Of a stretch of DNA of 64,000 nucleotides, positions 1 through 64,000 are shown piece after piece. The first letter of the stretch is position 1. Each line of letters opens with the position of its first letter. Made by a program: the position numbers and the translations under genes. The notes under the pieces were generated by a model, which saw nothing but the letters and a program-made list of their open reading frames with translations, searched no databases and was not told the DNA's origin. Origin of the DNA: Nannocystis bainbridge (lineage in GTDB: Bacteria; Myxococcota_A; Polyangia; Nannocystales; Nannocystaceae); the NCBI RefSeq assembly GCF_028368995.1, contig NZ_JAQNDL010000001.1, positions 4,128,001 to 4,192,000 of the forward strand, read 5' to 3'.

Positions 1-2
1 TC

Positions 3-992
3 GACCCCCACCACGCGCTCGCCGAGCTGCGCCAGCGTCATCTCCCGGGCGCCCGTCGGGCCCTCGAGGGCTTCGTCGCCGGGCTCGCCGGAGATCTGCG
101 CCCGCTGCTCGCCCGCGCGCTCGAGCACCTGCGTGCCATCCTCGTCGTTCACGGCGAAGTCCGCGTCGAGCTCCCGCGCGACCTCCCGCCCCCCGACCCG
201 CAGGCCCTGCTGTCGCTCGACGGTCGCGGCGACTACCTCGACGTCCTGCCCGCTGCCTGGGACATCGCCAGCCCGGCGCTCGCCGACCTGTTCGATCGGT
301 CATGTCTCGAGGGACATCCTGACGGGGCGTCGATCGAGCAGGCGACCTCGTCCTCCGCCGTCCGCGAGATCGTCCCCGCCGACCCGCAGCGAGCCGCGGT
401 CCTGGTGCGCGAGCTCGACGATCACCTGTTCGCGCTCGGCCTGGCCCCGCTGCGGCGGATCTACCTCGCTGCGGGCGAACGCCTCGGGCTCGGCGCCGAC
501 GTCTTCCTGCTCGCCCCCGACGAGCTGGACCACGCGCTCGCCGGCCGCGACCTGCCTGATCTCGCCGCACGCCGGCACCAGCAGCAGTACTTCGTCGCGC
601 TGCGACCACCCCCGGCGCTTTACGACGGCCGGCCCGTGCCGCTCTCGCCGCGACGGCGGTGGAGCGGGATCGCCGTCGGCCCGCCGGTGCGCGGCCGCGT
701 CGCCCTTCGCAGCGACCTCGCCGACCTGCTCGCCCGCCCGCCCGAGCCCGACGCCGTCGTCGTCTTGCCGGCGCTCACCGCTCAGGCCGCGGTCGCCTTG
801 CGAGCGCTCGGCGTGCGCGCCGTCTGCTGCGAGTACGGCGGCGCGCTCAGCCACGCCGCCTTGATGGCCCGCGAGCTCGGCCTGTCGGCGCTGATCGGCT
901 GCGCCGGCTGCAGCGAGCTCGCCGATGGCAGCACCGTCGAGCTCGACACCCGCGCCGGTCGCCTCCGCCTTGCCCCCAAGGACATGTCCTGA
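3..992 (+). CDS. PEP-utilising enzyme mobile (phospho-His swivel) domain protein, 5'-truncated by the window edge
   Basis: The frame of ORF 405..992 stays open back to base 3. The C-terminus has VCCEYGGALSHAALMARELG..VELD..G, the PEP-utilisers mobile-domain signature. Confidence 0.75.
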   Translation, partial: DPHHALAELRQRHLPGARRALEGFVAGLAGDLRPLLARALEHLRAILVVHGEVRVELPRDLPPPDPQALLSLDGRGDYLDVLPAAWDIASPALADLFDRSCLEGHPDGASIEQATSSSAVREIVPADPQRAAVLVRELDDHLFALGLAPLRRIYLAAGERLGLGADVFLLAPDELDHALAGRDLPDLAARRHQQQYFVALRPPPALYDGRPVPLSPRRRWSGIAVGPPVRGRVALRSDLADLLARPPEPDAVVVLPALTAQAAVALRALGVRAVCCEYGGALSHAALMARELGLSALIGCAGCSELADGSTVELDTRAGRLRLAPKDMS

Positions 993-998
993 AGGACA
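971..998. repeat. Two head-to-tail 14-bp palindromic units over the stop codon of the first CDS
   Basis: tgcccccaaggaca|tgtcctgaaggaca. Confidence 0.75.
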
Positions 999-1036
999 GA
1001 TCGTTTTCGATCGCCCGGGCCGCGGCGCGGCCTACG

Positions 1037-1462
1037 CTAGATCTCGTCTTCCGAGAGGTGCTCTTCGCGGAGCTTCGGCGCCGGCCGCGGCTTCGCGGCG
1101 GCGGGCGACGCGGCGACCGGCTTGGGCGCGGCGGCCTTGCGCTCCGGCACCTCTATGTCGTCCGGGTCCTCGATCAGCGGCGCCGTCGAGAGGTTGACGC
1201 GGGCGCGCAGCTCCTTGCCGACCTTGAAGAATGGCAGGCGCTTCGGCTTCACGTGCACGGACCCGCCGGTGCGCGGGTTTCGGCCCTCGTAGGACTTGTA
1301 CTGCCGCACCGTGAAGCTGCCGAAGCCGCGGATCTCGATGCCCTCGCCGCGGACCATCGCTTCCGTCATGGCCCCGAAGATCGTCCCGACGACCAACTCG
1401 GCCTTGCCCTTGGTCAGCTTCGCAGCTTCGGACACGCGCTCGATGAGTTCGGATTTGGTCAC
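1037..1462 (-). CDS. ihfB: Integration host factor beta / HU-family DNA-binding protein with an Ala/Pro/Lys-rich and acidic C-terminal extension
   Basis: GTG start giving (M)TKSELIERVS...IEIRGFGSF...GRNPRTG..V..KRLPFFKVGKELRARVN, a classic IHF/HU signature. Confidence 0.85.
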   Translation of the reverse strand: MTKSELIERVSEAAKLTKGKAELVVGTIFGAMTEAMVRGEGIEIRGFGSFTVRQYKSYEGRNPRTGGSVHVKPKRLPFFKVGKELRARVNLSTAPLIEDPDDIEVPERKAAAPKPVAASPAAAKPRPAPKLREEHLSEDEI

Positions 1463-1547
1463 GTCGCTGATCTCCGACCGCCGGGGACGATGATGGTAGG
1501 CGGAAAAAACGAGAGATCTCAAGCAGTAAGACGGACCCCTGAGACCG

Positions 1548-2156
1548 CTAGGGCACTGGCGGTGGATCGCCTGTTCGGGCGTCCCACGGACCCTCACGTC
1601 CGAACAACTCCAGGTTGAGCGCCGACAGCCCGAGACTCGCCTGTGCGGCCAGCCACGCGTACGCCATGCGCACCCGGGCCTGCGGACCGCCGACCCGGAC
1701 CAATAGCGCGAGATCCGCGGGCCAGCGATCTGCCGCCGGCGTGCCCTTGACGAACGCCAGCAGCCCTGCTGGCCCGTCCTTGCCCGCCGTCGCCCGGCGC
1801 CACGCCAGCAGGTCGCCCAGCAGCGGATGCAGGTCGGCCCACAGCGCCACCGGAGCCGCCCCGGCCTCGCGCCAGCGCGCGCGCGGCTGTTCCTCCGCCG
1901 CCGCGCCCGCGGCCGCTTGCTCCTTGCGCAGCTGACAGCGAGCCGGGCCGGCCAGCTGCGACTCGCGGAGCGACCCGGGCCACCGCTCGGCTGCCGCACG
2001 GATGGCCGCGGCCTGGGCCGGTCCGCCGGGCAGCGCCTCGAGGGCGGCCAGGGCCGCGTACTTGGCGGCCATCGCCGCACACGTCGCCCGGTCGAGGGGC
2101 CGGTCCCAGTAGCGGGCCCGCCAGCACGAGAGCGCGCCCGTCGACGGATCGGTCAC
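1548..2156 (-). CDS. Hypothetical protein
   Basis: 202-aa ORF with ordinary globular composition (Trp/Tyr/Leu) that fills the gap between ihfB and the sigma gene. Confidence 0.6.
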   Translation of the reverse strand: MTDPSTGALSCWRARYWDRPLDRATCAAMAAKYAALAALEALPGGPAQAAAIRAAAERWPGSLRESQLAGPARCQLRKEQAAAGAAAEEQPRARWREAGAAPVALWADLHPLLGDLLAWRRATAGKDGPAGLLAFVKGTPAADRWPADLALLVRVGGPQARVRMAYAWLAAQASLGLSALNLELFGREGPWDARTGDPPPVP

Positions 2157-2225
2157 ACCACCAGTGTAACCCTGCTATGGTGAGGCCGAGCGCCCGGAAA
2201 TTTCCGCGGAAAGGTTGTCGGATCG

Positions 2226-2873
2226 GTGACACGCAACGCCCGCCCCATGGATCAGGCCCTGCCGATCACCGATCTGTTCGCCACCGACGCGACCACCGAA
2301 GCCGCCGCTCCGAACGACGAGCGCGCCGCCGGCTACCTCACCACCGAGGAGCAGCTCGTCCTCGCGGGCGCGCGCGCCGGCAACCCGCGGGCGCTGCGAC
2401 AGTTCTACGAGGCGCATCAGTCGCAGGTCCGCGGCCACCTCTATCGCCTGCTCGGGCCCGACAGCGAGATCGACGACATCGTCCAGACCGTGTTCGCCCG
2501 GGCCTTCGCGGCGCTCGCCACCTTCAAGGGCAACTCGGCCCTCAGCACGTGGCTGTACCGGATCACCACCAACACCACGCACAACCTGCTGCGCCAGCGC
2601 TTCCGTCGCAACCGCGTCAAGTCGGCCTTCCAGTGGTGGACCGACGGGCGTGACGCCCACCTGCAGACCGGCCGCGTCGACGTGCGCGGCGAGGCCGAGC
2701 GGCTGCTGCAGCGGCTCGCGCCGGACCTGCGCGAGGTCTTCGTCTTCTATCACTACGAAGGCCTGACCCTGCAGGAGATCTCCCAGATCCTCGACAAGCC
2801 GGTCTCGACGGTCGGCGACCGGCTCACGCGCGCCCGCAAGCGCCTACACGACCTCGTCCACGGCGACGCATGA
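2226..2873 (+). CDS. ECF RNA polymerase sigma-70 factor
   Basis: Region 2 (DDIVQTVF..AF...F.G.S...TWLYRIT.N) and region 4 (LREVFV..HYEGLTLQEISQIL..PVSTV..RL.RARKRL) motifs. Confidence 0.92.
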   Translation: MTRNARPMDQALPITDLFATDATTEAAAPNDERAAGYLTTEEQLVLAGARAGNPRALRQFYEAHQSQVRGHLYRLLGPDSEIDDIVQTVFARAFAALATFKGNSALSTWLYRITTNTTHNLLRQRFRRNRVKSAFQWWTDGRDAHLQTGRVDVRGEAERLLQRLAPDLREVFVFYHYEGLTLQEISQILDKPVSTVGDRLTRARKRLHDLVHGDA

Positions 2874-4474
2874 ACCCCGCCCTCCACGACGACTCTGCTC
2901 CGCGCTACGGCTGCCTCGAGTGCCGCGAGGACGCCGAGCTCGTCGTGGGCGATCGCCTGCACGCCGAGGGTCTCGCCCGCTACCACGCCCACCTGCGCGG
3001 CTGCGAAGGCTGTCGTCGCGCCCATCAATTGCTCTCTGCCGTCTACCGCGGCCCCGACCCGGGCAGCTCGGGCCACGGCATCGTCGCCCGCGATCGCGAG
3101 TTCACCGCGATCCTCCGCAAGGTCCGCGCCGCGGCACCTGTCTCTTGGTACAGGCAGAACGTCAGCCTCGTCGGCGTCGCCGCCCTCGCCGCGGCGCTCG
3201 CCTGGGTGGTCGTCCGCCCTGAAGGCGGCCCCGCCTCGCAGGTCGCCTCCCGCGACCTCCCCGACCTGCTCGCCCGCCAGCCCACGGGTCCCGCCGCCCA
3301 GTCCGAGCCCGCGCGCGCCGCCGGCCTCGATCACCACGCCCAGGCCGACTACGGCCGCGTCGTCGCCGGCAACAGCTTCGTCGCCGAGGGCGAGCGCCCC
3401 GTCGCCACCGACACCTTCCCGGTCGGCACCCGCTTCGAGGTGTTCCCGGGCAGCAGCATGCAGATCGGCCTGGTCGGGAAGATCCTCGCCAACTTCGGCA
3501 GCGGCTCCGAGATCCACTGGACGCGCGCCGACCCTGGCCTCGTCGAGCTCGACCTGCGGCGCGGCATGATCGCCGTCCGCTACGAGCGACTGCCCGCCGA
3601 CCCGATCCTCAAGATCCGCACGCCCTCCGCGATCGTCCGCGTCGTCGGCACCGTCTTCACCGTCGAGGTCGACGACGACGGCGACACCGCCGTGGCCGTG
3701 CTGCGCGGCGAGGTCGAGGTCCTCGACCTCAAGAGCGAGGACCTGCTCGCCGAGGTCAGCGCCGGCTATCGCTTCGACGTCGCCCGCTCGACCTACGCCG
3801 ACGTCGGTCGCCCCGAGGTCGGCCTCGCCATGCCGCTGTCCGACGGCGACGGCGACGGTCAGTTCGTGTTCGCCGACGGCACCATCCCGCCCAGCTGGGT
3901 CGTGCCCGGCCTGCCCGACGTGCCCGGCCTCCGTCGCCTCGAGCACATCGTCGTCCGCACCGCCGACGCCCGCCCGCGCCTCGAGCGTCCGCACGCCGCC
4001 TCGCACAAGCGCGGCCGCGAGGCCCGCGGCGACGACGGCCAGGCCCTCATCGACAAGCTCGTGCGCGAGACCCGGGCCTCGCGCCGCGAGCAGCTCATGG
4101 CCTCGCTCGCCCACTGCCAGGGCCTCTACGAGTCGGCCGAGACCCGCTACCTCTCGGCCCGCTGCCTCACCCAATTCATGAGCGAGCACGGCGACGACGA
4201 CATCGCCGAGGGCCACCTCCTGATCGGCATCCTGCGCATGGACTTCGCCAACGACTACCCTGCCGCCAAGCAGGCGTTCGAGAAGTTCCTCGCCCGCGCC
4301 CCCGACCACGCCGACGTCGAGCTCGCGCGCTACCGGCTGTGGCTCGCCAGCACCGAGAACGGCGACATCCACGAGGCCATCGAGCACGGCCGCGATTACT
4401 TGCGGCGTCACCCCGACGGCAAGTACGCCGGCAAGATCCTCCAGCGCTTCCCTCAGCTCGTCTCCGAGCTGTAG
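2870..4474 (+). CDS. Transmembrane anti-sigma factor: N-terminal zinc-binding (HxxxCxxC) domain, TM helix, FecR domain, C-terminal TPR-like region
   Basis: HLRGCEGC ZAS motif, hydrophobic helix, FecR-like IRTPSAIVRVVGTVFTVEV...VAVLRGEVEV; ATGA overlap with the sigma gene. Confidence 0.8.
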   Translation: MNPALHDDSAPRYGCLECREDAELVVGDRLHAEGLARYHAHLRGCEGCRRAHQLLSAVYRGPDPGSSGHGIVARDREFTAILRKVRAAAPVSWYRQNVSLVGVAALAAALAWVVVRPEGGPASQVASRDLPDLLARQPTGPAAQSEPARAAGLDHHAQADYGRVVAGNSFVAEGERPVATDTFPVGTRFEVFPGSSMQIGLVGKILANFGSGSEIHWTRADPGLVELDLRRGMIAVRYERLPADPILKIRTPSAIVRVVGTVFTVEVDDDGDTAVAVLRGEVEVLDLKSEDLLAEVSAGYRFDVARSTYADVGRPEVGLAMPLSDGDGDGQFVFADGTIPPSWVVPGLPDVPGLRRLEHIVVRTADARPRLERPHAASHKRGREARGDDGQALIDKLVRETRASRREQLMASLAHCQGLYESAETRYLSARCLTQFMSEHGDDDIAEGHLLIGILRMDFANDYPAAKQAFEKFLARAPDHADVELARYRLWLASTENGDIHEAIEHGRDYLRRHPDGKYAGKILQRFPQLVSEL

Positions 4475-4654
4475 CGCCGAGGTCCGCACGCGCCTCGCGG
4501 CGCCGATGAACGTGCCAACGGCGTTCGCCGGAGGCCCGTCCGCGGCCGATCGCCGCGCCACGCCTCGACCGGCGCTCGCCACGTCGCCGTGCTACACCGC
4601 GACGTGCGGCTCCAGGGCCGCGGGACGACCTCTGCTCTCGAAAAGGAGTCAACG

Positions 4655-4894
4655 ATGCCGAAGCGCATCCGCGTAGAAAATATGACAGTGACGACCACGC
4701 CGGCGCAGGTGCTCGCCGGCTTCGACAACTTCGGATCGATCACCCGCTGCCAGCTCGAGTTCGACGACGAGGGCGCCTCGACCGGCGTCGCCCACGTCGA
4801 GTTCGCGAGCACCCAGGCCGGCGCCGCCGCGATCGCCTCGATGAACGAAAAGCCGTTCAACGGCGCGACCATCCGCGTCCGCGAAGACGCTTGA
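4655..4894 (+). CDS. RNA recognition motif (RRM) protein
   Basis: MPKRIRVENM...F..FGSI...STGVAHVEF....G.AAIASMN...FNG.TIRV resembles RNP2/RNP1; AAGGAG RBS upstream. Confidence 0.8.
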   Translation: MPKRIRVENMTVTTTPAQVLAGFDNFGSITRCQLEFDDEGASTGVAHVEFASTQAGAAAIASMNEKPFNGATIRVREDA

Positions 4895-4941
4895 ACCGGG
4901 CGACGCTTGTCGCCACGACGGGAGCTCGCTAGCCTGCCCGC

Positions 4942-5487
4942 GTGCAGCTCGTCGACCTCACGTTTGACCGACCGGACCTGCTCGAACAGGCAGCCGAGCT
5001 GCTCCACGCGCGGATGCCCGAGGGCTGGCCGGACCTCGACGCCGCGCGCGACGAGGTCGACGCGGCGCTGGACCCGGCCCGGATCGCGCGGGCCGTGGTC
5101 GCCGGCGACGAGCTCCTGGGGTGGGCCGCGGTCAACGAGCGCTACACGGATCACGTGTGGGAGATCCACCCGCTCGTGGTCCGGGTCGACCGCGAGCGCA
5201 GCGGCGTCGGTCGCATGCTCGTCCGTGACCTGGAGGATCACGTGCGCGCCATGGGCATCCATACGATGTTCGTCGGCTCCGACGACGAGCTCGGGCTGAC
5301 TTCGCTCGCCGGCGTCGACCTCTACCCCGACGTCATCGGCCACCTCGCGCGCCTCCAGGACCTGCGCGGCCACCCGCTCGGGTTCTATCGAAAACTCGGT
5401 TATTCGGTGATCGGCGTCATGCCCGACGCCAACGGCTTCGGCCAGCACGACATCTGGCTCGCCCGTCGGCTGATCCCCCCAGCCTGA
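4942..5487 (+). CDS. GNAT acetyltransferase, AAC(6')-Ia/Ii-like aminoglycoside acetyltransferase family
   Basis: WEIHPLVV...GVGR.LV..LE, GSDDE...TSL..VDLY and HP.GFYRKLGY..IGV.PDANG.G..DIW motifs. Confidence 0.75.
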   Translation: MQLVDLTFDRPDLLEQAAELLHARMPEGWPDLDAARDEVDAALDPARIARAVVAGDELLGWAAVNERYTDHVWEIHPLVVRVDRERSGVGRMLVRDLEDHVRAMGIHTMFVGSDDELGLTSLAGVDLYPDVIGHLARLQDLRGHPLGFYRKLGYSVIGVMPDANGFGQHDIWLARRLIPPA

Positions 5488-5571
5488 CATCGAAGTCATG
5501 GCGACCACGCACGTGATCTGCGATCGCGAGAATTGGTTGACGCCTTCGCAAGTCCATCTACCCTCGGTGTC

Positions 5572-7794
5572 ATGACTTTGCTTCGCGTCTCTTCCTCCTT
5601 TATCGCCCTGGCGCTCGCCATCACCGCCTGCCAGCCCGACGGTCCCGATGGTGGTGGTCCCGACGCGGCACCCGAGGTCGAGCAGCCCGCGCCCGATCCG
5701 TGGATCGCCGAGGAGTATGCGCCGGTCCAGGAGGAGGCCAAGAAGCTCAGCGTCGCCAAGTTCCTCGAGCTCTACCCGCAGCCGGCCTATATCGCCTCCG
5801 TCTCGTACGACGCGCTCAAGGCCGCCGGCCTCGATCTCATCCGCCCCTACGCCGGCCTCACCGACGCCCACGACAAGCTGCTCGCCAGCAACGGCTTCGT
5901 CGCCGTCGACAGCCCCGACACCCGGACCTTCGCCACCACCTACCTCGACATCTACGACAACGACCTGCCGGTGCTCGTCACCGCCGACAGCATGCTCTAC
6001 GCGCTGCACAAGTCGTTCGACTCGATGCTCATGTACTTCGAGCGCACCGTCCTCCGCCAGGAGATGGCGACGATGCTCGACACCAGCCACAAGGCCCTCG
6101 GCGCCCGCATCGGCAAGCTCCCGCCCGAGCTCGCCGCCGCCGCCGCCGACCTCGACGTCTACCTCACCGTCGGCCGCGCCCTGCTGTCCGGCTTCGCCGA
6201 GCCCGTCAGCGACGACAAGGTCGTGCAGGACAAGGTCGACCGGATCCTCGCCGCCGTCACCGGCCTCAAGCCGGCCGGCCTCGACCTGTTCGGCGTCAAC
6301 GTCGAGTACGACTTCTCCCAGCTCGAGCCGCGCGGCCACTACGAGGACGACACCGACCTCCAGACCTACTTCCAGGCCATGATCTGGCTCGGCCGCACCG
6401 ACCTCTCGATGGTCGTCTACGACGAGAACCAGAAGCCGCAGTTCAACCGCCGCGGCCTCGATGCCGCCTTCCTCCTGCATCACCTCCTGCAGGACAGCGG
6501 CGCCGAGGCCAACTGGAAGCGCATCGACAAGACCATCTCGCTGCTGATCGGCGAGCGCGACAGCATGAGCCCGGCCGACATGACGACCTACATGGACGCG
6601 GTCGGGGCTCACACCCCCGAGGAGCTGGTCAAGCTGTCCGACGAGGTCGTCTACAAGGCCCTCATCGACGGCGCCTACGGCCTCCAGCGCATCATGTCGC
6701 AGATCATGTACACCGACCCGAACGCGCCGCAGCTGATGCTCCCGCGCGTGTTCCACCTGATGGGTCAGCGCTTCACGATCGACTCGTACGTGTTCAACAA
6801 CGTCACCTACGACCGCGTGCAGGACCTGCGCACCGGCACCAAGGTCACGCGCATGCTGCCGAGCGAGCTCGACGTCCAGTTCGTGCTCGGCAACAACGCC
6901 GCCGCCCACCACCTCGAGCCCGAGCTCGACGAGTACGGCTACCAGGGCACGCTGCACGAGATGCGCTTCCTGGTCGACAGCCACCCGCAGGAGTTCTGGG
7001 ACGCCAACTTCTACAACGGCTGGCTGGCGGCCATCCGCGCGCTCGGCGACCACAGCGAGTTCGACAACCTGCCCGAGTCGATGCGCACCGCCGCGTGGGC
7101 CGACAAGGGCCTCAACACCCAGACCGCCTCGTGGGCCGAGCTGCGCCACGACACCCTGCTCTACGTCAAGCAGTCCTACTCCGGCGGCAACGGTTGCGAG
7201 TACATCGACGCCTACGTCGAGCCGGTGCCCGCGCTCTACAACCGCCTCGCCCACCTCGGCGACCTCGGCCTCGAGCTGACCGGCGAGCTCGCCGGCGAGG
7301 GCTTCGAGGTCGCCAACGCCCAGACGTTCTTCACGCACCTGAAGGACGTGTCGACCACGCTCGAGAGCATCGCCCAGAAGGAGATCGACGGCCAGGCGCT
7401 GACCACCGGCGAGTACGACTTCCTCCGCGGCACGATCGAGATGGAGCTCGTCGGCTGCGGCGAGGTCCAGTACGACGGCTGGTACGGCAAGCTGTTCTTC
7501 GACCAGGCGAAGATCGCCGAGTTCGAGCCGACGATCGCCGACGTGCACACCGCCCCGACCGACGCCGCCGGCGTCGAAAAGGGCTGGGTCCTGCACGCCG
7601 CCACCGGCCGCCCGATGCTCATGGTCTTCACCCTCGAGGACTGCTCCGGCACCCGCGCCTACGTCGGCCCGGTCTCGAGCTTCCACAGCGTGCTCACCGA
7701 GGGCTACGACCGCCAGACCGACTCCGACTGGGCGACCACCCTCTCGGGCGATCCGCCCGCGCGGCCGTCCTGGACCGAGAGCTTCGTCCGCTAG
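5572..7794 (+). CDS. DUF3160-family lipoprotein
   Basis: Lipobox (LAITAC) plus PRGHY...YFQAMIWLGR, SWAELRHDTLLYVKQSY and IADVHT motifs typical of DUF3160. Confidence 0.8.
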   Translation: MTLLRVSSSFIALALAITACQPDGPDGGGPDAAPEVEQPAPDPWIAEEYAPVQEEAKKLSVAKFLELYPQPAYIASVSYDALKAAGLDLIRPYAGLTDAHDKLLASNGFVAVDSPDTRTFATTYLDIYDNDLPVLVTADSMLYALHKSFDSMLMYFERTVLRQEMATMLDTSHKALGARIGKLPPELAAAAADLDVYLTVGRALLSGFAEPVSDDKVVQDKVDRILAAVTGLKPAGLDLFGVNVEYDFSQLEPRGHYEDDTDLQTYFQAMIWLGRTDLSMVVYDENQKPQFNRRGLDAAFLLHHLLQDSGAEANWKRIDKTISLLIGERDSMSPADMTTYMDAVGAHTPEELVKLSDEVVYKALIDGAYGLQRIMSQIMYTDPNAPQLMLPRVFHLMGQRFTIDSYVFNNVTYDRVQDLRTGTKVTRMLPSELDVQFVLGNNAAAHHLEPELDEYGYQGTLHEMRFLVDSHPQEFWDANFYNGWLAAIRALGDHSEFDNLPESMRTAAWADKGLNTQTASWAELRHDTLLYVKQSYSGGNGCEYIDAYVEPVPALYNRLAHLGDLGLELTGELAGEGFEVANAQTFFTHLKDVSTTLESIAQKEIDGQALTTGEYDFLRGTIEMELVGCGEVQYDGWYGKLFFDQAKIAEFEPTIADVHTAPTDAAGVEKGWVLHAATGRPMLMVFTLEDCSGTRAYVGPVSSFHSVLTEGYDRQTDSDWATTLSGDPPARPSWTESFVR

Positions 7795-7831
7795 GACGCA
7801 CCCCCGCCGTCGCTGCGGGCAAAATAACTTC

Positions 7832-7983
7832 AGGACATGCTCTCATGAGCATGTCCTGAAGCGCATGTCATTCGTCAGCCGAACTGAAGCGCCGCGGCCT
7901 TGCAAGGGTCGTCCTGAGCGCGAAGCCTCCGCCTAGTGGGCCTCGACTCGCTACATGTCCCGAATGACATGTCCTGAAGACCC
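7832..7983. repeat. Two clusters of 14-bp palindromic units between convergent genes
   Basis: tgctctcatgagca|tgtcctgaagcgca at 7838-7865 and tgtcccgaatgaca|tgtcctgaagaccc at 7956-7983. Confidence 0.75.
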
Positions 7984-8043
7984 TGCGGCCTCACGTTCGG
8001 AACGACGTCATCCTTCGCCCCGTCCCGCCGGGCGAGGCGAACG

Positions 8044-8343
8044 TCAGCCCTGCCCGTACGCGGCGACCCAGCGCAGGTGCGGCCAGGTGAAGATGCCGTT
8101 GTCGTGCCCGTCGGAGAAGCGGATCCCGAGCGCGTAGGCGCCGACCTCGTGCAGCTCGGCGATCGTCACCCCCGCGGGCGGCTCGTGGAACCGGATGCCC
8201 GGCGTGTGCCCCTGGCAGGTCGCGCACGGGCACCAGCCGCGCAGCAGTCCCGCTGCCAGCCGCGACACCGCGCCGTCCTCCCAGGTGACCTCGAGGACGG
8301 CTTCCTTCACGTGATGGGCGATGTCTACCGGGACCATCGGCAC
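8044..8343 (-). CDS. DUF971 / gamma-butyrobetaine hydroxylase N-terminal-like protein
   Basis: LRGWCPCATC...VG.YAL.I.FSDGHD.GIFTW signature. Confidence 0.88.
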   Translation of the reverse strand: MPMVPVDIAHHVKEAVLEVTWEDGAVSRLAAGLLRGWCPCATCQGHTPGIRFHEPPAGVTIAELHEVGAYALGIRFSDGHDNGIFTWPHLRWVAAYGQG

Positions 8344-8344
8344 C

Positions 8345-9346
8345 TCATGGCGGAACCACGCACAGCGGCTGGCCGTTCTCTTCTTCGCACACCGGACACA
8401 CGGACACGTAGTAGTACGTCTTGCCGGCGTCCTCGACGCACAGCTCGACCTTCACGCCGTCGCCGGTGGACTCGCCGCACTGGCTCTGCATGCCCATCGA
8501 GCACTCGCTCTTCGGCGTGTCGGCGCAGGCGCAGCTCCACGACTGCAGCGAACCGACGCAACCGGCCGCCTGCGGTTCGGCGAGGCCCGTGTCACCGCAG
8601 CTGCCCGGCGTGCAGAAGGTTTCGTTGAGCTCCCACTTGCCGTCCTGGCACTGCAGCAGCTTGCCGAGGACGCCCGGCCCGGCATCGCAGGCGAGCTCGA
8701 GGGGGATCTCGCAACCCCCACCCTCCATCGGATCGTCGCCCGCCGTCCCCATCGTCGTCTCGGTCGTGTCCGTCGTCGAAGTGGTCGTCGTCTCGTCGGT
8801 CGTGCTCGTGCTCGTCGTCTCCGTCGTGCTCGTGCTCGTCGTCTCCGTCGTGCTCGTGCTCGTCGACGAAGTGCCGGGCTCCGTGCTCGTGCCCGTCTCG
8901 CTCGTGCCCGGACCGACCGTCGTCATCCCGTCGGTCGTCGGCGTCGAGGTCGTCCCGGGCCCGCCCTCGCACTCGTCCTTGCCGAGCTGCAGCACCTCGC
9001 CGAGCGCCGGCACCGACAGGTTGTATTTGGCCTCGGCCATCTCGCCCTCGGCGATCCACGTCACCGTGATGTCGGCGGTCAGCGTGCCCGCGGGCGGCGT
9101 GAACCCGACCGTCGCGAAGTCATCGTCGAACACGGCCGGATCGGTGATCGGGAACGTCTTTGTCAGAGGTTCGCCGATCGCCCCTTCCGCGCCGTAGCTT
9201 TGGATCCGCAGCGACACGCTCGTCGGTGCGCCGCTGACCAGGTCGCACGGGAACAGCTGCAGCTCGACCTCGGTCGGCTTGGCCCCGCACGCGCCGAGCA
9301 GCCACACCGTGGCGCCGCCGACCAGCCTCAGGAGGCGAGAATGCAC
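8345..9346 (-). CDS. Lipoprotein with Thr/Ser-rich linker and Cys-rich C-terminal domain
   Basis: Lipobox LLGAC, TTETTSTS repeats and many C-terminal Cys. Confidence 0.75.
   Translation of the reverse strand: MHSRLLRLVGGATVWLLGACGAKPTEVELQLFPCDLVSGAPTSVSLRIQSYGAEGAIGEPLTKTFPITDPAVFDDDFATVGFTPPAGTLTADITVTWIAEGEMAEAKYNLSVPALGEVLQLGKDECEGGPGTTSTPTTDGMTTVGPGTSETGTSTEPGTSSTSTSTTETTSTSTTETTSTSTTDETTTTSTTDTTETTMGTAGDDPMEGGGCEIPLELACDAGPGVLGKLLQCQDGKWELNETFCTPGSCGDTGLAEPQAAGCVGSLQSWSCACADTPKSECSMGMQSQCGESTGDGVKVELCVEDAGKTYYYVSVCPVCEEENGQPLCVVPP
8799..8865. repeat. Coding tandem repeat (24-bp unit, about 3 copies) encoding the TSTSTTET linker
   Basis: gtcgtgctcgtgctcgtcgtctcc repeated. Confidence 0.75.
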
Positions 9347-9530
9347 GGCGCGGATTCTACCACAAGCGCCGACCCCGCGTGCGCACCTCTGAACATCGTA
9401 TCAGTCACGCCCTGAGCCGCCTGGCCGTTCGGACCTGTCCCAAGGGACCTGTCACTGCTGGAGCGAACACCGCTGCGGGCCGCTCGCTCGCTCCCGCGGC
9501 CGCGGCGCCTGATCTATGCTCCGCGCCCTT

Positions 9531-10454
9531 ATGTCCGCCCGGGAACTCATCGCCCTCGGCACCGCCAGCCAGGTGCCCACGCGCTATCGCAACCACAACG
9601 GCTACCTGCTGCGCTGGGACGACCACGGCCTGCTGTTCGACCCCGGCGAGGGCACGCAACGGCAGATGATCTACGCCGGGGTGACGACCGCCGCGATCAC
9701 GCGGATCTGCGTGACCCACTTCCACGGCGACCACTGCCTCGGGCTGGCCGGTATCTCCCAGCGCATCTCGCTCGACCGGGTCCAGCACGAGGTCACCGTG
9801 CACTACCCCGCCTCGGGTCAGGTCTTCTTCGATCGCCTGCGCCACGCCTCGATCTTCCACGACGTCGCCCACATCACCGCGCGACCGATCCGCGGCCCCG
9901 GCACGATCTACGAGGACGCCGACCTCACCCTCTCGACCCTGCCGCTCGACCACGGCGTCGAGGCCTTCGGCTACCGCCTCGAGGAGAAGGCCAAGCGGAC
10001 CATGCTGCCCGACCGACTGGCCGCCGCCGGCGTGCGCGGGCCGATGGTCCGCCGGCTGATGCTCGAGGGCTCGCTCGAGCTCGACGGCCGCACCATCCAC
10101 CTCGACGACGTCAGCCTGCCGAAGCCGGGCCAGGTGTTCGCGTTCGTGATGGACACCCGCAAGTGCGCCAACGCGGTGGCGCTGGCCCGCGGCGCCGACA
10201 TGTTGGTGTGCGAGTCGACCTATCTCCACTGCGACGCCGACCTCGCCCACGACCACGGCCACATGACCGCCGTCGAGGCCGCGACGATCGCCCGCGACGC
10301 CGGCGTCCGCCGCCTGGTCCTCACCCACTTCTCGCAGCGCTACCAGGACACCGAGGCCTTCGTCGCCGAGGCCCGCGCGATCCACCCCGACGTGATCGCC
10401 GCCCGCGACTGCGACATCATCCCGGTGCCGAAGCGCCGCGAAGCCGGCGCCTGA
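9531..10454 (+). CDS. rnz: Ribonuclease Z
   Basis: LGTASQVPT..RN, LFDPGEGTQRQ, THFHGDH, HGH.T...A and LTHFSQRY motifs. Confidence 0.92.
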   Translation: MSARELIALGTASQVPTRYRNHNGYLLRWDDHGLLFDPGEGTQRQMIYAGVTTAAITRICVTHFHGDHCLGLAGISQRISLDRVQHEVTVHYPASGQVFFDRLRHASIFHDVAHITARPIRGPGTIYEDADLTLSTLPLDHGVEAFGYRLEEKAKRTMLPDRLAAAGVRGPMVRRLMLEGSLELDGRTIHLDDVSLPKPGQVFAFVMDTRKCANAVALARGADMLVCESTYLHCDADLAHDHGHMTAVEAATIARDAGVRRLVLTHFSQRYQDTEAFVAEARAIHPDVIAARDCDIIPVPKRREAGA

Positions 10455-10681
10455 GGCCCTGCGCGCCGCGATCGCGGCAGCTCTCGAACAGACGGCGCCG
10501 CGCCTCGGAGCCAACGCCCCGCGAACTGCGGTCGCGGCCTCTCTGCGAGAGCCGATCCGGTGCCGAAGTTCCTGTTGTTCACGGTCCCTCGACTTCGAGG
10601 CCCTTTCTACCCACTACCTCGCGCGGAGGTCGCCGCCGTGTTGCGAAGCGGCAGAGGACTCCGAGGCGGAGCGAAAGGACA

Positions 10682-10737
10682 TGCTCGTAAGAACATGCCC
10701 CTTCGAGCATGCCCTTTCGAGCATGCCCTTTCGGCCA
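10682..10737. repeat. Four tandem 14-bp units next to the kinase stop codon
   Basis: tgctcgtaagaaca|tgccccttcgagca|tgccctttcgagca|tgccctttcggcca. Confidence 0.85.
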
Positions 10738-10739
10738 GC

Positions 10740-13325
10740 CTACCCGCCGAGCTTCGTCTTGACCTTGGCGATGCGCTGGGCCGCCTTGGCGTCGCCGAGC
10801 TCCTGGGCCTTCTCGTACTGCAGCAGCGCGTCGCGGTAGCGGAGCGCGTTGTAGTAGGCGTCGCCGAGCTTGAGCCGGTACGACCCGTTGTTCGGGGCCA
10901 CCGCGACCGCCTTCTCGGCGAAGCGCTGGGCCTTGTCGGCCGAGCCGCGGTCGAAGTAGATGTCCGACAGACCGATCAACGCCTCGGCGTTGCGGCGGTC
11001 GTAGCTGATCGCCTGGTTGAACAGCGACTCGGCCTCGTCGCGGCGGCCGGACGCCAGCGCCGCCTTGCCCTGGCCGGCGATCTCGGTCGCCTTGGCCGGG
11101 TCGCGCTTGACCGGCGCGTCGGCCAGCTCGTCGTCGCCCGGGTCCTCCTGCTCGCTCTTCTTCTTGCCGCCGCCCCTGCTCGACTTCGACGGCTTGCCGG
11201 TCGGCTCCGGCGTCGGCTCGACCGCATCGGGCTCGACGATCTCCGGCGGCGGGTCGTCCTGCTTCGTCGGCTCCGGCTCGGGCTCCTTCGTCGGCGGCGC
11301 CGCCTCGGGCTCGACCGCCACGCCGGCCCCACGCGCGACCTCGAGGAGCGCGGTCTGGGCCGACAGCGGCGCCTCCGTGCGCGCCTTGGCGACCGCCTTC
11401 TTGATGTTGGCCGCGCGCTTGTCCTCGTCGGGCTGGATCAGCGCCACCGCGAGCTCGCCGGTCGCCTTCTCGCCCGGGCTCAGCGTGCCGGCCTCGGCGC
11501 GCTTGACGTAGTCGTCGATCTCCGCCTGCGAGCGGGCCGCGCGGGTCAGCGCTCGCTCGCTCTTGGGGTCGAAGGCCAGCGCCCACGCGTAGTAGTCGCG
11601 CGACAGCGGCCGCGTGCCCTCGGTGTCCCAGAATTTGTCGCCGATCGTCAGCAGCTGGTTCGAGAACTCCTTGCGCAGCTCCTCGCCGCGCTCGTCCGCC
11701 ATGCGCTCGCCGCTGCCCTCGACCGACTCGAGCTCCTTGACCTTGAGCAGCGCCGTCGGCCCGCCTTCCTCCGGCAGGTTGACGTAGTGGCCGATGCTCG
11801 CGGCCTGCCGCGCGACGCGGCTGAGCGACTCGATCTGCTCCTGCTCCTCCGGCGTCACCTCCGGCGCGCCCATCAGCATCAGCGCCACCGCGGTGATCAC
11901 CGCCGCGCCCACGGCCGCGGCCACCGGCAGCAGCCACTTCCGCTGCGCTCCCTCCTCCGCCTGCGAGCCGGGCATGCGCGCCAGCAGGGCCGCGCGCCGC
12001 TCGGGCTCGATCTCCGGCAGCGGCAGGTCGTCCCACTCGGTCGTGATGCGGGCCGCGATCTGCGCCTCGCAGAGCGCCGCCTCGAGCTCGGCCATGTCGG
12101 CGTAGCGGTCGCTCGGCGACTTGGCCAGGCAGCGCATCACCACGTCCTCGAGCGCCTTCGGGATGTTGCGGTCCGGCTTGACCTGGCTCGGCAGCGGCGG
12201 CGTGACCTTGATGTGCGACAGCAACACCTCGGCGAGGTTGTCGTCGACGAACGGCGGGTGGCCGACGAGCAGCTCGTACATCACGCAGCCGATCGCGTAC
12301 ATGTCGAGGCGGCCGTCGAAGTCGGTGTTGTTGATCTGCTCCGGCGGCATGTAGGCCGGCGTGCCGGCGATCGGTCCGGCGCCGCGGTCGGCCGTCAGCA
12401 TCGCCGACACCCCGAAGTCGACGATCTTCGCCATGTCGCGGCGGCCGTCGTGGGTGATGAGGATGATGTTCTCGGGCTTGATGTCGCGGTGGACGATGCC
12501 GGCCTTGTGGGCCAGGCCGAGGCCCTTGCACACCTGGCGCAGCACGGCGATGAGGCGGCCGAACTCGAGCTCGGGGTCGACCAGGCTGGCGAGGTCGATG
12601 CCGTTCAGCAGCTCCATGCAGAAGAACAGGCGCCCGTCGGGCAGCTCGCCGAAGTCGAAGATCTCGACGATGTTCTTCGAGCCGGCGCGGGTCGCCGCGC
12701 GCGCCTCGTCGCGGAACACCTGGGCCGTGTCGCTGCGGAGGCTGAGCTCGGCGCGGAGGATCTTCAGCGCGACCCGTCGCTCGATGTCGATGTGCTCGGC
12801 TTCATAAACCACGCCCATGCCGCCCTCGCCGAGCCAGCGCAGCAGCTTGTAGCGGGTGCCCGGGATCGGCTTGCCCGCCGTGAGTTTCACCGGCGTGCGC
12901 AGCTCGAGGTGGGTATCGGCGTTCGCGATCGCGGGCGCCGTGAACTCGCCGGTATCGCGCTTTTGGCCCGTCACCGCGCGGATGTCGGGCATCGTGTGGT
13001 CGGATACCGGGCGCTCCGCCGCAGCAGGCGTGGCCGCTGCGCCGAACAGCTGCCCTGGTCTGGCGACGATCGTGCGCTTGTCGTCCGCGACCCGCTTGTC
13101 GTCCGGACGGGTGAGGTCCCGGACGTCGCGCATGGTGTCCTCGTCGTCCGCCTTGGCGGGGACTTTCACCGGCGGTGCGGGTCTCGCCGCGACCGGCGGC
13201 GGCGGCGAGGAGGCCGGAGCCGCGCGAGTGGCCGCCTGGACCGACGCCGGCAAGCCGATGCCGAAGACCGTGCGCCCCTTGTCGTCGCTCTGACCGCGTC
13301 CCTTGTCTGCGCCCTCGTCCGCCAT
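10740..13325 (-). CDS. Membrane Ser/Thr protein kinase with C-terminal TPR domain
   Basis: LGEGGMGVVY, VALK, HRDIKPEN, DFG and GTPAYMPPEQ motifs, then a TM helix and TPRs. Confidence 0.92.
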   Translation of the reverse strand: MADEGADKGRGQSDDKGRTVFGIGLPASVQAATRAAPASSPPPPVAARPAPPVKVPAKADDEDTMRDVRDLTRPDDKRVADDKRTIVARPGQLFGAAATPAAAERPVSDHTMPDIRAVTGQKRDTGEFTAPAIANADTHLELRTPVKLTAGKPIPGTRYKLLRWLGEGGMGVVYEAEHIDIERRVALKILRAELSLRSDTAQVFRDEARAATRAGSKNIVEIFDFGELPDGRLFFCMELLNGIDLASLVDPELEFGRLIAVLRQVCKGLGLAHKAGIVHRDIKPENIILITHDGRRDMAKIVDFGVSAMLTADRGAGPIAGTPAYMPPEQINNTDFDGRLDMYAIGCVMYELLVGHPPFVDDNLAEVLLSHIKVTPPLPSQVKPDRNIPKALEDVVMRCLAKSPSDRYADMAELEAALCEAQIAARITTEWDDLPLPEIEPERRAALLARMPGSQAEEGAQRKWLLPVAAAVGAAVITAVALMLMGAPEVTPEEQEQIESLSRVARQAASIGHYVNLPEEGGPTALLKVKELESVEGSGERMADERGEELRKEFSNQLLTIGDKFWDTEGTRPLSRDYYAWALAFDPKSERALTRAARSQAEIDDYVKRAEAGTLSPGEKATGELAVALIQPDEDKRAANIKKAVAKARTEAPLSAQTALLEVARGAGVAVEPEAAPPTKEPEPEPTKQDDPPPEIVEPDAVEPTPEPTGKPSKSSRGGGKKKSEQEDPGDDELADAPVKRDPAKATEIAGQGKAALASGRRDEAESLFNQAISYDRRNAEALIGLSDIYFDRGSADKAQRFAEKAVAVAPNNGSYRLKLGDAYYNALRYRDALLQYEKAQELGDAKAAQRIAKVKTKLGG

Positions 13326-13489
13326 AAGGAGAAGAACCTCGTCCGCGATTATAAATGGAAAGCGCGCGCCGAGATCGTCGGCGCGCACCGACCTCGGGCG
13401 CGCGACGAGCGGCGGGGCAGTACCGCGCAAAAGGTGGTAGCCTCGGCGCCTCCATGAGCGCCAAGACCCGCGGCACACCCGCTGTACCG

Positions 13490-14818
<1,329 letters not shown>

Positions 14819-14844
14819 CGATCGCCGCGCCAGGAACCTGTCCG

Positions 14845-16575
<1,731 letters not shown>

Positions 16576-16577
16576 CC

Positions 16578-17252
16578 ATGCCCGTGAAGAACTTCGTCCT
16601 CGACGCCCGCCTCACTCCGCCGGTGCTCCGCGCCCGGCTCGCTGCCGGGCCTGACGGTCGCCAGCGCTTGCTCGCGCCCGGCGTCGGCATGTTCCGCGGC
16701 GCGCCGGACCCGGGCATGCTCGTCGGTCCCGATCAACCGATCGGCATCCTCGAGATCCTCGGCGTCGTGCATCACGTGCTCGCCCCCGCCGGCGCCAGCG
16801 GCCTCGTCGTCGCCGCCGAAGAGGCGCCTCGCGGGCTCGCTCCTGCGCGCAGGCCGGTCGGCTTCGACGACCTCCTCCTCACCCTCGACCCGAGCGCCAC
16901 GCGGAGCGAGAGCGCCGCCAATCAGGCCGGTCCGGCCGCCGGTGCCGCTGTCAGCGGTGCCGCCGTCCTGCGCGCGCCGACCAGCGGTCGTTTCTATGTC
17001 CGCTCGGGCCCCGGCAAGCCCGCCTTTGTCAGCGTCGGCGCCGTCCTCGAGCCCGGCCAGACCGTCGGTCTCATCGAGGTCATGAAGACCTTCAGCCGCG
17101 TCCTCTACGGCGGCGACCAGTTACCCGCCCGCGCGCGCGTCGTCCGGGTGTGCCAGGCCGACGAGTCGGACGTCGCCCAGGGCGACCCGCTCCTCGAGGT
17201 CGAGCCCGCCGACGCTGCGGGCGACCCAAATACGAAACCCCACCTGGCATAG
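16578..17252 (+). CDS. Biotin carboxyl carrier protein with two biotinyl-like domains
   Basis: C-terminal [16 protein letters not shown]....[13 protein letters not shown] carries the biotin Lys. The N-terminal copy has ILEILG at the equivalent position. Confidence 0.82.
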
Positions 17253-17424
17253 CGATATCAGGTGGGGATCGACTTCGATAGCGTTGAGGGGGGACGGCCT
17301 CAGTTGGCGACGGGCCCGCTGACTGCGGACCAGCGAACCCGCGTGATCATGAAGTGCACGTCTCACCGATTTGGATGAGGGGCCCATGCGATTTTTTTCT
17401 GACCCGCCGCTGAAGGGGTAATTC

Positions 17425-18579
17425 GTGGAAGAACGAGCGGAAGACAGGCGCGAGAAGGTCCGCTGGCTGATCCTCCTGAGCGGAGTCGCGCTCGCCTTTT
17501 ACCTCTGCTGGTTGATGCTGCAGCCCTTCGTCCGGGTGCTGCTTTGGGGCCTCGTCCTCACCTCGGCGTTCGGCCCGGTGCACAAGAAGATCCGCGCGCG
17601 GATCAAGAACGAGGACGTCGCCGCCATCGTGTCGTGCTTCGCCGTCATGTTGACGATCGGCGTGCCCACCGCGCTCATCGGCTTCGCCCTCGTCCGCGAG
17701 CTCGCCCCGGCCTTTGAGACCTTGAAGGCCATGATCTCGAGCTTGCTCGATCCGGACTCGCCCGTGATCGGCAAGCTCGCCCAGTGGCTGTCGGAGCGCG
17801 GCGTCGACATCGCGGCCGTGAAGCAGCAGGCGATCGGGCAGGCGCAGGCCGCCATGGGCGAGGTGACCACCAACTCGATCGGCTACGTGGGCGGCATCCT
17901 CGGCGGGATCGCCGGCGTCATCATCGAGGCCTTCTTCGTCTTCTTCACCATGTTCTATCTGTTCCGCGACGGGGCCAAGCTATGGGCGGCCCTCGCCAAC
18001 GCGCTGCCGCTGCGCGGGCGGACCATGAATCAGATGATCGTGCGCGTCCGCGAGGTCATCAGCGCCAGCGTCTACGGCGTGTTCGTGATCGCCTTGCTGC
18101 AGGGCACGCTCGGCGGCCTCGCGTTCTGGGTCATCGGCCTGCCCTCCGCCGTCGTGTGGGGGCTGGTGATGGTCTTCATGTCGCTGATCCCGCTGGCGGG
18201 CGCGTTCGTGGTGTGGGTCCCGGCGGCGATCTACCTCGCGGCGATCGGCTCATGGGGCGCCGCGATCGGCCTGACGCTGTGGGGCACGGTGGTGATCGGC
18301 CTCGTCGACAACTTCTTGCGGCCGAAGTTGGTCGGCGAGAAGGCCAAGCTGCACGAGCTCTTCATCTTCTTCGCCGTGCTCGGCGGGCTGCAGTTGTTCG
18401 GGATCGTCGGCCTGTTCCTCGGGCCAGTGATCCTCGCCATCGCGCTGGCGCTGTTCGACGCCTTCCTGCACCCGGAGGCGTCGCTCAAGACCGGGACCGG
18501 TCGGCCGACGATCCCGCCGCCGGACCTGCCGCCGCCGCCGGTGGTCCTTCCGCCGGTGCTCCCGCCGCCGGGCGTGTGA
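17425..18579 (+). CDS. AI-2E (PerM/YdiK) family transporter
   Basis: Multi-TM; FYLFRDG, QG.LGG..F, IP..G...VW.P, DNFLRP.L.G and GGL..FG..G.FLGP motifs. Confidence 0.9.
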   Translation: MEERAEDRREKVRWLILLSGVALAFYLCWLMLQPFVRVLLWGLVLTSAFGPVHKKIRARIKNEDVAAIVSCFAVMLTIGVPTALIGFALVRELAPAFETLKAMISSLLDPDSPVIGKLAQWLSERGVDIAAVKQQAIGQAQAAMGEVTTNSIGYVGGILGGIAGVIIEAFFVFFTMFYLFRDGAKLWAALANALPLRGRTMNQMIVRVREVISASVYGVFVIALLQGTLGGLAFWVIGLPSAVVWGLVMVFMSLIPLAGAFVVWVPAAIYLAAIGSWGAAIGLTLWGTVVIGLVDNFLRPKLVGEKAKLHELFIFFAVLGGLQLFGIVGLFLGPVILAIALALFDAFLHPEASLKTGTGRPTIPPPDLPPPPVVLPPVLPPPGV

Positions 18580-18812
18580 CACTGACCGACCGCGGCGAAG
18601 GCTTAAAAAATATCGACCGGCCACGGCGCATCTGGACCAGAACCCTGGACACCGAGGCCCAGGTGCGCCGTGACCGGTCGAGGACACAGACCGATGACTC
18701 GATCAATGAGCGTCGGCTCGGGTCCTGACGGATCACGGATTTTTACCGGGCCTCGCGGATGGAATCGCGCGCCCGCGACGTAACGTGCACGTCGCGAGGC
18801 TGTCACCTTCGG

Positions 18813-18977
18813 TCAGCCCATCAGGGCCAGGCGGATCACCGCGCTGATCACGCCGCCGGCGACGAACAGGCAGCAGAGGTCACTTCGGAGCCGGCGCAGC
18901 CGCGCCAGGGCGAGCGGGCCCTGGGGGGAGATTTCTTCGAACAGCATCGGGAAATCTCGGTCGCGCGTAACATCCAT
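18813..18977 (-). CDS. Possible small membrane protein
   Basis: 54-aa ORF ending in a hydrophobic helix, in an otherwise empty intergenic gap. Confidence 0.35.
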   Translation of the reverse strand: MDVTRDRDFPMLFEEISPQGPLALARLRRLRSDLCCLFVAGGVISAVIRLALMG

Positions 18978-19101
18978 GACTCCAAGTTGTAACAGAACGA
19001 AGGGTCGTCGCAAGATCTGTTAGCGCGCGCAACGCGCGCGGAACTGCTCCGACCCTTGTAGAAGCAACGAGCGGCGGCGCCAGCGAGTCGCGGACGCCCG
19101 C

Positions 19102-19689
19102 TCAATCGAGGTCGTCGTCGTCGTCGTCGTCGAGGTCACCGAGCCGGGACAGCACGTCGTCGTCGGGCGGCGGCCCCGAGCCGGGCGCCAGCGACGGCTC
19201 GGTCGGGCTCTCCTCCTCCACGTCGACCTCGTCGTCGATCGCGTCGAGGTCGGCGCTGAGGCGTCGGCTGATCTCCAGCTCCGAGGGCTCGGTCTCTTCG
19301 GACATGTCCTTTAAATCATCCTCGGTGTCGCTGGCAGGTTCCTCCTCCGAGTCGGAGCTGCCCGACGACGCCTCGGCCGTCGCCGCCGTCCCGCCGCTCG
19401 ACCCCGTGCCGCTCGGAGCCGCGGCCGCCGGCGCCGCGACCTGCGTCGTCCGCTTGCTCGCGGTCTTCTTCGCCGCGGTCTTCTTCGCCGCGGTCTTCTT
19501 CGCCGCGGTCTTCTTCACCGCGGTCTTCTTCGCCGCCGGCTTCTTCGCAGCCGGCTTCTTCGCGGCGGCCTTCTTCGCCGTCGTCTTCTTCGCCACGGCC
19601 TTCTTCGCTGCCTTCTTTGGCGCGGCCTTCTTGGCGATCTTCTTGCTCGCGGTCTTCTTCGTTGCCTTCTTCCGATATGACGTAGCCAT
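19102..19689 (-). CDS. Histone H1-like basic protein with a long acidic C-terminal half
   Basis: KKTAA/KKPAA repeats followed by an Asp/Glu-rich tail ending DDDDDDLD; GAGGAG RBS. Confidence 0.8.
   Translation of the reverse strand: MATSYRKKATKKTASKKIAKKAAPKKAAKKAVAKKTTAKKAAAKKPAAKKPAAKKTAVKKTAAKKTAAKKTAAKKTASKRTTQVAAPAAAAPSGTGSSGGTAATAEASSGSSDSEEEPASDTEDDLKDMSEETEPSELEISRRLSADLDAIDDEVDVEEESPTEPSLAPGSGPPPDDDVLSRLGDLDDDDDDDLD
19459..19620. repeat. Coding 15-bp tandem repeat (KK[T/P]AA)
   Basis: cgcggtcttcttcgc-type units repeated. Confidence 0.75.
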
Positions 19690-19973
19690 CGCTCCTCCTC
19701 CCCAGAGCTCCCTCGACCTCGAGGCAGCTTTCTGTGACCGCAGCAGTTTGCCACGGAGCGCGGGGCTCTTGTCGATCTGGCTCAGAGCATGCGGCGTCGC
19801 TCGACGCGCGCGCCGTCGCTCCCGCGGGGCGTCGCTCGTCGATCGGACGTCACCCTCGCTCGCCGCGGCTCCTCTTCGCGGGCATGACCGCGGGTGCAGC
19901 CGTACGCCGTAACCCGGCGGCTCGTTCGCGGCGCCGCGACGGCCTGACGCCGTTCAGCGGCGGGGCGGCGGGC

Positions 19974-21293
19974 TCACACGGTCCAGGGGTAGACCCCGGA
20001 GCGCGTGGAGCCCTCTTCCATGGGCTCTTCTTCGCCTTCCATGCTGGTGGCGGCGGCTTCGACCTCGCCAGGCGGCTCGAGGTCGGCCTCGGCGAGGCGC
20101 ACGGGCAGGCGCACGGTGAACGTCGTGCCGCGTCCGAGCGCGCTCTCGACCTCGACGTCGCCGCGCATCAGCTGGCAGAAGTTGCGGCTGATGGCGAGGC
20201 CGAGGCCGGTGCCGCCGTAGCGGCGGGTCGTCGCCGCGCTGCCCTGCGCGAACTCCTGGAAGATGCGCTTGATCTGGCTCGGCGACATGCCGATGCCGGA
20301 GTCGGACACCGTGAACACGAGCTGCTCGCCGTGGTCGGTGGCCCGGCGGTGGGCGGCCAGCGCGACCTCGCCGCTGCTGGTGAACTTGGCGGCGTTGCTG
20401 AGCAGGTTGAGCAGGACCTGGCGGACCTTGACGCGGTCGAGGCGGACCGGGCCGAGGGCCTCCTCGCAGCGGGACACGAAGGTGTTGCGGTTCTTCTCGA
20501 TGAGCGGACGCGCGGTCATCGACACCTCGTCGATGACCTCCGCGAGGTCGAAGTCCTCGAGGAAGAGCTCCATCTTGCCGGCCTCGATCTTCGACAGATC
20601 GAGCATGTTGTTGATCAGCGACAGGAGGTGCTTGGAGGCCGCCTGGATCTTCTGCATGTCGGGGATGAAGCTCCCCGCCTGGACGACATCGTTGAACTCG
20701 TCCTCGAGCAGCTCGCTGTAGCCGATGATGGCCGTCAGCGGGGTGCGCAGCTCGTGGCTCATATGGGCGATGAAGGCGCTCTTGGCCCGCGAGGCGTCGA
20801 GCGCCTCCTCGTTGGAGCGGGCCAGCCGCTGGGCCCGACGCTCGAGTGTGTTGCGCTCGAGCTCGAGCCGCTCGGTGTGGGCCGTCTCGAGCGCGAGCGC
20901 CAGGTGGTCGGCGATCGCCAGCAAGATGTCGACGTCGTCCTGCGTGAACGGCCCGCGGGTGAGCGGCCGGACCAGGTAGATGACGCCGAAGAAGCGATGG
21001 CCGAGCAGCAGCGGCGCGGCCAGCATGTGCCGCGCCGGCAGCGGGCTGCCGTCGAGCTGCTCCGCGCCGGCGGGGTCGCCGGAGGTCGCAAACGGCTCGC
21101 GGCTGAGGCGGACCCGCTCGAGCACGGCCCCGCTCGCCAGCGCCAGGTCGGCCTCCTTGCCCTCGGCGTCGCGCGCCGACTTGAGGTGCAGCCGCTCGGT
21201 GCTCTCCGAGTAGAAGTACAGATAGGCCGCGTCGGCTCCGACGATCCGTACGATCTCGGGCAACGCGAGCGGCGTGGGCGACTTCCGCATCAT
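19974..21293 (-). CDS. GAF-domain sensor histidine kinase (no adjacent response regulator)
   Basis: MSHELRTPL H-box, NLLSNAAKFT N-box, DSGIGM and GGTGLGL; N-terminal GAF-like region. Confidence 0.92.
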   Translation of the reverse strand: MMRKSPTPLALPEIVRIVGADAAYLYFYSESTERLHLKSARDAEGKEADLALASGAVLERVRLSREPFATSGDPAGAEQLDGSPLPARHMLAAPLLLGHRFFGVIYLVRPLTRGPFTQDDVDILLAIADHLALALETAHTERLELERNTLERRAQRLARSNEEALDASRAKSAFIAHMSHELRTPLTAIIGYSELLEDEFNDVVQAGSFIPDMQKIQAASKHLLSLINNMLDLSKIEAGKMELFLEDFDLAEVIDEVSMTARPLIEKNRNTFVSRCEEALGPVRLDRVKVRQVLLNLLSNAAKFTSSGEVALAAHRRATDHGEQLVFTVSDSGIGMSPSQIKRIFQEFAQGSAATTRRYGGTGLGLAISRNFCQLMRGDVEVESALGRGTTFTVRLPVRLAEADLEPPGEVEAAATSMEGEEEPMEEGSTRSGVYPWTV

Positions 21294-21552
21294 GACTCGA
21301 AGGGCTAGGAAGACGACGCGGGGCTCCGAGCGCGTCCTGTGGCTAGAAAGGCAGCCTAGACCATCGGCGCGGGCGTATCAACTGTTCGACGGGCGCAGCC
21401 GGTCGGGCCCGCCGGATCGCCCTCGTTCGCGCAGATCCGCCCGCGTTCGAGCGCTGCACGGCCTCGTCCTCGATCAACCGCGTTCACCACCAACGCGACG
21501 TCACGCCGTCACATGGCCCATGCGCCATGCGAAAAAACGGCGGCGACCGACG

Positions 21553-21837
21553 CTACGTGTAGCGGAGCGCGCAGCGGGTCTCTTCACCGTCGACCCTGAA
21601 GACGAGCCGACAGTCGGGCCGCTCGCGCTCGCAGATCGTGCCGCCGATCGCCGCGGGTCGACCCTCGGGGTCCATGACGGTCTGCACCTCAATGCTGACG
21701 CCGAAGGTCTGCTCGAGCGATCGCACCCACGTCATGTAGTCGTGCGAACAGTTGGGATCGCGCGTCAACAAGGCGCTGCTGCGCTGCGCGATCAGGTTGA
21801 CCAGATGCGTGTAACGGCGAGGGTTGTTAGCGATCAC
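21553..21837 (-). CDS. Small hypothetical protein
   Basis: 94-aa ORF with globular composition and a GGAG upstream of the GTG start. Confidence 0.6.
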   Translation of the reverse strand: MIANNPRRYTHLVNLIAQRSSALLTRDPNCSHDYMTWVRSLEQTFGVSIEVQTVMDPEGRPAAIGGTICERERPDCRLVFRVDGEETRCALRYT

Positions 21838-21977
21838 GACACCGAACTCCAGGTGTTCCGCCAGGGGGGGACGAAAATCTTACTATGGGCCGGAAGGCGC
21901 GATCCATCCATCGCGCCAGGTCGAGGCCGAGAATCGGTGTATCCCAGATCGCAAAATTCGGCGCGGCGCGCCGACCG

Positions 21978-23204
21978 TCAGGGGCTACCCGTCGGCGCCA
22001 TCAGCTCTGATCCAGCGGACGGGTGTCCGAGTGGGAGGCGGCGGCAGTACACACCACGATCCCAGATCGTGTTGTGCGAGGCGACGCAGACGACGCCGCT
22101 GCGCCAGTCGACGGCGAGGCCGCCCGCCTGAACCCGCTCCAATCCCAGCGCAGTCCACGTCGCGCCGCCGTCGTCGCTGGCCCAGATACCCTCTCCCCAG
22201 GACCCGGCGATCACCCGCGACCCATCAGCGGGATCGGGGACCATCACCCGCATGTCCGACACCGGCGGCGTCCTCGGCTCGAACAGCCGACCGGGCGGCG
22301 CGACCCGGAGATCGGTCGACCAGATGTTGCCGTGACGCGCGTAGCGCCAGCCGCCAGCGACGGCCCCGTAGAAATATACGATCGCTTCGGGCGCCGGCTC
22401 CGAGAGCCACTCCCCCGCTTCGCCTTCGCGCGACCACCACGCCGTGCCGAGCGCCACGGCGGTCCCTCCGCCGAGCGCGACGGTGTGGACCCGGCCTTCG
22501 AACTGTTCTTCGGACCATGTCCCTTTGGCCATGTCGAGACGGTGCAGCGCGCCGTCGACGACCGCGAAGAGCTCGCTCGCGCCGACGGCCAGGCTCCTCA
22601 GCTCGCCGGGCGGCCGGCCGAGCGAGCGCCACCGCCCCGTGGCCGGATCGCGCTGATCGAGCCGCGCCGTGCCGCGCGGGGCGGTCCATAGCGTGCCGTC
22701 GGGCGCGGCACAAAACTCCCAGGCGTCCCCGCCAGGGGGGCCGCCGAGGTCACGCCAACCGTCGTCGCCGTGAGCCCACACGTTGCCGCCGCCAGCTTGC
22801 ACGACGAAGCCGTCGACCGACGAGAAGACGATCCGCGGACTATTCCACTCCTCGCTGCCCGCCAGCAAGGTCCACGACGGATCGATCGGACGCGCCCAGG
22901 CGACGACGCCCCAGACGCCGGCGACGAGGTGCGAGAGGATGGCGAGTCGCACGATCACCCATCGCAGCCTCGCTGGCGTCCACGCGAAAAGATCATCCAG
23001 CGCGCCGACGTCGAACCACACGCCGAGGGCCGCGAACAACACGGCCATCACGGGGATCCCCGACAACGCCCACCACGGCGCGATCAACAAGACCGCGCCG
23101 ATGAACGCGAGCATGACGTACGAACCCAGGCGATACCCGCCGACGGCCGCCCGCACGAGGATGCGTCCCACGTCCACGACCCGAGGATGCCACAGCGAGC
23201 CCAT
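21978..23204 (-). CDS. Membrane protein with C-terminal BNR/beta-propeller-like domain
   Basis: Three N-terminal hydrophobic helices, Trp-rich repeats and a SDDGGATW Asp-box. Start uncertain. Confidence 0.6.
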   Translation of the reverse strand: MGSLWHPRVVDVGRILVRAAVGGYRLGSYVMLAFIGAVLLIAPWWALSGIPVMAVLFAALGVWFDVGALDDLFAWTPARLRWVIVRLAILSHLVAGVWGVVAWARPIDPSWTLLAGSEEWNSPRIVFSSVDGFVVQAGGGNVWAHGDDGWRDLGGPPGGDAWEFCAAPDGTLWTAPRGTARLDQRDPATGRWRSLGRPPGELRSLAVGASELFAVVDGALHRLDMAKGTWSEEQFEGRVHTVALGGGTAVALGTAWWSREGEAGEWLSEPAPEAIVYFYGAVAGGWRYARHGNIWSTDLRVAPPGRLFEPRTPPVSDMRVMVPDPADGSRVIAGSWGEGIWASDDGGATWTALGLERVQAGGLAVDWRSGVVCVASHNTIWDRGVYCRRLPLGHPSAGSELMAPTGSP

Positions 23205-23420
23205 CGGCCGGGAGGGGCGAAATCCGGCCTCGCGCACGGGTTCGCATCCGAGGCGAAGCCCGAGCCCCGACTTCCGACCTCCGTACATCGCGTCTGCTCG
23301 AGGTCGGGTCGCGTGAATGAATAATCGGCGCGAGCGAGGCTCGCTCGTTCATTGACACAAGGTCTTTGGTTCTGAAGCGCGTCCGGTCCGTGCGAGGTCG
23401 GGTGCCGTTAACTTGAGACC

Positions 23421-24209
23421 ATGTTCGAGCACTATCTGCACCAACACGCCCCCGATCGTCGTCGTCGTCTGCGCCTGGTGGTGGCGGCTCACCTCGCGGC
23501 GCTCGCCACCGTCGGGGCGCTCGGCTTCACCTGGCTCATGGGCAAGCTGCAGATCGCTCAGGTCGCGCCGCCGAACGCCAACTTCGTGCTCGTGCAGATG
23601 ACGCTCGACACCCCGCTGCCGCCGCCTCCGCTGCCGCCCGCGCCCGCCCGCGCCGAGCCCGAGGACAAGGTCGTGCCGGAGGAGCCGAAGCCCGACGACC
23701 AGCCGCCCGAGGACTTCACCGAGCTGCTCCCGCCGCCCCGGCCGCGACCTGGTCCGGTGGGCAACGGCGCGCCCACGGCCACCGGCACCGCGCCCATCGG
23801 TGTGCCCGGCGTGAGCAACGGGATCCCCGGCGTCACCGGCCTCCCGCCCGGCTTCGCCACTCCCACCCTCGCCGCCCCGCGCCAACCGAAGGGCGAGCAG
23901 CGAGCCCCGGTGCCGCTCGACGCCGTGCGCGCCCAGGCCGTCTACAACCCGAACCCGGCCCAGGAGCGGCTCGCGGCCACTCGCGCCGGCATGTTCGACA
24001 AGCGCCCCGGCGAGAACGAGACCGCGTTCTGCGTCGACGCCACCGGACGCACCACGGAGATCCGCACGATCAAGGCGTTCCCCGGCGACCCGGGCGTCGA
24101 CGAGGTGATCCGCTCGACGATCAAGACCTGGCGGTTCCGCCCGTTCATGGTCGAGGGCAAGGCGATCAAGACCTGTACCTCGCAGCAATTCCGCATCACA
24201 TTCAAATAA
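23421..24209 (+). CDS. TonB-family energy transducer-like protein
   Basis: TM helix with a His, Pro-rich linker and C-terminal VDATG...D......IKTWRFRP....G.A......I.F. Confidence 0.78.
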   Translation: MFEHYLHQHAPDRRRRLRLVVAAHLAALATVGALGFTWLMGKLQIAQVAPPNANFVLVQMTLDTPLPPPPLPPAPARAEPEDKVVPEEPKPDDQPPEDFTELLPPPRPRPGPVGNGAPTATGTAPIGVPGVSNGIPGVTGLPPGFATPTLAAPRQPKGEQRAPVPLDAVRAQAVYNPNPAQERLAATRAGMFDKRPGENETAFCVDATGRTTEIRTIKAFPGDPGVDEVIRSTIKTWRFRPFMVEGKAIKTCTSQQFRITFK

Positions 24210-24211
24210 TG

Positions 24212-24281
24212 TGTCCCGAAGGGCATGCTCTCCAGAGCATGTCCTTCAGAACATGTTCGATGGAGCATGCCACTCAGGGCA
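24212..24281. repeat. Five tandem 14-bp units filling the gap between convergent genes
   Basis: tgtcccgaagggca|tgctctccagagca|tgtccttcagaaca|tgttcgatggagca|tgccactcagggca. Confidence 0.9.
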
Positions 24282-25410
24282 GGCCAATCGGCGCGCCGCT
24301 GATGCCGACCGGGAGGCGGTAGAGGTCGCCCGGGTTACCCGACAGGTACAGGCTCTCGGGGTCCCAGCCGGCGCCCCAGCCGAACTGCGCGTTGGCGACG
24401 TTGCTGTCGAACTCGGCCAGTTGCTCGGGCGCGCCGACGAGCGCGGCGTCGGCGTCGAGGATCCCGCGGAACAGGCGGCTGTTGCCCTGGTCGACGGCGT
24501 AGACGTTGCCGCACTTGTCGAGCACCAGGCCGTCGAGCGCGGCCCCCGGGACGGTGAGGACCTCGGACGGCTCACCGGCCGCGTCGCCGGCGTCGTCGAC
24601 GGCGAGCTTCAGCACCCGGCCGGCGCCGTAGTTGGTGAAGAACAGCAGGCCGCGCGCCGCGTCGAGCACCACGCCGTTGGCGGTCGAGGCCATCGGCCCC
24701 TCGTAGACGGTGGTCTTGGTGAAGCGACCGTCGAAGCGGACCACCCGGCCGCCGCCGAACTCGGTGAGCCACACGCGGCCGGTCGGATCGACGTAGAGGC
24801 CGTTGGGGCTGGCGAGGCCGCCGGCGGCGTCGTCGACCGTGCCGTCGCTGGCGATCGTCTGCAGATCACCCGACTGCGGCAGCGCCACCAGCAGCGCGCC
24901 GCCGGGGGCGAAGCGCGTGCCGTAGATCTGCGGGAAGCCGCTCGCAAGCTCCGTCTCGAGCAGCTCCGCGGTGACGATCACCACCGCGTCGTCGCGCTTG
25001 AGCGCGAGCCCGCCGGCGCCGTCGAACCCGAGGTCCTCGCTGCCGTCGAAGCCCTCGGCGACCAGCTCGGGCGCGAACGGCCCGGGCGCGATCGTCACGC
25101 AGTCGAGCTCCTCGCCGGTCGTCTCTTCGCTGGTCGTCGACGAGGTCCCGGGCTCGGTCGTCGAAGTCGTCGCCTCGGTGGTCGTGAGCGAGGTCGTCGG
25201 CGGATCGCCGGTGGTGTCCTCCGAGGTCCCGGTGGTCGTGTCGGTGGTCGACGTCGTGTCGGTGGTCGAAGTCGCGTCCGTGGTGGTCGGATCGGTCGTC
25301 GAGGTGGTGTCCGCGGTGGTCTGGCTGCCGTTGTCGCCGCAGGCGGGGACGAACGACGCGAGGGTCAGCGAGATCGCAAGGGTAGGTGCGCGCGAGGCCA
25401 TGGCCCGCAC
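24274..25410 (-). CDS. SMP-30/gluconolactonase-like beta-propeller lipoprotein with Thr-rich linker
   Basis: Lipobox VPACG, Thr-rich stalk, and PNG, ANG, LDGL.LD..GNVY and AN..FG propeller motifs. Confidence 0.8.
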   Translation of the reverse strand: MRAMASRAPTLAISLTLASFVPACGDNGSQTTADTTSTTDPTTTDATSTTDTTSTTDTTTGTSEDTTGDPPTTSLTTTEATTSTTEPGTSSTTSEETTGEELDCVTIAPGPFAPELVAEGFDGSEDLGFDGAGGLALKRDDAVVIVTAELLETELASGFPQIYGTRFAPGGALLVALPQSGDLQTIASDGTVDDAAGGLASPNGLYVDPTGRVWLTEFGGGRVVRFDGRFTKTTVYEGPMASTANGVVLDAARGLLFFTNYGAGRVLKLAVDDAGDAAGEPSEVLTVPGAALDGLVLDKCGNVYAVDQGNSRLFRGILDADAALVGAPEQLAEFDSNVANAQFGWGAGWDPESLYLSGNPGDLYRLPVGISGAPIGLP

Positions 25411-25411
25411 G

Positions 25412-27115
25412 CTATCGCGTCGTGACCAGGCTCGCCAGACTGCGGCCGTCGACCTGCGGCGGCGTGATACCGAGGAGCTCGGCCAGCGTCGGCGCGACGT
25501 CGACGGTGCCGACCGGCTCGGCGAGCGTCTTCGCCACCACCGGGCCGCCGAAGAACAGCACCGGCACGTGCGTGTCGTAGCGGTACGGCGAGCCGTGGCT
25601 GGTGCCCGTCGGGTAGCTCGCGGCCAGCGTCCACTCCTTGAAGCGCAGGGTCACGTCGGGGCTGCGCGCGGGGAAGAAGCTGCGGCGATAGCGTTCGAGG
25701 AACTCGGACGCGCCGGTGTCGGGGGCGGTGCCGGACAGCAGGTCGGCGGTGAACACCTCGGCGACAAAATCGAGTCCGGCCAGCTGCTTGCCCACCGCCG
25801 CGCGCAGCTCGGGGGCCGCGATCCCCTTGGCCTCGGCAGCGGCGACGTCGAGCCACACCCCGGTCTCGCCGATGTCGAGCAGGACCTCGGGCGGCAGGCC
25901 GAGCGCCTTGGTGGCGAGGCCGACCTGGCGCGTGACCTGGGCCTTATAGTCGGCCATGACGACGCGGCGGGCGTCCTTCTGCTGGCCCGACTGGACCAGC
26001 AGCTCGGGGATGGGGATCGCGCCGTGATCGGCGGTGAGGGCGAGCACGTAATTGCCGGCGCCGACGTGTTTGTCGAGCGCGCGCAGGAACACGTCGAGGT
26101 AGCCGTCGAGGCGCATGTAGTAGTCCTGGGCCTCGTGGCTCATCGGCCCGTAGCGGTGACCGACGTAGTCGGCGCTCGAGCAGCTGACGAGCAAGATGTC
26201 GGGGTCGGCGTCGACGCCGAGCTGCTCCTCTTCGAGCAGGCGCTGGGCGAACGCCAGCGTCAGCTCGTCGCCGAACGGGGTCCACTGCAGCTCCTTGAGG
26301 AAGGCCTCGCGCGCCTGTGGGCCGCCGTCGTCGAACACGTGCGGCAATTCGGTGTGCACGCGGTCGGCCTCGAACTCGACCTTGTCGGCGCCCGAGCGGG
26401 CGTACACGTCGGGCTCGCGCAGCCGCTGCCAGCCCTCGGCGAACCGGCGGAACACATTGGTCTCGCCGTTGAACTCGGCCACCCACGCCGGCAGCGCCTC
26501 GCCGTACCAGCTCGACGACACGTAGCCGGCCGCCGCCGGGTCGAACCAGTAGGCGCGGTCGGGGTGCTGCCCGCCCATCATCACGCTCGCGCGGTCCTTG
26601 AAGGCGACCGAGAACACCCTGGCCTTCGGGACCTGTCCCTTGAGCCAGTCGCCGATCGCCGGGCGCATCAGCTGCTCCGGCGAGCGGCCGTCGGGCGAGC
26701 CCGCGCGCGGGCCCGAGGCGGTGATGCGCGCGTCCTTGTCGTCGGCGGCGTAGGCCTTCTTGCGGACGGAGCGGTCGTACCACTCGTTCTCGATGATGCC
26801 GTGGCGGCTCGGGTGGGTCGCGGTCGCCGCGCTGGCGTGGCCGGGCGCGGTGAAGGTCAGCGCGTGCTGCAGGTGCCCCTCTTCGAACAGCGCGCCCTGC
26901 TGGCGCAAGCGGGCCAGGCCGCCGGTATAGAGGTCGGCGTAGCGCGACAGGTAGTCGGCGCGCATCTGGTCGACGACCAGCAGGACCACCAGACGCGGCC
27001 GTGACTCGCCCCGGGGGGCCTCGGGCGCGTGAACTTTCGCGTCGCTGCCCGATTCGCGCGTACACGCCGCGAGCAGGGCGAGGGCGACGGTCCACGAGAG
27101 TTTCGCTGCGGACAT
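25412..27115 (-). CDS. Alkaline phosphatase family (PafA-like) lipoprotein
   Basis: VVDQMRADYL, TFTAPGHA (Thr nucleophile), DYVGH.YGP, LTADHG and HGSPY.YD.HVP motifs. Confidence 0.9.
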   Translation of the reverse strand: MSAAKLSWTVALALLAACTRESGSDAKVHAPEAPRGESRPRLVVLLVVDQMRADYLSRYADLYTGGLARLRQQGALFEEGHLQHALTFTAPGHASAATATHPSRHGIIENEWYDRSVRKKAYAADDKDARITASGPRAGSPDGRSPEQLMRPAIGDWLKGQVPKARVFSVAFKDRASVMMGGQHPDRAYWFDPAAAGYVSSSWYGEALPAWVAEFNGETNVFRRFAEGWQRLREPDVYARSGADKVEFEADRVHTELPHVFDDGGPQAREAFLKELQWTPFGDELTLAFAQRLLEEEQLGVDADPDILLVSCSSADYVGHRYGPMSHEAQDYYMRLDGYLDVFLRALDKHVGAGNYVLALTADHGAIPIPELLVQSGQQKDARRVVMADYKAQVTRQVGLATKALGLPPEVLLDIGETGVWLDVAAAEAKGIAAPELRAAVGKQLAGLDFVAEVFTADLLSGTAPDTGASEFLERYRRSFFPARSPDVTLRFKEWTLAASYPTGTSHGSPYRYDTHVPVLFFGGPVVAKTLAEPVGTVDVAPTLAELLGITPPQVDGRSLASLVTTR

Positions 27116-27208
27116 GCGGCGGCAGATCTACGCCCGTTCGCGGTCAGGGTCCAGGTGTGAGCCAGGCACCGATTGACAGCCCCAGGTCGCCCTTTCACAC
27201 TCCGCGCC

Positions 27209-27874
27209 ATGCACGTCCGTCACGCGATCCTCGCCTCGCTCCTCGGATGCACCGTCGTCGCCTGTCAGGGCGGCGCCGCTGCCCCCGCCGCCCAGCCCGC
27301 CGCCGAGGCGGCGAAGGTCGCCGACCCGGCCAAGACCGCCGAGCCGCCGAAGGCCGAAGACAAGGTCGCCGTCGCCGACAAGCACGAGGCCGAAGAGGGC
27401 TGCGTCTACGCCGGCCAGCACAAGGAAGGCCACGACGACGAGGCCGACTGCCCGCACGGCGGCGCCGAGGGCACCCCTAACTCCGGCGAGCCGGGCCACT
27501 TCGGCGCCGCGTTCGCGCTCAAGGACGCCAAGCCGCTCGGCCCGATCCTCGCCGCCGGCAAGGACGCCCTGCCCAAGGACGCCGTCCAGATCAGCGGCAC
27601 CGTCGACAGCGTGTGCCAGAAGAAGGGCTGCTGGATGGTCGTGAAGGACGGCGACCAGGAGGCCCGCATCCTCATGAAGGACCACGGCTTCACCGTGCCG
27701 ATGGACACCAAGGGCAAGCCCGTGTTCGTCGAGGGCACCCTCGAGGCCCGCACCTTCACCGAGGCCCAGGTCAAGCACCTCGAGAAGGACGCCGGCAAGG
27801 ACCCGGCCGCCGCCTCGGGCGAGCGCACCGAGTACGTGCTCACCGCCTCGGGCGTGAAGATCCAGAACAGCTGA
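27209..27874 (+). CDS. DUF4920-family lipoprotein
   Basis: Lipobox, then G.V..VCQKKGCWM...KDHGF.VP.D..GK motif. Confidence 0.85.
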   Translation: MHVRHAILASLLGCTVVACQGGAAAPAAQPAAEAAKVADPAKTAEPPKAEDKVAVADKHEAEEGCVYAGQHKEGHDDEADCPHGGAEGTPNSGEPGHFGAAFALKDAKPLGPILAAGKDALPKDAVQISGTVDSVCQKKGCWMVVKDGDQEARILMKDHGFTVPMDTKGKPVFVEGTLEARTFTEAQVKHLEKDAGKDPAAASGERTEYVLTASGVKIQNS

Positions 27875-27887
27875 GCCGCGCGCGTCC

Positions 27888-27957
27888 TGCTCGTCAGGAC
27901 ATGTCGCAACGCTCATGCCCGAAGGGCCATGTCCGCGAGGACATGGCCCTTCGCGCG
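27888..27957. repeat. Four to five tandem 14-bp units between convergent genes
   Basis: tgctcgtcaggaca|tgtcgcaacgctca|tgcccgaagggcca|tgtccgcgaggaca|tggcccttcgcgcg. Confidence 0.8.
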
Positions 27958-27961
27958 TCCG

Positions 27962-29359
27962 CTAGCCGGACGGCGAGCCGGCGTTGCTGAGCGCGAAGCC
28001 GGTCATGTCGCTGTAGGTGTAGGGCGCGGTCAGGCCGGTGAAGGTATCGACCATCTTGGTCGCCGGGTGCACGCGGTAGGCGTAGGGCTCCGACAGCGTC
28101 ACGCCCCACACGTAGCCGTAGAAGTCGATGCTGATGCCGTGGACGTAGCTGGGGACGTTCAGGACGTCCTTCTGCGTCATCGTCTCGGTGTCGACGGCGA
28201 TGATGAGGTTGGGGTTGCCCGACATGTAGAGGGTGCCGTTGCCGTCCTCCATGCAGCCGCCGCCGCCGGAGACCACGACGGTCTGCCAGGTCTCGGTCAT
28301 CGGGTCGAAGCGGGCCGCGCCGCTGCCGCTGCAGGTCCACACGTAGCCCTTCGAGTCGACGGTCATGCCGTAGCCCGACATCGCCATCGGCCACAGCTTG
28401 TACTGCAGCGTCTGACGGTCGATGAACACCAGCTGGCCGACGCCGAGCTGCGAGCCCCAGAAGTTGCCGTTACCGTCGACCGCCGCGCCGTAGATGCCGT
28501 AGTAGTCGGGGTTGACGCCGACCACGTTGACGGTGGCCTCGACCGCGCCGGTGTCGCCGTTGACGAGCAGGACGTCGAGCTGGTTGTCGGCGTTGACGAA
28601 GTCGTCGTTGTTGCCGGAGGTCCAGACCTTCTGGTTCTCCCACTGGCAGGTCGCCTTGTTGAAGTTGCCCTGCGTCCACGCGACCGGCCGCTGGCTGATG
28701 TAGCTCATCGGCGTGTACCAGGCGACGCACTCGTCGGCCCCCCACGGCAGGTAGTTGGCGTCGACCGCGGTCTGGATGCCCGGCGTCCCGTTGGTGTCGC
28801 CGCACCGCTCGGACTGCGCGTACACCTTCGTCAGGCCGCCGTTGCGGTTGGCGATCACGACGTCGCCCGAGAGGTTGACCGAGGTGCGCGACGGGCTGCC
28901 TGCCGAGTCGGGGCGCACGATGTAGCGACCCTCCTCGATCAGAGTCTCGGTGTTGATCTTGCTCATCGTGCCCTGGCCGCTGTTGGCGATCCAGATGTAC
29001 GAAAAGTCAGGTTCACCGCCCATGCCGCCGCCGCTGCAGGCCATGCCGCCGTCGGGGGTGATGCCGAGGTCGAACTTGGGGCCGCCGCTGGCGGTGACCG
29101 AGGTGCCCGTGACGCCCTCAGTCGGATCGGTCGGGGTCTGGGTGGTCGCGTTGCTCTCGCTGCCGGTCCCCATCGTCGGCGCTTCGCTGGTCGGCCCCGC
29201 CGTCTCGGACACGGTGCCAGCTTCGGTCACGGTCGCCGTGCTCGGGGTCGTGGTCGGAGGCGTCAACGTGGCCGACGCACCGCCGTCGTCGCGTCCGCCG
29301 TTGTCCCCGCAGGCGAACACCACCGACGCGGCGATAAGGGTTTTGAGCTCGTTTCTCAT
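27962..29359 (-). CDS. Myxobacterial lipoprotein with Thr-rich stalk and Vgb/NHL-like beta-propeller domain
   Basis: Lipobox VFACG, plus YIWIANS..GT.SKINT, PSRTSV and C-terminal PYTYSDMTG motifs. Confidence 0.75.
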   Translation of the reverse strand: MRNELKTLIAASVVFACGDNGGRDDGGASATLTPPTTTPSTATVTEAGTVSETAGPTSEAPTMGTGSESNATTQTPTDPTEGVTGTSVTASGGPKFDLGITPDGGMACSGGGMGGEPDFSYIWIANSGQGTMSKINTETLIEEGRYIVRPDSAGSPSRTSVNLSGDVVIANRNGGLTKVYAQSERCGDTNGTPGIQTAVDANYLPWGADECVAWYTPMSYISQRPVAWTQGNFNKATCQWENQKVWTSGNNDDFVNADNQLDVLLVNGDTGAVEATVNVVGVNPDYYGIYGAAVDGNGNFWGSQLGVGQLVFIDRQTLQYKLWPMAMSGYGMTVDSKGYVWTCSGSGAARFDPMTETWQTVVVSGGGGCMEDGNGTLYMSGNPNLIIAVDTETMTQKDVLNVPSYVHGISIDFYGYVWGVTLSEPYAYRVHPATKMVDTFTGLTAPYTYSDMTGFALSNAGSPSG

Positions 29360-29474
29360 GGATAATCCCCGCTGCCGTACGCTAGCACAGCAGGGGGAAT
29401 TCTCGTCACGAGAAGCGGGGATCCACCTCTCGGCCCGCGGGGAGCTCCGGGGCTCGCCGAGCGCGAAATCTCGC

Positions 29475-30554
29475 TCAGGCGCGCCGACGCCGACGCAGGC
29501 CCAGCAGCAACAGACCGAAGGCCCACGGCGGCGGACCGCCGGCGACGCTGCAGGTCAGCGAGGTGTCGTTCGACGAGGCCGGCTCGCCGGCCGCGACGCG
29601 CACGGAGATCCCCGACTCGACCCCGTAGGCCCGCGCGGTGATCTTCCGGAACTCCTGCTCGGGGTCGTGCTCGTAGATGAACACGTCACCCGGCTCGGTG
29701 AAGCCGCGATCGGGCAGCGCCCACTCGAAATCGACGCCGTAGATCGGCTCCTTGTCCTCGGAGACCGCCTGCGCGACCAGCAACCACTCGCCGGCGAGCT
29801 CGGCCGGATCGTTGGCGTCGCCGTCGATGAGCTCGACGCCCGCGATCATGCTGCTGGGCACGCCGAAGATGTCGATCTGCTCGACGAGCGAGTCGCCGAG
29901 CCACAGCTCGGCGCTGTGCCGACCCTGGGCGCCGACGCTCACCTGCAACCAGTTGCGGTTGTCGACCAACTCGGAGTGCTTGACGGTGGCGTCGATCGCC
30001 GAGCTGCCGCTCGCCACGATCGACGTCGATCCCTGCAGGCGGATGTCCTCGTGGAGGTACTCGATGGCGAAGGTCGCGGTGCCGCCGGCGAGGATGCGCG
30101 GGTTCGGGGTCTCGCCGCGGAAGTCGGGGTTGTCGAGGGCGTAGATCGGCGCGGCGAACAGCTTGGCGCGGGTCGGTCGCTTGACCTCGACGGTGGCGCC
30201 GCCACGCACCGCGCCCGAGGTGTCCTTGAGCAGCAGTTCGGTGACGCCCTCGCCGATCGCCCCGACCTCGACGACGAGGATGTGCGGGCTCATCTTGTAT
30301 GGATCGGCGCGCAGCTGCACGACCTTGGGATCCATGCTCTCGACCTTCCAACCGAGGAAATCGGTCTCCTGGTCGTTGTCCTCGACGAACACCTCGAACT
30401 GCGCCCCGAGCACGTACGGAGTGCTCAGCTCGTCACCGTACTCGGCGCGCGGCTTGAACTCGTAGAGCCGGCTGTTGACCGAATCCGAGAAGGTGAACTC
30501 GCTGGTACACGCAGCAAGCAACGAGAGGCCGAGGAGCGTGGACGCGACCCGCAT
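29475..30554 (-). CDS. Lipoprotein with MYXO-CTERM-like C-terminal sorting signal
   Basis: N-terminal LLAAC lipobox; C-terminal LTCSVAGGPPPWAFGLLLLGLRRRRRA. Confidence 0.72.
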   Translation of the reverse strand: MRVASTLLGLSLLAACTSEFTFSDSVNSRLYEFKPRAEYGDELSTPYVLGAQFEVFVEDNDQETDFLGWKVESMDPKVVQLRADPYKMSPHILVVEVGAIGEGVTELLLKDTSGAVRGGATVEVKRPTRAKLFAAPIYALDNPDFRGETPNPRILAGGTATFAIEYLHEDIRLQGSTSIVASGSSAIDATVKHSELVDNRNWLQVSVGAQGRHSAELWLGDSLVEQIDIFGVPSSMIAGVELIDGDANDPAELAGEWLLVAQAVSEDKEPIYGVDFEWALPDRGFTEPGDVFIYEHDPEQEFRKITARAYGVESGISVRVAAGEPASSNDTSLTCSVAGGPPPWAFGLLLLGLRRRRRA

Positions 30555-30710
30555 ACCTCCAAGCTAATCGGACACGATGGCGCGCTCAAGTGCCCCGGGC
30601 TGCCAAAGTGTCATTTCGGCCGGCGGGCCCGCATGGGGCGGATCACGAGCCGCCAGAGTGGGGCGGATCACGCGCGGGCCAGCGGTGCTTTGGGGTAGGG
30701 TCCCCGCGCC

Positions 30711-32306
30711 ATGGACCACGCCGCCTCGCCGAAGAGCCTCGCCGCCGCGCGCCCGACGATCCCCTGCTCCGACCCGGCGACCGGCCAGGCGCTCGGCGAA
30801 GTGCCGGCGATGGACCGCGCCGAAGTGCTGGCCCGCCTCGACCGGGCCCGGACTGCGCAGGCCGCGTGGGCGAAGACGAGCTTCGCCCAGCGCCGCCGGG
30901 TGGTCCGGCGGATCCTTCAGCACCTGCTCGACCACACCGACGAACTCTGCCGCCTGATCAGCCGCGACAGCGGCAAGACGCTCGAGAACGCGACCGTCGA
31001 GATGTGGCCGATCTGCGAGATGCTGCGCTGGAACCTGGCCCACGCCGAGCAGGCGCTGAAGCCGCAGAAGGTCTCGTCCGGCGTGCTCATGCACAAGTCG
31101 GCGCGCATCGAGTACCACCCGCTGGGGGTGATCGCGGCGATCTGCCCGTGGAACTTCCCGCTGCAGAACGTGCTCGCGCCAGCGATCCCGGCGATCCTGG
31201 CCGGCAACGCGGCGATGATCAAGGTGTCGGAGTGGACCTCGTGGTCGGCGCCGCGGATCCAGCAGATCTTCGACGAGGCGCTGCGTGCCGAGGGCCACTC
31301 GACCGACCTCGTGCAGCTGATCACCGGCTACGCCGAGACCGGGGCGGCGCTGGTCGGTGCAGGCGTCGACAAGGTGATCTTCACCGGTTCGATGGCCAAC
31401 GGCAAGCGCGTGCTGCAGACCGCGGCCGAGACGCTGACGCCGGTGATCCTCGAGCTCGGCGGCAAGGACCCGATGATCGTGTGCGACGACGCCGACGTGC
31501 ATCAGGCGGTCCACAACGCGCTGATCGGGACGCTGACGTCGGCCGGCCAGCTGTGCATGGCGGCCGAGCGGATCTACGTGTTCGACGCGGTGTACGACGA
31601 GTTCGTGGCGGCGATCGCCCGCATCGTCGGCAGCCTGCGCCAGGGCCCGCCGCTCGGCGGGGGCGTGGTCGATGTCGGCGCGATGACGATGCCGGGCCAG
31701 GTCGACATCGTCGAGCGCCTGGTCGCCGATGCCGTCCACCGCGGCGCGCGGATCCTCGCCGGCGGCAAGCGCGGCCCCGGCGGGCAGTACTTCGAGCCGA
31801 CGGTGCTGGTCGATGTCGACCACGAGATGAAGATCATGCGCGAGGAGACCTTCGGGCCGGTGATCGCGATCATGCGCGTGCGCTCGGACGAGGAGGCGAT
31901 CCGCCTGGCCAACGACTCGACCTACGGGCTGTCGTCGTCGGTGTTCTCGCGCGACCGCGCCCGCGCCGAGCGGATCGCCCGCCAGATCGTCTCCGGCTCG
32001 ACGGTGATCAACGATTTCGCCATGCACTACATGGCCCACGAGCTGCCGTTCGGCGGCGTGCGCGGGTCGGGCTTCGGCCGCCTCAACGGCCCCGAGGGCC
32101 TACGCGGGCTGTGCAACGTCAAGGCGGTGATCACCGACCGCCTGCCGATCCACGCCGCGGTCGAGATGTACCCGGTCCGCCCCGGCAACTACGAGCAGGG
32201 CAAGGCGATCCTCCACATCCTCTACAGCACGAGCCTGGCCGGCCGCGCGCGCGGGCTCGTCGACATGGGCAAGGCGCTGTGGAAGCGCGCGGCGGCGAAG
32301 AAGTAG
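30711..32306 (+). CDS. Aldehyde dehydrogenase
   Basis: PWNFP, FTGS...GK, LELGGKDP (catalytic Glu), GQLC (catalytic Cys), EETFGP and PFGG...SG.GR motifs. Confidence 0.93.
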   Translation: MDHAASPKSLAAARPTIPCSDPATGQALGEVPAMDRAEVLARLDRARTAQAAWAKTSFAQRRRVVRRILQHLLDHTDELCRLISRDSGKTLENATVEMWPICEMLRWNLAHAEQALKPQKVSSGVLMHKSARIEYHPLGVIAAICPWNFPLQNVLAPAIPAILAGNAAMIKVSEWTSWSAPRIQQIFDEALRAEGHSTDLVQLITGYAETGAALVGAGVDKVIFTGSMANGKRVLQTAAETLTPVILELGGKDPMIVCDDADVHQAVHNALIGTLTSAGQLCMAAERIYVFDAVYDEFVAAIARIVGSLRQGPPLGGGVVDVGAMTMPGQVDIVERLVADAVHRGARILAGGKRGPGGQYFEPTVLVDVDHEMKIMREETFGPVIAIMRVRSDEEAIRLANDSTYGLSSSVFSRDRARAERIARQIVSGSTVINDFAMHYMAHELPFGGVRGSGFGRLNGPEGLRGLCNVKAVITDRLPIHAAVEMYPVRPGNYEQGKAILHILYSTSLAGRARGLVDMGKALWKRAAAKK

Positions 32307-32307
32307 C

Positions 32308-32335
32308 TGTCCCCGGGGACATGCTCCGAAGAGCA
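32308..32335. repeat. Two 14-bp palindromic units at the gene junction
   Basis: tgtccccggggaca|tgctccgaagagca; both have perfectly complementary 5-bp arms. Confidence 0.8.
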
Positions 32336-33283
32336 TGTCGCGGCGGCGCGCTGGTCGTCCTGGCCTGCGGCTGGGCGGCCCTCCGCCTGCAGATGAACGG
32401 CGAGTACAAGGGCGCGACCTGGGCCCAGATCGCCGAGTTCACCGCGCCGCTGCCGTTCGGTCACCGGCCGCTGATGTCGCTGGCGGCCTGGCCGCTGCGG
32501 GCGGCGACGGACTGGCCGCTGGCGCTGGTGTGGGGCGCGCTCGAGGCCGCAGCGGCGCTCGGGCTGTGGCTCGCGCTGCGAGCGGCGCTGCGTCCGCTCG
32601 TGGGTGCCCGTTGGGACATGTTCTTTGCGACATGTTTCTTCGCGCTGCTGGCGTTCCCGCTGCTGCTCAAGCACAAGTGGGCGGTGTTCTACCCGTGGGA
32701 CACGCCGGCGATGGCGTTCACGGCGGCCGGGCTGGCGCTGGTGGCGAGCCGCAGGTTCGCGGCGGCGACCGGGCTGTGCTTCGTGGCGGCGCTGAACCGC
32801 GAGAGCGCGGCGCTGATCCCAGCGGCCGCGCTGGCGCTGCACGTCGGCTTTTCAAGACATGTCCTTCGGGACATCCGAGCAGTGACGGGCCCGGTCCTGG
32901 CGATGACGGCCGCGGTGGTGGCGGCGCGCGCGGCGGTGATGCTGGCGCTGCCCGACAACCTCGGGGCGGCGCTGCACTTCGCCATCGGCAAGAACACGCC
33001 GCGTTGGCTGCACAACCTCGAGTGGCTGGCGGAGCCGGTGCACTGGCTGTGGCTGCCGATGTACTTCGCGCTGCTGCCGGTGGCGTGGGCGCTGCTGTGG
33101 AGGTGGATCTCCGCCGACCACCGCCGCCTCGCGCTGGTCGCCCTGGCGTGGTTCCTCGGCCTGATGCTGGTCGCCAACATCTACGAGCCGCGCGTCTACG
33201 GCGAGCTGCTCGTGCTCCTCTACGTCCCCGTCGCGGCCGCGGCGTGCCGCTGGCTGCGCGCTGATACACTGGGCGCGGCATGA
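32321..33283 (+). CDS. Polytopic membrane protein (possibly GT-C-like)
   Basis: 3' part of ORF 30590..33283, with about 8-9 hydrophobic helices, YPWD, NRES and YEPR motifs, and an ATGA overlap with the next gene. Start uncertain. Confidence 0.65.
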   Translation: MLRRACRGGALVVLACGWAALRLQMNGEYKGATWAQIAEFTAPLPFGHRPLMSLAAWPLRAATDWPLALVWGALEAAAALGLWLALRAALRPLVGARWDMFFATCFFALLAFPLLLKHKWAVFYPWDTPAMAFTAAGLALVASRRFAAATGLCFVAALNRESAALIPAAALALHVGFSRHVLRDIRAVTGPVLAMTAAVVAARAAVMLALPDNLGAALHFAIGKNTPRWLHNLEWLAEPVHWLWLPMYFALLPVAWALLWRWISADHRRLALVALAWFLGLMLVANIYEPRVYGELLVLLYVPVAAAACRWLRADTLGAA

Positions 33284-34047
33284 GCAAGATCGAGCTGACG
33301 CCGGCGCAGAAGCTGGAGATCTTCGAGGAGTACCAGCGACGCATGCGCAGCTGCGTGCCATGGGACGCGGCGATGAAGTGGGCACCGGAGCTCAACCTCG
33401 TGGGCACGTCGTACCGGCCGCTCATCGCCTTCCCCGAGCTGGCGCCGAGCGACGCGCCGGTGGCCGAGCTGAACCCGGCCGAGCACGCCGACTCGCCGAA
33501 CAAGCTGTTCCGCTACTGCATCCGCTTGCACCGCGCTGGCCGCAGGCTGCAGACGTGGTGGGGGCCGGAGACGGGCTCGGTGATCTTTGACAGCGATGTG
33601 CCGATCCCGGCGATCTTCCAGTGCCTCGAGGGCGAGCCCGGGGTGTGGAGCGAGACGCCGTGGATGTCGCTGACGCCGGCCGAGCTGATGACGCTGCGCG
33701 AGGGCACGCGCCAGGCGAAGGGTCGAACGGTGATCGCGGGCCTCGGCCTCGGCCATCAGCTGATCGAGGCGTCGCGCCGGCTGCAGGTCAAGGAGGTGGT
33801 GCTGGTCGAGCGCAGCCAGGAGCTGGTCGATTTCTACCTGCCGAAGATCCGCCCGCACGTGAAGAAGCGCCTGACGGTGATCGTGGGCGACGCGTTCGCG
33901 GTGCTGCCGACGCTGGCGGCCGACGTGGCGCTCGTCGACATCTTTCCGAATTACGGCGGCAACGAGGCGGCGATGCTCGAGCTGCGCCGGCGCTGCCCGA
34001 AGATCAAGAAGCTGTGGGGCTGGGGCACGGCGACGATGTCGCTGTGA
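33280..34047 (+). CDS. Class I SAM-dependent methyltransferase-like (spermidine synthase-like fold) protein
   Basis: WMSLTP.E, TVIAGLGLG (motif I), VVLVE.S and IVGDAF motifs. Confidence 0.65.
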   Translation: MSKIELTPAQKLEIFEEYQRRMRSCVPWDAAMKWAPELNLVGTSYRPLIAFPELAPSDAPVAELNPAEHADSPNKLFRYCIRLHRAGRRLQTWWGPETGSVIFDSDVPIPAIFQCLEGEPGVWSETPWMSLTPAELMTLREGTRQAKGRTVIAGLGLGHQLIEASRRLQVKEVVLVERSQELVDFYLPKIRPHVKKRLTVIVGDAFAVLPTLAADVALVDIFPNYGGNEAAMLELRRRCPKIKKLWGWGTATMSL

Positions 34048-34113
34048 TCGGGACGAACGGTCGACGGGCGGGCGAGCTCCGCGGCATCGTCGCTCGAAAC
34101 GCGCCCCGAGTCT

Positions 34114-35076
34114 TCAGGACATGTCCTTGAGGACACGTCGCAGGAGGTCCGGCGCGCCGTGGGCGGTGAGGCGGCCCGAGGCGTCGATCTGCAGCTCGAC
34201 GTGATCGCGGCCGCGCCACAGCGCCGGGTCGGCGTGGCGCGGGGTGAGGTGGACGATCTGCTGGTTGGTCGAGCCGATCCACCGGCGGCCCGCGGCGGGT
34301 TCGCGGCGGCGGGCGTCGAAGCGGCCGTCGACGAGGGTGTCGGCGGCGTCGAGCAGGGCGCGCGCCCCGGGCATGGCCTGCAGCTCGGCGTGGGTGCGGC
34401 CGGTGAACACGAGGGTGCCGAGGCCGAGCTCGCGGGCGGCCCGGCACAGCGCGGCGACGGCCTCGGGTTGCTCGCTCGGTTCGCCGCCCAGCACGGTGAG
34501 GCCGGTGATCGCGTGGAGGTCGCGAGCGGCGCGCAGCTCGTCGACGAGCGTGGTGATGGCGAGGGCTTCGCCGCCGTCGCGGGCGAACAGCTCGGGGTTG
34601 CAGCAGCCGGGGCAGCGCAGGGTGCAGCCCTGTACCCAAACGGCGAACCGCAGGCCGGGGCCCTCGGCCTCGGTGCAGGCGACCCTGGCGGCGACCCGGA
34701 GCGTCACCGGCGAGGCGAGCGAGTCCCATGTCCCGACGGGCCTCGCGTTCGCGGCGAGGGCCTGCGGGTCCGTCGCAGAATCACATGTCCCTGCGGACAG
34801 CTTCCTCGCGGTTCGCCGCGGCGCCGTCGCGGAATCACATGTCCCTGCGGACAGCTTCCTCGCGGTTCGCCGCGGCGTCTCGACTTGCCCCGAATCCGTC
34901 GCGGAATCACATGTCCCTGCGGACATGTTTTTCGCTTCGAGCCGCGGCGTCTCGCCGTGAGCCGAGCCCGTCGCCGAATCACATGTCCCTGCGGACATGT
35001 CGCTCGCGTCGGGCCCCGTCGCAGCGGCTCGCTCGCTCGGCTCGACCTGCGCGCGGTCGCCTGGCTTTCCGCTCAT
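34114..35076 (-). CDS. Radical SAM protein, NrdG/organic-radical-activase-like, with a repetitive N-terminal extension
   Basis: EGPG.RFAVWVQGCTLRCPGCCNP (CxxxCxxC), GGEP, DGRFD and GSTNQ. The ATG at 35076 lies 1 nt after the upstream stop. Confidence 0.82.
   Translation of the reverse strand: MSGKPGDRAQVEPSERAAATGPDASDMSAGTCDSATGSAHGETPRLEAKNMSAGTCDSATDSGQVETPRRTARKLSAGTCDSATAPRRTARKLSAGTCDSATDPQALAANARPVGTWDSLASPVTLRVAARVACTEAEGPGLRFAVWVQGCTLRCPGCCNPELFARDGGEALAITTLVDELRAARDLHAITGLTVLGGEPSEQPEAVAALCRAARELGLGTLVFTGRTHAELQAMPGARALLDAADTLVDGRFDARRREPAAGRRWIGSTNQQIVHLTPRHADPALWRGRDHVELQIDASGRLTAHGAPDLLRRVLKDMS
34770..34997. repeat. Four copies of a 30-bp repeat (ccgtcgcggaatcacatgtccctgcggaca) at 54/72/72-bp spacing
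   Basis: The core tgtccctgcggaca lies at 34786, 34840, 34912 and 34984. The intervening sequences resemble one another. Confidence 0.9.
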
Positions 35077-35077
35077 G

Positions 35078-35881
35078 TCACTCGTCCAGCGGCGCCGGCA
35101 AATCCTCGGGGGCGTCGTCGTCGTCCGCGGCGAGCGGGGCCGGGTGGAGCGTGCCGGCGAACAGGGCGTGGAGATCGAGCTCCCGGTGCTCGCCGGCCGG
35201 CAGGTCGCGCGGCAGCTCGAGCGGGCCGAACGAGACGCGGCACAGGCCGAGCACCTCGGCGCCGAGGGCGGCGAAGATCCGGCGGACCTCGTGGAACTTG
35301 CCGGAGGCGATCGTGATGCTCGCCAGCGCACCTGTCCCTCGAGGCACCTGAAGACCGGGGTGAGCCTCGCCCTCGGCGAGCGGCAGGAGGTCGAGGATCT
35401 CGGGGCGGTGGCCGTCGTCGAGCTCGAGGTCGGGCGGCGGCGCGCGCCAGGGGCCGGTCAGGGCCGCCTGGTAGGTGCGGCGCACGGCGTAGCGCGGATG
35501 GGTCAGCCGGTGCAGCAGGGCCCCCTCGGTGGTCCACAGCAGGAGGCCGGAGGTGTCGAGGTCGAGGCGCCCGACGGCCCGGAGATCGCGCCCGAGCGGG
35601 GCCTCGCGGACGAGGTCGTAGGCGGTCTGGTGGCGATCGTCGCGCAGCGCCGTGACCACCCCGACGGGCTTGTGCTGCAGCAGGTGATAGCGGACCCGCA
35701 GCGTCAGCGGCTGGTGGTCGAACAGCACCGTCTGCGGCAGGGCGCTCGGCGCGATCTTCAGCCCAGGGTCGCGCAGCGGCTCGCCCTCGGGCGTCCGCAC
35801 CCGCCCGAAACGGACAGCCCGGGTGACCTGCCCGCGCGACAGGTTGAGGTTGTGAGCGATGAGGAGGTCGAGCCGCGGCAC
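35078..35881 (-). CDS. Pseudouridine synthase, RsuA family
   Basis: S4-like N-terminus, HKPVGVVT, VGRLDLDTSGLLL.T, HPRY and GKFHEVRRIF motifs. Confidence 0.9.
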   Translation of the reverse strand: MPRLDLLIAHNLNLSRGQVTRAVRFGRVRTPEGEPLRDPGLKIAPSALPQTVLFDHQPLTLRVRYHLLQHKPVGVVTALRDDRHQTAYDLVREAPLGRDLRAVGRLDLDTSGLLLWTTEGALLHRLTHPRYAVRRTYQAALTGPWRAPPPDLELDDGHRPEILDLLPLAEGEAHPGLQVPRGTGALASITIASGKFHEVRRIFAALGAEVLGLCRVSFGPLELPRDLPAGEHRELDLHALFAGTLHPAPLAADDDDAPEDLPAPLDE

Positions 35882-35943
35882 CCCCGAAGCCTAACCTCGC
35901 TGCGCTCGCCACACCGACGAAAAGCGCGATAGTCTCGCGGCGC

Positions 35944-36543
35944 GTGGGTCGCCCCGAGCCGCTCCCCGACGAACGCAGCGTGGTCGAGAAGGCCGCCGCC
36001 GGGGACCGCCGCGCCTTCGAGCGGATCTACCGGGCCTACGCGCCGACGCTTTTCTCGTACGTGCTGGTGCCGATGCTCGGCGACCGCGACGACGCCAACG
36101 ACTGCCTGCGCGAGACCTTCCTCTCGGCGTATCGCCACTTGCCCACCTTCGTGTGGCAAGAGGCCGGGGTCTACCCGTGGCTGAAGACGATGGCGAAGAA
36201 CAAGGCGCGCGACCTGCTGCGGGCCTCGGGCCGGCGTCAGCGGCTGCGCGGCGCGTTCGAGGAGCACCTCGGCAACGCCGGCGCGACCGAGCCGAAGAAC
36301 CCCGCCGAGGAGGAGCTGCAGCGCGACGCCCTGCGGGTCCGCATCGAGGCCGTGATGGCCGAGCTGAACCCGCGCTACGCCCTGGTGCTGCGCCTGCGTC
36401 TGCTCGAGGATCGTCCGCGCGAGGAGTGCGCCCAGGCCCTCGATGTGAAGATCGGCACGCTCGACGTGCTCCTCTTCCGCGCGTGCAAAGCCTTCCGGGC
36501 CGCGTGCGAAAAACGCGGCCTGCCCGTCACCGCCGAGTTATGA
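35944..36543 (+). CDS. ECF RNA polymerase sigma-70 factor
   Basis: GDRRAFE.IY..YA, D.LRETF..A, WL..MA.NKARD and L.PRY..VL.LR.......EC...L.V..GT....L.RA motifs. Confidence 0.88.
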   Translation: MGRPEPLPDERSVVEKAAAGDRRAFERIYRAYAPTLFSYVLVPMLGDRDDANDCLRETFLSAYRHLPTFVWQEAGVYPWLKTMAKNKARDLLRASGRRQRLRGAFEEHLGNAGATEPKNPAEEELQRDALRVRIEAVMAELNPRYALVLRLRLLEDRPREECAQALDVKIGTLDVLLFRACKAFRAACEKRGLPVTAEL

Positions 36544-36613
36544 CCCATGGCCTCGCGTAAGCTTTTTCCGGCAGCCCTCGTTCAGCCACAGACCGCGCCT
36601 TCAGGAGGCTCGC

Positions 36614-37180
36614 ATGACCGGGTCTGATCCGTCCGCCAACGCCCCCAAGCCCGAAATCGACCGCGCTGCCGCGCGCGGCGTCCTCGACCCGGCGTGGGAG
36701 GACGAGCTGCGGCGCGGCCAGGAGGCCGAGGGCGAGACCGGGTCGATCGAGCCCGAGCTGGCGATGCTCCGTCTGCTGCGCCACGCCAGAGCGCCCGAGG
36801 CGCTGACGGCCGGCGAGCTCGACAAGTTGTGGTCGGGCGAGCTCGCCCCGGCGCTGACGCCGACGCCGTGGTGGCGTCGCCGCTGGTTGTGGGGCGCCGT
36901 GCCCGCGGTGGCCACCGCGGCGGTCGTGATGGTGGTGATCCGCGGGCCCGAACCGCAGCCCCAGGCCAGCGTGACGGCGGCCGCGGCGCCGATGGAGCCG
37001 GGGCTGCTGCAGCCCGCGACCGCGACCGCGACCGCGGGGCCGAGCACCGCGCAGCTGCTCGCCCAGCAGTTCGCCCAGCTCGAGCACGACGCCCGCCGCG
37101 ACCTCGACGACCGCGTCGACGACGACCGCGGCCTCCTCCGCCAGGACCTCCTGGCCATGTCGCTCGGAGACAAGCCATGA
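36614..37180 (+). CDS. Putative single-TM anti-sigma factor
   Basis: Follows the ECF sigma gene; WWRRRWLW precedes a TM helix. Confidence 0.6.
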   Translation: MTGSDPSANAPKPEIDRAAARGVLDPAWEDELRRGQEAEGETGSIEPELAMLRLLRHARAPEALTAGELDKLWSGELAPALTPTPWWRRRWLWGAVPAVATAAVVMVVIRGPEPQPQASVTAAAAPMEPGLLQPATATATAGPSTAQLLAQQFAQLEHDARRDLDDRVDDDRGLLRQDLLAMSLGDKP

Positions 37181-37284
37181 CGCGCCGGATCGCCAGGCCG
37201 CGCAACCGCGACGTCGCGCTCCGACGCGTCGTCCTTCGACATGTCCTTCGAGACATGTCAATCGGAGACAAGCCATGACGCGCC
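37156..37284. repeat. 31-bp direct repeat (2 mismatches) duplicating a stop/start gene junction, enclosing 14-bp units
   Basis: catgtcgctcggagacaagccatgacgcgcc at 37156-37186 versus catgtcaatcggagacaagccatgacgcgcc at 37254-37284. Confidence 0.85.
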
Positions 37285-37817
37285 ACACGTGGATCGCCAC
37301 GCTCCTCGGCGTCGTCGTCGGCGCAGGCGTGATGCTGGCCGGCCTGGCCCAGGCCGGGCGGCTGGCGCCGGCGCCACGGCCCGAGGTCCTCGTCACCCTC
37401 GCCCAGACCGTCGACGCCGAGCACCGGCGGGTCGACCTGCTGCTCAAGCGGCGCGACTACGCCGGCGCGATCGCGGCGCTCGAGCAGATGCGGACCGTCG
37501 CCTGGCCCGAGGCGGCGGTCGCCGGCGACGCCGCCGCGGTGCTGCGCCACGACGTCTACGGCCGCCTGGTCCGCCTCCGCCTCGACCACCCCGAGGTCGA
37601 CCCGAAGACTCCTGACGCGCTGGCCGAGCTCGTCGGCGAGGGGCTCGGCGCCGACTACAAGGCGATCGCCACCAACGCGTTCACCGCCCGCCTCGTCGGC
37701 CTGCGCGGCGAGATCGCCGAGAAGCAGGGCCGCGACGGCGACGCCCTCGTCGCCTACGAAGAGGCCCTCGACATGAACCGCGCCCTGCTCCACCAGGCCC
37801 TGGGGAGCTCGCCATGA
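37275..37817 (+). CDS. Exported TPR-like helical protein
   Basis: N-terminal hydrophobic segment; DYAGAIAALE and LRGEIAEKQGR...AL.AYEEAL TPR-like helices. Confidence 0.65.
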   Translation: MTRHTWIATLLGVVVGAGVMLAGLAQAGRLAPAPRPEVLVTLAQTVDAEHRRVDLLLKRRDYAGAIAALEQMRTVAWPEAAVAGDAAAVLRHDVYGRLVRLRLDHPEVDPKTPDALAELVGEGLGADYKAIATNAFTARLVGLRGEIAEKQGRDGDALVAYEEALDMNRALLHQALGSSP

Positions 37818-37833
37818 CCGGGGTGTCCGGACC

Positions 37834-37903
37834 TGTCCGTTCAGACCTGTTCTTTCGTACCTTGCGTTTCAGACCTGTCGCAATGCACATGTCCCTGCGA
37901 ACA
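37834..37903. repeat. Five degenerate tandem 14-bp units running into the next start codon
   Basis: tgtccgttcagacc|tgttctttcgtacc|ttgcgtttcagacc|tgtcgcaatgcaca|tgtccctgcgaaca. Confidence 0.75.
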
Positions 37904-38395
37904 CTCTCGCTCGCGCTCGCCGGGCTGGCCCTGACCGCCTGCGCCAAGAAGGCCGACACCGAGTCGGCGCCGCCCGAGACGGCCGCCGACGTCGCCGCGG
38001 GGCCGGAGGACATCGACGCCCTCGAGGCCCAGCTGGCCGCGCGTGAGGACCAGCTGCGGGCGCTCGGGGCCCCTCCGCCGGAGATGCGCATGGAGGCGGC
38101 CAAGCGGGCCGAGCACGAGGATGGCGACGCCCTCGCCGGCGCCGGTGATGCGAAGACGAAGACGGAGGCGCAGACGGCCCACGGCCCGGCGCCGTCGTCC
38201 GCACCGACCCAACCCGGCACCTCGCCCCGCCGCTGCGAGTCGGTCTGCGACATCACGACCTCGATCTGCCAGCTGCGCGACCACATCTGCGACCTCGCGC
38301 CGCGCCACGACGACGAGCCGCGCTACCAGCGGGCGTGCGAGCGCGCGACTACCGACTGCGAATTCGCCACGGAGGCCTGCCATGCGTGCTCGTGA
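37883..38395 (+). CDS. Lipoprotein with coiled-coil and 8-Cys C-terminal domain (paralogue A)
   Basis: Lipobox LTAC; RCESVCDITTSICQLRDHICDLAPRHDDEPRYQRACERATTDCEFATEACHACS. Confidence 0.72.
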   Translation: MHMSLRTLSLALAGLALTACAKKADTESAPPETAADVAAGPEDIDALEAQLAAREDQLRALGAPPPEMRMEAAKRAEHEDGDALAGAGDAKTKTEAQTAHGPAPSSAPTQPGTSPRRCESVCDITTSICQLRDHICDLAPRHDDEPRYQRACERATTDCEFATEACHACS

Positions 38396-39134
38396 GCGCA
38401 CCGGCGCCGCGCTGGTGATGCTGGCCACCGCCTGCGCCCCGCAGGACCGCCTCGCCTCGCCGTCTCCACTCGACGCCCCGGCGCCGCAGGCCGCTCCGCA
38501 GGCCGCTCCGCAGGAAGAGGCCGAGCGCGGCAACCAGGACGACGAGCTCGGCCTGGCCGAGTACGAGCGCCTGCTCGCCGACAAGGAGACGCGGCTGCGC
38601 GCCGCCGGCGTGTTGCTGGCCGCGCGCGGGCCGTCGCTCGACGACGCCATCGCCGAGCGAGACCGCGGGCTCGCGCCGCCCGCGGTCGCGCCCGCGGCTC
38701 CATCGGCTCCCGGCGGAGTGATGGGCGGGGCGGTCGGTGAGGGTCGGGTCGCCACGGCCAAGTCCAGGCGGCCGACCAAGGGCGACAGCCCGTCGCCGGA
38801 CGCTTCGGGCAAGCACGAGGCCGCCCCTCCGCCAGCGCCTCCGCCCCGGCCGAAGGACAGCGCCACGCGCGAGAAGAAGGTCCAGTACGACCCGAACCCC
38901 AAGCCGACGACGAGCCAGTCCGGCTACGCCGCCCCGCCGGCCGACGACGAGCCGACGTCAGCGGGTCGTTGCCAGAACATCTGCGATCTGTCTGCTTCGA
39001 CCTGCGAGCTCGAGAGCAAGATCTGCGACCTCGCGGCCAAGCACGCCGACGACCCGCGCTACGGCGACCTGTGCCGCCGCGCCGACGAGGATTGCCGGCA
39101 GGCCGCCGAGGCCTGCCAGCGCTGCTCGCCGTGA
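38382..39134 (+). CDS. Lipoprotein with coiled-coil and 8-Cys C-terminal domain (paralogue B)
   Basis: Lipobox ATAC; RCQNICDLSASTCELESKICDLAAKHADDPRYGDLCRRADEDCRQAAEACQRCSP. Confidence 0.72.
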   Translation: MRARERTGAALVMLATACAPQDRLASPSPLDAPAPQAAPQAAPQEEAERGNQDDELGLAEYERLLADKETRLRAAGVLLAARGPSLDDAIAERDRGLAPPAVAPAAPSAPGGVMGGAVGEGRVATAKSRRPTKGDSPSPDASGKHEAAPPPAPPPRPKDSATREKKVQYDPNPKPTTSQSGYAAPPADDEPTSAGRCQNICDLSASTCELESKICDLAAKHADDPRYGDLCRRADEDCRQAAEACQRCSP

Positions 39135-39168
39135 GCGCGAATGTTGCGACGACGTCCCGCGGACAATG

Positions 39169-41481
39169 TCATGACCCGCTGACGTGCAAGATCTCCGCGA
39201 CCGGTCGGCGCAGCGACGACTGCGTCAATGCCTCCGCGCGTGAGACCCGGAACAGCAGCACCTCGGCCTGCTCGGGCTCGCCCGGGAACAGCCGGGTGAA
39301 GCGCGGGCGGGCCTCTGCGAGCGCCGCCACGGCCGCCTCGCTCAGGCCCTCGCCGCCGTGGCGCACGCGCAGGAACAGGTACGGCAGCGTCGACATCGGG
39401 TAGATCGCCAGCCCCAGCGCGTGGGCGACCAGCCACATGCGCTGCAGCGCCTGGCCGCCGCGGAAGAACTGCTCGGCGCCGATGCGCGGCATCGTCAAGA
39501 GGCCGACCGCCGAGGCCGACGCGATCGCCTTGGCGGCCGACTTGCGCAGGCCCTTGCCGCCGCCGAGGGCGCGTAGCAGCGGCAGCGCGTCCTGCCTTCG
39601 GCACATCGAGAGGCCGGCGCGGTCGGCCGCGCTGAGCTCGAGCGAGTCGATGGTGATGCCGTCGCGGGTGGCCTCGGCCTCCTCGGGGGTCCAGCGGACC
39701 TCGCGGAACATCTCGCGGTTGAGCCGGTCGTCGATGATGCGCTGCTGGTCGCCGATGCCGATCAGGTCGGCGATCTCGGCCAGGTCGGCGTCGCCGGCGA
39801 CGAACTGCAGGCGGGCGCCGGAGATCGAGCAGGTGGCGTCACGCAGCGCGTCATGATGGGCCAGGTCCAGCGGTTCACGGGGCGAGGCTTTGCGGTTGGT
39901 GTTTCGGGCCCCGAGCGCGCCGGCGAGCTCGTCGTGCCAGTGCGGCAGCGCGTCCGGGCCGGGCCCGGCGAGGCGTTCGAACACGGCCGCGAGGTCGGGC
40001 TCGTCGGCGCTGGGGAACACCTGCTGGGCCAGCTCGAGCCCGCGCGCGTGAGCGGCCAGTCGCAGGCTCTCGGCCGCGGCGCCGAGGGCCGCGACGCCGC
40101 CCATGGCGCGGAAGTCGGCCAGGCTCTCGGAGCGGGCGCGCTCGTGGAACAGGAACAGCCGACCGCCGCGCAGCAGCCAGCGCCACGGCTGGGTGTTGCC
40201 GCCCGACGGCGCGCGCGCGGCCAGCTCGACCAGCTCACGCGCCTGCTCGGTGCTCCACGCCAGCGCGGCCGGGCGCCCGTGCGTCCCGCGGTCGGCGGCG
40301 CGCTCCATCGCCTCGGCGGTCCACGCCGGCACGTGCGGCAGCTCGACCGGGCCGTCGGGCGCGGGATCGTTGGGCACGATGCTCTCGATGTCGGCGATGA
40401 AGCGCCCCGAGTAATTCATCTGCCCGAGGTTCATGCGCCGGACGATGTCGGCCGCCGCGCCGCCGCCGTAGACGACGCACGAGCCGAGCTGCGGCCAGGT
40501 CTTGATCGTCGACTCGATCTCGATCATCGACGTGACCATGCGGCTCGACATGGTGCCCTCGCCGATGATCTTGAGCACGTACGGGATCTTCTCCTCGGTC
40601 GAGAGGTTGGCGATCCGCTCGGGCTCGATGTTGCCGACGAGGCCGTGGAAGATCGGCCGCGCCGGCTCGAGGTCGAAGCGCTCGACGTCGATGAGCGCGC
40701 GGTCGCTGGTCTCCATCAGCACCGGGATCTTGTGCAGCCGGGCGGTGACGCGCAGCTTGAGCTTGATGTCGATGCTGTCGCACTCGTCGATCAGCACGTC
40801 GAGCTTGCCGCCGCGGAGGAGGAACGCGCTGAGGTTGTCGTCGTGGACGCCGACCGGGTAGAGCACGACCTTGAGGAACGGGTCGATCTCGGCGATGTCA
40901 CGGGCCGTGATCAGGACCTTGGAGACGCCGAGGTTGTGGACCGAGCTGCGGATGCGATTGAGGTTGGAGAGGTCGAGGCGGTCGAAGTCGGCCAGCCGGA
41001 TCTCGCCGACGCTGCGCTCGAGCGCCATCGTCGTCGCCACCGTCTGACCGACCGACAGGCCGATCACGCCGACGCGCTTGGTCGCCAGCCGCGCCTGCTC
41101 CTCGGGCGTCAGCTTGTACTTGTTGCGGTTGGTCCGCAGCTCGACGAACTCGGCCTCGTCGAGCAGGTGCACCAGGCGTGCGGCCCACGAGTAGTAGACC
41201 CATACGCCGTACTCTTCGGGCGGCGTCTCGCCGAGGTACAGCCGCACCCGCTCGCGCGCAGCGGGGTCGCTGATCCGCTCGCTCGGGTTGCGAGTGCGGA
41301 TCAGGTCGATGAGCTGCTCCTCGAGGGCGTCGTACACCTGCAGGCCAGGCACCTCGTCGAGCAACGTCGACAGCGCGCGCCGGTCCTCGGCGACGGCCAG
41401 GCGGAAGAGCTGAGGTCGCCACGCCTCGCTCTCGTAACGCGCCTCCAGCAGCCTCTTGCCCAGTCGGTCCCCTGTGTCCAC
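39169..41481 (-). CDS. ThiF adenylyltransferase-nitroreductase fusion, Rv1355c/OxzB-like (paralogue 1)
   Basis: RTNRNKYK.T..EQ, GLSVG, LADFD.LDLSNLNR, DECD, METSDR and WPQL, then nitroreductase APSGGNTQPW and RNTNR. GTG start inferred. Confidence 0.88.
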   Translation of the reverse strand: MDTGDRLGKRLLEARYESEAWRPQLFRLAVAEDRRALSTLLDEVPGLQVYDALEEQLIDLIRTRNPSERISDPAARERVRLYLGETPPEEYGVWVYYSWAARLVHLLDEAEFVELRTNRNKYKLTPEEQARLATKRVGVIGLSVGQTVATTMALERSVGEIRLADFDRLDLSNLNRIRSSVHNLGVSKVLITARDIAEIDPFLKVVLYPVGVHDDNLSAFLLRGGKLDVLIDECDSIDIKLKLRVTARLHKIPVLMETSDRALIDVERFDLEPARPIFHGLVGNIEPERIANLSTEEKIPYVLKIIGEGTMSSRMVTSMIEIESTIKTWPQLGSCVVYGGGAAADIVRRMNLGQMNYSGRFIADIESIVPNDPAPDGPVELPHVPAWTAEAMERAADRGTHGRPAALAWSTEQARELVELAARAPSGGNTQPWRWLLRGGRLFLFHERARSESLADFRAMGGVAALGAAAESLRLAAHARGLELAQQVFPSADEPDLAAVFERLAGPGPDALPHWHDELAGALGARNTNRKASPREPLDLAHHDALRDATCSISGARLQFVAGDADLAEIADLIGIGDQQRIIDDRLNREMFREVRWTPEEAEATRDGITIDSLELSAADRAGLSMCRRQDALPLLRALGGGKGLRKSAAKAIASASAVGLLTMPRIGAEQFFRGGQALQRMWLVAHALGLAIYPMSTLPYLFLRVRHGGEGLSEAAVAALAEARPRFTRLFPGEPEQAEVLLFRVSRAEALTQSSLRRPVAEILHVSGS

Positions 41482-41675
41482 GTGCTCTCCCGCCGCTGCC
41501 CGTCGCGCCTGCGCGGCCGTTCTCCCGCCATGATAGGCCGGGCTCGTCGCGTCGATCCACCGCAGCACGCGCGCTCGATCACGCTCGTCGGGCGCCACGG
41601 GCGCGGAACCTGGAGCCGCGACCCGCCTGCGGGCGGTAACGCTCCGGGGCGCCGATCTGCCGCGTCCTCGGCACA

Positions 41676-41717
41676 TGTTCTTTACGGCATGTTGTGAAGG
41701 ACATGTTCCAAAAAACA
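41676..41717. repeat. Three AT-richer 14-bp units in the divergent promoter region
   Basis: tgttctttacggca|tgttgtgaaggaca|tgttccaaaaaaca. Confidence 0.7.
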
Positions 41718-41879
41718 GCTTGACGTTCGCAGCGAGCGCAGCCATGCGCAAATCCCGCGCAAGGCTTCTTTGGGCGTTTTCGCGCACGCTCGGCAGCACC
41801 GGTCCGACGCTCTTGGTCTATACTCTCGCTGGCTCAGCGGGGTCCGCACCGCCGCCGCCACGCCCCGAGAAGCGCGCCC

Positions 41880-42308
41880 ATGTCCGCCCCCACGATGGCC
41901 TACTCGCTCTACCACTCGGTGCTGGTGGCCGTGCACACGAAGGACAACCCGACCGACGAGGAGTGGAGCGGCTACGTCGACTTCGGGCGCAAGCAGATGG
42001 GCAACTACACCAGCTCGCTCGTCATCTCCGAGGGCGGGGGCCCCAACGCGACCCAGCGCGGGGCGATGAACGACCTGCTCGAGGCCAACGGCTTCAAGGG
42101 CAAGGTCTCGGTGGTGACGCTCAACCGGCTCGTCCGCGGCATCGTCACCGCGCTCAGCTGGTTCAACCCGAACGTCAAGGCGTTCACCACCGTGCAGATC
42201 CCCGCGGCCATCGAGTACCTCGAGATCCCCAGGCCCCACCACGAGCGCCTGATGGCCGAGATCAAGCGGCTGCGCGACAAGGTCGGCATCTCGAGCGCGA
42301 TGACCTAG
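41880..42308 (+). CDS. Small STAS/SEC14 (SpoIIAA-like) domain protein
   Basis: P.DEEW..Y, GGGPNA.QR and VSVV....LVRGIVTAL.WF motifs, as seen in this myxobacterial family. Confidence 0.7.
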   Translation: MSAPTMAYSLYHSVLVAVHTKDNPTDEEWSGYVDFGRKQMGNYTSSLVISEGGGPNATQRGAMNDLLEANGFKGKVSVVTLNRLVRGIVTALSWFNPNVKAFTTVQIPAAIEYLEIPRPHHERLMAEIKRLRDKVGISSAMT

Positions 42309-42489
42309 CGACGCTCCGACGCGTCCCACCTGCCTGTGCCAGTCGCCCTTGCGCGGCCCGGGGGCACGCGTGGGCCGGCCGCCGTCACCGTTCGCGGCTC
42401 GCCTGTGTCACTCGCGTCGTCGCGGCCGAGCACGCGTCAATCGCGTCACTCGCGGCGACGGGCTCACGACGCGCTCGTGCGACGCGGCG

Positions 42490-43221
42490 TCAGGCCGAGT
42501 GTTCGGCCTGGGCGATGCCGCCGGCGGCGTGTTCGGACGGGGCCACCGGGGCGTGCTCGCCGGGTTGCACGGGCACGTGCTCTTCGGTCTCGGGCGACCA
42601 GAAGATCGGGCAGTGCATGCGGAGCGCCTGGCGGAGGCCGAGGATGCGCCACTTGTGCTCCGGCTCGGCGGTGGCGAGGCGGACCGGGTCGAGCAGGATG
42701 ACCTTCGAGAAGTAGCGGGCGTCGGGGTACGAATGCACGCCGAGGCGCGGCTCGGCGGCGAATCCGATGGGAGCCCAGTGGTTCACCACATAGTGGTGCG
42801 AGAGCGCGATCAGCAGGTTGGTCTCGCACAGCGGCGCAGCGGCCACGGCCGTGCGCACCAGCGCATTGCTCAGCTTGGTCCCGCGATACCGCGAATAGGC
42901 CCACAGGCCGCACACCTCGGCGACCCCGTGTTGCCGCCGGCTCTCCAGCAATCGCGCGAGCTGTGACAGTTGCGAGAGCGTGTGCTCGACCGGCAACTTG
43001 GTGCCCGGAAAGCTGAGGTGCAGCCGCAGCCCCCCGACCATCGCCCCCGACTCGTCGCGGGCCACGAAATACACCACGCGGCCGCTCAACAGGTCTTCTT
43101 GATTGACCTCGATGACGGCCGCTTCCGCCGAGAACTCCTCATAGCAAGCCCGCTGGGCCTGCGAGAACTCGTCCACTACAGACGGCTCGAGATGCGGGTT
43201 CACGAGGGAGAGCGAGAGCAT
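42490..43221 (-). CDS. GNAT-fold N-acyl amino acid synthase-like protein (Rv1356c/OxzA/FeeM-like)
   Basis: YFVARD..G.MVGG.R, G.AE.CGLW....YRG and YPD.RY motifs; lies downstream of a ThiF-nitroreductase gene. Confidence 0.68.
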   Translation of the reverse strand: MLSLSLVNPHLEPSVVDEFSQAQRACYEEFSAEAAVIEVNQEDLLSGRVVYFVARDESGAMVGGLRLHLSFPGTKLPVEHTLSQLSQLARLLESRRQHGVAEVCGLWAYSRYRGTKLSNALVRTAVAAAPLCETNLLIALSHHYVVNHWAPIGFAAEPRLGVHSYPDARYFSKVILLDPVRLATAEPEHKWRILGLRQALRMHCPIFWSPETEEHVPVQPGEHAPVAPSEHAAGGIAQAEHSA

Positions 43222-43471
43222 GTGTGGTACCACCGTCCATGTGTGGAAAGGGCGCGGCAACCCTCACAAGCACGCAAAACCCTGTTTGCCTCCCGCCACC
43301 GCATGTTCGGTCGAGAGTACGGGAATCACCTGGCAGTGTCAAGACGCGCTGCTTTCTTGCACATGCAGCAAATGTGTGCTGCGATACACAAATTGCAACG
43401 AGTTTGCGGCCTTTGGGCCCCGCCACGAGGCAAGACGTCGTGTTCTTGTCTCATCGGGACGACAGTGTCGA

Positions 43472-45760
43472 TCAAGGCGATTTCTTGTCGGGAAGCGGCG
43501 CAGAGAACACGTCGTCGACCGGTCTGCGTAAGGTCCGCAAGGGCGCGGGGTCTGCGTAGGAGAGGCGAAACAGCAGGATCTCGACATCGGCGAGCGCGAC
43601 GGTGAAAGCGCGAGTGAAGCGCTCCCGCATCTCGAGGAAACGCTGAATCTCGCGTTTGTCGAAGCCGGCGCCGTGGAACCGCTCGACCCGGGCGAACATA
43701 TCAATCAGCGTGTTGATCGGATGGATGGCGACGCCGAGGGCGCTGGCGGTGAGCCACAGCTGTTGCATCGCCTGGCCCCCGCGGACCAGCGCGGTCGGTG
43801 ATTGGCCGGGAATCGTCAGCAGGCCGACCGCTGCGGATGAGGCTAGGGCCTGGACCGACGACATCATCAGCAAGCGCCCACCATTCGTGTCTCGCAGCAC
43901 CTTGGCGACATCGGTGGAGCGGAGCAGCTGAAACGCCGCGAAGTCCATCGGTGTCACTGCCAGTGCCTCGACGCGAATGCCGTCCTGGGTGTCGTGGGCC
44001 TCGGCCTCCGACCAGCGGATCTGGCGCATCGTGGGGCCGTGCAGCGTCGGGGTCAGCAGCCGCAGTCGTTCGGCCTCACCCAGCAGTTGGCCGAGCTCGC
44101 CGAGCAGGCCGCGGTCCGTACATAGTTGCAGCTTGGCCCCGCTGTCGCGGGCGGCGGCCGACAACGCTTGCACATGCACCGGCGACAGGTGCGCACGGGT
44201 GCCCAGCGCGCGGTTGGTGTTGCGCCGCGGGATCTCCTCGAATAGCGGGTCGTCGGCCGGTCCGCCGGCGCGCAGTGCGAATCGCACCTCTGCGACCAGG
44301 GACGGGTCTTGCTTGCCCGGGAACAGCTGAATCGTGGCCTCGCGACCCTTCACCCCGGCCGCGATCTGCAAATTGGCCAGCGCCCCGCCGATGGCCACCA
44401 GCGCCCAATGACGGCCGATCTCCTCGCGCCCGGCCGCGCGCTCGGTGTCGTGGAACACCCGCAAAACGCTGTCGCCGTACTCGAATCGCCACGGCTGGTC
44501 GTTGCCGTGCGACGGCGCCATGATCGCGTACTGCACCAATTCGCGGACTTCGGTGATGTCGCGGAGTCGACGCGGGTGGCTGAGGTCGGGCAGCGGCGGC
44601 GAGGTGACCTCGGCGAGCTGACCGCTGACATCGATGTAGACGCGGCCCGAGGCGAGCGGCATGCCGAGGGCGAGGCGGCGGACCGCGGTCGTCGTGGTCG
44701 CGCCGCCGAGGGTCACGTCGGAGCCGAGCTGCGAGAAGCCCTTGAGCGTGAGGTTGAGCTCGAGCAGCGACGCGGCCAGGCGGGGCGAGATGGTGTGCAG
44801 GCCGGCGATCTGCAGGATGAGGCCGAGGCGGGCCGGCGGCGGCAGCGTGTTGACCTGGTCGGAGGTCACGTTACCGACGAGGCCGTGGAGGATCGGGCGC
44901 TCGGGCTCGAGGTCGAAGCGTTCGATGTCGAGCATGCCGCGGTCGCTGGTCTCCATCAGCACCGGCAGCCGACGGGCCCGCGCCTCCTCGCGCAGCTTGA
45001 GCTTGATCTGGATGCTGTCGCACTCGTCGATGACGATGTCGGCGCGGTCGCCCGGACCGGTGCCGTCGATGAACTCGCCGATGTTCTCGGGCGTGACGCC
45101 GTCGGTGAACAGGACCAGGTTGGCGTACGGGTTCTGCTCGTAGATCTGGCGCGCCGCGATGATCGCCTTGTTGAGCCCGAGGTGATGCACCGCGCAGCGG
45201 ATGCGGTTCATGTTCGACAGGTCGAGGGTGTCGAAGTCGGCGAGGCGGAGCTCGCCGAACACGCCCTCGAGCGCGAGCGTGACTGCGACCGCGTTGCCGA
45301 CGCTGAGGCCGGCCAGGGCGATCTTGATCTTGCGCAGCCGGATCTGCTCTTCGCTCGTGATCTTGTTGCGGTTGCGATCGGAGCGCAGCTCGATGAACGG
45401 GTCGGGCGGCAGCAGGTGGACCATGCGCCGCGACCACGGATAGAAAGCCCAGCGCCCGTAGTCCTGCGGCGTCTGGCCGGCGAGCGTGCGCTCGATCTCC
45501 TGCGCGACCTCGTCGTCGGTGTAGTTCTTGCTCGGCGTCCGCGAGCGCACGAGGTCCTTCAGCTGGGCCTCGAGCATGTCGTGGATGTACATGACCTCGC
45601 CGTCGTTCATCAGCTCGTCCATCGCCTCGGCTTCGGCGGGGACGGAGCGATCGAAGATCAGCGGGAACCACGACTCGCGCTCGGCGGAGTCGAGCACTTC
45701 ACGCCACGGAGCCAGAGTCTTCGGCAAACGACGCGCAGGCATCGACGGCTCCTCAGTCAA
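43472..45760 (-). CDS. ThiF adenylyltransferase-nitroreductase fusion, Rv1355c/OxzB-like (paralogue 2)
   Basis: RSDRNRNKIT..EQ, GLSVG, LADFDTLDLSNMNR, DECD, METSDR, then APSHGNDQPW and RRNTNR. Confidence 0.88.
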   Translation of the reverse strand: MTEEPSMPARRLPKTLAPWREVLDSAERESWFPLIFDRSVPAEAEAMDELMNDGEVMYIHDMLEAQLKDLVRSRTPSKNYTDDEVAQEIERTLAGQTPQDYGRWAFYPWSRRMVHLLPPDPFIELRSDRNRNKITSEEQIRLRKIKIALAGLSVGNAVAVTLALEGVFGELRLADFDTLDLSNMNRIRCAVHHLGLNKAIIAARQIYEQNPYANLVLFTDGVTPENIGEFIDGTGPGDRADIVIDECDSIQIKLKLREEARARRLPVLMETSDRGMLDIERFDLEPERPILHGLVGNVTSDQVNTLPPPARLGLILQIAGLHTISPRLAASLLELNLTLKGFSQLGSDVTLGGATTTTAVRRLALGMPLASGRVYIDVSGQLAEVTSPPLPDLSHPRRLRDITEVRELVQYAIMAPSHGNDQPWRFEYGDSVLRVFHDTERAAGREEIGRHWALVAIGGALANLQIAAGVKGREATIQLFPGKQDPSLVAEVRFALRAGGPADDPLFEEIPRRNTNRALGTRAHLSPVHVQALSAAARDSGAKLQLCTDRGLLGELGQLLGEAERLRLLTPTLHGPTMRQIRWSEAEAHDTQDGIRVEALAVTPMDFAAFQLLRSTDVAKVLRDTNGGRLLMMSSVQALASSAAVGLLTIPGQSPTALVRGGQAMQQLWLTASALGVAIHPINTLIDMFARVERFHGAGFDKREIQRFLEMRERFTRAFTVALADVEILLFRLSYADPAPLRTLRRPVDDVFSAPLPDKKSP

Positions 45761-45871
45761 CGCGGCGCGTGGGCTCGGCGGGCAACACTTCGACGATAGC
45801 GCAAGGCGCGCGGAGTCGACAAGGGCGGCGCATTGCCTTCACTTCCCGACGTGTCGTCACGCTTTCGTGAT

Positions 45872-46513
45872 TCATGCGGCGGCGCTCCGCACGGCGGCCA
45901 GCAGCGTCGTCGCGCGCTCGCCGATGGCTGTGAGATCTCCGGCTTGTACGAGCGCCGGGGGGAACAGCGGCGTGGTGAAGCCCACCCCTGCCGCGCCGGC
46001 TTGCAGCACCGGAGCGGCGTTCGCGGCGTCGACCCCGTTGGTCGGCACCAGGTTCAGGGCCGGCATCGGCCCCAGCACCGCGCGCACGAACGCGGCGACG
46101 TCGCCGGGCGCGGGGAACAACTTTTGCGCCGCCGCCCCGGCCGTGTGCGCGCGCCACAGCTCCGTCGGCGTGAAGCAGCCGGGCACCGCCGCCGCCCCGA
46201 GCGCGCGCGCGCAGGCCACCACGCGCTCGTCCAGCACCGGCGACACCAGGAACCGGGCCCCAGCCCGGACCGCCTCGCCGGCGGTCTCAGGGTCCATCAC
46301 CGTGCCCGCGCCGACCGTCAGGCGGGCGTCACGGGCGAACTCGGCGACGAGGCTCATCGCCCCGGGCGTCGTCACCGTGAACTCGAGCACCCGGAAGCCG
46401 GCCTCGACGGCCGCCCACATCGCCGCGGCGGCGTGGTCGCGGCTGGTCGCGCGCATGATGGCGACCGCGCGGTGCTGGGCGAGCGCCGCGGTGAAGGCTG
46501 TCTCCGAGGACAT
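45872..46513 (-). CDS. eda: KDPG/KHG aldolase
   Basis: AI.R, LEFT.TTP, VGAGTV, GA.FLVSP, PG..TPTE, KLFPA and PT.GV motifs. Confidence 0.88.
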   Translation of the reverse strand: MSSETAFTAALAQHRAVAIMRATSRDHAAAAMWAAVEAGFRVLEFTVTTPGAMSLVAEFARDARLTVGAGTVMDPETAGEAVRAGARFLVSPVLDERVVACARALGAAAVPGCFTPTELWRAHTAGAAAQKLFPAPGDVAAFVRAVLGPMPALNLVPTNGVDAANAAPVLQAGAAGVGFTTPLFPPALVQAGDLTAIGERATTLLAAVRSAAA

Positions 46514-46728
46514 GCTGGGGCCATCGTAGGCCAACGGCCGCGCGGGCCGCAAGTTCGCCGCCGGACCGGGGCCGGGGCCGACCCGAGGCGTCCGCGGAGG
46601 CCGCCTCGGCGGCAGCGGCGGTCACGCAGGGTCTGCGGGCTCGCGTTCCGGGCGATCGGCACATTCGGGTTCGCCGACCAGCGGCGCGCCCGGGCTGCGG
46701 GTACCGAGCGGGCGGCGATCGTCGCACA

Positions 46729-46928
46729 TGGCCTTTTGTTCATGTCCGGGACGCGTCGTCGCGGGCGTCTGCTCCCCGCGCTGCTCGAGGCCGGCGGCGC
46801 CTCGCTCGACATGTCCCCACGGACATGTCCATGCCGCGCGAGTGACATGTCCCTTCGGACAGCCGACCTCCTGTGAGTCCCGGCATGTCCCGGAGGACAG
46901 GTTCATCCCGAGGCTGTCCCGAAGGACC
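46729..46928. repeat. Dense cluster of 14-bp palindromic units
   Basis: tgtccccacggaca (46812), tgtcccttcggaca (46848), tgtcccggaggaca (46886), tgtcccgaaggacc (46915). Confidence 0.85.
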
Positions 46929-46931
46929 GCG

Positions 46932-47753
46932 TCAGCCGAAGATGGGCAGCATGCGCTCTTCGTAGAGCGAGTCGAGCATCGACTGCATCGTCTGCTCGAC
47001 CCGCTCGTAGACGGTCGGCGCGCGCTCGGCCGCCTCGACCTCGCAGCAGGCGTTGCCGTCGTGCGCCAGCGGGTCGCCGACCTGGAACGTGATCTTCGAC
47101 GGCAGCGGCAGGTAGGGCAGCGCGCAGGTCGGGCCGAGCATCAGGCCCCAGGGGGCGGCGAGGATGATCGGCAGGGAGCTGATCCTCGCCCACTTCTGGG
47201 TCTGCATCAGGCGCGCGAGCCGGTGGCCGCGGGTCAGCACGATCATCGTCTCGTGGCTGCCGGCGCTGACGACCGGGACGATCGGCACACCTGCCCGAAG
47301 AGCCAGGCGCGCGAAGCCCTGGCGCTGGGCCAGGACGATCCGCCGGCGGTCGCGGAACGGGCGCATCGACTCGACGTCGCCGCCCGGGAACACCAGGACC
47401 TTGTGGCCCGCCTCGAGCAGCGAGCGGGCCTGGCCCTTGCGGGCGCGGATGATGCCGACCGACTCGAGCATCTGCGCCACCCGCTTGACGCGGAACAGGA
47501 TGTCGTGGGCGAGCACGAAGACCGGCTGGTCGTAGCCGCGCTGGCGGTAGTACTCGACCAGGAACAGGCCATCGACCGGATTGAGGCCGCCGTTGTGGTT
47601 GGCGACGATCAGCGCCGGACCCTCGGGCATCTTGTCGACCCCGCGCACCTCGCAGCGGTGGTAGCGGGCCAGCATGTTGAAGCCGGCCACCGCCGACCGC
47701 AGCGCCGAACGGCACACGCCTGCGAGAACGCCGGAGGGTGCCGCTGATTCCAC
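46932..47753 (-). CDS. Lysophospholipid/DGAT-type acyltransferase (PlsC superfamily)
   Basis: ANHNGG..P.D, VFPGG, GFARLAL..GVPIVPV and LPLPSKI motifs. Confidence 0.85.
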   Translation of the reverse strand: MESAAPSGVLAGVCRSALRSAVAGFNMLARYHRCEVRGVDKMPEGPALIVANHNGGLNPVDGLFLVEYYRQRGYDQPVFVLAHDILFRVKRVAQMLESVGIIRARKGQARSLLEAGHKVLVFPGGDVESMRPFRDRRRIVLAQRQGFARLALRAGVPIVPVVSAGSHETMIVLTRGHRLARLMQTQKWARISSLPIILAAPWGLMLGPTCALPYLPLPSKITFQVGDPLAHDGNACCEVEAAERAPTVYERVEQTMQSMLDSLYEERMLPIFG

Positions 47754-47830
47754 GGGAGGGGCGGCACGCAGCGGTGGGGGGGGCGTTCCCTCAGCCTGCG
47801 GCGCGAAGCCCTCGAGCGGGTATGGTCTTG

Positions 47831-48793
47831 CTAGGCGGATGCTCGAAAAGTGTCATGACCTGCGGCACACGTCGAGCCGCGCTGTGAAACATCCTGCGCA
47901 GGCAAGCGCCGCGCGAAATCAAGCACACGTTCGGTCAACGCCGTCGGTTGCTCCATGAACCCGATGTGTCCGAAATCGGTGAATTCGGCCATTTCGGCGT
48001 GCGCGGGCAGGTTCTGGGCGAAGAAGCGGTAGTGCGCGCGCGGCAAGATCCGCTCCTCGCGCCCCCACACGAAGAGCACGGGCATGTGGAGGCTCGCCAG
48101 CTCGGCTGGCGTGAGCAGCACGGAGGGGGAGATCTCTCCGAGCAGCTGGCGCAGCTGGGGATGGTTGAAGCGCCGGCGGAGGTTGTGCGCGATCGGGTGA
48201 CGCATGAGGGGCGGCACCTTGGCGAACACGTCGTCGACGAATTCGAGCGCCTGGCCGTAGGAGTCGATGCGGAAGCGGTCGAGGAACGCCGCGTGCTGGG
48301 CCGGGGGCAGCGGCGCGCCGCCGGGCGAGACCAGCGCCAGACCGCGGACCATGTGCGGACGGGCGAGCGCGTAGCGGATCGCCACCAGGCCGCCCATCGA
48401 GTTGCCGAGGATGATCGCCGGCTGGTCGAGGACCTTGTCGAGCGTCTCGACCACCGCGTCGAGCAGCACCGTGGGCGCGTCGCCCGACCGCAGCGGCGCC
48501 GAGAAGCCGTGGCCCGGCATGTCGGGGGCGACGACCCGGCGGACGTGCGGCTGGAAGCGCTTGAGCAGCCCGGCGTAACACACCGCGTGGGCGGCGAGCC
48601 CGTGCAGCACGACGATCGGCGGCAGACCGCCGCTGCCCGCCCCGTCCAGCACGTGAATGTCGCCAGCGCCGGTGGCCACCTGGCGGCTCTTCAGGCCGGA
48701 GACGTTGAGGACACGGCGGGCGAGTCGCTCGGGCAGGGTCAGCATGTGTTCAGGAGACTTCAGACCCCGGGGAAATTCCACAAAGCGGCGCAT
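47831..48793 (-). CDS. Alpha/beta hydrolase
   Basis: VLHG, PDMPGHGFS, GNSMGG nucleophile elbow and C-terminal GH. Confidence 0.85.
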   Translation of the reverse strand: MRRFVEFPRGLKSPEHMLTLPERLARRVLNVSGLKSRQVATGAGDIHVLDGAGSGGLPPIVVLHGLAAHAVCYAGLLKRFQPHVRRVVAPDMPGHGFSAPLRSGDAPTVLLDAVVETLDKVLDQPAIILGNSMGGLVAIRYALARPHMVRGLALVSPGGAPLPPAQHAAFLDRFRIDSYGQALEFVDDVFAKVPPLMRHPIAHNLRRRFNHPQLRQLLGEISPSVLLTPAELASLHMPVLFVWGREERILPRAHYRFFAQNLPAHAEMAEFTDFGHIGFMEQPTALTERVLDFARRLPAQDVSQRGSTCAAGHDTFRASA

Positions 48794-49130
48794 TCAGACC
48801 GTGCTGGGGATCACAGGACCGGCTGCGCACCCCCCTGCGCACGCGCGCAGGCGGTCGCGCTCCGCCCGACCCCGACGCAACGGCCTGTGATCTGTCCCCG
48901 AGGACAGATGAACCATGGATCGGCGAGCGCGCTCGCGACCGCCGCGCAGGGGCCGCCCGCGTCGCCAGGACCGAGAGGCGGTCGTCCCGCCTCGAAGATC
49001 GCGCCGACGAGGAGCAGCCGCGAGCGCAGAGGCGCCGGTCGGCCCTCGCCTTCGAGATGTCTCTTCGGACATGTCCTCCGGGACTGCTTGACGGCCTCGT
49101 CGCCGCCCGCGTAGAACCGGCGCCCGCGGC

Positions 49131-50294
49131 ATGAAGCTCGTCGACGTGACCGAGTTCTACTCCCAGCGCGGCGGCGGGGTGCGCACGCACCTGACGGAGA
49201 AGGCCGCCGCGGCCGCGCGTCGCGGGCACGAGCACCTGGTCTTCGCGCCTGGTCCGCGCCACGCCGCCGACCCGGGCGTGCGCTACATCCCCGGCCCCTC
49301 GCTGCCGTACGACCCGACCTATCACCTGCTGTGGCGGATCGGCGCGGCCCGGCGGATGCTGCGGGCCGAGCGGCCCGACGTGCTCGAGATCCACTCGCCG
49401 TACGTCGCCGCGATCGCGGCGCTGGGGCTGCGGCCGGGCGAGTTCGGCGTGCGCACCTTCGTCTGGCACTCCGACTTCATCGACACCTACCTGCGCGGCG
49501 GGCTCGAGCGGCGCCTCGCGCTGCTGTTCCGCGGCCGCGCCGCGCGGGCCGCAGATCGCGTCGTCGAGCCGCTGTGGGCCCACGTGCGCCGGATCGCCGA
49601 CGCCTGCGCCATGACCGTCGTCGGCTCGCGCTGGCAGCGGCACAAGCTCGAGCAGCACGGCGTCGCCCGCGTCGAGCACATCCCGTTCGGCATCGAGCCC
49701 GGGCGCTTCGCCCCCGAGCGGCGCAGCGAGGCCCGCCGCCAGGAGCTGCTGGCCGGGCGCGCGGGGCCGCTGATCGTCGCCATCGGCAGGTTCGCCGTCG
49801 AGAAGCGCTGGGACGTGGTCGTCGACGCCTACGCCCGGCTCGCCGAGCGCCACCCCGGGGCGGTGCTGGCGGTGTTCGGCGACGGTCCCGAGAGACATGT
49901 CTTCAAGGACAGGCTCGGCGAGCGCGCCGACGTCCGCGTCCTCGGGTTCGAGCGCGACCGCGACCGCCTGGCGGTGACGCTCGCCAGCGGCGACCTGCTG
50001 CTCCACGGCTGCCCGTTCGAGACCTTCGGCCTCGGGGTCGCCGAGGCGATCGCCAGCGGCCTGCCGGTGGTGGTGCCCGACGCCGGCGGCGCGTCCGAGC
50101 AGGCGCCCCCCGAGAGCGCGGCGCAGTACTCCGCCGGAGACGTGGACGCCTGCGTGGCCGCCGCGGAGGCGCTGCTGGCCGTCGACCCGGCCGAGCTGCG
50201 GGCCCGCGCCGCCACGGCGGCCCGCCGGGTCCCCAGCGTCGTCGATCACTTCGACGCCCTGTTCGGCCGCTACCGCGAGCTGCTCGCGCGTTGA
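49131..50294 (+). CDS. GT4 glycosyltransferase (alpha-1,6-mannosyltransferase-like)
   Basis: DVTEFYS..GGGVRT, GRF..EK, GDGPER and ETFGL..AEA.ASGLPVV motifs. Confidence 0.88.
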   Translation: MKLVDVTEFYSQRGGGVRTHLTEKAAAAARRGHEHLVFAPGPRHAADPGVRYIPGPSLPYDPTYHLLWRIGAARRMLRAERPDVLEIHSPYVAAIAALGLRPGEFGVRTFVWHSDFIDTYLRGGLERRLALLFRGRAARAADRVVEPLWAHVRRIADACAMTVVGSRWQRHKLEQHGVARVEHIPFGIEPGRFAPERRSEARRQELLAGRAGPLIVAIGRFAVEKRWDVVVDAYARLAERHPGAVLAVFGDGPERHVFKDRLGERADVRVLGFERDRDRLAVTLASGDLLLHGCPFETFGLGVAEAIASGLPVVVPDAGGASEQAPPESAAQYSAGDVDACVAAAEALLAVDPAELRARAATAARRVPSVVDHFDALFGRYRELLAR

Positions 50295-50329
50295 TTGCGA
50301 GCGCCCGCCCGGCGTGACAGCATCCGCGC

Positions 50330-51082
50330 GTGCCGGTCCACGTATCGATCCACGACGTCACCCCCGCCTGGGCCGCGGAGGTCGACGCTGCCTTGCATGC
50401 GTGCGCCGAGGTCGGCATCAAGCCTGGCCTTTTGGTCATCCCGAATTATCACGGCGCCTGGCCGCTCGACGACCACCCCGACTACGCCGAGCGCCTGCGC
50501 GGGTGGCAGGCCGCGGGCCACGAGATCTTCCTCCACGGCTACTACCACCTGACCGGCGCCGGTCCGCGCACCGCGGCTGCGACCGGTCACGCGGCGCCTC
50601 GCGGGCTGCGGCGGCTGTGGGCCCAGAAGGTCGTGTCGGGCGGCGAGGCCGAGTTCAGCGACGTGGGCGAGGCCGAGGCGCGTCGCCGCCTCGACGACGG
50701 CGAGGCCGTGCTGCGCCGCGCCGGCCTCGAGCAGCTCGACGGCTTCATCGCCCCCGCCTGGTCGATGCCGCCGTGGATGCACGCCGTCCTGCGCGAACGC
50801 GGCTACCGCTACACCGAAGACCACCTGCACGTGTACGACCCGGCCACGGGCACCCGGCGCGCCAGCCTGGTCCTCAACTACGCCAGCCGCACGCCGGCGC
50901 GGCTGTGGTCGAGCCTCCTTTATTGCCGGCTCGCCCGTCCGGCCCGGCGATTTTTACCCACGCGCGTGGCGATCCACCCGGCCGACATGCGCCACGCCGT
51001 GCTGCGCAAGGAGATCCACGACCTCCTCCGCTGGGCCGTCGGCGACGCCGTCGTGCCCGCGCGCGCCCTCGTCGAGGCCTGA
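50330..51082 (+). CDS. DUF2334 / polysaccharide deacetylase-fold protein
   Basis: VSIHDVTP, LLVIPNYHG, EIFLHGYYH, EAEF, GFIAPAW and R.AIHP.D motifs. Confidence 0.82.
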   Translation: MPVHVSIHDVTPAWAAEVDAALHACAEVGIKPGLLVIPNYHGAWPLDDHPDYAERLRGWQAAGHEIFLHGYYHLTGAGPRTAAATGHAAPRGLRRLWAQKVVSGGEAEFSDVGEAEARRRLDDGEAVLRRAGLEQLDGFIAPAWSMPPWMHAVLRERGYRYTEDHLHVYDPATGTRRASLVLNYASRTPARLWSSLLYCRLARPARRFLPTRVAIHPADMRHAVLRKEIHDLLRWAVGDAVVPARALVEA

Positions 51083-51085
51083 GCC

Positions 51086-52075
51086 ATGGCCCGGATCAGC
51101 CTCGTCGTGCACGGCCGCGGTCGCGGTCACGCCAGCCGGGCCGTCGCCTGCGCCCACGCCCTGCGCGACGCCGGTCACGCCCTCCACGTGTTCGCCGGCG
51201 GCGACGCGGAACATGCCCTCAAGGACATGTCCGAAGTGACATCCATCCCGATCGTCCGGCCCGGCCTCGGCGCCGCGACGGGGTGGTTGCGGCGGCTGGC
51301 GAGCGACGCCGAGCGGTTCGCCGCCGCGGCGCCGGAGTGCATCGTCAGCGACGGCGATCAGCCCAGCCTCGTGGTCGCGCGCCGGCGCCGGATCGGCAGC
51401 GTCGCCGTCGATCACGGCCTCGCCCTCACCCACGGCCGCCTGCCGATCCGCCCGCCCGCGTGGATGCGGCTGTACGAGCGGCTCAACAACGCCCCGCTGG
51501 CGCTGGGCGGCCGCCTCGTCGCCGTCCATTTCCTGCCGTTCGTGGCCACCGATTCGCGCGTCGCCGTCGCCCGGCCCGACCTGCGCGACGACCTGCGCGG
51601 GCCCGTCACGCGCGAGGGCTTCTTGCTGGCCTACTTCCGCGACGACAACGGCCGCGACGCCCTCGCCCTCGCCCTCGCCGCTGGCGCCGATATCGTCTGC
51701 TTCGGCGAGCGCGACCCGCAGCTGCCCGGCTTGCGGTTTCATCGCTCGGACCGCGCCGGCTTCGCCGACCACCTGCGGCGCTGCGACGGCGTCATCACCT
51801 CGGCCGGCAGCAACGTGCTGGCCGAGTGCGTCATGCTGCGCAAGCCGGCCCTGGCGCTGCACCACCGCGGCGACGCCGAGCAGGCCCTCAACGCCCGGCT
51901 CGCCGAGCACGCCGGCGTCGCGCTCGGGCGCAGCTTCGAGGACCTGCGGGCGCGGGACGTCGGTGAGTTTTTGACCCGGGTGCGCGGCGGTGAGTTCGCC
52001 GCGCCCGACCTCATGACCGCCATGCCGCCGGTGTCCGAGGTGGTCGTCAGCGCCGTCGCGGCGCTCCTGGTATAA
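51086..52075 (+). CDS. GT-B glycosyltransferase (MJ1255/GT28-C-like)
   Basis: V.G.GRGHASR, IVSD, ITSAG...L.E....KP and EQ.LNA motifs. Confidence 0.8.
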   Translation: MARISLVVHGRGRGHASRAVACAHALRDAGHALHVFAGGDAEHALKDMSEVTSIPIVRPGLGAATGWLRRLASDAERFAAAAPECIVSDGDQPSLVVARRRRIGSVAVDHGLALTHGRLPIRPPAWMRLYERLNNAPLALGGRLVAVHFLPFVATDSRVAVARPDLRDDLRGPVTREGFLLAYFRDDNGRDALALALAAGADIVCFGERDPQLPGLRFHRSDRAGFADHLRRCDGVITSAGSNVLAECVMLRKPALALHHRGDAEQALNARLAEHAGVALGRSFEDLRARDVGEFLTRVRGGEFAAPDLMTAMPPVSEVVVSAVAALLV

Positions 52076-52086
52076 GGCCCACGCGC

Positions 52087-54759
52087 ATGTCCGACCTGCC
52101 CCGCGCCACCGGCCTCGCCGCGCTCGTCGTGCGCCGCCCGCTGGCGATCGTCGTCATCGCGCTGATCCTCGGCGTGCTCGGTTACTTCGGCACGCGTCGG
52201 CTCGGCATCGACCAGGAGCTGCGCGCGCTGCTGCCCGACGACGCGCCCAGCGTCACGCGCCTCGACGCCGTCAGCGATCGGCTCGGCAATCAGTCCGACC
52301 TCTACGTCACGATCCGCGGCCCCTCGCGCGAGGCCAACCTCGCGCTCGGGGCCGCGATCGCCGACGACCTCGCCGGGCGCGACGACATCCGCTACGTCCT
52401 GTTCCGCCGCGACCCCGCGTTCTTCCGCGATCACCTGCTGTTCTACGCCGGGCTGCAGGACCTGCTCGACCTGCGGCAGCGGGTCATCGACGCGATCCAG
52501 ACCCGCGTCCGCCGCGAGCTCAGCATGTTCCCCGAGGATCGGGCCGCGGGCGCCGGCGACGACGATCTCGACCTCGACGAGAAGGCCCTGCGCGAGCGCT
52601 ACGGCCTCGACAGTGAACCCTCGGAGTACTTCGAGCGCGACGAGGGCCGGCTGGTCGTCGTGCGCGCGCGGCCGACCCGGGCCAACACCGACATCTCGTT
52701 CGCGCGCGGGCTCTCGCGCGAGCTCAAGGCCGCGATCGACGGCCTCGAACCCAGGCGCTACCACCCCGACATCGAGGTCACGATCGACGGCAGCTACGCC
52801 GAGCACACCGCTCAGGCCAGCAGCCTCGAGCGCGACATCATCTCCGGCACCGCGTTCGCGTTCGGCCTGCTCCTGCTGGTGGTGGCGATCTACTTCCGCG
52901 GCCTGCGGGCGGTGCCGCTGGTGCTCGTGCCGCTGCTGGTCGCCGTGGTCACGACGCTGGCGATCGGCTGGGTCTTCTACCGCGAGCTCAACCTCGTCAG
53001 CGCCTTCATCTTCGCCGTCACGCTCGGCCTCGGCATCGACTTCGGCACCCACATCCTCTCGCGTTACCGCGACGAGCGGCGCCGCGGCCTCGATCAGCTC
53101 CAGGCGATCTCGACCACCATCGCCACCACCGGCGTCTCGACCGCCGGCGGCGCGATGAGCACCGCGTTCGCGTTCCTGTTCCTGGTCCTGGCCGAGTTCC
53201 GCGGCTTCTCGCAGTTCGGGGTGATCGGCAGCCTCGGCATCATGATCGCCTTTGTCGCCGCGCTGGTGGTCCTGCCCGCGCTGGTGCTGGTGCTCGACCG
53301 CGTGGTCCCCTGGCGCGTGCCGGCGCCGACGGCCAGCACGGCCCCGGGCGCCCGGTACATCCCACGCCGGTTCCCCTGGCTGGCTCTCGGGACAGTTTTG
53401 GTGTGCCTCGGCGGCGGCGTCTACGGCGTCACCCTGCTGCCGCAGATCGGCTTCGAATACAACCTCAGCAAGCTGGGTCCGCCCGACCGCACCAGCCCCG
53501 AGGAGCAGCAGCGGGCCAACCAGTACCGCGACGCCGTCGGCCGCACGCAGTCGAGCGACCCGACGATCGTGCTGACCGACAACCTCGCCCACACCGAGGC
53601 CGTCAACCGCCAGCTGCAAGCGATCCTCGACCTCGAGCCGGAGCAGATCGCCGAGATCACGGGCCTGGAGCCGTACGCCGACACCCCGCGCAAGCCGAAG
53701 CCCGAGCCGAAGCCCGCGCCGGCGCCGAAGCCCGCCGCGGACGAGGACGACGAGGACGACGAAGCAATCGAGCCCGACGATGCGAAGTTCGTCCGCCTCG
53801 CCGAGCTCGCGCGCGCCCACGGCACGGTCGACCCTGCGGTGCGCGAGCAGCTGAAGCAGTACCCGCCCGAGCGCCTGCGCGAGATGGACGACCTGCTGAG
53901 CAGCGTGCTGTCGATCTACACCTTCGTGCCCGAGCTGCAGGCCGAGAAGCTCGAGATCATCCGCGACATCCGCACGCGCATTGACAACAAGCGCGGCTCG
54001 TTCTCCGCCGCCGAGCTCGAGAAGTTGAAGTCGTGGGAGCGCTACCTGCAGGTCGACGCGCCGATCGGCCCGGAAGACCTGCCGCAGTGGGTCAAGGTCC
54101 AGTTCACCGACATGCACGGCGAGCTCGGGCGGTTCGTCGCCTGCTGGCAGCGCGGGCCCAAGTCCGAGTACGCCCACGCCAAGCGGATCCACGACGCCTT
54201 CGACACCATCGAGACGCCGCTGGGCCCCGCGCCCGCGGTCGGCTCGCACTTCGTCGTGCCCGAGGTCGTCGACGCCATCCGCGGCGACGGCCCGCTGGTG
54301 ATGACCGCCGTGTTCGGCGTGCTGACCGTCACCGCGCTGGTGATGTTCCGCAGCGTCGCCCACGCGGCGATCGTGCTCGCGACCGTCGGCTCGGCGCTCG
54401 GCTGGCTGGCCGGGGTGTTCGTGGCGATGGGCTGGACGCTCAACCTGTTCAACCTGGTCGCGTTGCCGCTGCTCGTCGGCATGGGCCAGGACGACTCGCT
54501 GCACATCATCCACCGCTTCCGCGAGGAGGGCCCCGGCCGGCTGGCGCACACCATGCGCGAGACCGGCGGCGCCGTGGCCCTCACCACCGTCACCACCGTC
54601 ATCGGCTTCTCGAGCATGCTGTTCGTCGACCACATCGGCGTGCGCTCGCTCGGCTGGACCGCCGTCGTCGGCATGACCTTCTGCCTGCTCGCGTCGCTCA
54701 CGCTCGTGCCCGCTTGCCTGCGCCTCGGCGAGTGGTCGCGGGTCCGGCGCGGCGAATGA
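52087..54759 (+). CDS. MMPL/RND-family lipid transporter
   Basis: Two TM blocks with GLGIDFG.H...RY.DER and GMGQDD..H..HRFREE, plus large periplasmic loops. Confidence 0.88.
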   Translation: MSDLPRATGLAALVVRRPLAIVVIALILGVLGYFGTRRLGIDQELRALLPDDAPSVTRLDAVSDRLGNQSDLYVTIRGPSREANLALGAAIADDLAGRDDIRYVLFRRDPAFFRDHLLFYAGLQDLLDLRQRVIDAIQTRVRRELSMFPEDRAAGAGDDDLDLDEKALRERYGLDSEPSEYFERDEGRLVVVRARPTRANTDISFARGLSRELKAAIDGLEPRRYHPDIEVTIDGSYAEHTAQASSLERDIISGTAFAFGLLLLVVAIYFRGLRAVPLVLVPLLVAVVTTLAIGWVFYRELNLVSAFIFAVTLGLGIDFGTHILSRYRDERRRGLDQLQAISTTIATTGVSTAGGAMSTAFAFLFLVLAEFRGFSQFGVIGSLGIMIAFVAALVVLPALVLVLDRVVPWRVPAPTASTAPGARYIPRRFPWLALGTVLVCLGGGVYGVTLLPQIGFEYNLSKLGPPDRTSPEEQQRANQYRDAVGRTQSSDPTIVLTDNLAHTEAVNRQLQAILDLEPEQIAEITGLEPYADTPRKPKPEPKPAPAPKPAADEDDEDDEAIEPDDAKFVRLAELARAHGTVDPAVREQLKQYPPERLREMDDLLSSVLSIYTFVPELQAEKLEIIRDIRTRIDNKRGSFSAAELEKLKSWERYLQVDAPIGPEDLPQWVKVQFTDMHGELGRFVACWQRGPKSEYAHAKRIHDAFDTIETPLGPAPAVGSHFVVPEVVDAIRGDGPLVMTAVFGVLTVTALVMFRSVAHAAIVLATVGSALGWLAGVFVAMGWTLNLFNLVALPLLVGMGQDDSLHIIHRFREEGPGRLAHTMRETGGAVALTTVTTVIGFSSMLFVDHIGVRSLGWTAVVGMTFCLLASLTLVPACLRLGEWSRVRRGE

Positions 54760-54935
54760 GAGGTCCCTTTCGACATGTCCCAAACGCCAGATGACCGCCC
54801 GGCGCCGCGCCCCGCCGTCCCGCCGGCCGCCGCCGCACCGGCCGCGCGTCCGCGCGAAGCGCTGCATGATTTGGTCGCGCGCGCAAGCGCGCACACTGGC
54901 CCGCTGTGGGGCAAAGCCGCTACATTGAGGGCAGC

Positions 54936-56096
54936 ATGCGGATCGCCCTCGTGATGGCCGGCGGCGGCGGCTCGCGGCTCTGGCCCGCCTCGACCCCGGA
55001 GCGGCCCAAGCAGTTCATGGCCCTGCGCGACGACAGGCGACAGAGCCTGCTCGCGGCCGCGGTCGATCGCGCGGCGGCGGTCGCGGGCGCCGACTGCACC
55101 TTCCTCGTCACCACCCACGGCCTGACCGCCGCCGTCCGCGCCGCGGCGCCGCAGCTCGGGCCCGAGCAGGTGATCGAAGAGCCGTGCCCGCGCAGCACCG
55201 CGCCATGCGTGGCGCTGTCGCTGGTGCACATCGTCGAGCGGCTGCGCGCGCGCGGCTGGTCCGAAGCACAGATCGACGAGACCGCGCTGATGGTGCTGCC
55301 GTCCGACCATCACGTCGGCGATGAGGACCGCTTCGCCGACCTGCTCGCGCGCGCCTGCGACTGCGCGGCGGAGACCCGCGACGTGGTCGTGCTCGGCGTC
55401 ACGCCGACGCGGCCCGAGACCGGCTACGGCTACATCGAGCGCGACCGCGTGCCGCAGACCTCGCCGTGCGACACCGCCTGCGCCACGCTGACCCTCTACT
55501 CGGCGGTGCGCTTCGTCGAGAAGCCGAACCTCGCCCGCGCGCGCGAGTTCCTGGCCAGCGGCCGGTTCCTGTGGAACGCCGGCGTGTGCATCACGCCCAT
55601 CGGTCGCCTGCTCGCCGAGTACCAGCGCCACGCGCCGACGCTGTGGCAGGCGTTCGCGCCGGTGATCGCCGCCCTGCGCGAGGGCGAGGCCGAGCTGGCC
55701 CGCACGCGCACCGCCGCCGCCTATGCGTCGATCCAGCCGGCCTCGATCGACGTGGCGATCCTCGAGCAGCTCGCCGACCTGCGGGTCGCCGCCAGTGATG
55801 TCGCGTGGACCGACCTCGGCTCGTGGGCGGCCATCCGCGAGGCCCTGCCGCGCGACGCCGACGGCTTCGCCGTGCACGCCGAGAACGGCGCAGCCGTCCA
55901 CGTGGTCGACGGCCACGACGGCCTGGTGTGGACCGACGGCGCCGACGTGGCGATCGTCGGCCTCGACGGCATCGCGGTGATCTCCGCCGGTGGACGGATC
56001 CTCGTGTGCCCGCTCGAGCGCGCCCAGGAGGTCCGCGCCGCCGCCGAGGCCGCCGCCCGACACGCCGCCCAGCCGCGCGACAAGCCCGAAGACTGA
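54936..56096 (+). CDS. manC: Mannose-1-phosphate guanylyltransferase
   Basis: MAGG.GSRLWP.S....PKQF, EP..RSTAP, PSDH, PETGYGYI, FVEKP, WNAG, SID.AILE and W.DLGSW motifs. Confidence 0.9.
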   Translation: MRIALVMAGGGGSRLWPASTPERPKQFMALRDDRRQSLLAAAVDRAAAVAGADCTFLVTTHGLTAAVRAAAPQLGPEQVIEEPCPRSTAPCVALSLVHIVERLRARGWSEAQIDETALMVLPSDHHVGDEDRFADLLARACDCAAETRDVVVLGVTPTRPETGYGYIERDRVPQTSPCDTACATLTLYSAVRFVEKPNLARAREFLASGRFLWNAGVCITPIGRLLAEYQRHAPTLWQAFAPVIAALREGEAELARTRTAAAYASIQPASIDVAILEQLADLRVAASDVAWTDLGSWAAIREALPRDADGFAVHAENGAAVHVVDGHDGLVWTDGADVAIVGLDGIAVISAGGRILVCPLERAQEVRAAAEAAARHAAQPRDKPED

Positions 56097-56098
56097 GC

Positions 56099-56265
56099 TG
56101 TCCCGAAGGACAGCTTATTCGATGATTGGCTGTCTCGCGGGACAGTCAGCTTCTCCCGAGCGACGCCCCTGCTGTCCTGAGGGACATGTGAGGTCCAGAA
56201 CCCTCCCTGAGATGTCCCGAGAGACAGCCCTCCGCGGAGCGGCGCCCCTGCTGTCCTGAACGACA
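56099..56265. repeat. Five spaced 14-bp palindromic units plus a 23-bp direct repeat
   Basis: Units at 56099, 56131, 56173, 56213 and 56252; gagcgRcgcccctgctgtcctga at 56158-56180 and 56237-56259. Confidence 0.85.
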
Positions 56266-56445
56266 CGACCATCCCGAGCCGACAGGCGATAGCCTCCTGT
56301 CAGCGCCCACCACGTCGGCGATCCACATCCCGCGACGGATCGCCGCAGACCCTCCGCTCGGCCCGTCTCTGCCGCCATGCCGCGCGAGGCCTCGCACACC
56401 GGCGCGCCTGGGCCGGGCCTGGCGCTTCGATCATACTCGCCGCAC

Positions 56446-57852
56446 GTGACGAGCACCGAGCCCAGCACTCGCGCCACGCCGCCGCCGTGGCTGCAGCGTG
56501 TGGCCATCCTCAACGACTACGCGCGGGTCCCCTACGCCAACGGCTCCTCGTTCGCCTCGCAGATGCTGCGGCGCGAGTTCGCCGCGCGCGGGCAGGAGGT
56601 CACCGTCATCGGCCCGAACGACCCGCACGCGCGGCCCGACCAGCTGCCGCCGCGGCGGATCTTGCTGCCCTCGCTGCCGCTGCGCAATCACCCGGGGGTG
56701 TACATGCCGTTCCCCTCGGCGCGCAGCTTCCGGGCCGCGGCCGCGGCCAAATTCGACTTCGTGCTCAGCCAGAGCAACCACGATCTGTGCGACCTCGGCG
56801 TGTGGCTGCGGTTCAAGCACGACGTGCCGCTGCTGTGCGTCAACACCCTGCACCTGCCGAGCGTCTACGGCGTGGTCCTGTCCGATCGCATGCGCAAGAA
56901 CCGGACCATCAACGGCCTGTTCCAGGACCGCTTGATGCCGTGGCTCGAGCATCACTCCGCCGAGGTCTACAACCTCGGCGACGGCCTCATCGTCCTCGCC
57001 GAGGGCCTCGTCGACTACTGGCGGGAGCGCGGCGTGACCGTGCCGATCCACGTGATCCCGCGGGCCGTCGCCCCGCACATCTTCGACGCCCCGGTCGGCG
57101 ACGACCCGTTCCCCGCCAGCGCGCCCGCCGGTCAGCGGCTCCTCGTGGTCTGTCGTCACTCGCGCGAGAAGGGCGTCGAGCGGCTGCTCAAGCTGTTCGC
57201 CCGCCACGTCGCCCCCGCGTGCCCGCAGGCGACGCTGACCCTCGTCGGCGACGGCCCCGACCACGACGCCTTCCGCGCCCTCGCCGAGCGCCTCGGACTC
57301 GGGGGCCGCGCGCAGTTCGTCGGCGAGGTGCCCGTCACCGAGGTCCCGAACTACTACCGGCACGCCGACCTGTTCGTCTACACATCGCTGTCCGAGACCT
57401 ACGGCCAGGTCGTCAGCGAGGCGATGTGGTGCGGGCTCGCGGCGGTGGCGTTCGCCGACGGCATGGGCGTGTCGCAGCAGATCCGCGACGGCCGCGACGG
57501 CTGGCTCGTCGAGCCCGGGCCCGACGCCGACGCCGCCGACGCCGAGTTCGGCGCCCGCGTGGTCGCCCTGCTGCGCGACGAGGCTGCCCTTCGGGGCATG
57601 TCCGAAGAGGCAGCCCGGCACGCCCGCGAGCGCGCCGACCCGGACCGCAGCATCGCCCGCTACTACGCCGCCTTCGAGGCCGCCCGCGAGCACTGCCGCA
57701 GCACCGCCGCCGAGCGCCGGACCCAGGGCCTGAACACGCCGCGGCTGATCTCCCGCTGGCTCGCCGTCCACGGGGCCGTCGTCGGCCTCAGCGCCCTGCG
57801 CCCGCCCGCCCTGCTCAACCGCAACGGCGGCGAGCAGCCGGCGTGGAGCTAG
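56446..57852 (+). CDS. GT4 glycosyltransferase (diacylglycerol glycosyltransferase-like)
   Basis: ND......NG, R...EK, VGDGPD, AD.FVY.S.SETYG.V..EAM..G motifs. Start uncertain (56377 or 56446). Confidence 0.85.
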   Translation: MTSTEPSTRATPPPWLQRVAILNDYARVPYANGSSFASQMLRREFAARGQEVTVIGPNDPHARPDQLPPRRILLPSLPLRNHPGVYMPFPSARSFRAAAAAKFDFVLSQSNHDLCDLGVWLRFKHDVPLLCVNTLHLPSVYGVVLSDRMRKNRTINGLFQDRLMPWLEHHSAEVYNLGDGLIVLAEGLVDYWRERGVTVPIHVIPRAVAPHIFDAPVGDDPFPASAPAGQRLLVVCRHSREKGVERLLKLFARHVAPACPQATLTLVGDGPDHDAFRALAERLGLGGRAQFVGEVPVTEVPNYYRHADLFVYTSLSETYGQVVSEAMWCGLAAVAFADGMGVSQQIRDGRDGWLVEPGPDADAADAEFGARVVALLRDEAALRGMSEEAARHARERADPDRSIARYYAAFEAAREHCRSTAAERRTQGLNTPRLISRWLAVHGAVVGLSALRPPALLNRNGGEQPAWS

Positions 57853-57897
57853 CTCGCGCGGCCGGCCGACGCGCCCGCGCGGCGAACCTCGAGGACA

Positions 57898-57953
57898 TGT
57901 TCATTAGGGCATGATCCCGGGGACATGTCCGATTCGACATGTCCCCGGAGCCC
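57898..57953. repeat. Four tandem 14-bp units between convergent genes
   Basis: tgttcattagggca|tgatcccggggaca|tgtccgattcgaca|tgtccccggagccc. Confidence 0.82.
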
Positions 57954-57958
57954 GCCGC

Positions 57959-59305
57959 TCAGCCCTGCGCGTGGGCCAGAGCGATGTCGAGGTAGGGCTG
58001 GATCAGCCCTAGCACGTGCCCGCGGGCGCGGACACGGCGGAGGTTGCCGTAGTGCCCGGCGATCGCCCGGTCGACGAAGATGATCTCGCGCGGCGGCTGG
58101 AACGACGCCATGCGCTTGAGGGCGGCCGGGATCATGCGGATCACGTCGTCGTGCAGGGTCGCGCGGGCGTAGTCGAACGGCTCGCCGGTGAGGAACGGCA
58201 GCGCCAGGATGTCGCGCCACTGCTTGTAAAAGGCCGGCTCGACCGGCGGCCCGTCGGGGTTGCGCACCCCGAGCGCGCGCAGGGCCTCGTCGACGCCGTC
58301 CCAGTCCTCGGCGATCCCGCAGCGGATCGTCCTGGCGTAGGCCGCGGCGATCTCGGGCGGGACCTGCTTCACGCAGCCGAAGTCGTAGAGCACGACGTCG
58401 CCGTTCGGGCGGAACGCCAGGTTGCCGGGGTTGGGATCGGCGTGGATCAGCCGGTGCTCGAACAGCTGGGCCGCCAGCGCGCCGAACAGGTTCTCGCCGA
58501 TCCGGTCGCGCACCGCCTGCGAGTAGCCGCGGGCGTCGAGCTCCTCGATGCGGTCCCCTGGCTCGAAGGTCAGGGTCAGCACCCGCTGCGACGAGCGCTC
58601 GCCGACCACCTCGGGCACGATCACGTGGTCGTCGCCGCGGTGGATCTCGCCGAAGCGGCGGACGTTGTCGGCCTCGTTGCAGTAGTCGAGCTCCTCGACC
58701 AGGCGGGCGCGGATCTCGGCGAACACATCGTCCAGGCTCTGCTGCTTGACGTCGGCGAGGCCGGCCGCGCGCTTGACGAAGCCGCCGGCCTTGAGGGCGA
58801 ACTTGAGCTGCGCCAGGTCGGAGTCGACGGCGCCGTCGACGCCCGGGTACTGCACCTTGACCACGACCTCGCGGCCGTCGTCGGTGGTCGCGCGGTGGAC
58901 CTGGCCGATCGAGGCCGCCGCGAACGGCTCGACCTCGAAGCGCCTGAACAGCACCTCCGGCGCCGCGCCGAGCTCGCTCTCGATCTGGCGGGCGATCACC
59001 GCGAAGTCGACCGGCGGCGCCTCCCGCTGCAGCGAGCGCAGCGCCTCGGACAGCTCCTTCGGCAACAGGTCACCGGCGATCGACGCCATCTGCCCGACCT
59101 TCATCACCGCGCCCTTGAGCTCGCCGAGGGTCCGGGCGATGCGCCCGCCGTTGAGCTCGTGGGCGGCGTTGCGGTCGCGCTCGGCGTCCTCGTCCGACTG
59201 GAACATCCCCTTGATCCGCGTCTTCGCGTAGCTGCCCGCGACCTGTGCGGTCATGCCGGCGAGCTTGAAGAAGCGCCTCCCCTTGGTGACCGGGCCCTCG
59301 TTCAT
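57959..59305 (-). CDS. ABC1/AarF/UbiB-family atypical kinase
   Basis: LKGAVMKVGQ, PFAAASIGQVH, VVVKVQYPG, EELDY..EA, HADPNPGN and DFGC motifs. Confidence 0.92.
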   Translation of the reverse strand: MNEGPVTKGRRFFKLAGMTAQVAGSYAKTRIKGMFQSDEDAERDRNAAHELNGGRIARTLGELKGAVMKVGQMASIAGDLLPKELSEALRSLQREAPPVDFAVIARQIESELGAAPEVLFRRFEVEPFAAASIGQVHRATTDDGREVVVKVQYPGVDGAVDSDLAQLKFALKAGGFVKRAAGLADVKQQSLDDVFAEIRARLVEELDYCNEADNVRRFGEIHRGDDHVIVPEVVGERSSQRVLTLTFEPGDRIEELDARGYSQAVRDRIGENLFGALAAQLFEHRLIHADPNPGNLAFRPNGDVVLYDFGCVKQVPPEIAAAYARTIRCGIAEDWDGVDEALRALGVRNPDGPPVEPAFYKQWRDILALPFLTGEPFDYARATLHDDVIRMIPAALKRMASFQPPREIIFVDRAIAGHYGNLRRVRARGHVLGLIQPYLDIALAHAQG

Positions 59306-59444
59306 CGCCGCTCGCTCCGTCCTGACTCTGCCCGCCCGCCCGGGCTCGCGCAAGCCCACGCGCCCGCGCGTCGCAGCTCCTCGGCCGCGAGGCCCCGTCG
59401 CCGCCGGAGCGTGACTCGCCCGCGACCGGCGGAGCTGACGCAGC

Positions 59445-59508
59445 TGTCCTTCGGGACATGCTCGACGCCAGCGCGTCACATGTCCCGTGGGACATGTTCC
59501 TACGGGCA
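59445..59508. repeat. 14-bp units in the divergent intergenic region
   Basis: tgtccttcgggaca (59445); tgtcccgtgggaca|tgttcctacgggca (59481-59508). Confidence 0.8.
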
Positions 59509-59764
59509 CCTCCGGGCCCGGCCCCGCGAGCTCGCGGCCAGGGAGTGATTACCCTCGTCCCGGTGTGCGCTGGCTCGCGGCCGCGACCCGGGGCGGCCCG
59601 CGACGCGGCGCCTGGAACGCTGCGGGGATCGGTCGGTGGCGGCGAAACCGGGCGGGACCGCCGCCGGGGCCCGGGCCCGGGGCCTCGCGGGGCCGCCACG
59701 GGCCTTGCGAGCGGCCCGCGCCGCCCGGCCCCGCGAGCCTGTAGGATGAGCGACGGAGCCGACC

Positions 59765-60775
59765 GTGACCCGCGAAGCGAAGCCAGACTCGTCGAGGACC
59801 GTCCAGGAGACCGCGCGCTTCATCCTCCGCTACCTGCGGGAGAACGGCGAGGGCGCCACCAAGGAGACGCTGTCCACCAAGGCCGGCGTGGCCGGCGTGA
59901 CGGTGCAGCGGGCGCTCAAGTACATGCGCGAGGAGTGGGACGCGCCGCTCGAGTTCGTGCACGCGAGCAAGGTGTGGAAGCTGCTCGACGACAAGTTCAC
60001 GCTGCCGCTGACCGACCCCGACCCCGAGGATCTCGCTGCGGTCGTGTTCGCTTCGGCGCTGCTGCAGCCGGTCGCCGACGCCGAGCTCAACGCCCGCGTC
60101 AAGCGGCTGGTCGAGCAGATGGACGCCGCGATCGAGGAGACGCAGAAGAGCGCGTCCAAGGTGCGGCCGAAGAGCGTGACCGCGACGATGACCACCGGCA
60201 CGCGGGTCGACTCGCGCCTGGTGTCGAAGCTGCTGCAGGCCGTCGGCTCCGGCGTGGTCCGCATCGAGTACGACAGCCCGTGGTCGGGCACGCGCAAGAC
60301 CCATGACGTCGAGCCGTGGCAGCTGCGGCTCCACGACGGCGTGATGTACATGCGCGCGTTCTCGCGGACGACCGGCGACGCGCGCAGCTTCCGGGTCGCG
60401 CAGATCGTCCACGCGCGCGTGCTCCCGGGTCAGACCCCGCGCGAGGCCGTGCCGACCAAGAACAACCTGTGGGGTGGTTCGGAGCCGGGCTACGGCATCG
60501 ACAGCGACCGCCCCGGCGTCGCCACCTTGCGCGTGCGCGGCGGCGTGGCCCGGTGGATCGCCAACCTCGTGTGGGACCCCGGCCAGGAGGACAAGTGGAT
60601 CGAGCCTGGCGAGCTGCTCGAGCGCAAGGTGCCGTACCACTCGTGCCGCGAGTTCGCGCGGCGGCTGTTCACGATCGTCGACGGCCTCGAGTCGATCGAG
60701 CCGGCCGAGCTGCGCGAAGAGGTCGTCAGCGACGCGCGCGCCTTCCTCGACCGCTTGCATATCGCGCAGGCGTGA
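59765..60775 (+). CDS. HTH-WYL(-WCX) transcriptional regulator
   Basis: N-terminal HTH (GV..VTVQR.LK.MR), WYL domain I.Y......R...VEPW.L......Y......T...RSFRV..I and C-terminal ..EP.ELRE.V. Confidence 0.85.
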   Translation: MTREAKPDSSRTVQETARFILRYLRENGEGATKETLSTKAGVAGVTVQRALKYMREEWDAPLEFVHASKVWKLLDDKFTLPLTDPDPEDLAAVVFASALLQPVADAELNARVKRLVEQMDAAIEETQKSASKVRPKSVTATMTTGTRVDSRLVSKLLQAVGSGVVRIEYDSPWSGTRKTHDVEPWQLRLHDGVMYMRAFSRTTGDARSFRVAQIVHARVLPGQTPREAVPTKNNLWGGSEPGYGIDSDRPGVATLRVRGGVARWIANLVWDPGQEDKWIEPGELLERKVPYHSCREFARRLFTIVDGLESIEPAELREEVVSDARAFLDRLHIAQA

Positions 60776-60981
60776 GCGCCGCGTTGTCTGCCGCGGATCA
60801 AGCGCCCGTGGCAAGCTCCTCCTCGAGGTCGACGGGGGACGAACTGGGTGGGTGACTTCATCGCCCCGGGGCCGGTGCTGGCCTTACGGGCTTGAAGTCT
60901 TGGTGACCTCGGGCCCAGGCGGGGACCTACGCGGCGCAGGTCGTCGCGTGGGTCCTCGCCTCCTTTTGCTATCATCCGCGC

Positions 60982-62040
60982 GTGCGCACGCGCCCGCGAG
61001 TCTGCGTCCTTCACGTCGGCGGCACCATCGGCATGGTCCGCACCGAGACCGGTTACGCGCCGCAGCCGGGCTTCCTCGGCGAGTACATGGCCGCGATGCC
61101 CGAGCTGCAGCGCTCGGAGCTGCCGGCCTTCGACGTCATCTCGCTCGAGCCGCTGCTCGACTCGGCCGACATGGCGCCCGACGACTGGGTCCGCATCGCC
61201 GAGGCCATCGCCGCTCGCTACGCCGACTACACCGGCTTCGTCGTGGTCCACGGCACCGACACGATGGCCTACACCGCCTCGGCGCTGAGCTTCTTGCTGC
61301 CCGGCCTGGCCAAGCCCGTCATCCTCACCGGCTCGCAGCTCAGCCTCACCCACGTCCGCAGCGACGGCCGCGAGCACATCATCACCGCCCTCTTGCTCGC
61401 CGGCACCTGCGAGATCCCCGAAGTGTGCATCTACTTCGCCTCGCGCCTCCTCCGCGGCAACCGGGCGCAGAAGGTCCACAACCTCGACTTCGTCGCCTTC
61501 GACAGCGGCAACCTGCCCCCGCTCGCCACCCTCGGCGTCGGCATCGAGGTCGCCCGTCACCTGGTCCGAAAGCCAGGTTCTGCCGGCGCCGCCGGCCTGA
61601 CGATGATCCCCCTCGTGCGCCGGCCCGAGGTCGCCGCCGTGCGCCTGTTCCCTGGCATCGGCGCGGCGATGATGGCCAAGCTGCTCGAGCCCCCGCTCGA
61701 GGGCCTCGTGCTCGAGACCTACGGGGTCGGCAACGCGCCGAGCCGCGACCAGGCGCTGCTCTCGACGATCGCCCGCGCCGCCGCGCCGCCGCGCGAGGCG
61801 GTGATCGTCAACTGCTCGCAGTGCCACGGCGGCTCGGTCCGCCAGACCACCTACAGCACCGGCGCCGCGCTGGCCCGCGCCGGCGTGCTGTCCGGCTTCG
61901 ACATGACCCCCGAGGCGGCCCTCACCAAGCTCTACTGCCTGCTCGCCGCCGGCCTGCCGCCGGCGACCGTCCGCTCGCGCATGCAGCAAGACCTCGCCGG
62001 CGAGCTGACGCCGGACCCCGCGAGCGGCTCCGTCTCGTAA
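60982..62040 (+). CDS. ansA: Type I L-asparaginase
   Basis: GGTIGM, LDS.DM, HGTDTMAYTAS.LSF, KPVILTGSQ, RGNR, ETYG.GN and DMT.EAA.TKL motifs. Confidence 0.92.
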   Translation: MRTRPRVCVLHVGGTIGMVRTETGYAPQPGFLGEYMAAMPELQRSELPAFDVISLEPLLDSADMAPDDWVRIAEAIAARYADYTGFVVVHGTDTMAYTASALSFLLPGLAKPVILTGSQLSLTHVRSDGREHIITALLLAGTCEIPEVCIYFASRLLRGNRAQKVHNLDFVAFDSGNLPPLATLGVGIEVARHLVRKPGSAGAAGLTMIPLVRRPEVAAVRLFPGIGAAMMAKLLEPPLEGLVLETYGVGNAPSRDQALLSTIARAAAPPREAVIVNCSQCHGGSVRQTTYSTGAALARAGVLSGFDMTPEAALTKLYCLLAAGLPPATVRSRMQQDLAGELTPDPASGSVS

Positions 62041-62050
62041 AGGTGCGACG

Positions 62051-62620
62051 ATGCGCGATCTGTTCCTGAGCCTGTCCGTTTGCACATGTCTTTTCGCACA
62101 TGTCTCCGGGTGCAGCTCGCCACCGGCCGCCCCGGCCGCCCCGGCGAAGCCCGCCGCCAAGCCCGCCGCGTCCGCCGCTGACGCGCCGGTCGGCTACGAC
62201 CTGCGGCGCCTGCGGCCGCGCGACGAGGAGACGCTCGCCGCCATGTTCGAGCGCCTGCGCGCCCAGGCGCTGGCCGACGGCAAGCGCGTGGCCGTGCTGT
62301 TCAGCGCCGACTGGTGCGAGCCCTGCCGCGAGCTCGAGCAGGAGCTCGGCAACCGCCACCCGGCCGCGGAGATCGGCGATGTCCGGTTCCTCGAGCTCAA
62401 GGAGGAGGACTGGAGCGCGGCGGCCCGGATGGACGAGTTCAACGAGCTGCGCCGCCGCTGGGTCGGTCAGACCGGCTCGTACCCGCTGCTGATGCTGCTC
62501 GACGCCGAGGGCAATTCGAGCGAGGAGATGAAGCAGGCGATCGAGCGCCTCGAGGCTGCGAAGATCGAGCCGACGCTGGCGCACTGGCTGGCCGATACGC
62601 GGCCGAAGAGCGCGACCTAG
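62051..62620 (+). CDS. Exported thioredoxin-like (CxxC) protein
   Basis: Signal/lipoprotein-like N-terminus, FSADWCEPC and YP...LLD.EG. Confidence 0.75.
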   Translation: MRDLFLSLSVCTCLFAHVSGCSSPPAAPAAPAKPAAKPAASAADAPVGYDLRRLRPRDEETLAAMFERLRAQALADGKRVAVLFSADWCEPCRELEQELGNRHPAAEIGDVRFLELKEEDWSAAARMDEFNELRRRWVGQTGSYPLLMLLDAEGNSSEEMKQAIERLEAAKIEPTLAHWLADTRPKSAT

Positions 62621-62670
62621 CGGGGCAAACGTCGACCTCCGCTGGCCGGCCCGATGCCTGGGCCGGAGAT

Positions 62671-63057
62671 TCAGGAGCGCGCTGGCGGTGCGGCGGAGGC
62701 GAACGGCCGCCCGTCGAACACGACCCGGGCCGCGCGGATCTTGCCATCCTCGACGGTGTACCAGCGGGCGACGAAGCTTGTCGGGAGCGGCGCCTTCATC
62801 ACCAGGTCGCAGAAGACGGCCACGTCATCGTCGGCGGCGAAGATCTTCCGGATCTCCATGCGCTCGAGACGCTCGCCGGCCCGCTCCAGAGAAGCGACGT
62901 AGGCGTCGGCGTCGTGCACCGCCTCGAACGGGCCGGCGAAGGTCACCTCGTCGGCCAGCAGCCGCCGCACCGTCGCGTAGTCGCCGAGCAGCCACGCGGC
63001 CTCGAACTCGATCACGATCTCCTTCGCGCTCTTCGTCGCCTTCATTTCACTGTTCAT
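62671..63057 (-). CDS. SnoaL/NTF2-like protein
   Basis: LLADEVTF.GP, IFA..DDVAVF.D and W..VEDGKI...RVVFD motifs. Confidence 0.8.
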   Translation of the reverse strand: MNSEMKATKSAKEIVIEFEAAWLLGDYATVRRLLADEVTFAGPFEAVHDADAYVASLERAGERLERMEIRKIFAADDDVAVFCDLVMKAPLPTSFVARWYTVEDGKIRAARVVFDGRPFASAAPPARS

Positions 63058-63168
63058 GCCGCGAAGGTTGCCGTCGCCGCCCGGCCCGCGCCATGCTCGT
63101 TCGTCCGCGATCCCTGTCCGTTCGTCGCCCTCCCGCCGCCGACTCGGGCAAACTGACGCCTCGCGGTC

Positions 63169-64000
63169 ATGACGATCGATCCGCTCAGCGACGTGTTGAA
63201 GGCCGTGCGCCTGCGCAGCCGCCTCTTCTGTCAGTCGACGATGCGCGCGCCGTGGGGCTTCCGCGTCGAAGGTCGCAGCCCGGCCAGTTTCAATATGGTG
63301 GTCGACGGCTGCGCGCGGCTCGAGCTGAAGGGCGTCGCGGAGCCGTTGAGCCTGGGTCCCGGCGATCTGGCGATCGTCCCCGGCGGCAACCCCTACACGG
63401 TAAACGACGGCCCGGGCTCGCCGACGCCGACGCTCGAGGAGCTGCTCGCGGTGTCGCCGGTGGATTCCGAAGGCCGGCTCTCGCACGGCGGCGACGGGCC
63501 CGTGACGACGCTGCTGTGCGGCGCGTTCTTCTTCGACGACGAGAGCGCGCGGGCCCTGCTCGACGCGTTGCCACCGGTGCTGCTGGTGCGAGCGCACGAC
63601 GGTCCCCCCGACCCGCACACGGCCTGGCTGCGCGCGACTCTAGTGCTGCTCGAGCACGAGGTCCACACCGACAACCCGGGCCGGCGGCTGCTGCTCGATC
63701 GACTGCTCGACATCCTGTTCGTGCAGGCCGTGCGGGCCCACTTTCAGGCGCCGACGAGCGCCCCGCCTGGCTGGCTCGACGCGTTGCGCGATCCGCAGAT
63801 CGGCGCCGCGGTGGCGCTGCTCCATCGTGAGTGCGCCCGACCGTGGACAGTGACGAGCATCGCGGCCAGGGTCGGTCTGTCGCGCACCGTGTTCACCGAG
63901 CGCTTCGGCATCTTGGTCGGCGAGTCCCCCGCGCGCTACCTGACGCGCTGCCGGGTCGCCCGGGCGATGACCCTGCTACGCGACGCGGACCCGTCGCTGG
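63169..64000 (+). CDS. AraC-family regulator with cupin N-domain (RclR-like), 3'-truncated by the window edge
   Basis: Manual translation (absent from the ORF track because no stop falls in the window): MTIDPLSDVLKAVRL...APWG...LLCGAF...GWL.ALRDPQIG.A..L.H....RPWTV..IA..VG.SR..F..RF...VGE.P..YL..R. Confidence 0.88.
   Translation, partial: MTIDPLSDVLKAVRLRSRLFCQSTMRAPWGFRVEGRSPASFNMVVDGCARLELKGVAEPLSLGPGDLAIVPGGNPYTVNDGPGSPTPTLEELLAVSPVDSEGRLSHGGDGPVTTLLCGAFFFDDESARALLDALPPVLLVRAHDGPPDPHTAWLRATLVLLEHEVHTDNPGRRLLLDRLLDILFVQAVRAHFQAPTSAPPGWLDALRDPQIGAAVALLHRECARPWTVTSIAARVGLSRTVFTERFGILVGESPARYLTRCRVARAMTLLRDADPSL

Follow-up and report, generated by a model that had tools for sequence, protein, structure and literature searches.

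Palindromic units in the window

The window, meaning the whole 64-kb stretch of DNA analysed here, comes from Nannocystis, a soil myxobacterial genus in which a 14-bp palindromic unit occurs in thousands of copies. Its units lie both between genes and within open reading frames (ORFs). The loci are listed below by window coordinates, with no strand assigned to any of them.

289..316: two units within a long ORF
971..998: two units overlapping the stop codon (992) of the upstream ORF
7838..7865: two units in the convergent gap 7794-8044, with more degenerate units at 7956-7983
10668..10737: five-unit array that fills the gap between two convergent genes, one for a metallo-beta-lactamase-fold protein and one for a Ser/Thr kinase
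24212..24281: five-unit array running from stop codon to stop codon of convergent genes
27888..27943: four-unit array in a convergent gap
32308..32335: two units that begin 2 nt past the stop codon of a gene for an aldehyde dehydrogenase and are conserved in all five species
32605..32873: two units at 32605 and one at 32860, in the tandem gap shared with the 32308 units
34122..34135: single unit downstream of the stop at 34047
34786..34997: four identical units TGTCCCTGCGGACA, one per copy of a 54/72-bp tandem repeat (34770-35009)
37242..37255: single unit in the tandem gap 37180-37275
37834..37903: degenerate units (37834-37875) and two units (37876-37903), 3' of the stop at 37817
41676..41717: three units at the 5' edge of ORF 39169-41799, whose start is probably over-extended
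46499..46512: lone unit close to the 5' edge of ORF 45872-46552
46812..46899: three single units spaced 36-38 bp in a tandem gap
48893..49085: isolated unit (48893) and two units (49058) in a divergent gap
49884..49911: two in-frame units within a GT4 glycosyltransferase gene; codons GGT, AGA, CAT and AGG
51214..51241: two units in the 5' portion of ORF 51086-52075
56099..56226: four isolated copies, none with a CATG junction; the leading one begins 3 nt past the stop at 56096
57585..57612: two units within a second glycosyltransferase gene
57884..57953: five-unit array filling the convergent gap 57852-57959
59445..59508: one plus two units at the 5' edge of ORF 57959-59509
62073..62114: three degenerate in-register units scoring 9, 8 and 7 of 10

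Several of these loci can be followed between species. The site of the 10668..10737 array carries three to six units in four other species, and that of 24212..24281, whose last unit includes the stop codon of the minus-strand gene, carries four or five units in five other species. Within 27888..27943, units 3 and 4 together with the next half-unit form a palindrome with a 15-bp stem and a GNRA-type centre, which is kept in five species. The first unit of 57585..57612 varies strongly among species, with the reading frame kept.

An earlier note on this DNA described the unit as TGYYY-N4-RRRCA and listed loci at which it recurs. The recurrence is real and highly non-random, with 45 matches to the pattern in the window, against 1.96 ± 1.52 expected from 100 dinucleotide shuffles, the largest of which gave 7. 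Of its 31 loci, 21 have an exact match at the start given for them; the other ten (7956, 9436, 14839, 19291, 22504, 37834, 41676, 49884, 54762 and 62073) begin with units scoring 7-9 of 10 arm positions. At nine of these ten the next in-register unit also scores 7-9, and at 9436 it scores 5. Array calling returned 35 arrays with 64 units in the window. Searching Rfam at the gathering score gave no matches in the 64-kb window, and no published description of the motif was found in the literature.

Geometry, abundance and taxonomic range

Genome-wide variant counts refine the consensus to TGnCC-N4-GGnCA. The palindrome first described stands, but its restriction to Y/R at positions 3 and 12 falls away, since all four bases are tolerated there. 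The most constrained positions are G2 and C13, with single variants numbering only 29 and 21, and C4/C5 and G10/G11 are likewise constrained. Arm and spacer lengths are invariant (5+4+5 = 14 bp): a count of TGTCC-Nk-GGACA for k from 0 to 10 gives 1,987 at k = 4 and no more than 16 at any other value. These genome-wide counts contain no 16-bp form of the unit and no loops of 3 or 5 nt between the arms. Units join with zero gap only: among the spacings of GGACA-Nk-TGTCC, k = 0 accounts for 956 occurrences and no other k for more than 19. Isolated single arms are barely enriched. Composition is dyad-symmetric, centre included. The central 4 nt, earlier thought to vary freely, are indeed diverse (189 loop types among 1,987 perfect-arm units) but not fully free: A is rare at position 6 and T at position 9, positions 7-8 are correlated (mutual information, MI, 0.305), and YCGR centres are enriched.

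Across the 11-Mb genome, 4,399 arrays holding 8,752 units after de-duplication account for 1.1% of the sequence; the control for array calling, reversed sequence, gave 207 arrays. Start-to-start distances among the 5,521 genome-wide pattern matches peak at 14 (811), 28 (271), 42 (128) and 56 (53), which confirms the 14-bp periodicity. Runs of up to five units describe the window correctly, but elsewhere in the genome arrays reach nine. Neighbouring units differ, as had been noticed, with a common 4-nt centre in only 140 of 4,353 adjacent pairs; some arrays consist simply of tandem copies, such as the eight near-identical units on C3 at 1085845. Isolated copies lacking the CATG junction are also real, as 1,760 of the 5,521 units lack a junction at both ends, and isolated RRRCATGYYY junctions without outer arms are frequent too (1,143 of 4,032). 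Units in long arrays are more degenerate than singles, and strict units make up 53% of pattern-matching singles versus 13% of pattern-matching units in arrays of at least five. No 250-kb bin of the five contigs is free of units, and both skew arms carry them.

The motif is narrowly distributed. All 11 Nannocystis genomes carry it, with 114-2,090 strict units per genome, while two sister genera hold 87 and 161 and the other 28 genera searched hold at most 8. A search of 185,579 species for the strict dimer outside the genus returned none except an unrelated Mesorhizobium palindrome and three single hits, which makes the motif a simple genus marker.

Location and conservation of the arrays

The arrays are concentrated at gene 3' ends, most of all where two genes converge. 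An array is present in 54% of convergent gaps (704/1,309), 24% of tandem gaps and 15% of divergent gaps (169/1,094), classes that contain errors because the gene map is a crude GC3-based ORF call. Among gaps of 60-100 nt, none of 120 divergent gaps holds an array, compared with 59% of 171 convergent ones. Unit density is about 13 times greater in convergent gaps than in genes (4.37 vs 0.34 units per kb), and arrays often begin at stop codons, with offset peaks at 0, +5 and +6. The earlier observation that the longest arrays occupy gaps between convergent genes agrees with these counts. Beside the 54 short divergent gaps with arrays, only one DNA-binding neighbour, an ArsR-type protein, could be recognised by eye.

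Genes themselves also carry arrays: 1,812 of the 4,399 lie within ORF calls, 605 of these with coding-like flanks. Strict units in ORF interiors number 557 in 6.0 Mb, about 33 times expectation, given 9-21 in five synonymous-codon shuffles. The in-gene pair at 49884-49911 shows no indel relative to six homologues from six other genera. This comparison indicates that in-gene units arose by substitution, without insertion.

Arrays keep their positions in five species while the centres of their units diverge. In orthologous units, TG/CA is 97-100% identical, the inner arms 76-98% and the centres 58-91%; third codon positions of the flanking genes are 88.5-94.3% identical, and the centres diverge faster than these. 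Near-invariant TG/CA beside centres that outpace third codon positions requires selection or continuing drive. Conservation is highest at the base of the potential stem and lowest beside the loop, and the comparison points to purifying selection on unit sequence rather than on pairing. Unit number at a given locus varies among species. Between two species at 95.6% identity, only 2 of 44 anchored loci differ in length by whole multiples of 14 bp, and in neither case has a unit been cleanly gained.

Candidate functions of the arrays

The units may be operator-like arrays at 3' ends for a putative dyad-symmetric (dimeric) DNA-binding protein of the Nannocystis lineage, a reading to which we assign a probability of about 0.4. 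Half-sites degenerate almost independently: the change is at C3 alone in 381 units, at G12 alone in 314 and at both in 146 (1,987 strict). Mutual information between the arms of a unit is 0.003-0.011 bits, and arms are perfect in 43% of pattern matches against some 36% expected from marginal frequencies. As would be expected of cooperatively bound operators, the dyad units keep a fixed register while their half-sites degenerate independently. Each monomer would read one TGnCC half-site, zero-gap abutment would turn an array into a continuous row of alternating half-sites, and the protein may coat this row cooperatively. Such coating would explain why more degeneracy is tolerated in arrayed than in single units, and cooperative binding predicts the fall in strict units from singles to long arrays. 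From these statistics and the 3'-end location we infer protein binding, its cooperativity and its effect, the most likely job being to block or insulate transcription in both directions where transcription units end, or to serve there as a topological or nucleoid anchor. Of the two explanations in the earlier note, cooperative dimer sites fit the sequence statistics better than hairpins or mobile elements in any form do, and the addition of 14-bp units has no support, given the 2 of 44 loci without a clean gain and the in-gene units without an indel. In a narrower version, which we regard as distinctly unlikely, the putative dyad protein would polymerise on the arrays and, genome-wide, halt RNA polymerase arriving from either side or insulate against it, a mode of termination or insulation comparable to TTF-I, Reb1 or mTERF and not known to have been described in bacteria.

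Some observations count against the operator reading. Compensated doubles are slightly in excess, about 1-4 times independence, and the sense strand is weakly favoured (55:45; mean -0.85 kcal/mol, p = 0.03), so that some constraint on pairing may exist. Arrayed units may be more degenerate because they are older, not because binding is cooperative. A binding-site model alone does not account for the origin of some 4,400 arrays in one lineage. To our knowledge, operator arrays lie in promoters, never at 3' ends.

REP-like hairpins in RNA or single-stranded DNA, acting as bidirectional terminators without a U-tract or as barriers to 3' exonucleases, would suit the strong 3'-end bias and the starts at or near stop codons, yet we think them unlikely. 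On either strand, a unit has a predicted RNA folding energy of about -7 kcal/mol, and 20 kb of the window hold 9 canonical hairpin-plus-T terminators, close to the background of 4.6 ± 2.1. Long perfect palindromes occur in 38 of 450 three-unit arrays versus 7 in the control, including the conserved one with the GNRA-type centre, and the sense strand slightly prefers T.G over C.A in tandem gaps (999 v 818). That wobble asymmetry is nevertheless absent inside genes (T.G 279 v C.A 282), and of 607 arrays, 307 have the more stable fold on the sense strand and 293 on the antisense. Mismatching single-arm variants exceed compensated doubles 2.5- to 10-fold, even in the middle of the 5-bp stem; arms pair fully in only 12.6% of units in arrays of at least four; and the 3- and 5-nt loops that hairpins would tolerate do not occur. 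The conservation gradient, highest at the stem base, also runs against pairing. No T-rich tail follows the units, positions +1 to +6 after single units being no more T-rich than a symmetric G-S-T extension accounts for, and some 600 arrays lie within genes, where terminators would harm.

A selfish or neutral repeat, spread by a DNA-level process (14-bp slippage on the 10-bp junction, short-patch gene conversion or an end-recognising enzyme) and best tolerated at 3' ends, would account for the narrow range and huge copy number. The TG...CA ends resemble transposon termini, plain tandem copies exist (C3 1085845; the 54/72-bp repeat), identical adjacent loops slightly exceed the reverse-complement control (140 v 89 of 4,436), and unit number at a given locus differs between species. 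Its standing is doubtful all the same: a Y1 transposase was not found in any of the 11 genomes, nor was an element with extended inverted ends beginning with TGTCC, the 44 loci show no clean unit gain or loss, TG/CA is conserved while centres outrun third codon positions, in-gene units arose without insertion, and 189 loop types among 1,987 perfect-arm units are too many for the units to be copies of one master element. Molecular drive of the uptake-sequence type, by preferential uptake and recombination of palindrome-carrying DNA, would fit a genus-specific excess of thousands of copies, some written into coding sequence by substitution at a cost in codon usage. We consider it very improbable: uptake sequences are spread fairly evenly, whereas density here differs about 13-fold between convergent gaps and genes, and single arms are scarcely enriched alone. 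We know of no uptake sequence with a phase-locked array counterpart. Equally remote is the idea that the CATG junction is the key, as clusters of methylation sites read by a methylation-sensing protein. CATG is moderately over-represented (39,940 vs 32,145 expected) and, together with TG/CA in general, makes up the most conserved positions, but the 1,760 junction-free units still keep TG and CA, C4/C5 and G10/G11 are constrained as well, and loose junctions hold only about a tenth of CATG sites (4,032/39,940).

About 1% of an 11-Mb genome consists of one 14-bp word apparently under purifying selection, found at more than half of convergent gene ends and imposed even on coding sequence. Its statistics misfit the usual explanations for intergenic palindromes, namely hairpins, RAYT-mobilised REPs and MITEs. 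If a protein reads the arrays, it would be a new, abundant component of myxobacterial chromatin or termination, and the arrays would provide ready natural bidirectional insulator parts for a natural-product genus. If none does, it must be asked what produces and preserves so strict a 14-bp register when the centres are free.

Comparison with known systems

Like REP/BIME elements, the units are short extragenic palindromes in thousands of copies, lineage-specific, biased towards 3' ends and convergent gaps and sometimes clustered, their extragenic placement being qualified by the arrays in ORF calls. Unlike them, the Nannocystis unit is only 14 bp long, keeps an exact 14-bp register with differing centres, has no GTAG-type 5' tag, and has arms that do not co-vary as a stem (MI at most 0.011 bits; singles 2.5-10 times doubles). 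REP/BIME and REPINs with RAYT transposases (see PMC3116915) served as the comparison system; neither compensatory stems nor a RAYT gene was found here, the Y1/IS200-like family (PF01797) matching in 0 of 11 Nannocystis genomes (completeness 64-91%) and in 6 of 14 control genomes. CdbA, a ribbon-helix-helix nucleoid protein of Myxococcus xanthus, has a GC-rich, moderately specific site of repeats separated by 4 bp, with 8,917 sites predicted by HMM and 569 peaks, according to the sections consulted of PMC7156744. The 4-bp separation and the thousands of myxobacterial copies are shared, whereas the CdbA motif is a direct repeat and the Nannocystis unit an inverted one; those sections state no 3'-end bias for CdbA peaks (PMC7156744).

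Other classes match less well. Intrinsic terminators, with a GC-rich hairpin and a T/U tract, differ in that units make up 2 of 9 terminator-like hits in 20 kb and have no T-rich tail. As micro- or minisatellites the arrays have too few true tandem copies, a centre being shared by 140 of 4,353 adjacent units. For MITE or IS-derived elements, no pair of 24-nt inverted ends starting with TGTCC and 0.6-4 kb apart was found except units and large inverted duplications (21 candidates), and in-gene units lack indels. DUS/USS sequences spread evenly, and a 13-fold difference separates convergent gaps from genes here. The earlier note's list of non-matches (parS, matS, SlmA/Noc, HIP1, uptake sequences, REP/BIME) agrees with the tests made of its members; against parS, Noc NBS, SlmA SBS and matS, which are 12-16-bp palindromes restricted to an ori, ter or non-ter domain, the units differ in their spacing fixed at 14 bp and their presence in all 250-kb bins and both skew arms. 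Read as a CRISPR array, the repeat would be the 10-bp junction and the 'spacer' 4 bp, whereas CRISPR systems have 24- to 47-bp repeats, 26- to 72-bp spacers and cas genes.

The closest likenesses in form are to protein-binding sites. At MetJ met-boxes, omega-repressor heptads and BldC direct repeats, small dimeric repressors bind cooperatively to operators in tandem, and like the Nannocystis arrays these sites combine short symmetric or heptad units head-to-tail in exact register, in variable number and with degenerate members. Those arrays, however, lie in few promoters and regulate initiation, whereas Nannocystis has some 4,400 arrays at 3' ends, nearly absent from short divergent promoter gaps. 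Among 14-bp operators of helix-turn-helix dimers, phage 434 operators and LacI/GalR-family or cre boxes TGnnAnCGnTnnCA share the 14-bp palindrome, conserved outer TG...CA, a little-contacted variable centre and central CG among the preferences; the Nannocystis unit differs in its inner half-site CC/GG (4-5, 10-11), a copy number two orders higher and spacerless arrays. TTF-I Sal boxes, Reb1 and mTERF are eukaryotic or organellar protein-roadblock terminators, and we know of no bacterial genome-wide equivalent. They belong to another domain of life and their sequences are unrelated, but they too are repeated sequence-specific protein sites (putative in Nannocystis) 3' of transcription units, and by this analogy a roadblock of the same kind may be how the Nannocystis arrays act.

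Abundance, geometry and range of the unit

The earlier note described 14-bp palindromes of the loose pattern TGYYY-N4-RRRCA (strict form TGTCC-N4-GGACA) that abut head-to-tail in arrays, each junction reading RRRCATGYYY. The loose pattern occurs 45 times in the window versus 1.96 ± 1.52 in 100 dinucleotide-preserving shuffles, and 5,521 times in the genome (11.05 Mb, 71.5% G+C, five contigs). Genome-wide start-to-start distances peak at 14 (811), 28 (271), 42 (128) and 56 (53) bp, confirming the proposed enrichment and register. Units are present at all 31 loci that the note had named, with an exact match at the given start in 21; at the remaining 10 the first unit scores 7–9 of 10, and the next in-register unit scores 7–9 at nine of them and 5 at 9436.

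Arrays were called by stepping from seeds by 14 bp as long as at least 7 of 10 arm positions (1–5 and 10–14) matched, and the results depend on this threshold. After removal of 81 nested duplicates, 4,399 arrays with 8,752 units remain, or 1.11% of the genome; the reversed sequence yields 207 arrays, 202 of them single units. The size distribution is non-monotonic: 2,430 arrays have one unit, 916 two, 428 three and 175 four, against 252 with five and 152 with six, followed by a steep drop to 36, 8 and 2 arrays with seven, eight and nine units, an apparent preferred length of 70–84 bp. The list before de-duplication, which differs by about 2%, underlies the base frequencies and MI, short-gap occupancy, stop offsets, tandem-gap distances, genome-bin spread, flank and palindrome tests, loop consensus, folding, T.G versus C.A counts, deep-genic flanks, neighbours of short divergent gaps and strict fraction by array size. 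Among tetranucleotides, CTAG is strongly depleted genome-wide (1,509 versus 7,649 expected from trinucleotides), and CATG, TCGA and AGCT are over-represented.

All one-letter variants of TGTCC-N4-GGACA were counted free of seed bias, relative to the 1,987 strict units.

Single variants by mirrored position pair
G2 and C13: 29 and 21
T1 and A14: 227 and 205
C4 and G11: 205 and 293
C5 and G10: 633 and 756
Positions 3 and 12: 946 and 943, each of the three alternative bases being common

These counts define the unit as TGnCC-N4-GGnCA, which has 4,525 copies versus 183 in the control. Its geometry is rigid: converging arms number 1,987 at a 4-nt gap versus at most 16 for all other gap lengths in the range 0–10, diverging arms number 956 at zero gap versus at most 19 elsewhere, and direct arms are found at the 14-bp period only. 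The claim that the central 4 nt (positions 6–9) vary freely holds as to diversity (the strict units show 189 distinct centres), but not as to composition, which is non-random. Position 6 is seldom A, position 9 is seldom T, positions 7 and 8 are correlated (MI 0.305), and the four YCGR centres account for 324 of the 1,987 units. Mirror symmetry of base frequencies spans the entire unit.

The repeat is concentrated in one genus. The strict two-unit pattern is found in the window's genome and 9 of 10 other Nannocystis genomes, and in none of 30 other genera sampled. A scan of 185,579 species, with one genome each, returned only Nannocystis, Mesorhizobium and three single records. The Mesorhizobium matches were rejected as instances of the Nannocystis repeat, as all represent one unrelated, perfectly palindromic sequence of about 48 bp (C-rich arm, TGTCCTGCCGGACATGTCCGGCAGGACA, G-rich arm). 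This palindrome is common to at least 14 Mesorhizobium species, with two copies in one locus, and is a separate repeat family that contains the dimer pattern by chance. Strict single units number 114–2,090 per Nannocystis genome (controls 1–6), 87 and 161 in two sister genera (controls 10 and 1), where all six units inspected are single, and at most 8 in the remaining 28 genera.

Placement relative to genes

Gene positions were taken from long ORFs whose third codon positions are rich in G+C; this map is approximate, with over-extended starts and some genes missed.

Array occupancy and unit density by gene context
Convergent gaps: array in 704 of 1,309 (54%), 4.37 units per kb
Tandem gaps: array in 794 of 3,263 (24%), 1.85 units per kb
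Divergent gaps: array in 169 of 1,094 (15%), 0.72 units per kb
ORFs: 0.34 units per kb

Short gaps of 60–100 nt show the largest contrast: arrays occupy 59% of 171 convergent gaps versus none of 120 divergent ones. Within tandem gaps, the array lies a median of 86 nt from the upstream stop versus 251 nt from the downstream start. Offsets from stop codon to first unit peak at 0 (74 genes), +5 (99) and +6 (70), and at offset 0 the unit opens with the stop codon itself, TGA. On the chromosomal scale, mapping density against ori and ter as the earlier note had proposed placed units in all 250-kb bins of every contig and on each of the two GC-skew arms. Density ranges over a factor of 2 to 3, with no sign across the five contigs of a domain limited to ori or ter.

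Units are also written into coding sequence. ORF interiors (5,093 ORFs, 6.0 Mb) contain 1,212 loose and 557 strict units, versus 140–162 and 9–21 in five synonymous-codon shuffles, and for 605 of 1,131 deep-genic arrays the sequence on either side shows, in one and the same frame, third-position G+C resembling that of coding DNA. Two sites in the window illustrate this.

49884–49911: unit pair within a GT4 glycosyltransferase gene, with no indel relative to homologues of six other genera
57585–57598: first of two units within a glycosyltransferase gene, 6–8 of 14 letters differing between species

Because a 14-bp insertion shifts the frame, in-gene units arose by substitution. The pair at 49884–49911 uses GGT, AGA, CAT and AGG, all rare codons in high-G+C genomes, and is identical in three species. 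The unit at 57585–57598 reads TGCCCTTCGGGGCA, TGCTCTAAAAAACA or TGCTTTGAAGAGCA across species, keeping its reading frame and TG...CA ends; in one species its codons are unusually A/T-rich for the genome.

Change across species and local repeats

Synteny with four other species, at about 89% identity, extends over the entire window, and in the array-bearing gaps compared in detail the relatives have arrays in the same position. Unit number and sequence at these shared loci vary far more than the flanking genes. Among gaplessly aligned units (177 and 34–43 unit comparisons), TG/CA positions are 97–100% identical, inner arms 76–98% and centres 58–91%, versus 88.5–94.3% at third codon positions of nearby ORFs; these values are biased to alignable units, 8–24 units per species pair being unaligned. 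A further 200 kb of the closest species pair (95.6% identity) provides 38 units with no change at 152 TG/CA sites, versus changes at about 7% of inner-arm positions, about 11% of centre positions and 6% of flanking positions.

The 200 kb contain 55 array loci, 11 lacking usable anchors. Among the 44 compared, 29 are of equal length, 13 carry indels of other kinds, and at 2 the lengths differ by some multiple of 14 bp; no clean unit gain was found among the 44, these two included. In this comparison (genomes G007 and G005), short, very A/T-rich patches, such as runs like TTTTTTTATAGAAAT, adjoin some arrays (example A positions 19733, 103901 and 145661), the genome being 71% G+C.

Other repeats and variable stretches also occur in the window.

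34770–35009: 54/72-bp tandem repeat, 2–2.6 copies, with the identical unit TGTCCCTGCGGACA in each copy
19376–19671 and 19070–19110: 15-bp tandem repeat, 13.9 copies of CGCGGTCTTCTTCGC, within an ORF, and an adjoining variable stretch
23100–23440: gap upstream of a TonB_C-like gene, holding 200–500 bp of unrelated sequence in each of four relatives between conserved flanks

The presence of TGTCCCTGCGGACA in each copy indicates that units can also multiply as passengers of larger duplications. Beside the 15-bp repeat lies a stretch whose place is taken in the four relatives by degenerate repeats of their own, 150–1,000 bp long; the repeat protein or region is hypervariable and has no relation to the 14-bp units.

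Candidate readings and known systems

The reading we prefer, at a probability of about 0.4, is that the units are putative double-stranded DNA sites recognized by a dyad-symmetric protein. It draws on the independence of the half-sites, the free middle arm position, the rigid spacing at both interfaces, the mirror-symmetric composition, purifying selection on TG/CA and the copies written into genes. An array would then offer such a protein an uninterrupted row of alternating half-sites.

Unit pairing in RNA, with the arrays serving as hairpin terminators or stabilizers, appears unlikely as a general explanation. In its favour, 38 of 450 three-unit arrays form long palindromes versus 7 in the control, and the one at 27916–27953 is retained in five species. 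There, units 3–4 and the next half-unit form a perfect palindrome whose 15-bp stem encloses GCGA (GAAA in one species), which makes it a promising candidate bidirectional hairpin terminator. However, five tests argue against selection on pairing. Compensated doubles are outnumbered by mismatching singles (C3 alone 381, G12 alone 314, double 146) and exceed independence by about 1- to 4-fold only. Sense-strand T.G and C.A counts are 999 versus 818 in tandem gaps and 279 versus 282 inside genes. Folding is stronger on the sense strand in 307 of 607 arrays and on the antisense strand in 293, with −0.85 kcal/mol as the mean difference (p = 0.03). Centres are exclusively N4, whereas hairpins would tolerate 3- or 5-nt loops, and flank complementarity ends at ±1. 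Two extended structures were rejected: variable outer stems on isolated units reach ±1 only (0.53 versus 0.46 expected), with none from ±2 to ±10, and whole-array palindromy (loop i against loop n+1−i) holds for a subset of three-unit arrays but not for n = 2, 4, 5 or 6. No Rfam family matches the window, and hairpins followed by a T tail, as in terminators, occur at close to the background rate (9 versus 4.6 ± 2.1 in 20 kb). RNA records matching the window are metagenome or metatranscriptome contigs only, covering at most 0.13 of sampled words and none from this or a close strain; those aligned on 23001–33000 originate mostly from relatives. Two RNA-library contigs bridge the convergent gap 27872–27961 with 163 other letters. 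Because RNA ends are not visible in contigs, these matches were given no weight.

That the units are a selfish or conversion-driven repeat is similarly improbable. A few plain tandem duplications of units exist, but neighbouring units generally differ, as the earlier note observed, with identical centres in only 140 of 4,353 adjacent pairs. No Y1 transposase was found in any of the 11 Nannocystis genomes, including the window's own (64–91% complete). IS elements with TGTCC-type ends were rejected, as no extended inverted ends built on TGTCC were found, and so was a five-unit master element, with no positional loop consensus in 255 five-unit or 146 six-unit arrays. Uptake-type drive and methylation at CATG each take a small share of the probability.

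For the dyad-symmetric protein reading, the strict share among pattern-matching units, 53% of single units versus 13% in arrays of at least five, fits cooperative occupancy of long arrays, and fits their greater age as well. The location of the arrays argues that, if bound, they act at transcription-unit ends. Their function may be that of a bidirectional barrier or insulator, which we favour, or alternatively a topological or nucleoid role. An autoregulated binding protein beside promoter-side arrays was sought and rejected: among the small neighbours of 54 array-holding short divergent gaps nothing recurred, and one DNA-binding protein, ArsR-like, was recognized by eye.

A literature search over the main text of papers found no description of a Nannocystis or myxobacterial repeat of this kind; PMC5217627 contains the words TGTCC and GGACA but concerns other genomes. 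The motif of Myxococcus xanthus CdbA is reported as a GC-rich direct repeat whose copies stand 4 bp apart (PMC7156744), in contrast to the inverted repeat of the Nannocystis unit. On this difference in repeat orientation, CdbA stays a lead only as a reader of the motif. REP/BIME elements likewise are palindromes restricted to a lineage and placed between genes at 3′ ends, but the hallmarks that define REP elements, so far as tested, were not found here. In architecture the nearest counterparts are arrays of cooperatively bound operators, for instance MetJ boxes, omega heptads and BldC repeats, together with 14-bp TG...CA operators such as those of phage 434 and the LacI/cre family.

Follow-up and report, generated by a model that had tools for sequence, protein, structure and literature searches.

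Where a short DNA word recurs inside genes, either the protein or the DNA may dictate the sequence, and the two glycosyltransferase genes at 49131-50294 and 51086-52075 of the Nannocystis bainbridge window analysed here (a stretch of 64,000 bp) raise this question. A sequence-only reading of the window had proposed that a 14-bp motif is written into protein-coding sequence and marks the encoded peptides, that selection on the DNA motif overrides codon preference, and that a DNA-level function is thereby favoured over an RNA terminator. The repeat unit is TGTCC-N4-GGACA, an interrupted palindrome of 14 bp, and neighbouring units stack in exact 14-bp register with the junction GGACATGTCC. All the sites that had been named are present, in the positions and contexts described, and at those within ORFs the motif does lie in coding sequence and mark the peptide. 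They are unequal in quality, from no mismatch per unit (32860, 985 and 34122) to two or three (57585, 19291, 22504 and the third unit of 62073).

The pair at 49884..49911 (two and one mismatches) lies in the first of the two genes, a GT4 gene according to Pfam, and codes for PERHVFKDR. It reads GAG AGA CAT GTC within the peptide ...GPERHVFKDR..., with AGA and CAT as rare codons, and is retained without indels in five of five close relatives. The second gene harbours a pair at 51214..51241 (one mismatch in each unit) that yields ...EHALKDMSEVT... and aligns without indels in all five relatives, with stem variants present. Homologues from other genera show no change of length at either site. The residues in question might simply have been conserved in orthologues devoid of the motif; instead, HV/KD occurs at the first site in none of 20 other-genus homologues, and DMS (KDMS) at the second in none of 18. 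A weaker pair at 57585..57612 (two mismatches each), in the GT4 gene 56446-57852, codes for LRGMSEE. Its left unit is highly variable among relatives, and a search of 40 genomes of the family at E<=1e-40 gave no orthologue of the gene from any other genus. The other in-gene pairs are those at 19291..19318 (two and three mismatches; DLKDMSEE), in the minus-strand gene 19102-19689, whose Pfam match to HC2 falls below the HC2 cut-off, at 22504..22531 (three and one mismatches), in the minus-strand gene 21978-23177, and at 32605..32632 (one and two mismatches; WDMFFATC), which is conserved in five of five relatives. The last of these shares its gene, 32321-33283, with an exact unit at 32860..32873 that codes for RHVLRDI. 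The thioredoxin-like gene 62051-62620 has three in-phase units with one, two and three mismatches (62073..62114) in its N-terminal region, where they code for SLSVCTCLFAHVSGC.

Other copies lie across gene boundaries. Two proteins were said to end in KDMS*, and both do: the pair at 971..998 (one and no mismatches) spans the stop codon of the gene that ends at 992, with TGA within the N4 centre, and an exact unit at 34122..34135 lies at the 3' end of the minus-strand radical-SAM gene 34114-34707. The overlaps with start codons were likewise found where they had been claimed. The pair at 14839..14866 (one and two mismatches) covers the start of the carboxyl-transferase gene 14860-16575 and is nearly invariant in five of five relatives, the pair at 37876..37903 (two and one mismatches) covers that of the gene 37883-38395 (MHMSLRT), and the unit at 46499..46512 (one mismatch) covers what is probably the true start codon (MSSET) of the minus-strand KDPG-aldolase gene 45872-46534. 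The site given as 24268 corresponds to intergenic units at 24212..24253 that adjoin the stop of the gene 24274-25410. Intergenic clusters comprise four units at 46812..46928, between the genes 45872-46534 and 46932-47690, and five units at 56099..56265, directly after the stop of the gene 54906-56096, the latter cluster not being alignable among relatives.

The word is abundant throughout the 11-Mb Nannocystis genome, with 1987 exact copies against 0 to 25 for six control palindromes, and its excess over an order-3 Markov control is still present at one and two mismatches. Roughly 10,000 copies occur at up to two mismatches, a density of about 1 per kb, and head-to-tail arrays reach eight units. 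About 40% of good copies (2515 of 6245) are in genes, and the density of good copies outside genes is 6.8 times that inside. The exact double unit was detected in nine of 10 genomes of the genus, in none of eight from other genera of the family and in none of 12 from other families; loci from other genera contain 0.048 units per kb, which is the chance level. Our literature search found no published description of TGTCC-N4-GGACA.

We compared the frequency of the motif in genes with that expected from protein sequence and codon usage. Gene counts here refer to the output of a crude caller based on GC3 and codon score, with 82.7% of the genome coding, rather than to a curated annotation. The 7049 confident genes contain 745 exact units, compared with about 19 after synonymous-codon shuffling, an excess of about 40-fold, and about 3 after codon-order shuffling. 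At up to one mismatch the same genes contain 2388 units (about 425 expected), and about one fifth of Nannocystis genes contain the palindrome. Within the window itself the excess is modest, with 10 in-gene units at up to one mismatch; 40 synonymous shuffles gave 4.0 on average and never more than 8.

This excess leaves an imprint on codons and peptides. Every reading phase is enriched (288, 954 and 1146 units against about 35, 34 and 355 expected), the favoured and cheapest phases being xxT GTC CNN NNG GAC (V-[P/L]-x-D) and xTG TCC NNN NGG ACA. The phase that requires TGT and GGA is used about four times less than the preferred-codon phase. Codon weights are 0.32 in units, 0.63 in their flanks and 0.76 genome-wide, and 790 of the 3203 ACA codons, a quarter, fall within units. 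Peptides specified by the word are over-represented 2- to 12-fold, for example C-P-x-G-[HQ] (132 occurrences against 10.6 expected) and D-M-S (401 against 138). Nevertheless, codon cost still filters in-gene copies, via reading phase and the codon adaptation of the gene: their density is four times lower in the most codon-adapted genes than in the least adapted ones. Thus, the proposal that selection on the DNA motif overrides codon preference stands in part. Such selection acts within genes and can win, as the 40-fold excess and the retention of rare codons indicate, yet the override is partial, given the phase bias and the depletion in codon-adapted genes.

Comparison with relatives and orthologues indicates that the in-gene copies arose by substitution rather than insertion: alignment with five relatives showed no unit-sized indel in any of the window's 11 in-gene arrays. 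At third codon positions of stems, identity to the relative G003 is 92.4% (n=277), compared with 75.7% in flanks (n=1360; p=2e-11). For A/T-ending third positions the difference is larger, 93.8% in units (76/81) against 51.8% in flanks (87/168; p=4e-12). The relative G005, collinear over only about 122 kb, shows stem-over-flank conservation in the same direction. This test is based on these two relatives, with 75 and 26 units, aligned with blastn. Units are retained in 55 of 80 cases, whereas the neutral expectation is 19.9 and the maximum in 2000 simulations was 33. Such retention reflects purifying selection on the nucleotide sequence or an equivalent drive, by biased uptake, conversion or repair. 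The flanks of the units are 85% and 89% identical at codon positions 1 and 2, compared with a background of about 91% and 93%, and the in-gene copies thus sit in poorly conserved protein segments, where they arose by substitution.

Several accounts of placement within genes were tried and set aside. Protein disorder explains little, as the shift in composition near in-gene copies is small (P, E, S, Q and K make up 24.8% versus 22.6%), although the genes most loaded with the word carry it in disordered repeats. In-gene copies do not fill gaps between intergenic ones: the closest intergenic array lies at a median of 1815 bp from them, and at a median of 1719 bp from coding positions drawn at random (p=0.23). 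Nor are they placed at gene ends: all deciles of gene length contain similar shares, apart from a slight excess at the edges. The family as a whole is densest directly behind stop codons and in register with them. Unit starts peak at +0, +5, +14, +28, +42 and +56 relative to the stop codon; a unit is found in 738 of 1336 convergent intergenic regions, and density is eightfold higher in convergent (4.64 per kb) than in divergent regions (0.59 per kb). This bias and register are also what an RNA 3'-end signal would produce.

Whether the word is read as DNA or RNA does not follow from selection within genes, since an mRNA element could act likewise, and this step of the sequence-only reading is insufficient by itself. 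Separate tests lean the same way, against a hairpin terminator. Paired stem positions show weak or no covariation; compensated transition-type pairs are mildly enriched but few (T-A at pair 4/11, 38 times against 9.5 expected), and no pairing was seen in the flanks of units. Between species, changes on both sides of a pair number 8 against 8.3 expected, and only three of the eight still pair. Loops in sense orientation show no strand asymmetry (TTCG 88, CGAA 88), and G-U is hardly more frequent than A-C (323 versus 277). The outer TG..CA, which with the junction CATG is the most conserved part, changes in about 2% of cases and the N4 centre in 24-33%. The flank profile has no T-run, so no U-tract follows the units. 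A simple terminator scan of 46000-64000 returned two sites where 3.4 were expected, and neither coincides with a unit; an Rfam scan of the whole window at gathering thresholds returned no match. A look for RNA sequencing runs containing positions 52001-62000 listed none. The lack of covariation, of strand asymmetry and of a U-tract points to a reader with two-fold symmetry and sequence specificity, whose target is probably double-stranded DNA.

That the in-gene matches are due to chance, or are by-products of amino-acid and codon usage, is hardly credible for the family as a whole: the genome-wide excess over synonymous shuffling refutes it, and other genera of the same GC content contain a single exact unit in 231 kb. 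Chance accounts only for individual weak sites. Some named pairs are indeed weak, with two or three mismatches, and at up to two mismatches the window contains 42 in-gene matches against 32.7 expected. A weak pair at 26620, from our own scan and not among the sites named earlier, is better explained as a chance resemblance, as it follows a conserved WLKxQ.P peptide. It is scarcely more probable that in-gene copies are insertions of tiny mobile elements of REP or MITE type, or transposon footprints. Consistent with insertion, the number of units in an intergenic array varies from one relative to another, alignment of these arrays is often impossible, and the TG..CA ends are reminiscent of transposon termini. 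However, an insert of 14 or 28 bp would shift the frame, neither the window arrays nor the two focal sites show a unit-sized indel, and arrays of three units (42 bp) show no enrichment within genes, where they number 43 of 2362, compared with 205 of 3038 in intergenic regions. REP and BIME elements of enterobacteria and pseudomonads are extragenic imperfect palindromes of about 20-40 nt linked to RAYT transposases. They share with the Nannocystis word the clustering of short palindromes, in variable numbers, at the 3' ends of genes and in convergent intergenic regions, but they are longer than 14 bp and extragenic, unlike a family with 2515 good copies in genes. No Y1 (RAYT-type) transposase (PF01797) was found in the window's own genome (G000, 90% complete), whereas six of 14 control genomes gave matches.

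An RNA element is a less remote alternative, though still an unlikely one. It would be a short hairpin or a factor-bound double-stranded RNA motif that terminates or shields transcripts at the ends of genes; its in-gene copies would either be tolerated, being melted by ribosomes, or act within genes as sites of processing or pausing. The convergent bias and the stop-codon-phased peaks agree with this, as does the fold of a single unit as RNA (-4.9 to -5.8 kcal/mol), although the stem has only 5 bp. A close parallel is TRIT, the 'Tuberculosis Rho-independent terminator' motif of Mycobacterium, a palindromic and hence bidirectional element of conserved sequence that occurs in a single genus, in a tight position at stop codons and partly within coding sequence (PMC3152330). 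TRIT has 147 copies with a conserved structure, confined to gene ends (PMC3152330), whereas the Nannocystis word has the gene-end placement of an intrinsic terminator without the covarying stable stem-loop or the U-tract of the canonical type. In its stem the outermost pair shows the strongest conservation instead of the weakest, compensatory change is not in excess, and thousands of copies are selectively held deep in genes, where a terminator would do harm. More doubtful still is a tag for DNA uptake or self-recognition, like the USS of Haemophilus and the DUS of Neisseria, that spreads by drive, through biased uptake and recombination, rather than by benefit to the carrier gene. Uptake sequences are asymmetric words of 9-12 bases, usually single or in inverted pairs, unlike palindromes in strict 14-bp head-to-tail arrays, and the density outside genes and concentration behind stop codons set the Nannocystis word further apart. 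The resemblance lies in a short word of one genus, at about 1 per kb in and between genes, with a frame choice that follows codon preference, a location at poorly conserved residues and inflated peptides, as Findlay and Redfield report for the proteome imprint of the genus-specific words of Pasteurellaceae and Neisseria (PMC2817400). Our literature search gave no report of sequence-specific uptake in myxobacteria. A product of biased mutation or repair, tied to a methyltransferase or to very-short-patch repair as once suggested for HIP1 of cyanobacteria, with the junction ACATGT/CATG as the modified site, is very improbable. HIP1 (GCGATCGC) has reportedly been connected with orphan methyltransferases in one study, and the strong conservation of CATG and TG..CA would fit, but gene-end preference and 14-bp arrays are left unexplained. 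HIP1 is, like the Nannocystis word, a palindrome many-fold over-represented in and between genes, but it belongs to a different phylum and is a contiguous 8-mer with methyltransferase sites (GATC, CGATCG), not a 14-bp word with a free 4-bp centre. Its individual orthologous sites are also conserved beyond neutral expectation, which Xu et al. used to argue for selection over replenishment and which accompanies a proposed chromosome-level role; their abstract mentions neither arrays nor gene-end bias (PMC5861425).

Our preferred reading, which as a whole is probably correct, is that the units in genes genuinely belong to the Nannocystis-wide family, some 10,000 palindromes in all, with a putative reader of double-stranded DNA. 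Point substitutions create them in protein segments that tolerate change, preferentially in the cheapest reading phases, and they are then maintained at the nucleotide level, by purifying selection or an equivalent drive, at the price of worse codon adaptation and changed peptides. The putative reader would be a two-fold symmetric, sequence-specific protein able to bind side by side in 14-bp register, and copies in genes would share the genome-wide role of intergenic ones. More tentatively, Nannocystis may possess an undescribed genome-wide system built on this one palindrome, read singly or in phased arrays by the putative symmetric protein, whose demand rewrites silent and non-silent sites in about one fifth of genes. 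Candidate roles are, for example, marking gene ends, managing supercoiling or chromosome structure, and tagging self DNA.

The word offers a clear, measurable case of a short DNA sequence competing with the genetic code outside cyanobacteria and competent pathogens: it accounts for a quarter of the use of one rare codon, is conserved at silent sites and gives rise to recurrent peptides, among them KDMS*, AVPADS and CPxG[HQ]. Codon optimisation or refactoring of genes from Nannocystis, a producer of natural products, would silently erase such sites. A defined 14-bp bait present in thousands of copies also gives a direct handle on the putative reader. Among known operators, the tandem met-boxes bound by MetJ are likewise abutting short palindromic units, individually imperfect, on which neighbouring dimers bind cooperatively, although met-boxes occupy a few promoter sites and the Nannocystis word forms a genome-wide family behind and inside genes. 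A perfect unit directly follows another perfect unit in only 16 of 1987 cases, a rarity that fits cooperative arrays of weak sites.

All the sites named by the sequence-only reading are built on one 14-bp unit, TGTCC-N4-GGACA. Successive units follow each other without a spacer, with GGACATGTCC at the junctions. In the 11.05-Mb genome around the window (71.5% GC; the window is C1:4128001-4192000), we counted 1987 exact units, versus 0-25 for six control palindromes built in the same way. Units with one and two mismatches number 4258 and 7530, respectively, versus ~170 and ~3360 predicted by an order-3 Markov model (2-Mb simulation scaled up to genome size). These counts correspond to roughly 10,000 real units. 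Their 4-bp centre is preferentially YYRR, with an A/T content above that of the genome. The longest arrays have 8 units, and a perfect unit comes next after another in only 16 of the 1987 cases, indicating that arrays are made up of imperfect units. Perfect units are mostly solitary, and their neighbours usually have 2-4 mismatches. A literature search retrieved no description of this word.

The exact double unit was found in nine of the ten same-genus genomes searched, and in none of those searched from other genera of the family (0/8) or other families of the class (0/12). The close relatives compared (Nannocystis punicea, N. pusilla, N. exedens and Nannocystis sp.) carry ~0.49 units/kb, versus 0.048 units/kb at ≤1 mismatch in loci of other genera, where 231 kb contained a single exact unit.

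Genome-wide, the in-gene excess is genuine and greatly exceeds chance. In 7049 confident genes (8.69 Mb), there are 745 exact units, far above the 14-24 and 2-4 obtained by synonymous-within-gene and codon-order shuffles, respectively (three replicates each). At ≤1 mismatch, 2388 units were observed, versus ~425 and ~228. As synonymous shuffles yield more units than codon-order shuffles, word-compatible peptides are enriched. Units in phases 0, 1 and 2 number 288, 954 and 1146, versus ~35, ~34 and ~355 after synonymous shuffling; use of phase 0, in which TGT and GGA are required, is fourfold lower than that of phase 2. The units are costly in codon terms, with a geometric-mean relative adaptiveness of 0.32, versus 0.63 in their flanks and 0.76 in a genome sample, and 790 of 3203 ACA codons (24.7%) lie inside them. 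Codon preference still filters in-gene units, whose density falls from ~0.37-0.40/kb in the least codon-adapted genes to 0.097/kb in the top decile.

The word also leaves an imprint on peptides. Compared with within-protein shuffles, we found 132 occurrences of C-P-x-G-[HQ] versus 10.6 (98 of the 132 being unit-coded), 552 of [MLV]-S-x-[RGW]-T versus 279, 401 of D-M-S versus 138 and 138 of [KRE]DMS versus 20. In the most loaded genes, the word lies inside low-complexity repeats reading AVPADS or PVPEDS; the average shift of in-gene units to a disorder-like composition is small. Two long proteins (C2:2066054-2070511 and C5:658301-661411) contain 21 and 16 units in such repeats, all but one or two in phase 2 and coding for peptides of the AVPADS or PVPEDS type. 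The word recurs within disordered repeats that are apparently unrelated to each other.

In the window, every named site is present in the context first described (gene-family names are those of Pfam). The site at 49884-49911 in the GT4 gene (49131-50294) codes for the peptide PERHVFKDR with AGA and CAT codons, and that at 51214-51241 in a second glycosyltransferase gene (51086-52075) for HALKDMSEVT. Two unrelated proteins end in KDMS*, and three start codons are overlapped by units. The match is weak in several of the named pairs (2-3 mismatches per unit). The excess within the window alone is modest, with 10 in-gene units at ≤1 mismatch; 40 synonymous shuffles gave 4.0 on average and never more than 8. 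A weak pair from our own scan, at 26620, was rejected as a chance occurrence, since its peptide WLKxQ.P is conserved in genera without the word.

In-gene units arose by substitution rather than insertion. No unit-sized indel was found at the 11 in-gene arrays of the window in comparison with five relatives (81-94% DNA identity), nor any length change at the two glycosyltransferase sites relative to other-genus homologues (30-45% protein identity). Genes are not enriched in three-unit arrays, whose length is the sole frame-neutral one for an insert. The residues dictated by the word are not conserved, HV and KD being found in none of 20 other-genus homologues and DMS in none of 18.

To assess conservation, the genome was aligned to those of two close relatives, G003 over 285 kb (mean identity 87%) and G005 over 121 kb. 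For the 75 in-gene units with coding, aligned 30-nt flanks in G003, identity at third codon positions is 92.4% in the stems (n=277) versus 75.7% in the flanks (n=1360; p=2e-11), and at A/T third positions, i.e. rare codons, 93.8% (n=81) versus 51.8% (n=168; p=4e-12). The corresponding values for G005 (26 units) are 89.8% versus 80.0% (p=0.02) and 92.6% versus 44.3%. Units remain at ≤1 mismatch in G003 in 55 of 80 in-gene cases, versus 19.9 ± 3.6 (maximum 33) in 2000 neutral simulations, and in G005 in 18 of 31 versus 10.4 under neutrality. Codon positions 1 and 2 of the flanks are 85% and 89% conserved, versus gene backgrounds of ~91% and ~93%, which indicates that in-gene units occupy faster-evolving protein segments. 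This supports the proposal of the sequence-only reading that the DNA motif is under selection inside genes, with the qualification that codon preference is overridden only in part, given the phase and codon-adaptation filters.

With genes predicted by our own crude caller rather than taken from a curated annotation (7943 genes, 82.7% coding), the 6245 units at ≤1 mismatch divide into 3581 intergenic, 2515 in-gene and 149 across a gene boundary. Their density is 4.64/kb in convergent intergenic regions, 738 of 1336 of which contain a unit, 1.72/kb in co-directional and 0.59/kb in divergent ones, and 0.275/kb in genes. Counted from the stop codon's first base, unit starts peak at +0, +14, +28, +42 and +56 and also at +5 and +19/20, registers in which TGA stands in for the TGT or GGA of the unit. 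TGA occupies unit positions 1-3 in 62 genes and positions 10-12 (offset +5) in 88; in others it falls in the N4 centre. In the window, the gene ending at 992 and gene 34114-34707 have stop codons built into the word in this manner. Past the stop codon, arrays run on in phase at +14, +28, +42 and +56. In-gene copies are distributed evenly across gene deciles and occur in 1473 of the 7049 genes, and in-gene arrays clump, with 69 genes harbouring four or more versus 13 expected. Array density grows with gene length, from 0.09/kb below 600 bp to 0.38/kb at 2.4-4.8 kb.

This gene-end bias would equally be expected if the unit were an RNA 3'-end signal, and the in-gene evidence alone does not settle the earlier preference for a DNA function over an RNA terminator. 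The pairing tests and the lack of a U-tract at the units argue against a terminator. Six lines of evidence point to sequence, not base pairing, as what is kept. Stem-pair covariation is weak or absent, with G2 and C13 almost invariant. The flanks of solitary units are no more complementary than base frequencies give. When co-directional intergenic regions are read in the orientation of the upstream gene, TTCG and CGAA are equally frequent (88 each), and G-U and A-C number 323 and 277. Centre positions 6/9 do not covary towards pairing. Between the genome and G003, both-side pair changes number 8 versus 8.3 expected, with pairing kept in only three of the eight, and most of the changes confined to one side disrupt pairing (56 mismatches versus 19 G-U). 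Lastly, change is lowest at the outer TG..CA (~2%) and highest in the centre (24-33%). No Rfam match was found in the window, and no Y1 transposase in the genome. The putative reader most likely acts on double-stranded DNA; a two-fold symmetric, sequence-specific protein would bind the units cooperatively in arrays.

The gene-end behaviour of the word resembles that of REP/BIME elements; nevertheless, its 14-bp length, the 2515 in-gene copies and the absence of a RAYT argue that it is not a REP. Uptake sequences are reported to follow codon preference in their choice of frame, to lie at poorly conserved residues and to inflate tripeptides (PMC2817400), and the word behaves likewise in genes; however, it is palindromic and forms phased arrays, and is hence not an uptake sequence. 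Similarly, HIP1 sites are described as conserved both in and between genes (PMC5861425), like the in-gene sites here, but the word is not a contiguous methylation-site 8-mer and therefore not HIP1. At gene ends it is like TRIT (PMC3152330), but the lack of conserved pairing and of a U-tract sets it apart from TRIT and terminators. For each of these families, the word lacks defining features.

The unit centre evolves faster than its surroundings (58% identity versus 80% for the intergenic background). In relatives, the orthologues of the units at 24212, 57585 and 34122 often have an A/T-rich centre and inner stem, e.g. TGTTTTAAAGAACA and TGCTCTAAAAAACA, a striking composition given the genome's GC content of 71%. 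A larger tandem repeat is present in the intergenic region after gene 34114-34707 (34770-35009), with periods of 54 bp (2.0 copies) and 72 bp (2.6 copies), an identical unit TGTCCCTGCGGACA in every copy and GAATCACA before it. Only the relative G010 aligned with these units, and poorly; the other four did not align. Intergenic length in the gene cluster containing the GT4 and DUF2334 genes is very fluid, with a spacer between these two genes (50295-50329) of 35 bp here versus ~85-600 bp in the five relatives. Unit density ranges between 4 and 55 per 50-kb bin, with a correlation to local GC (r ~0.5-0.66). A lower-GC 200-kb stretch with just 4-6 units per 50 kb (C1:1100000-1300000) could therefore represent recently acquired DNA or a gene-cluster island. 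Immediately upstream of the window, ~62 kb (C1:4004053-4065938) do not align to the collinear regions of G003 or G005; in this variable segment, units are somewhat fewer than in its flanks.
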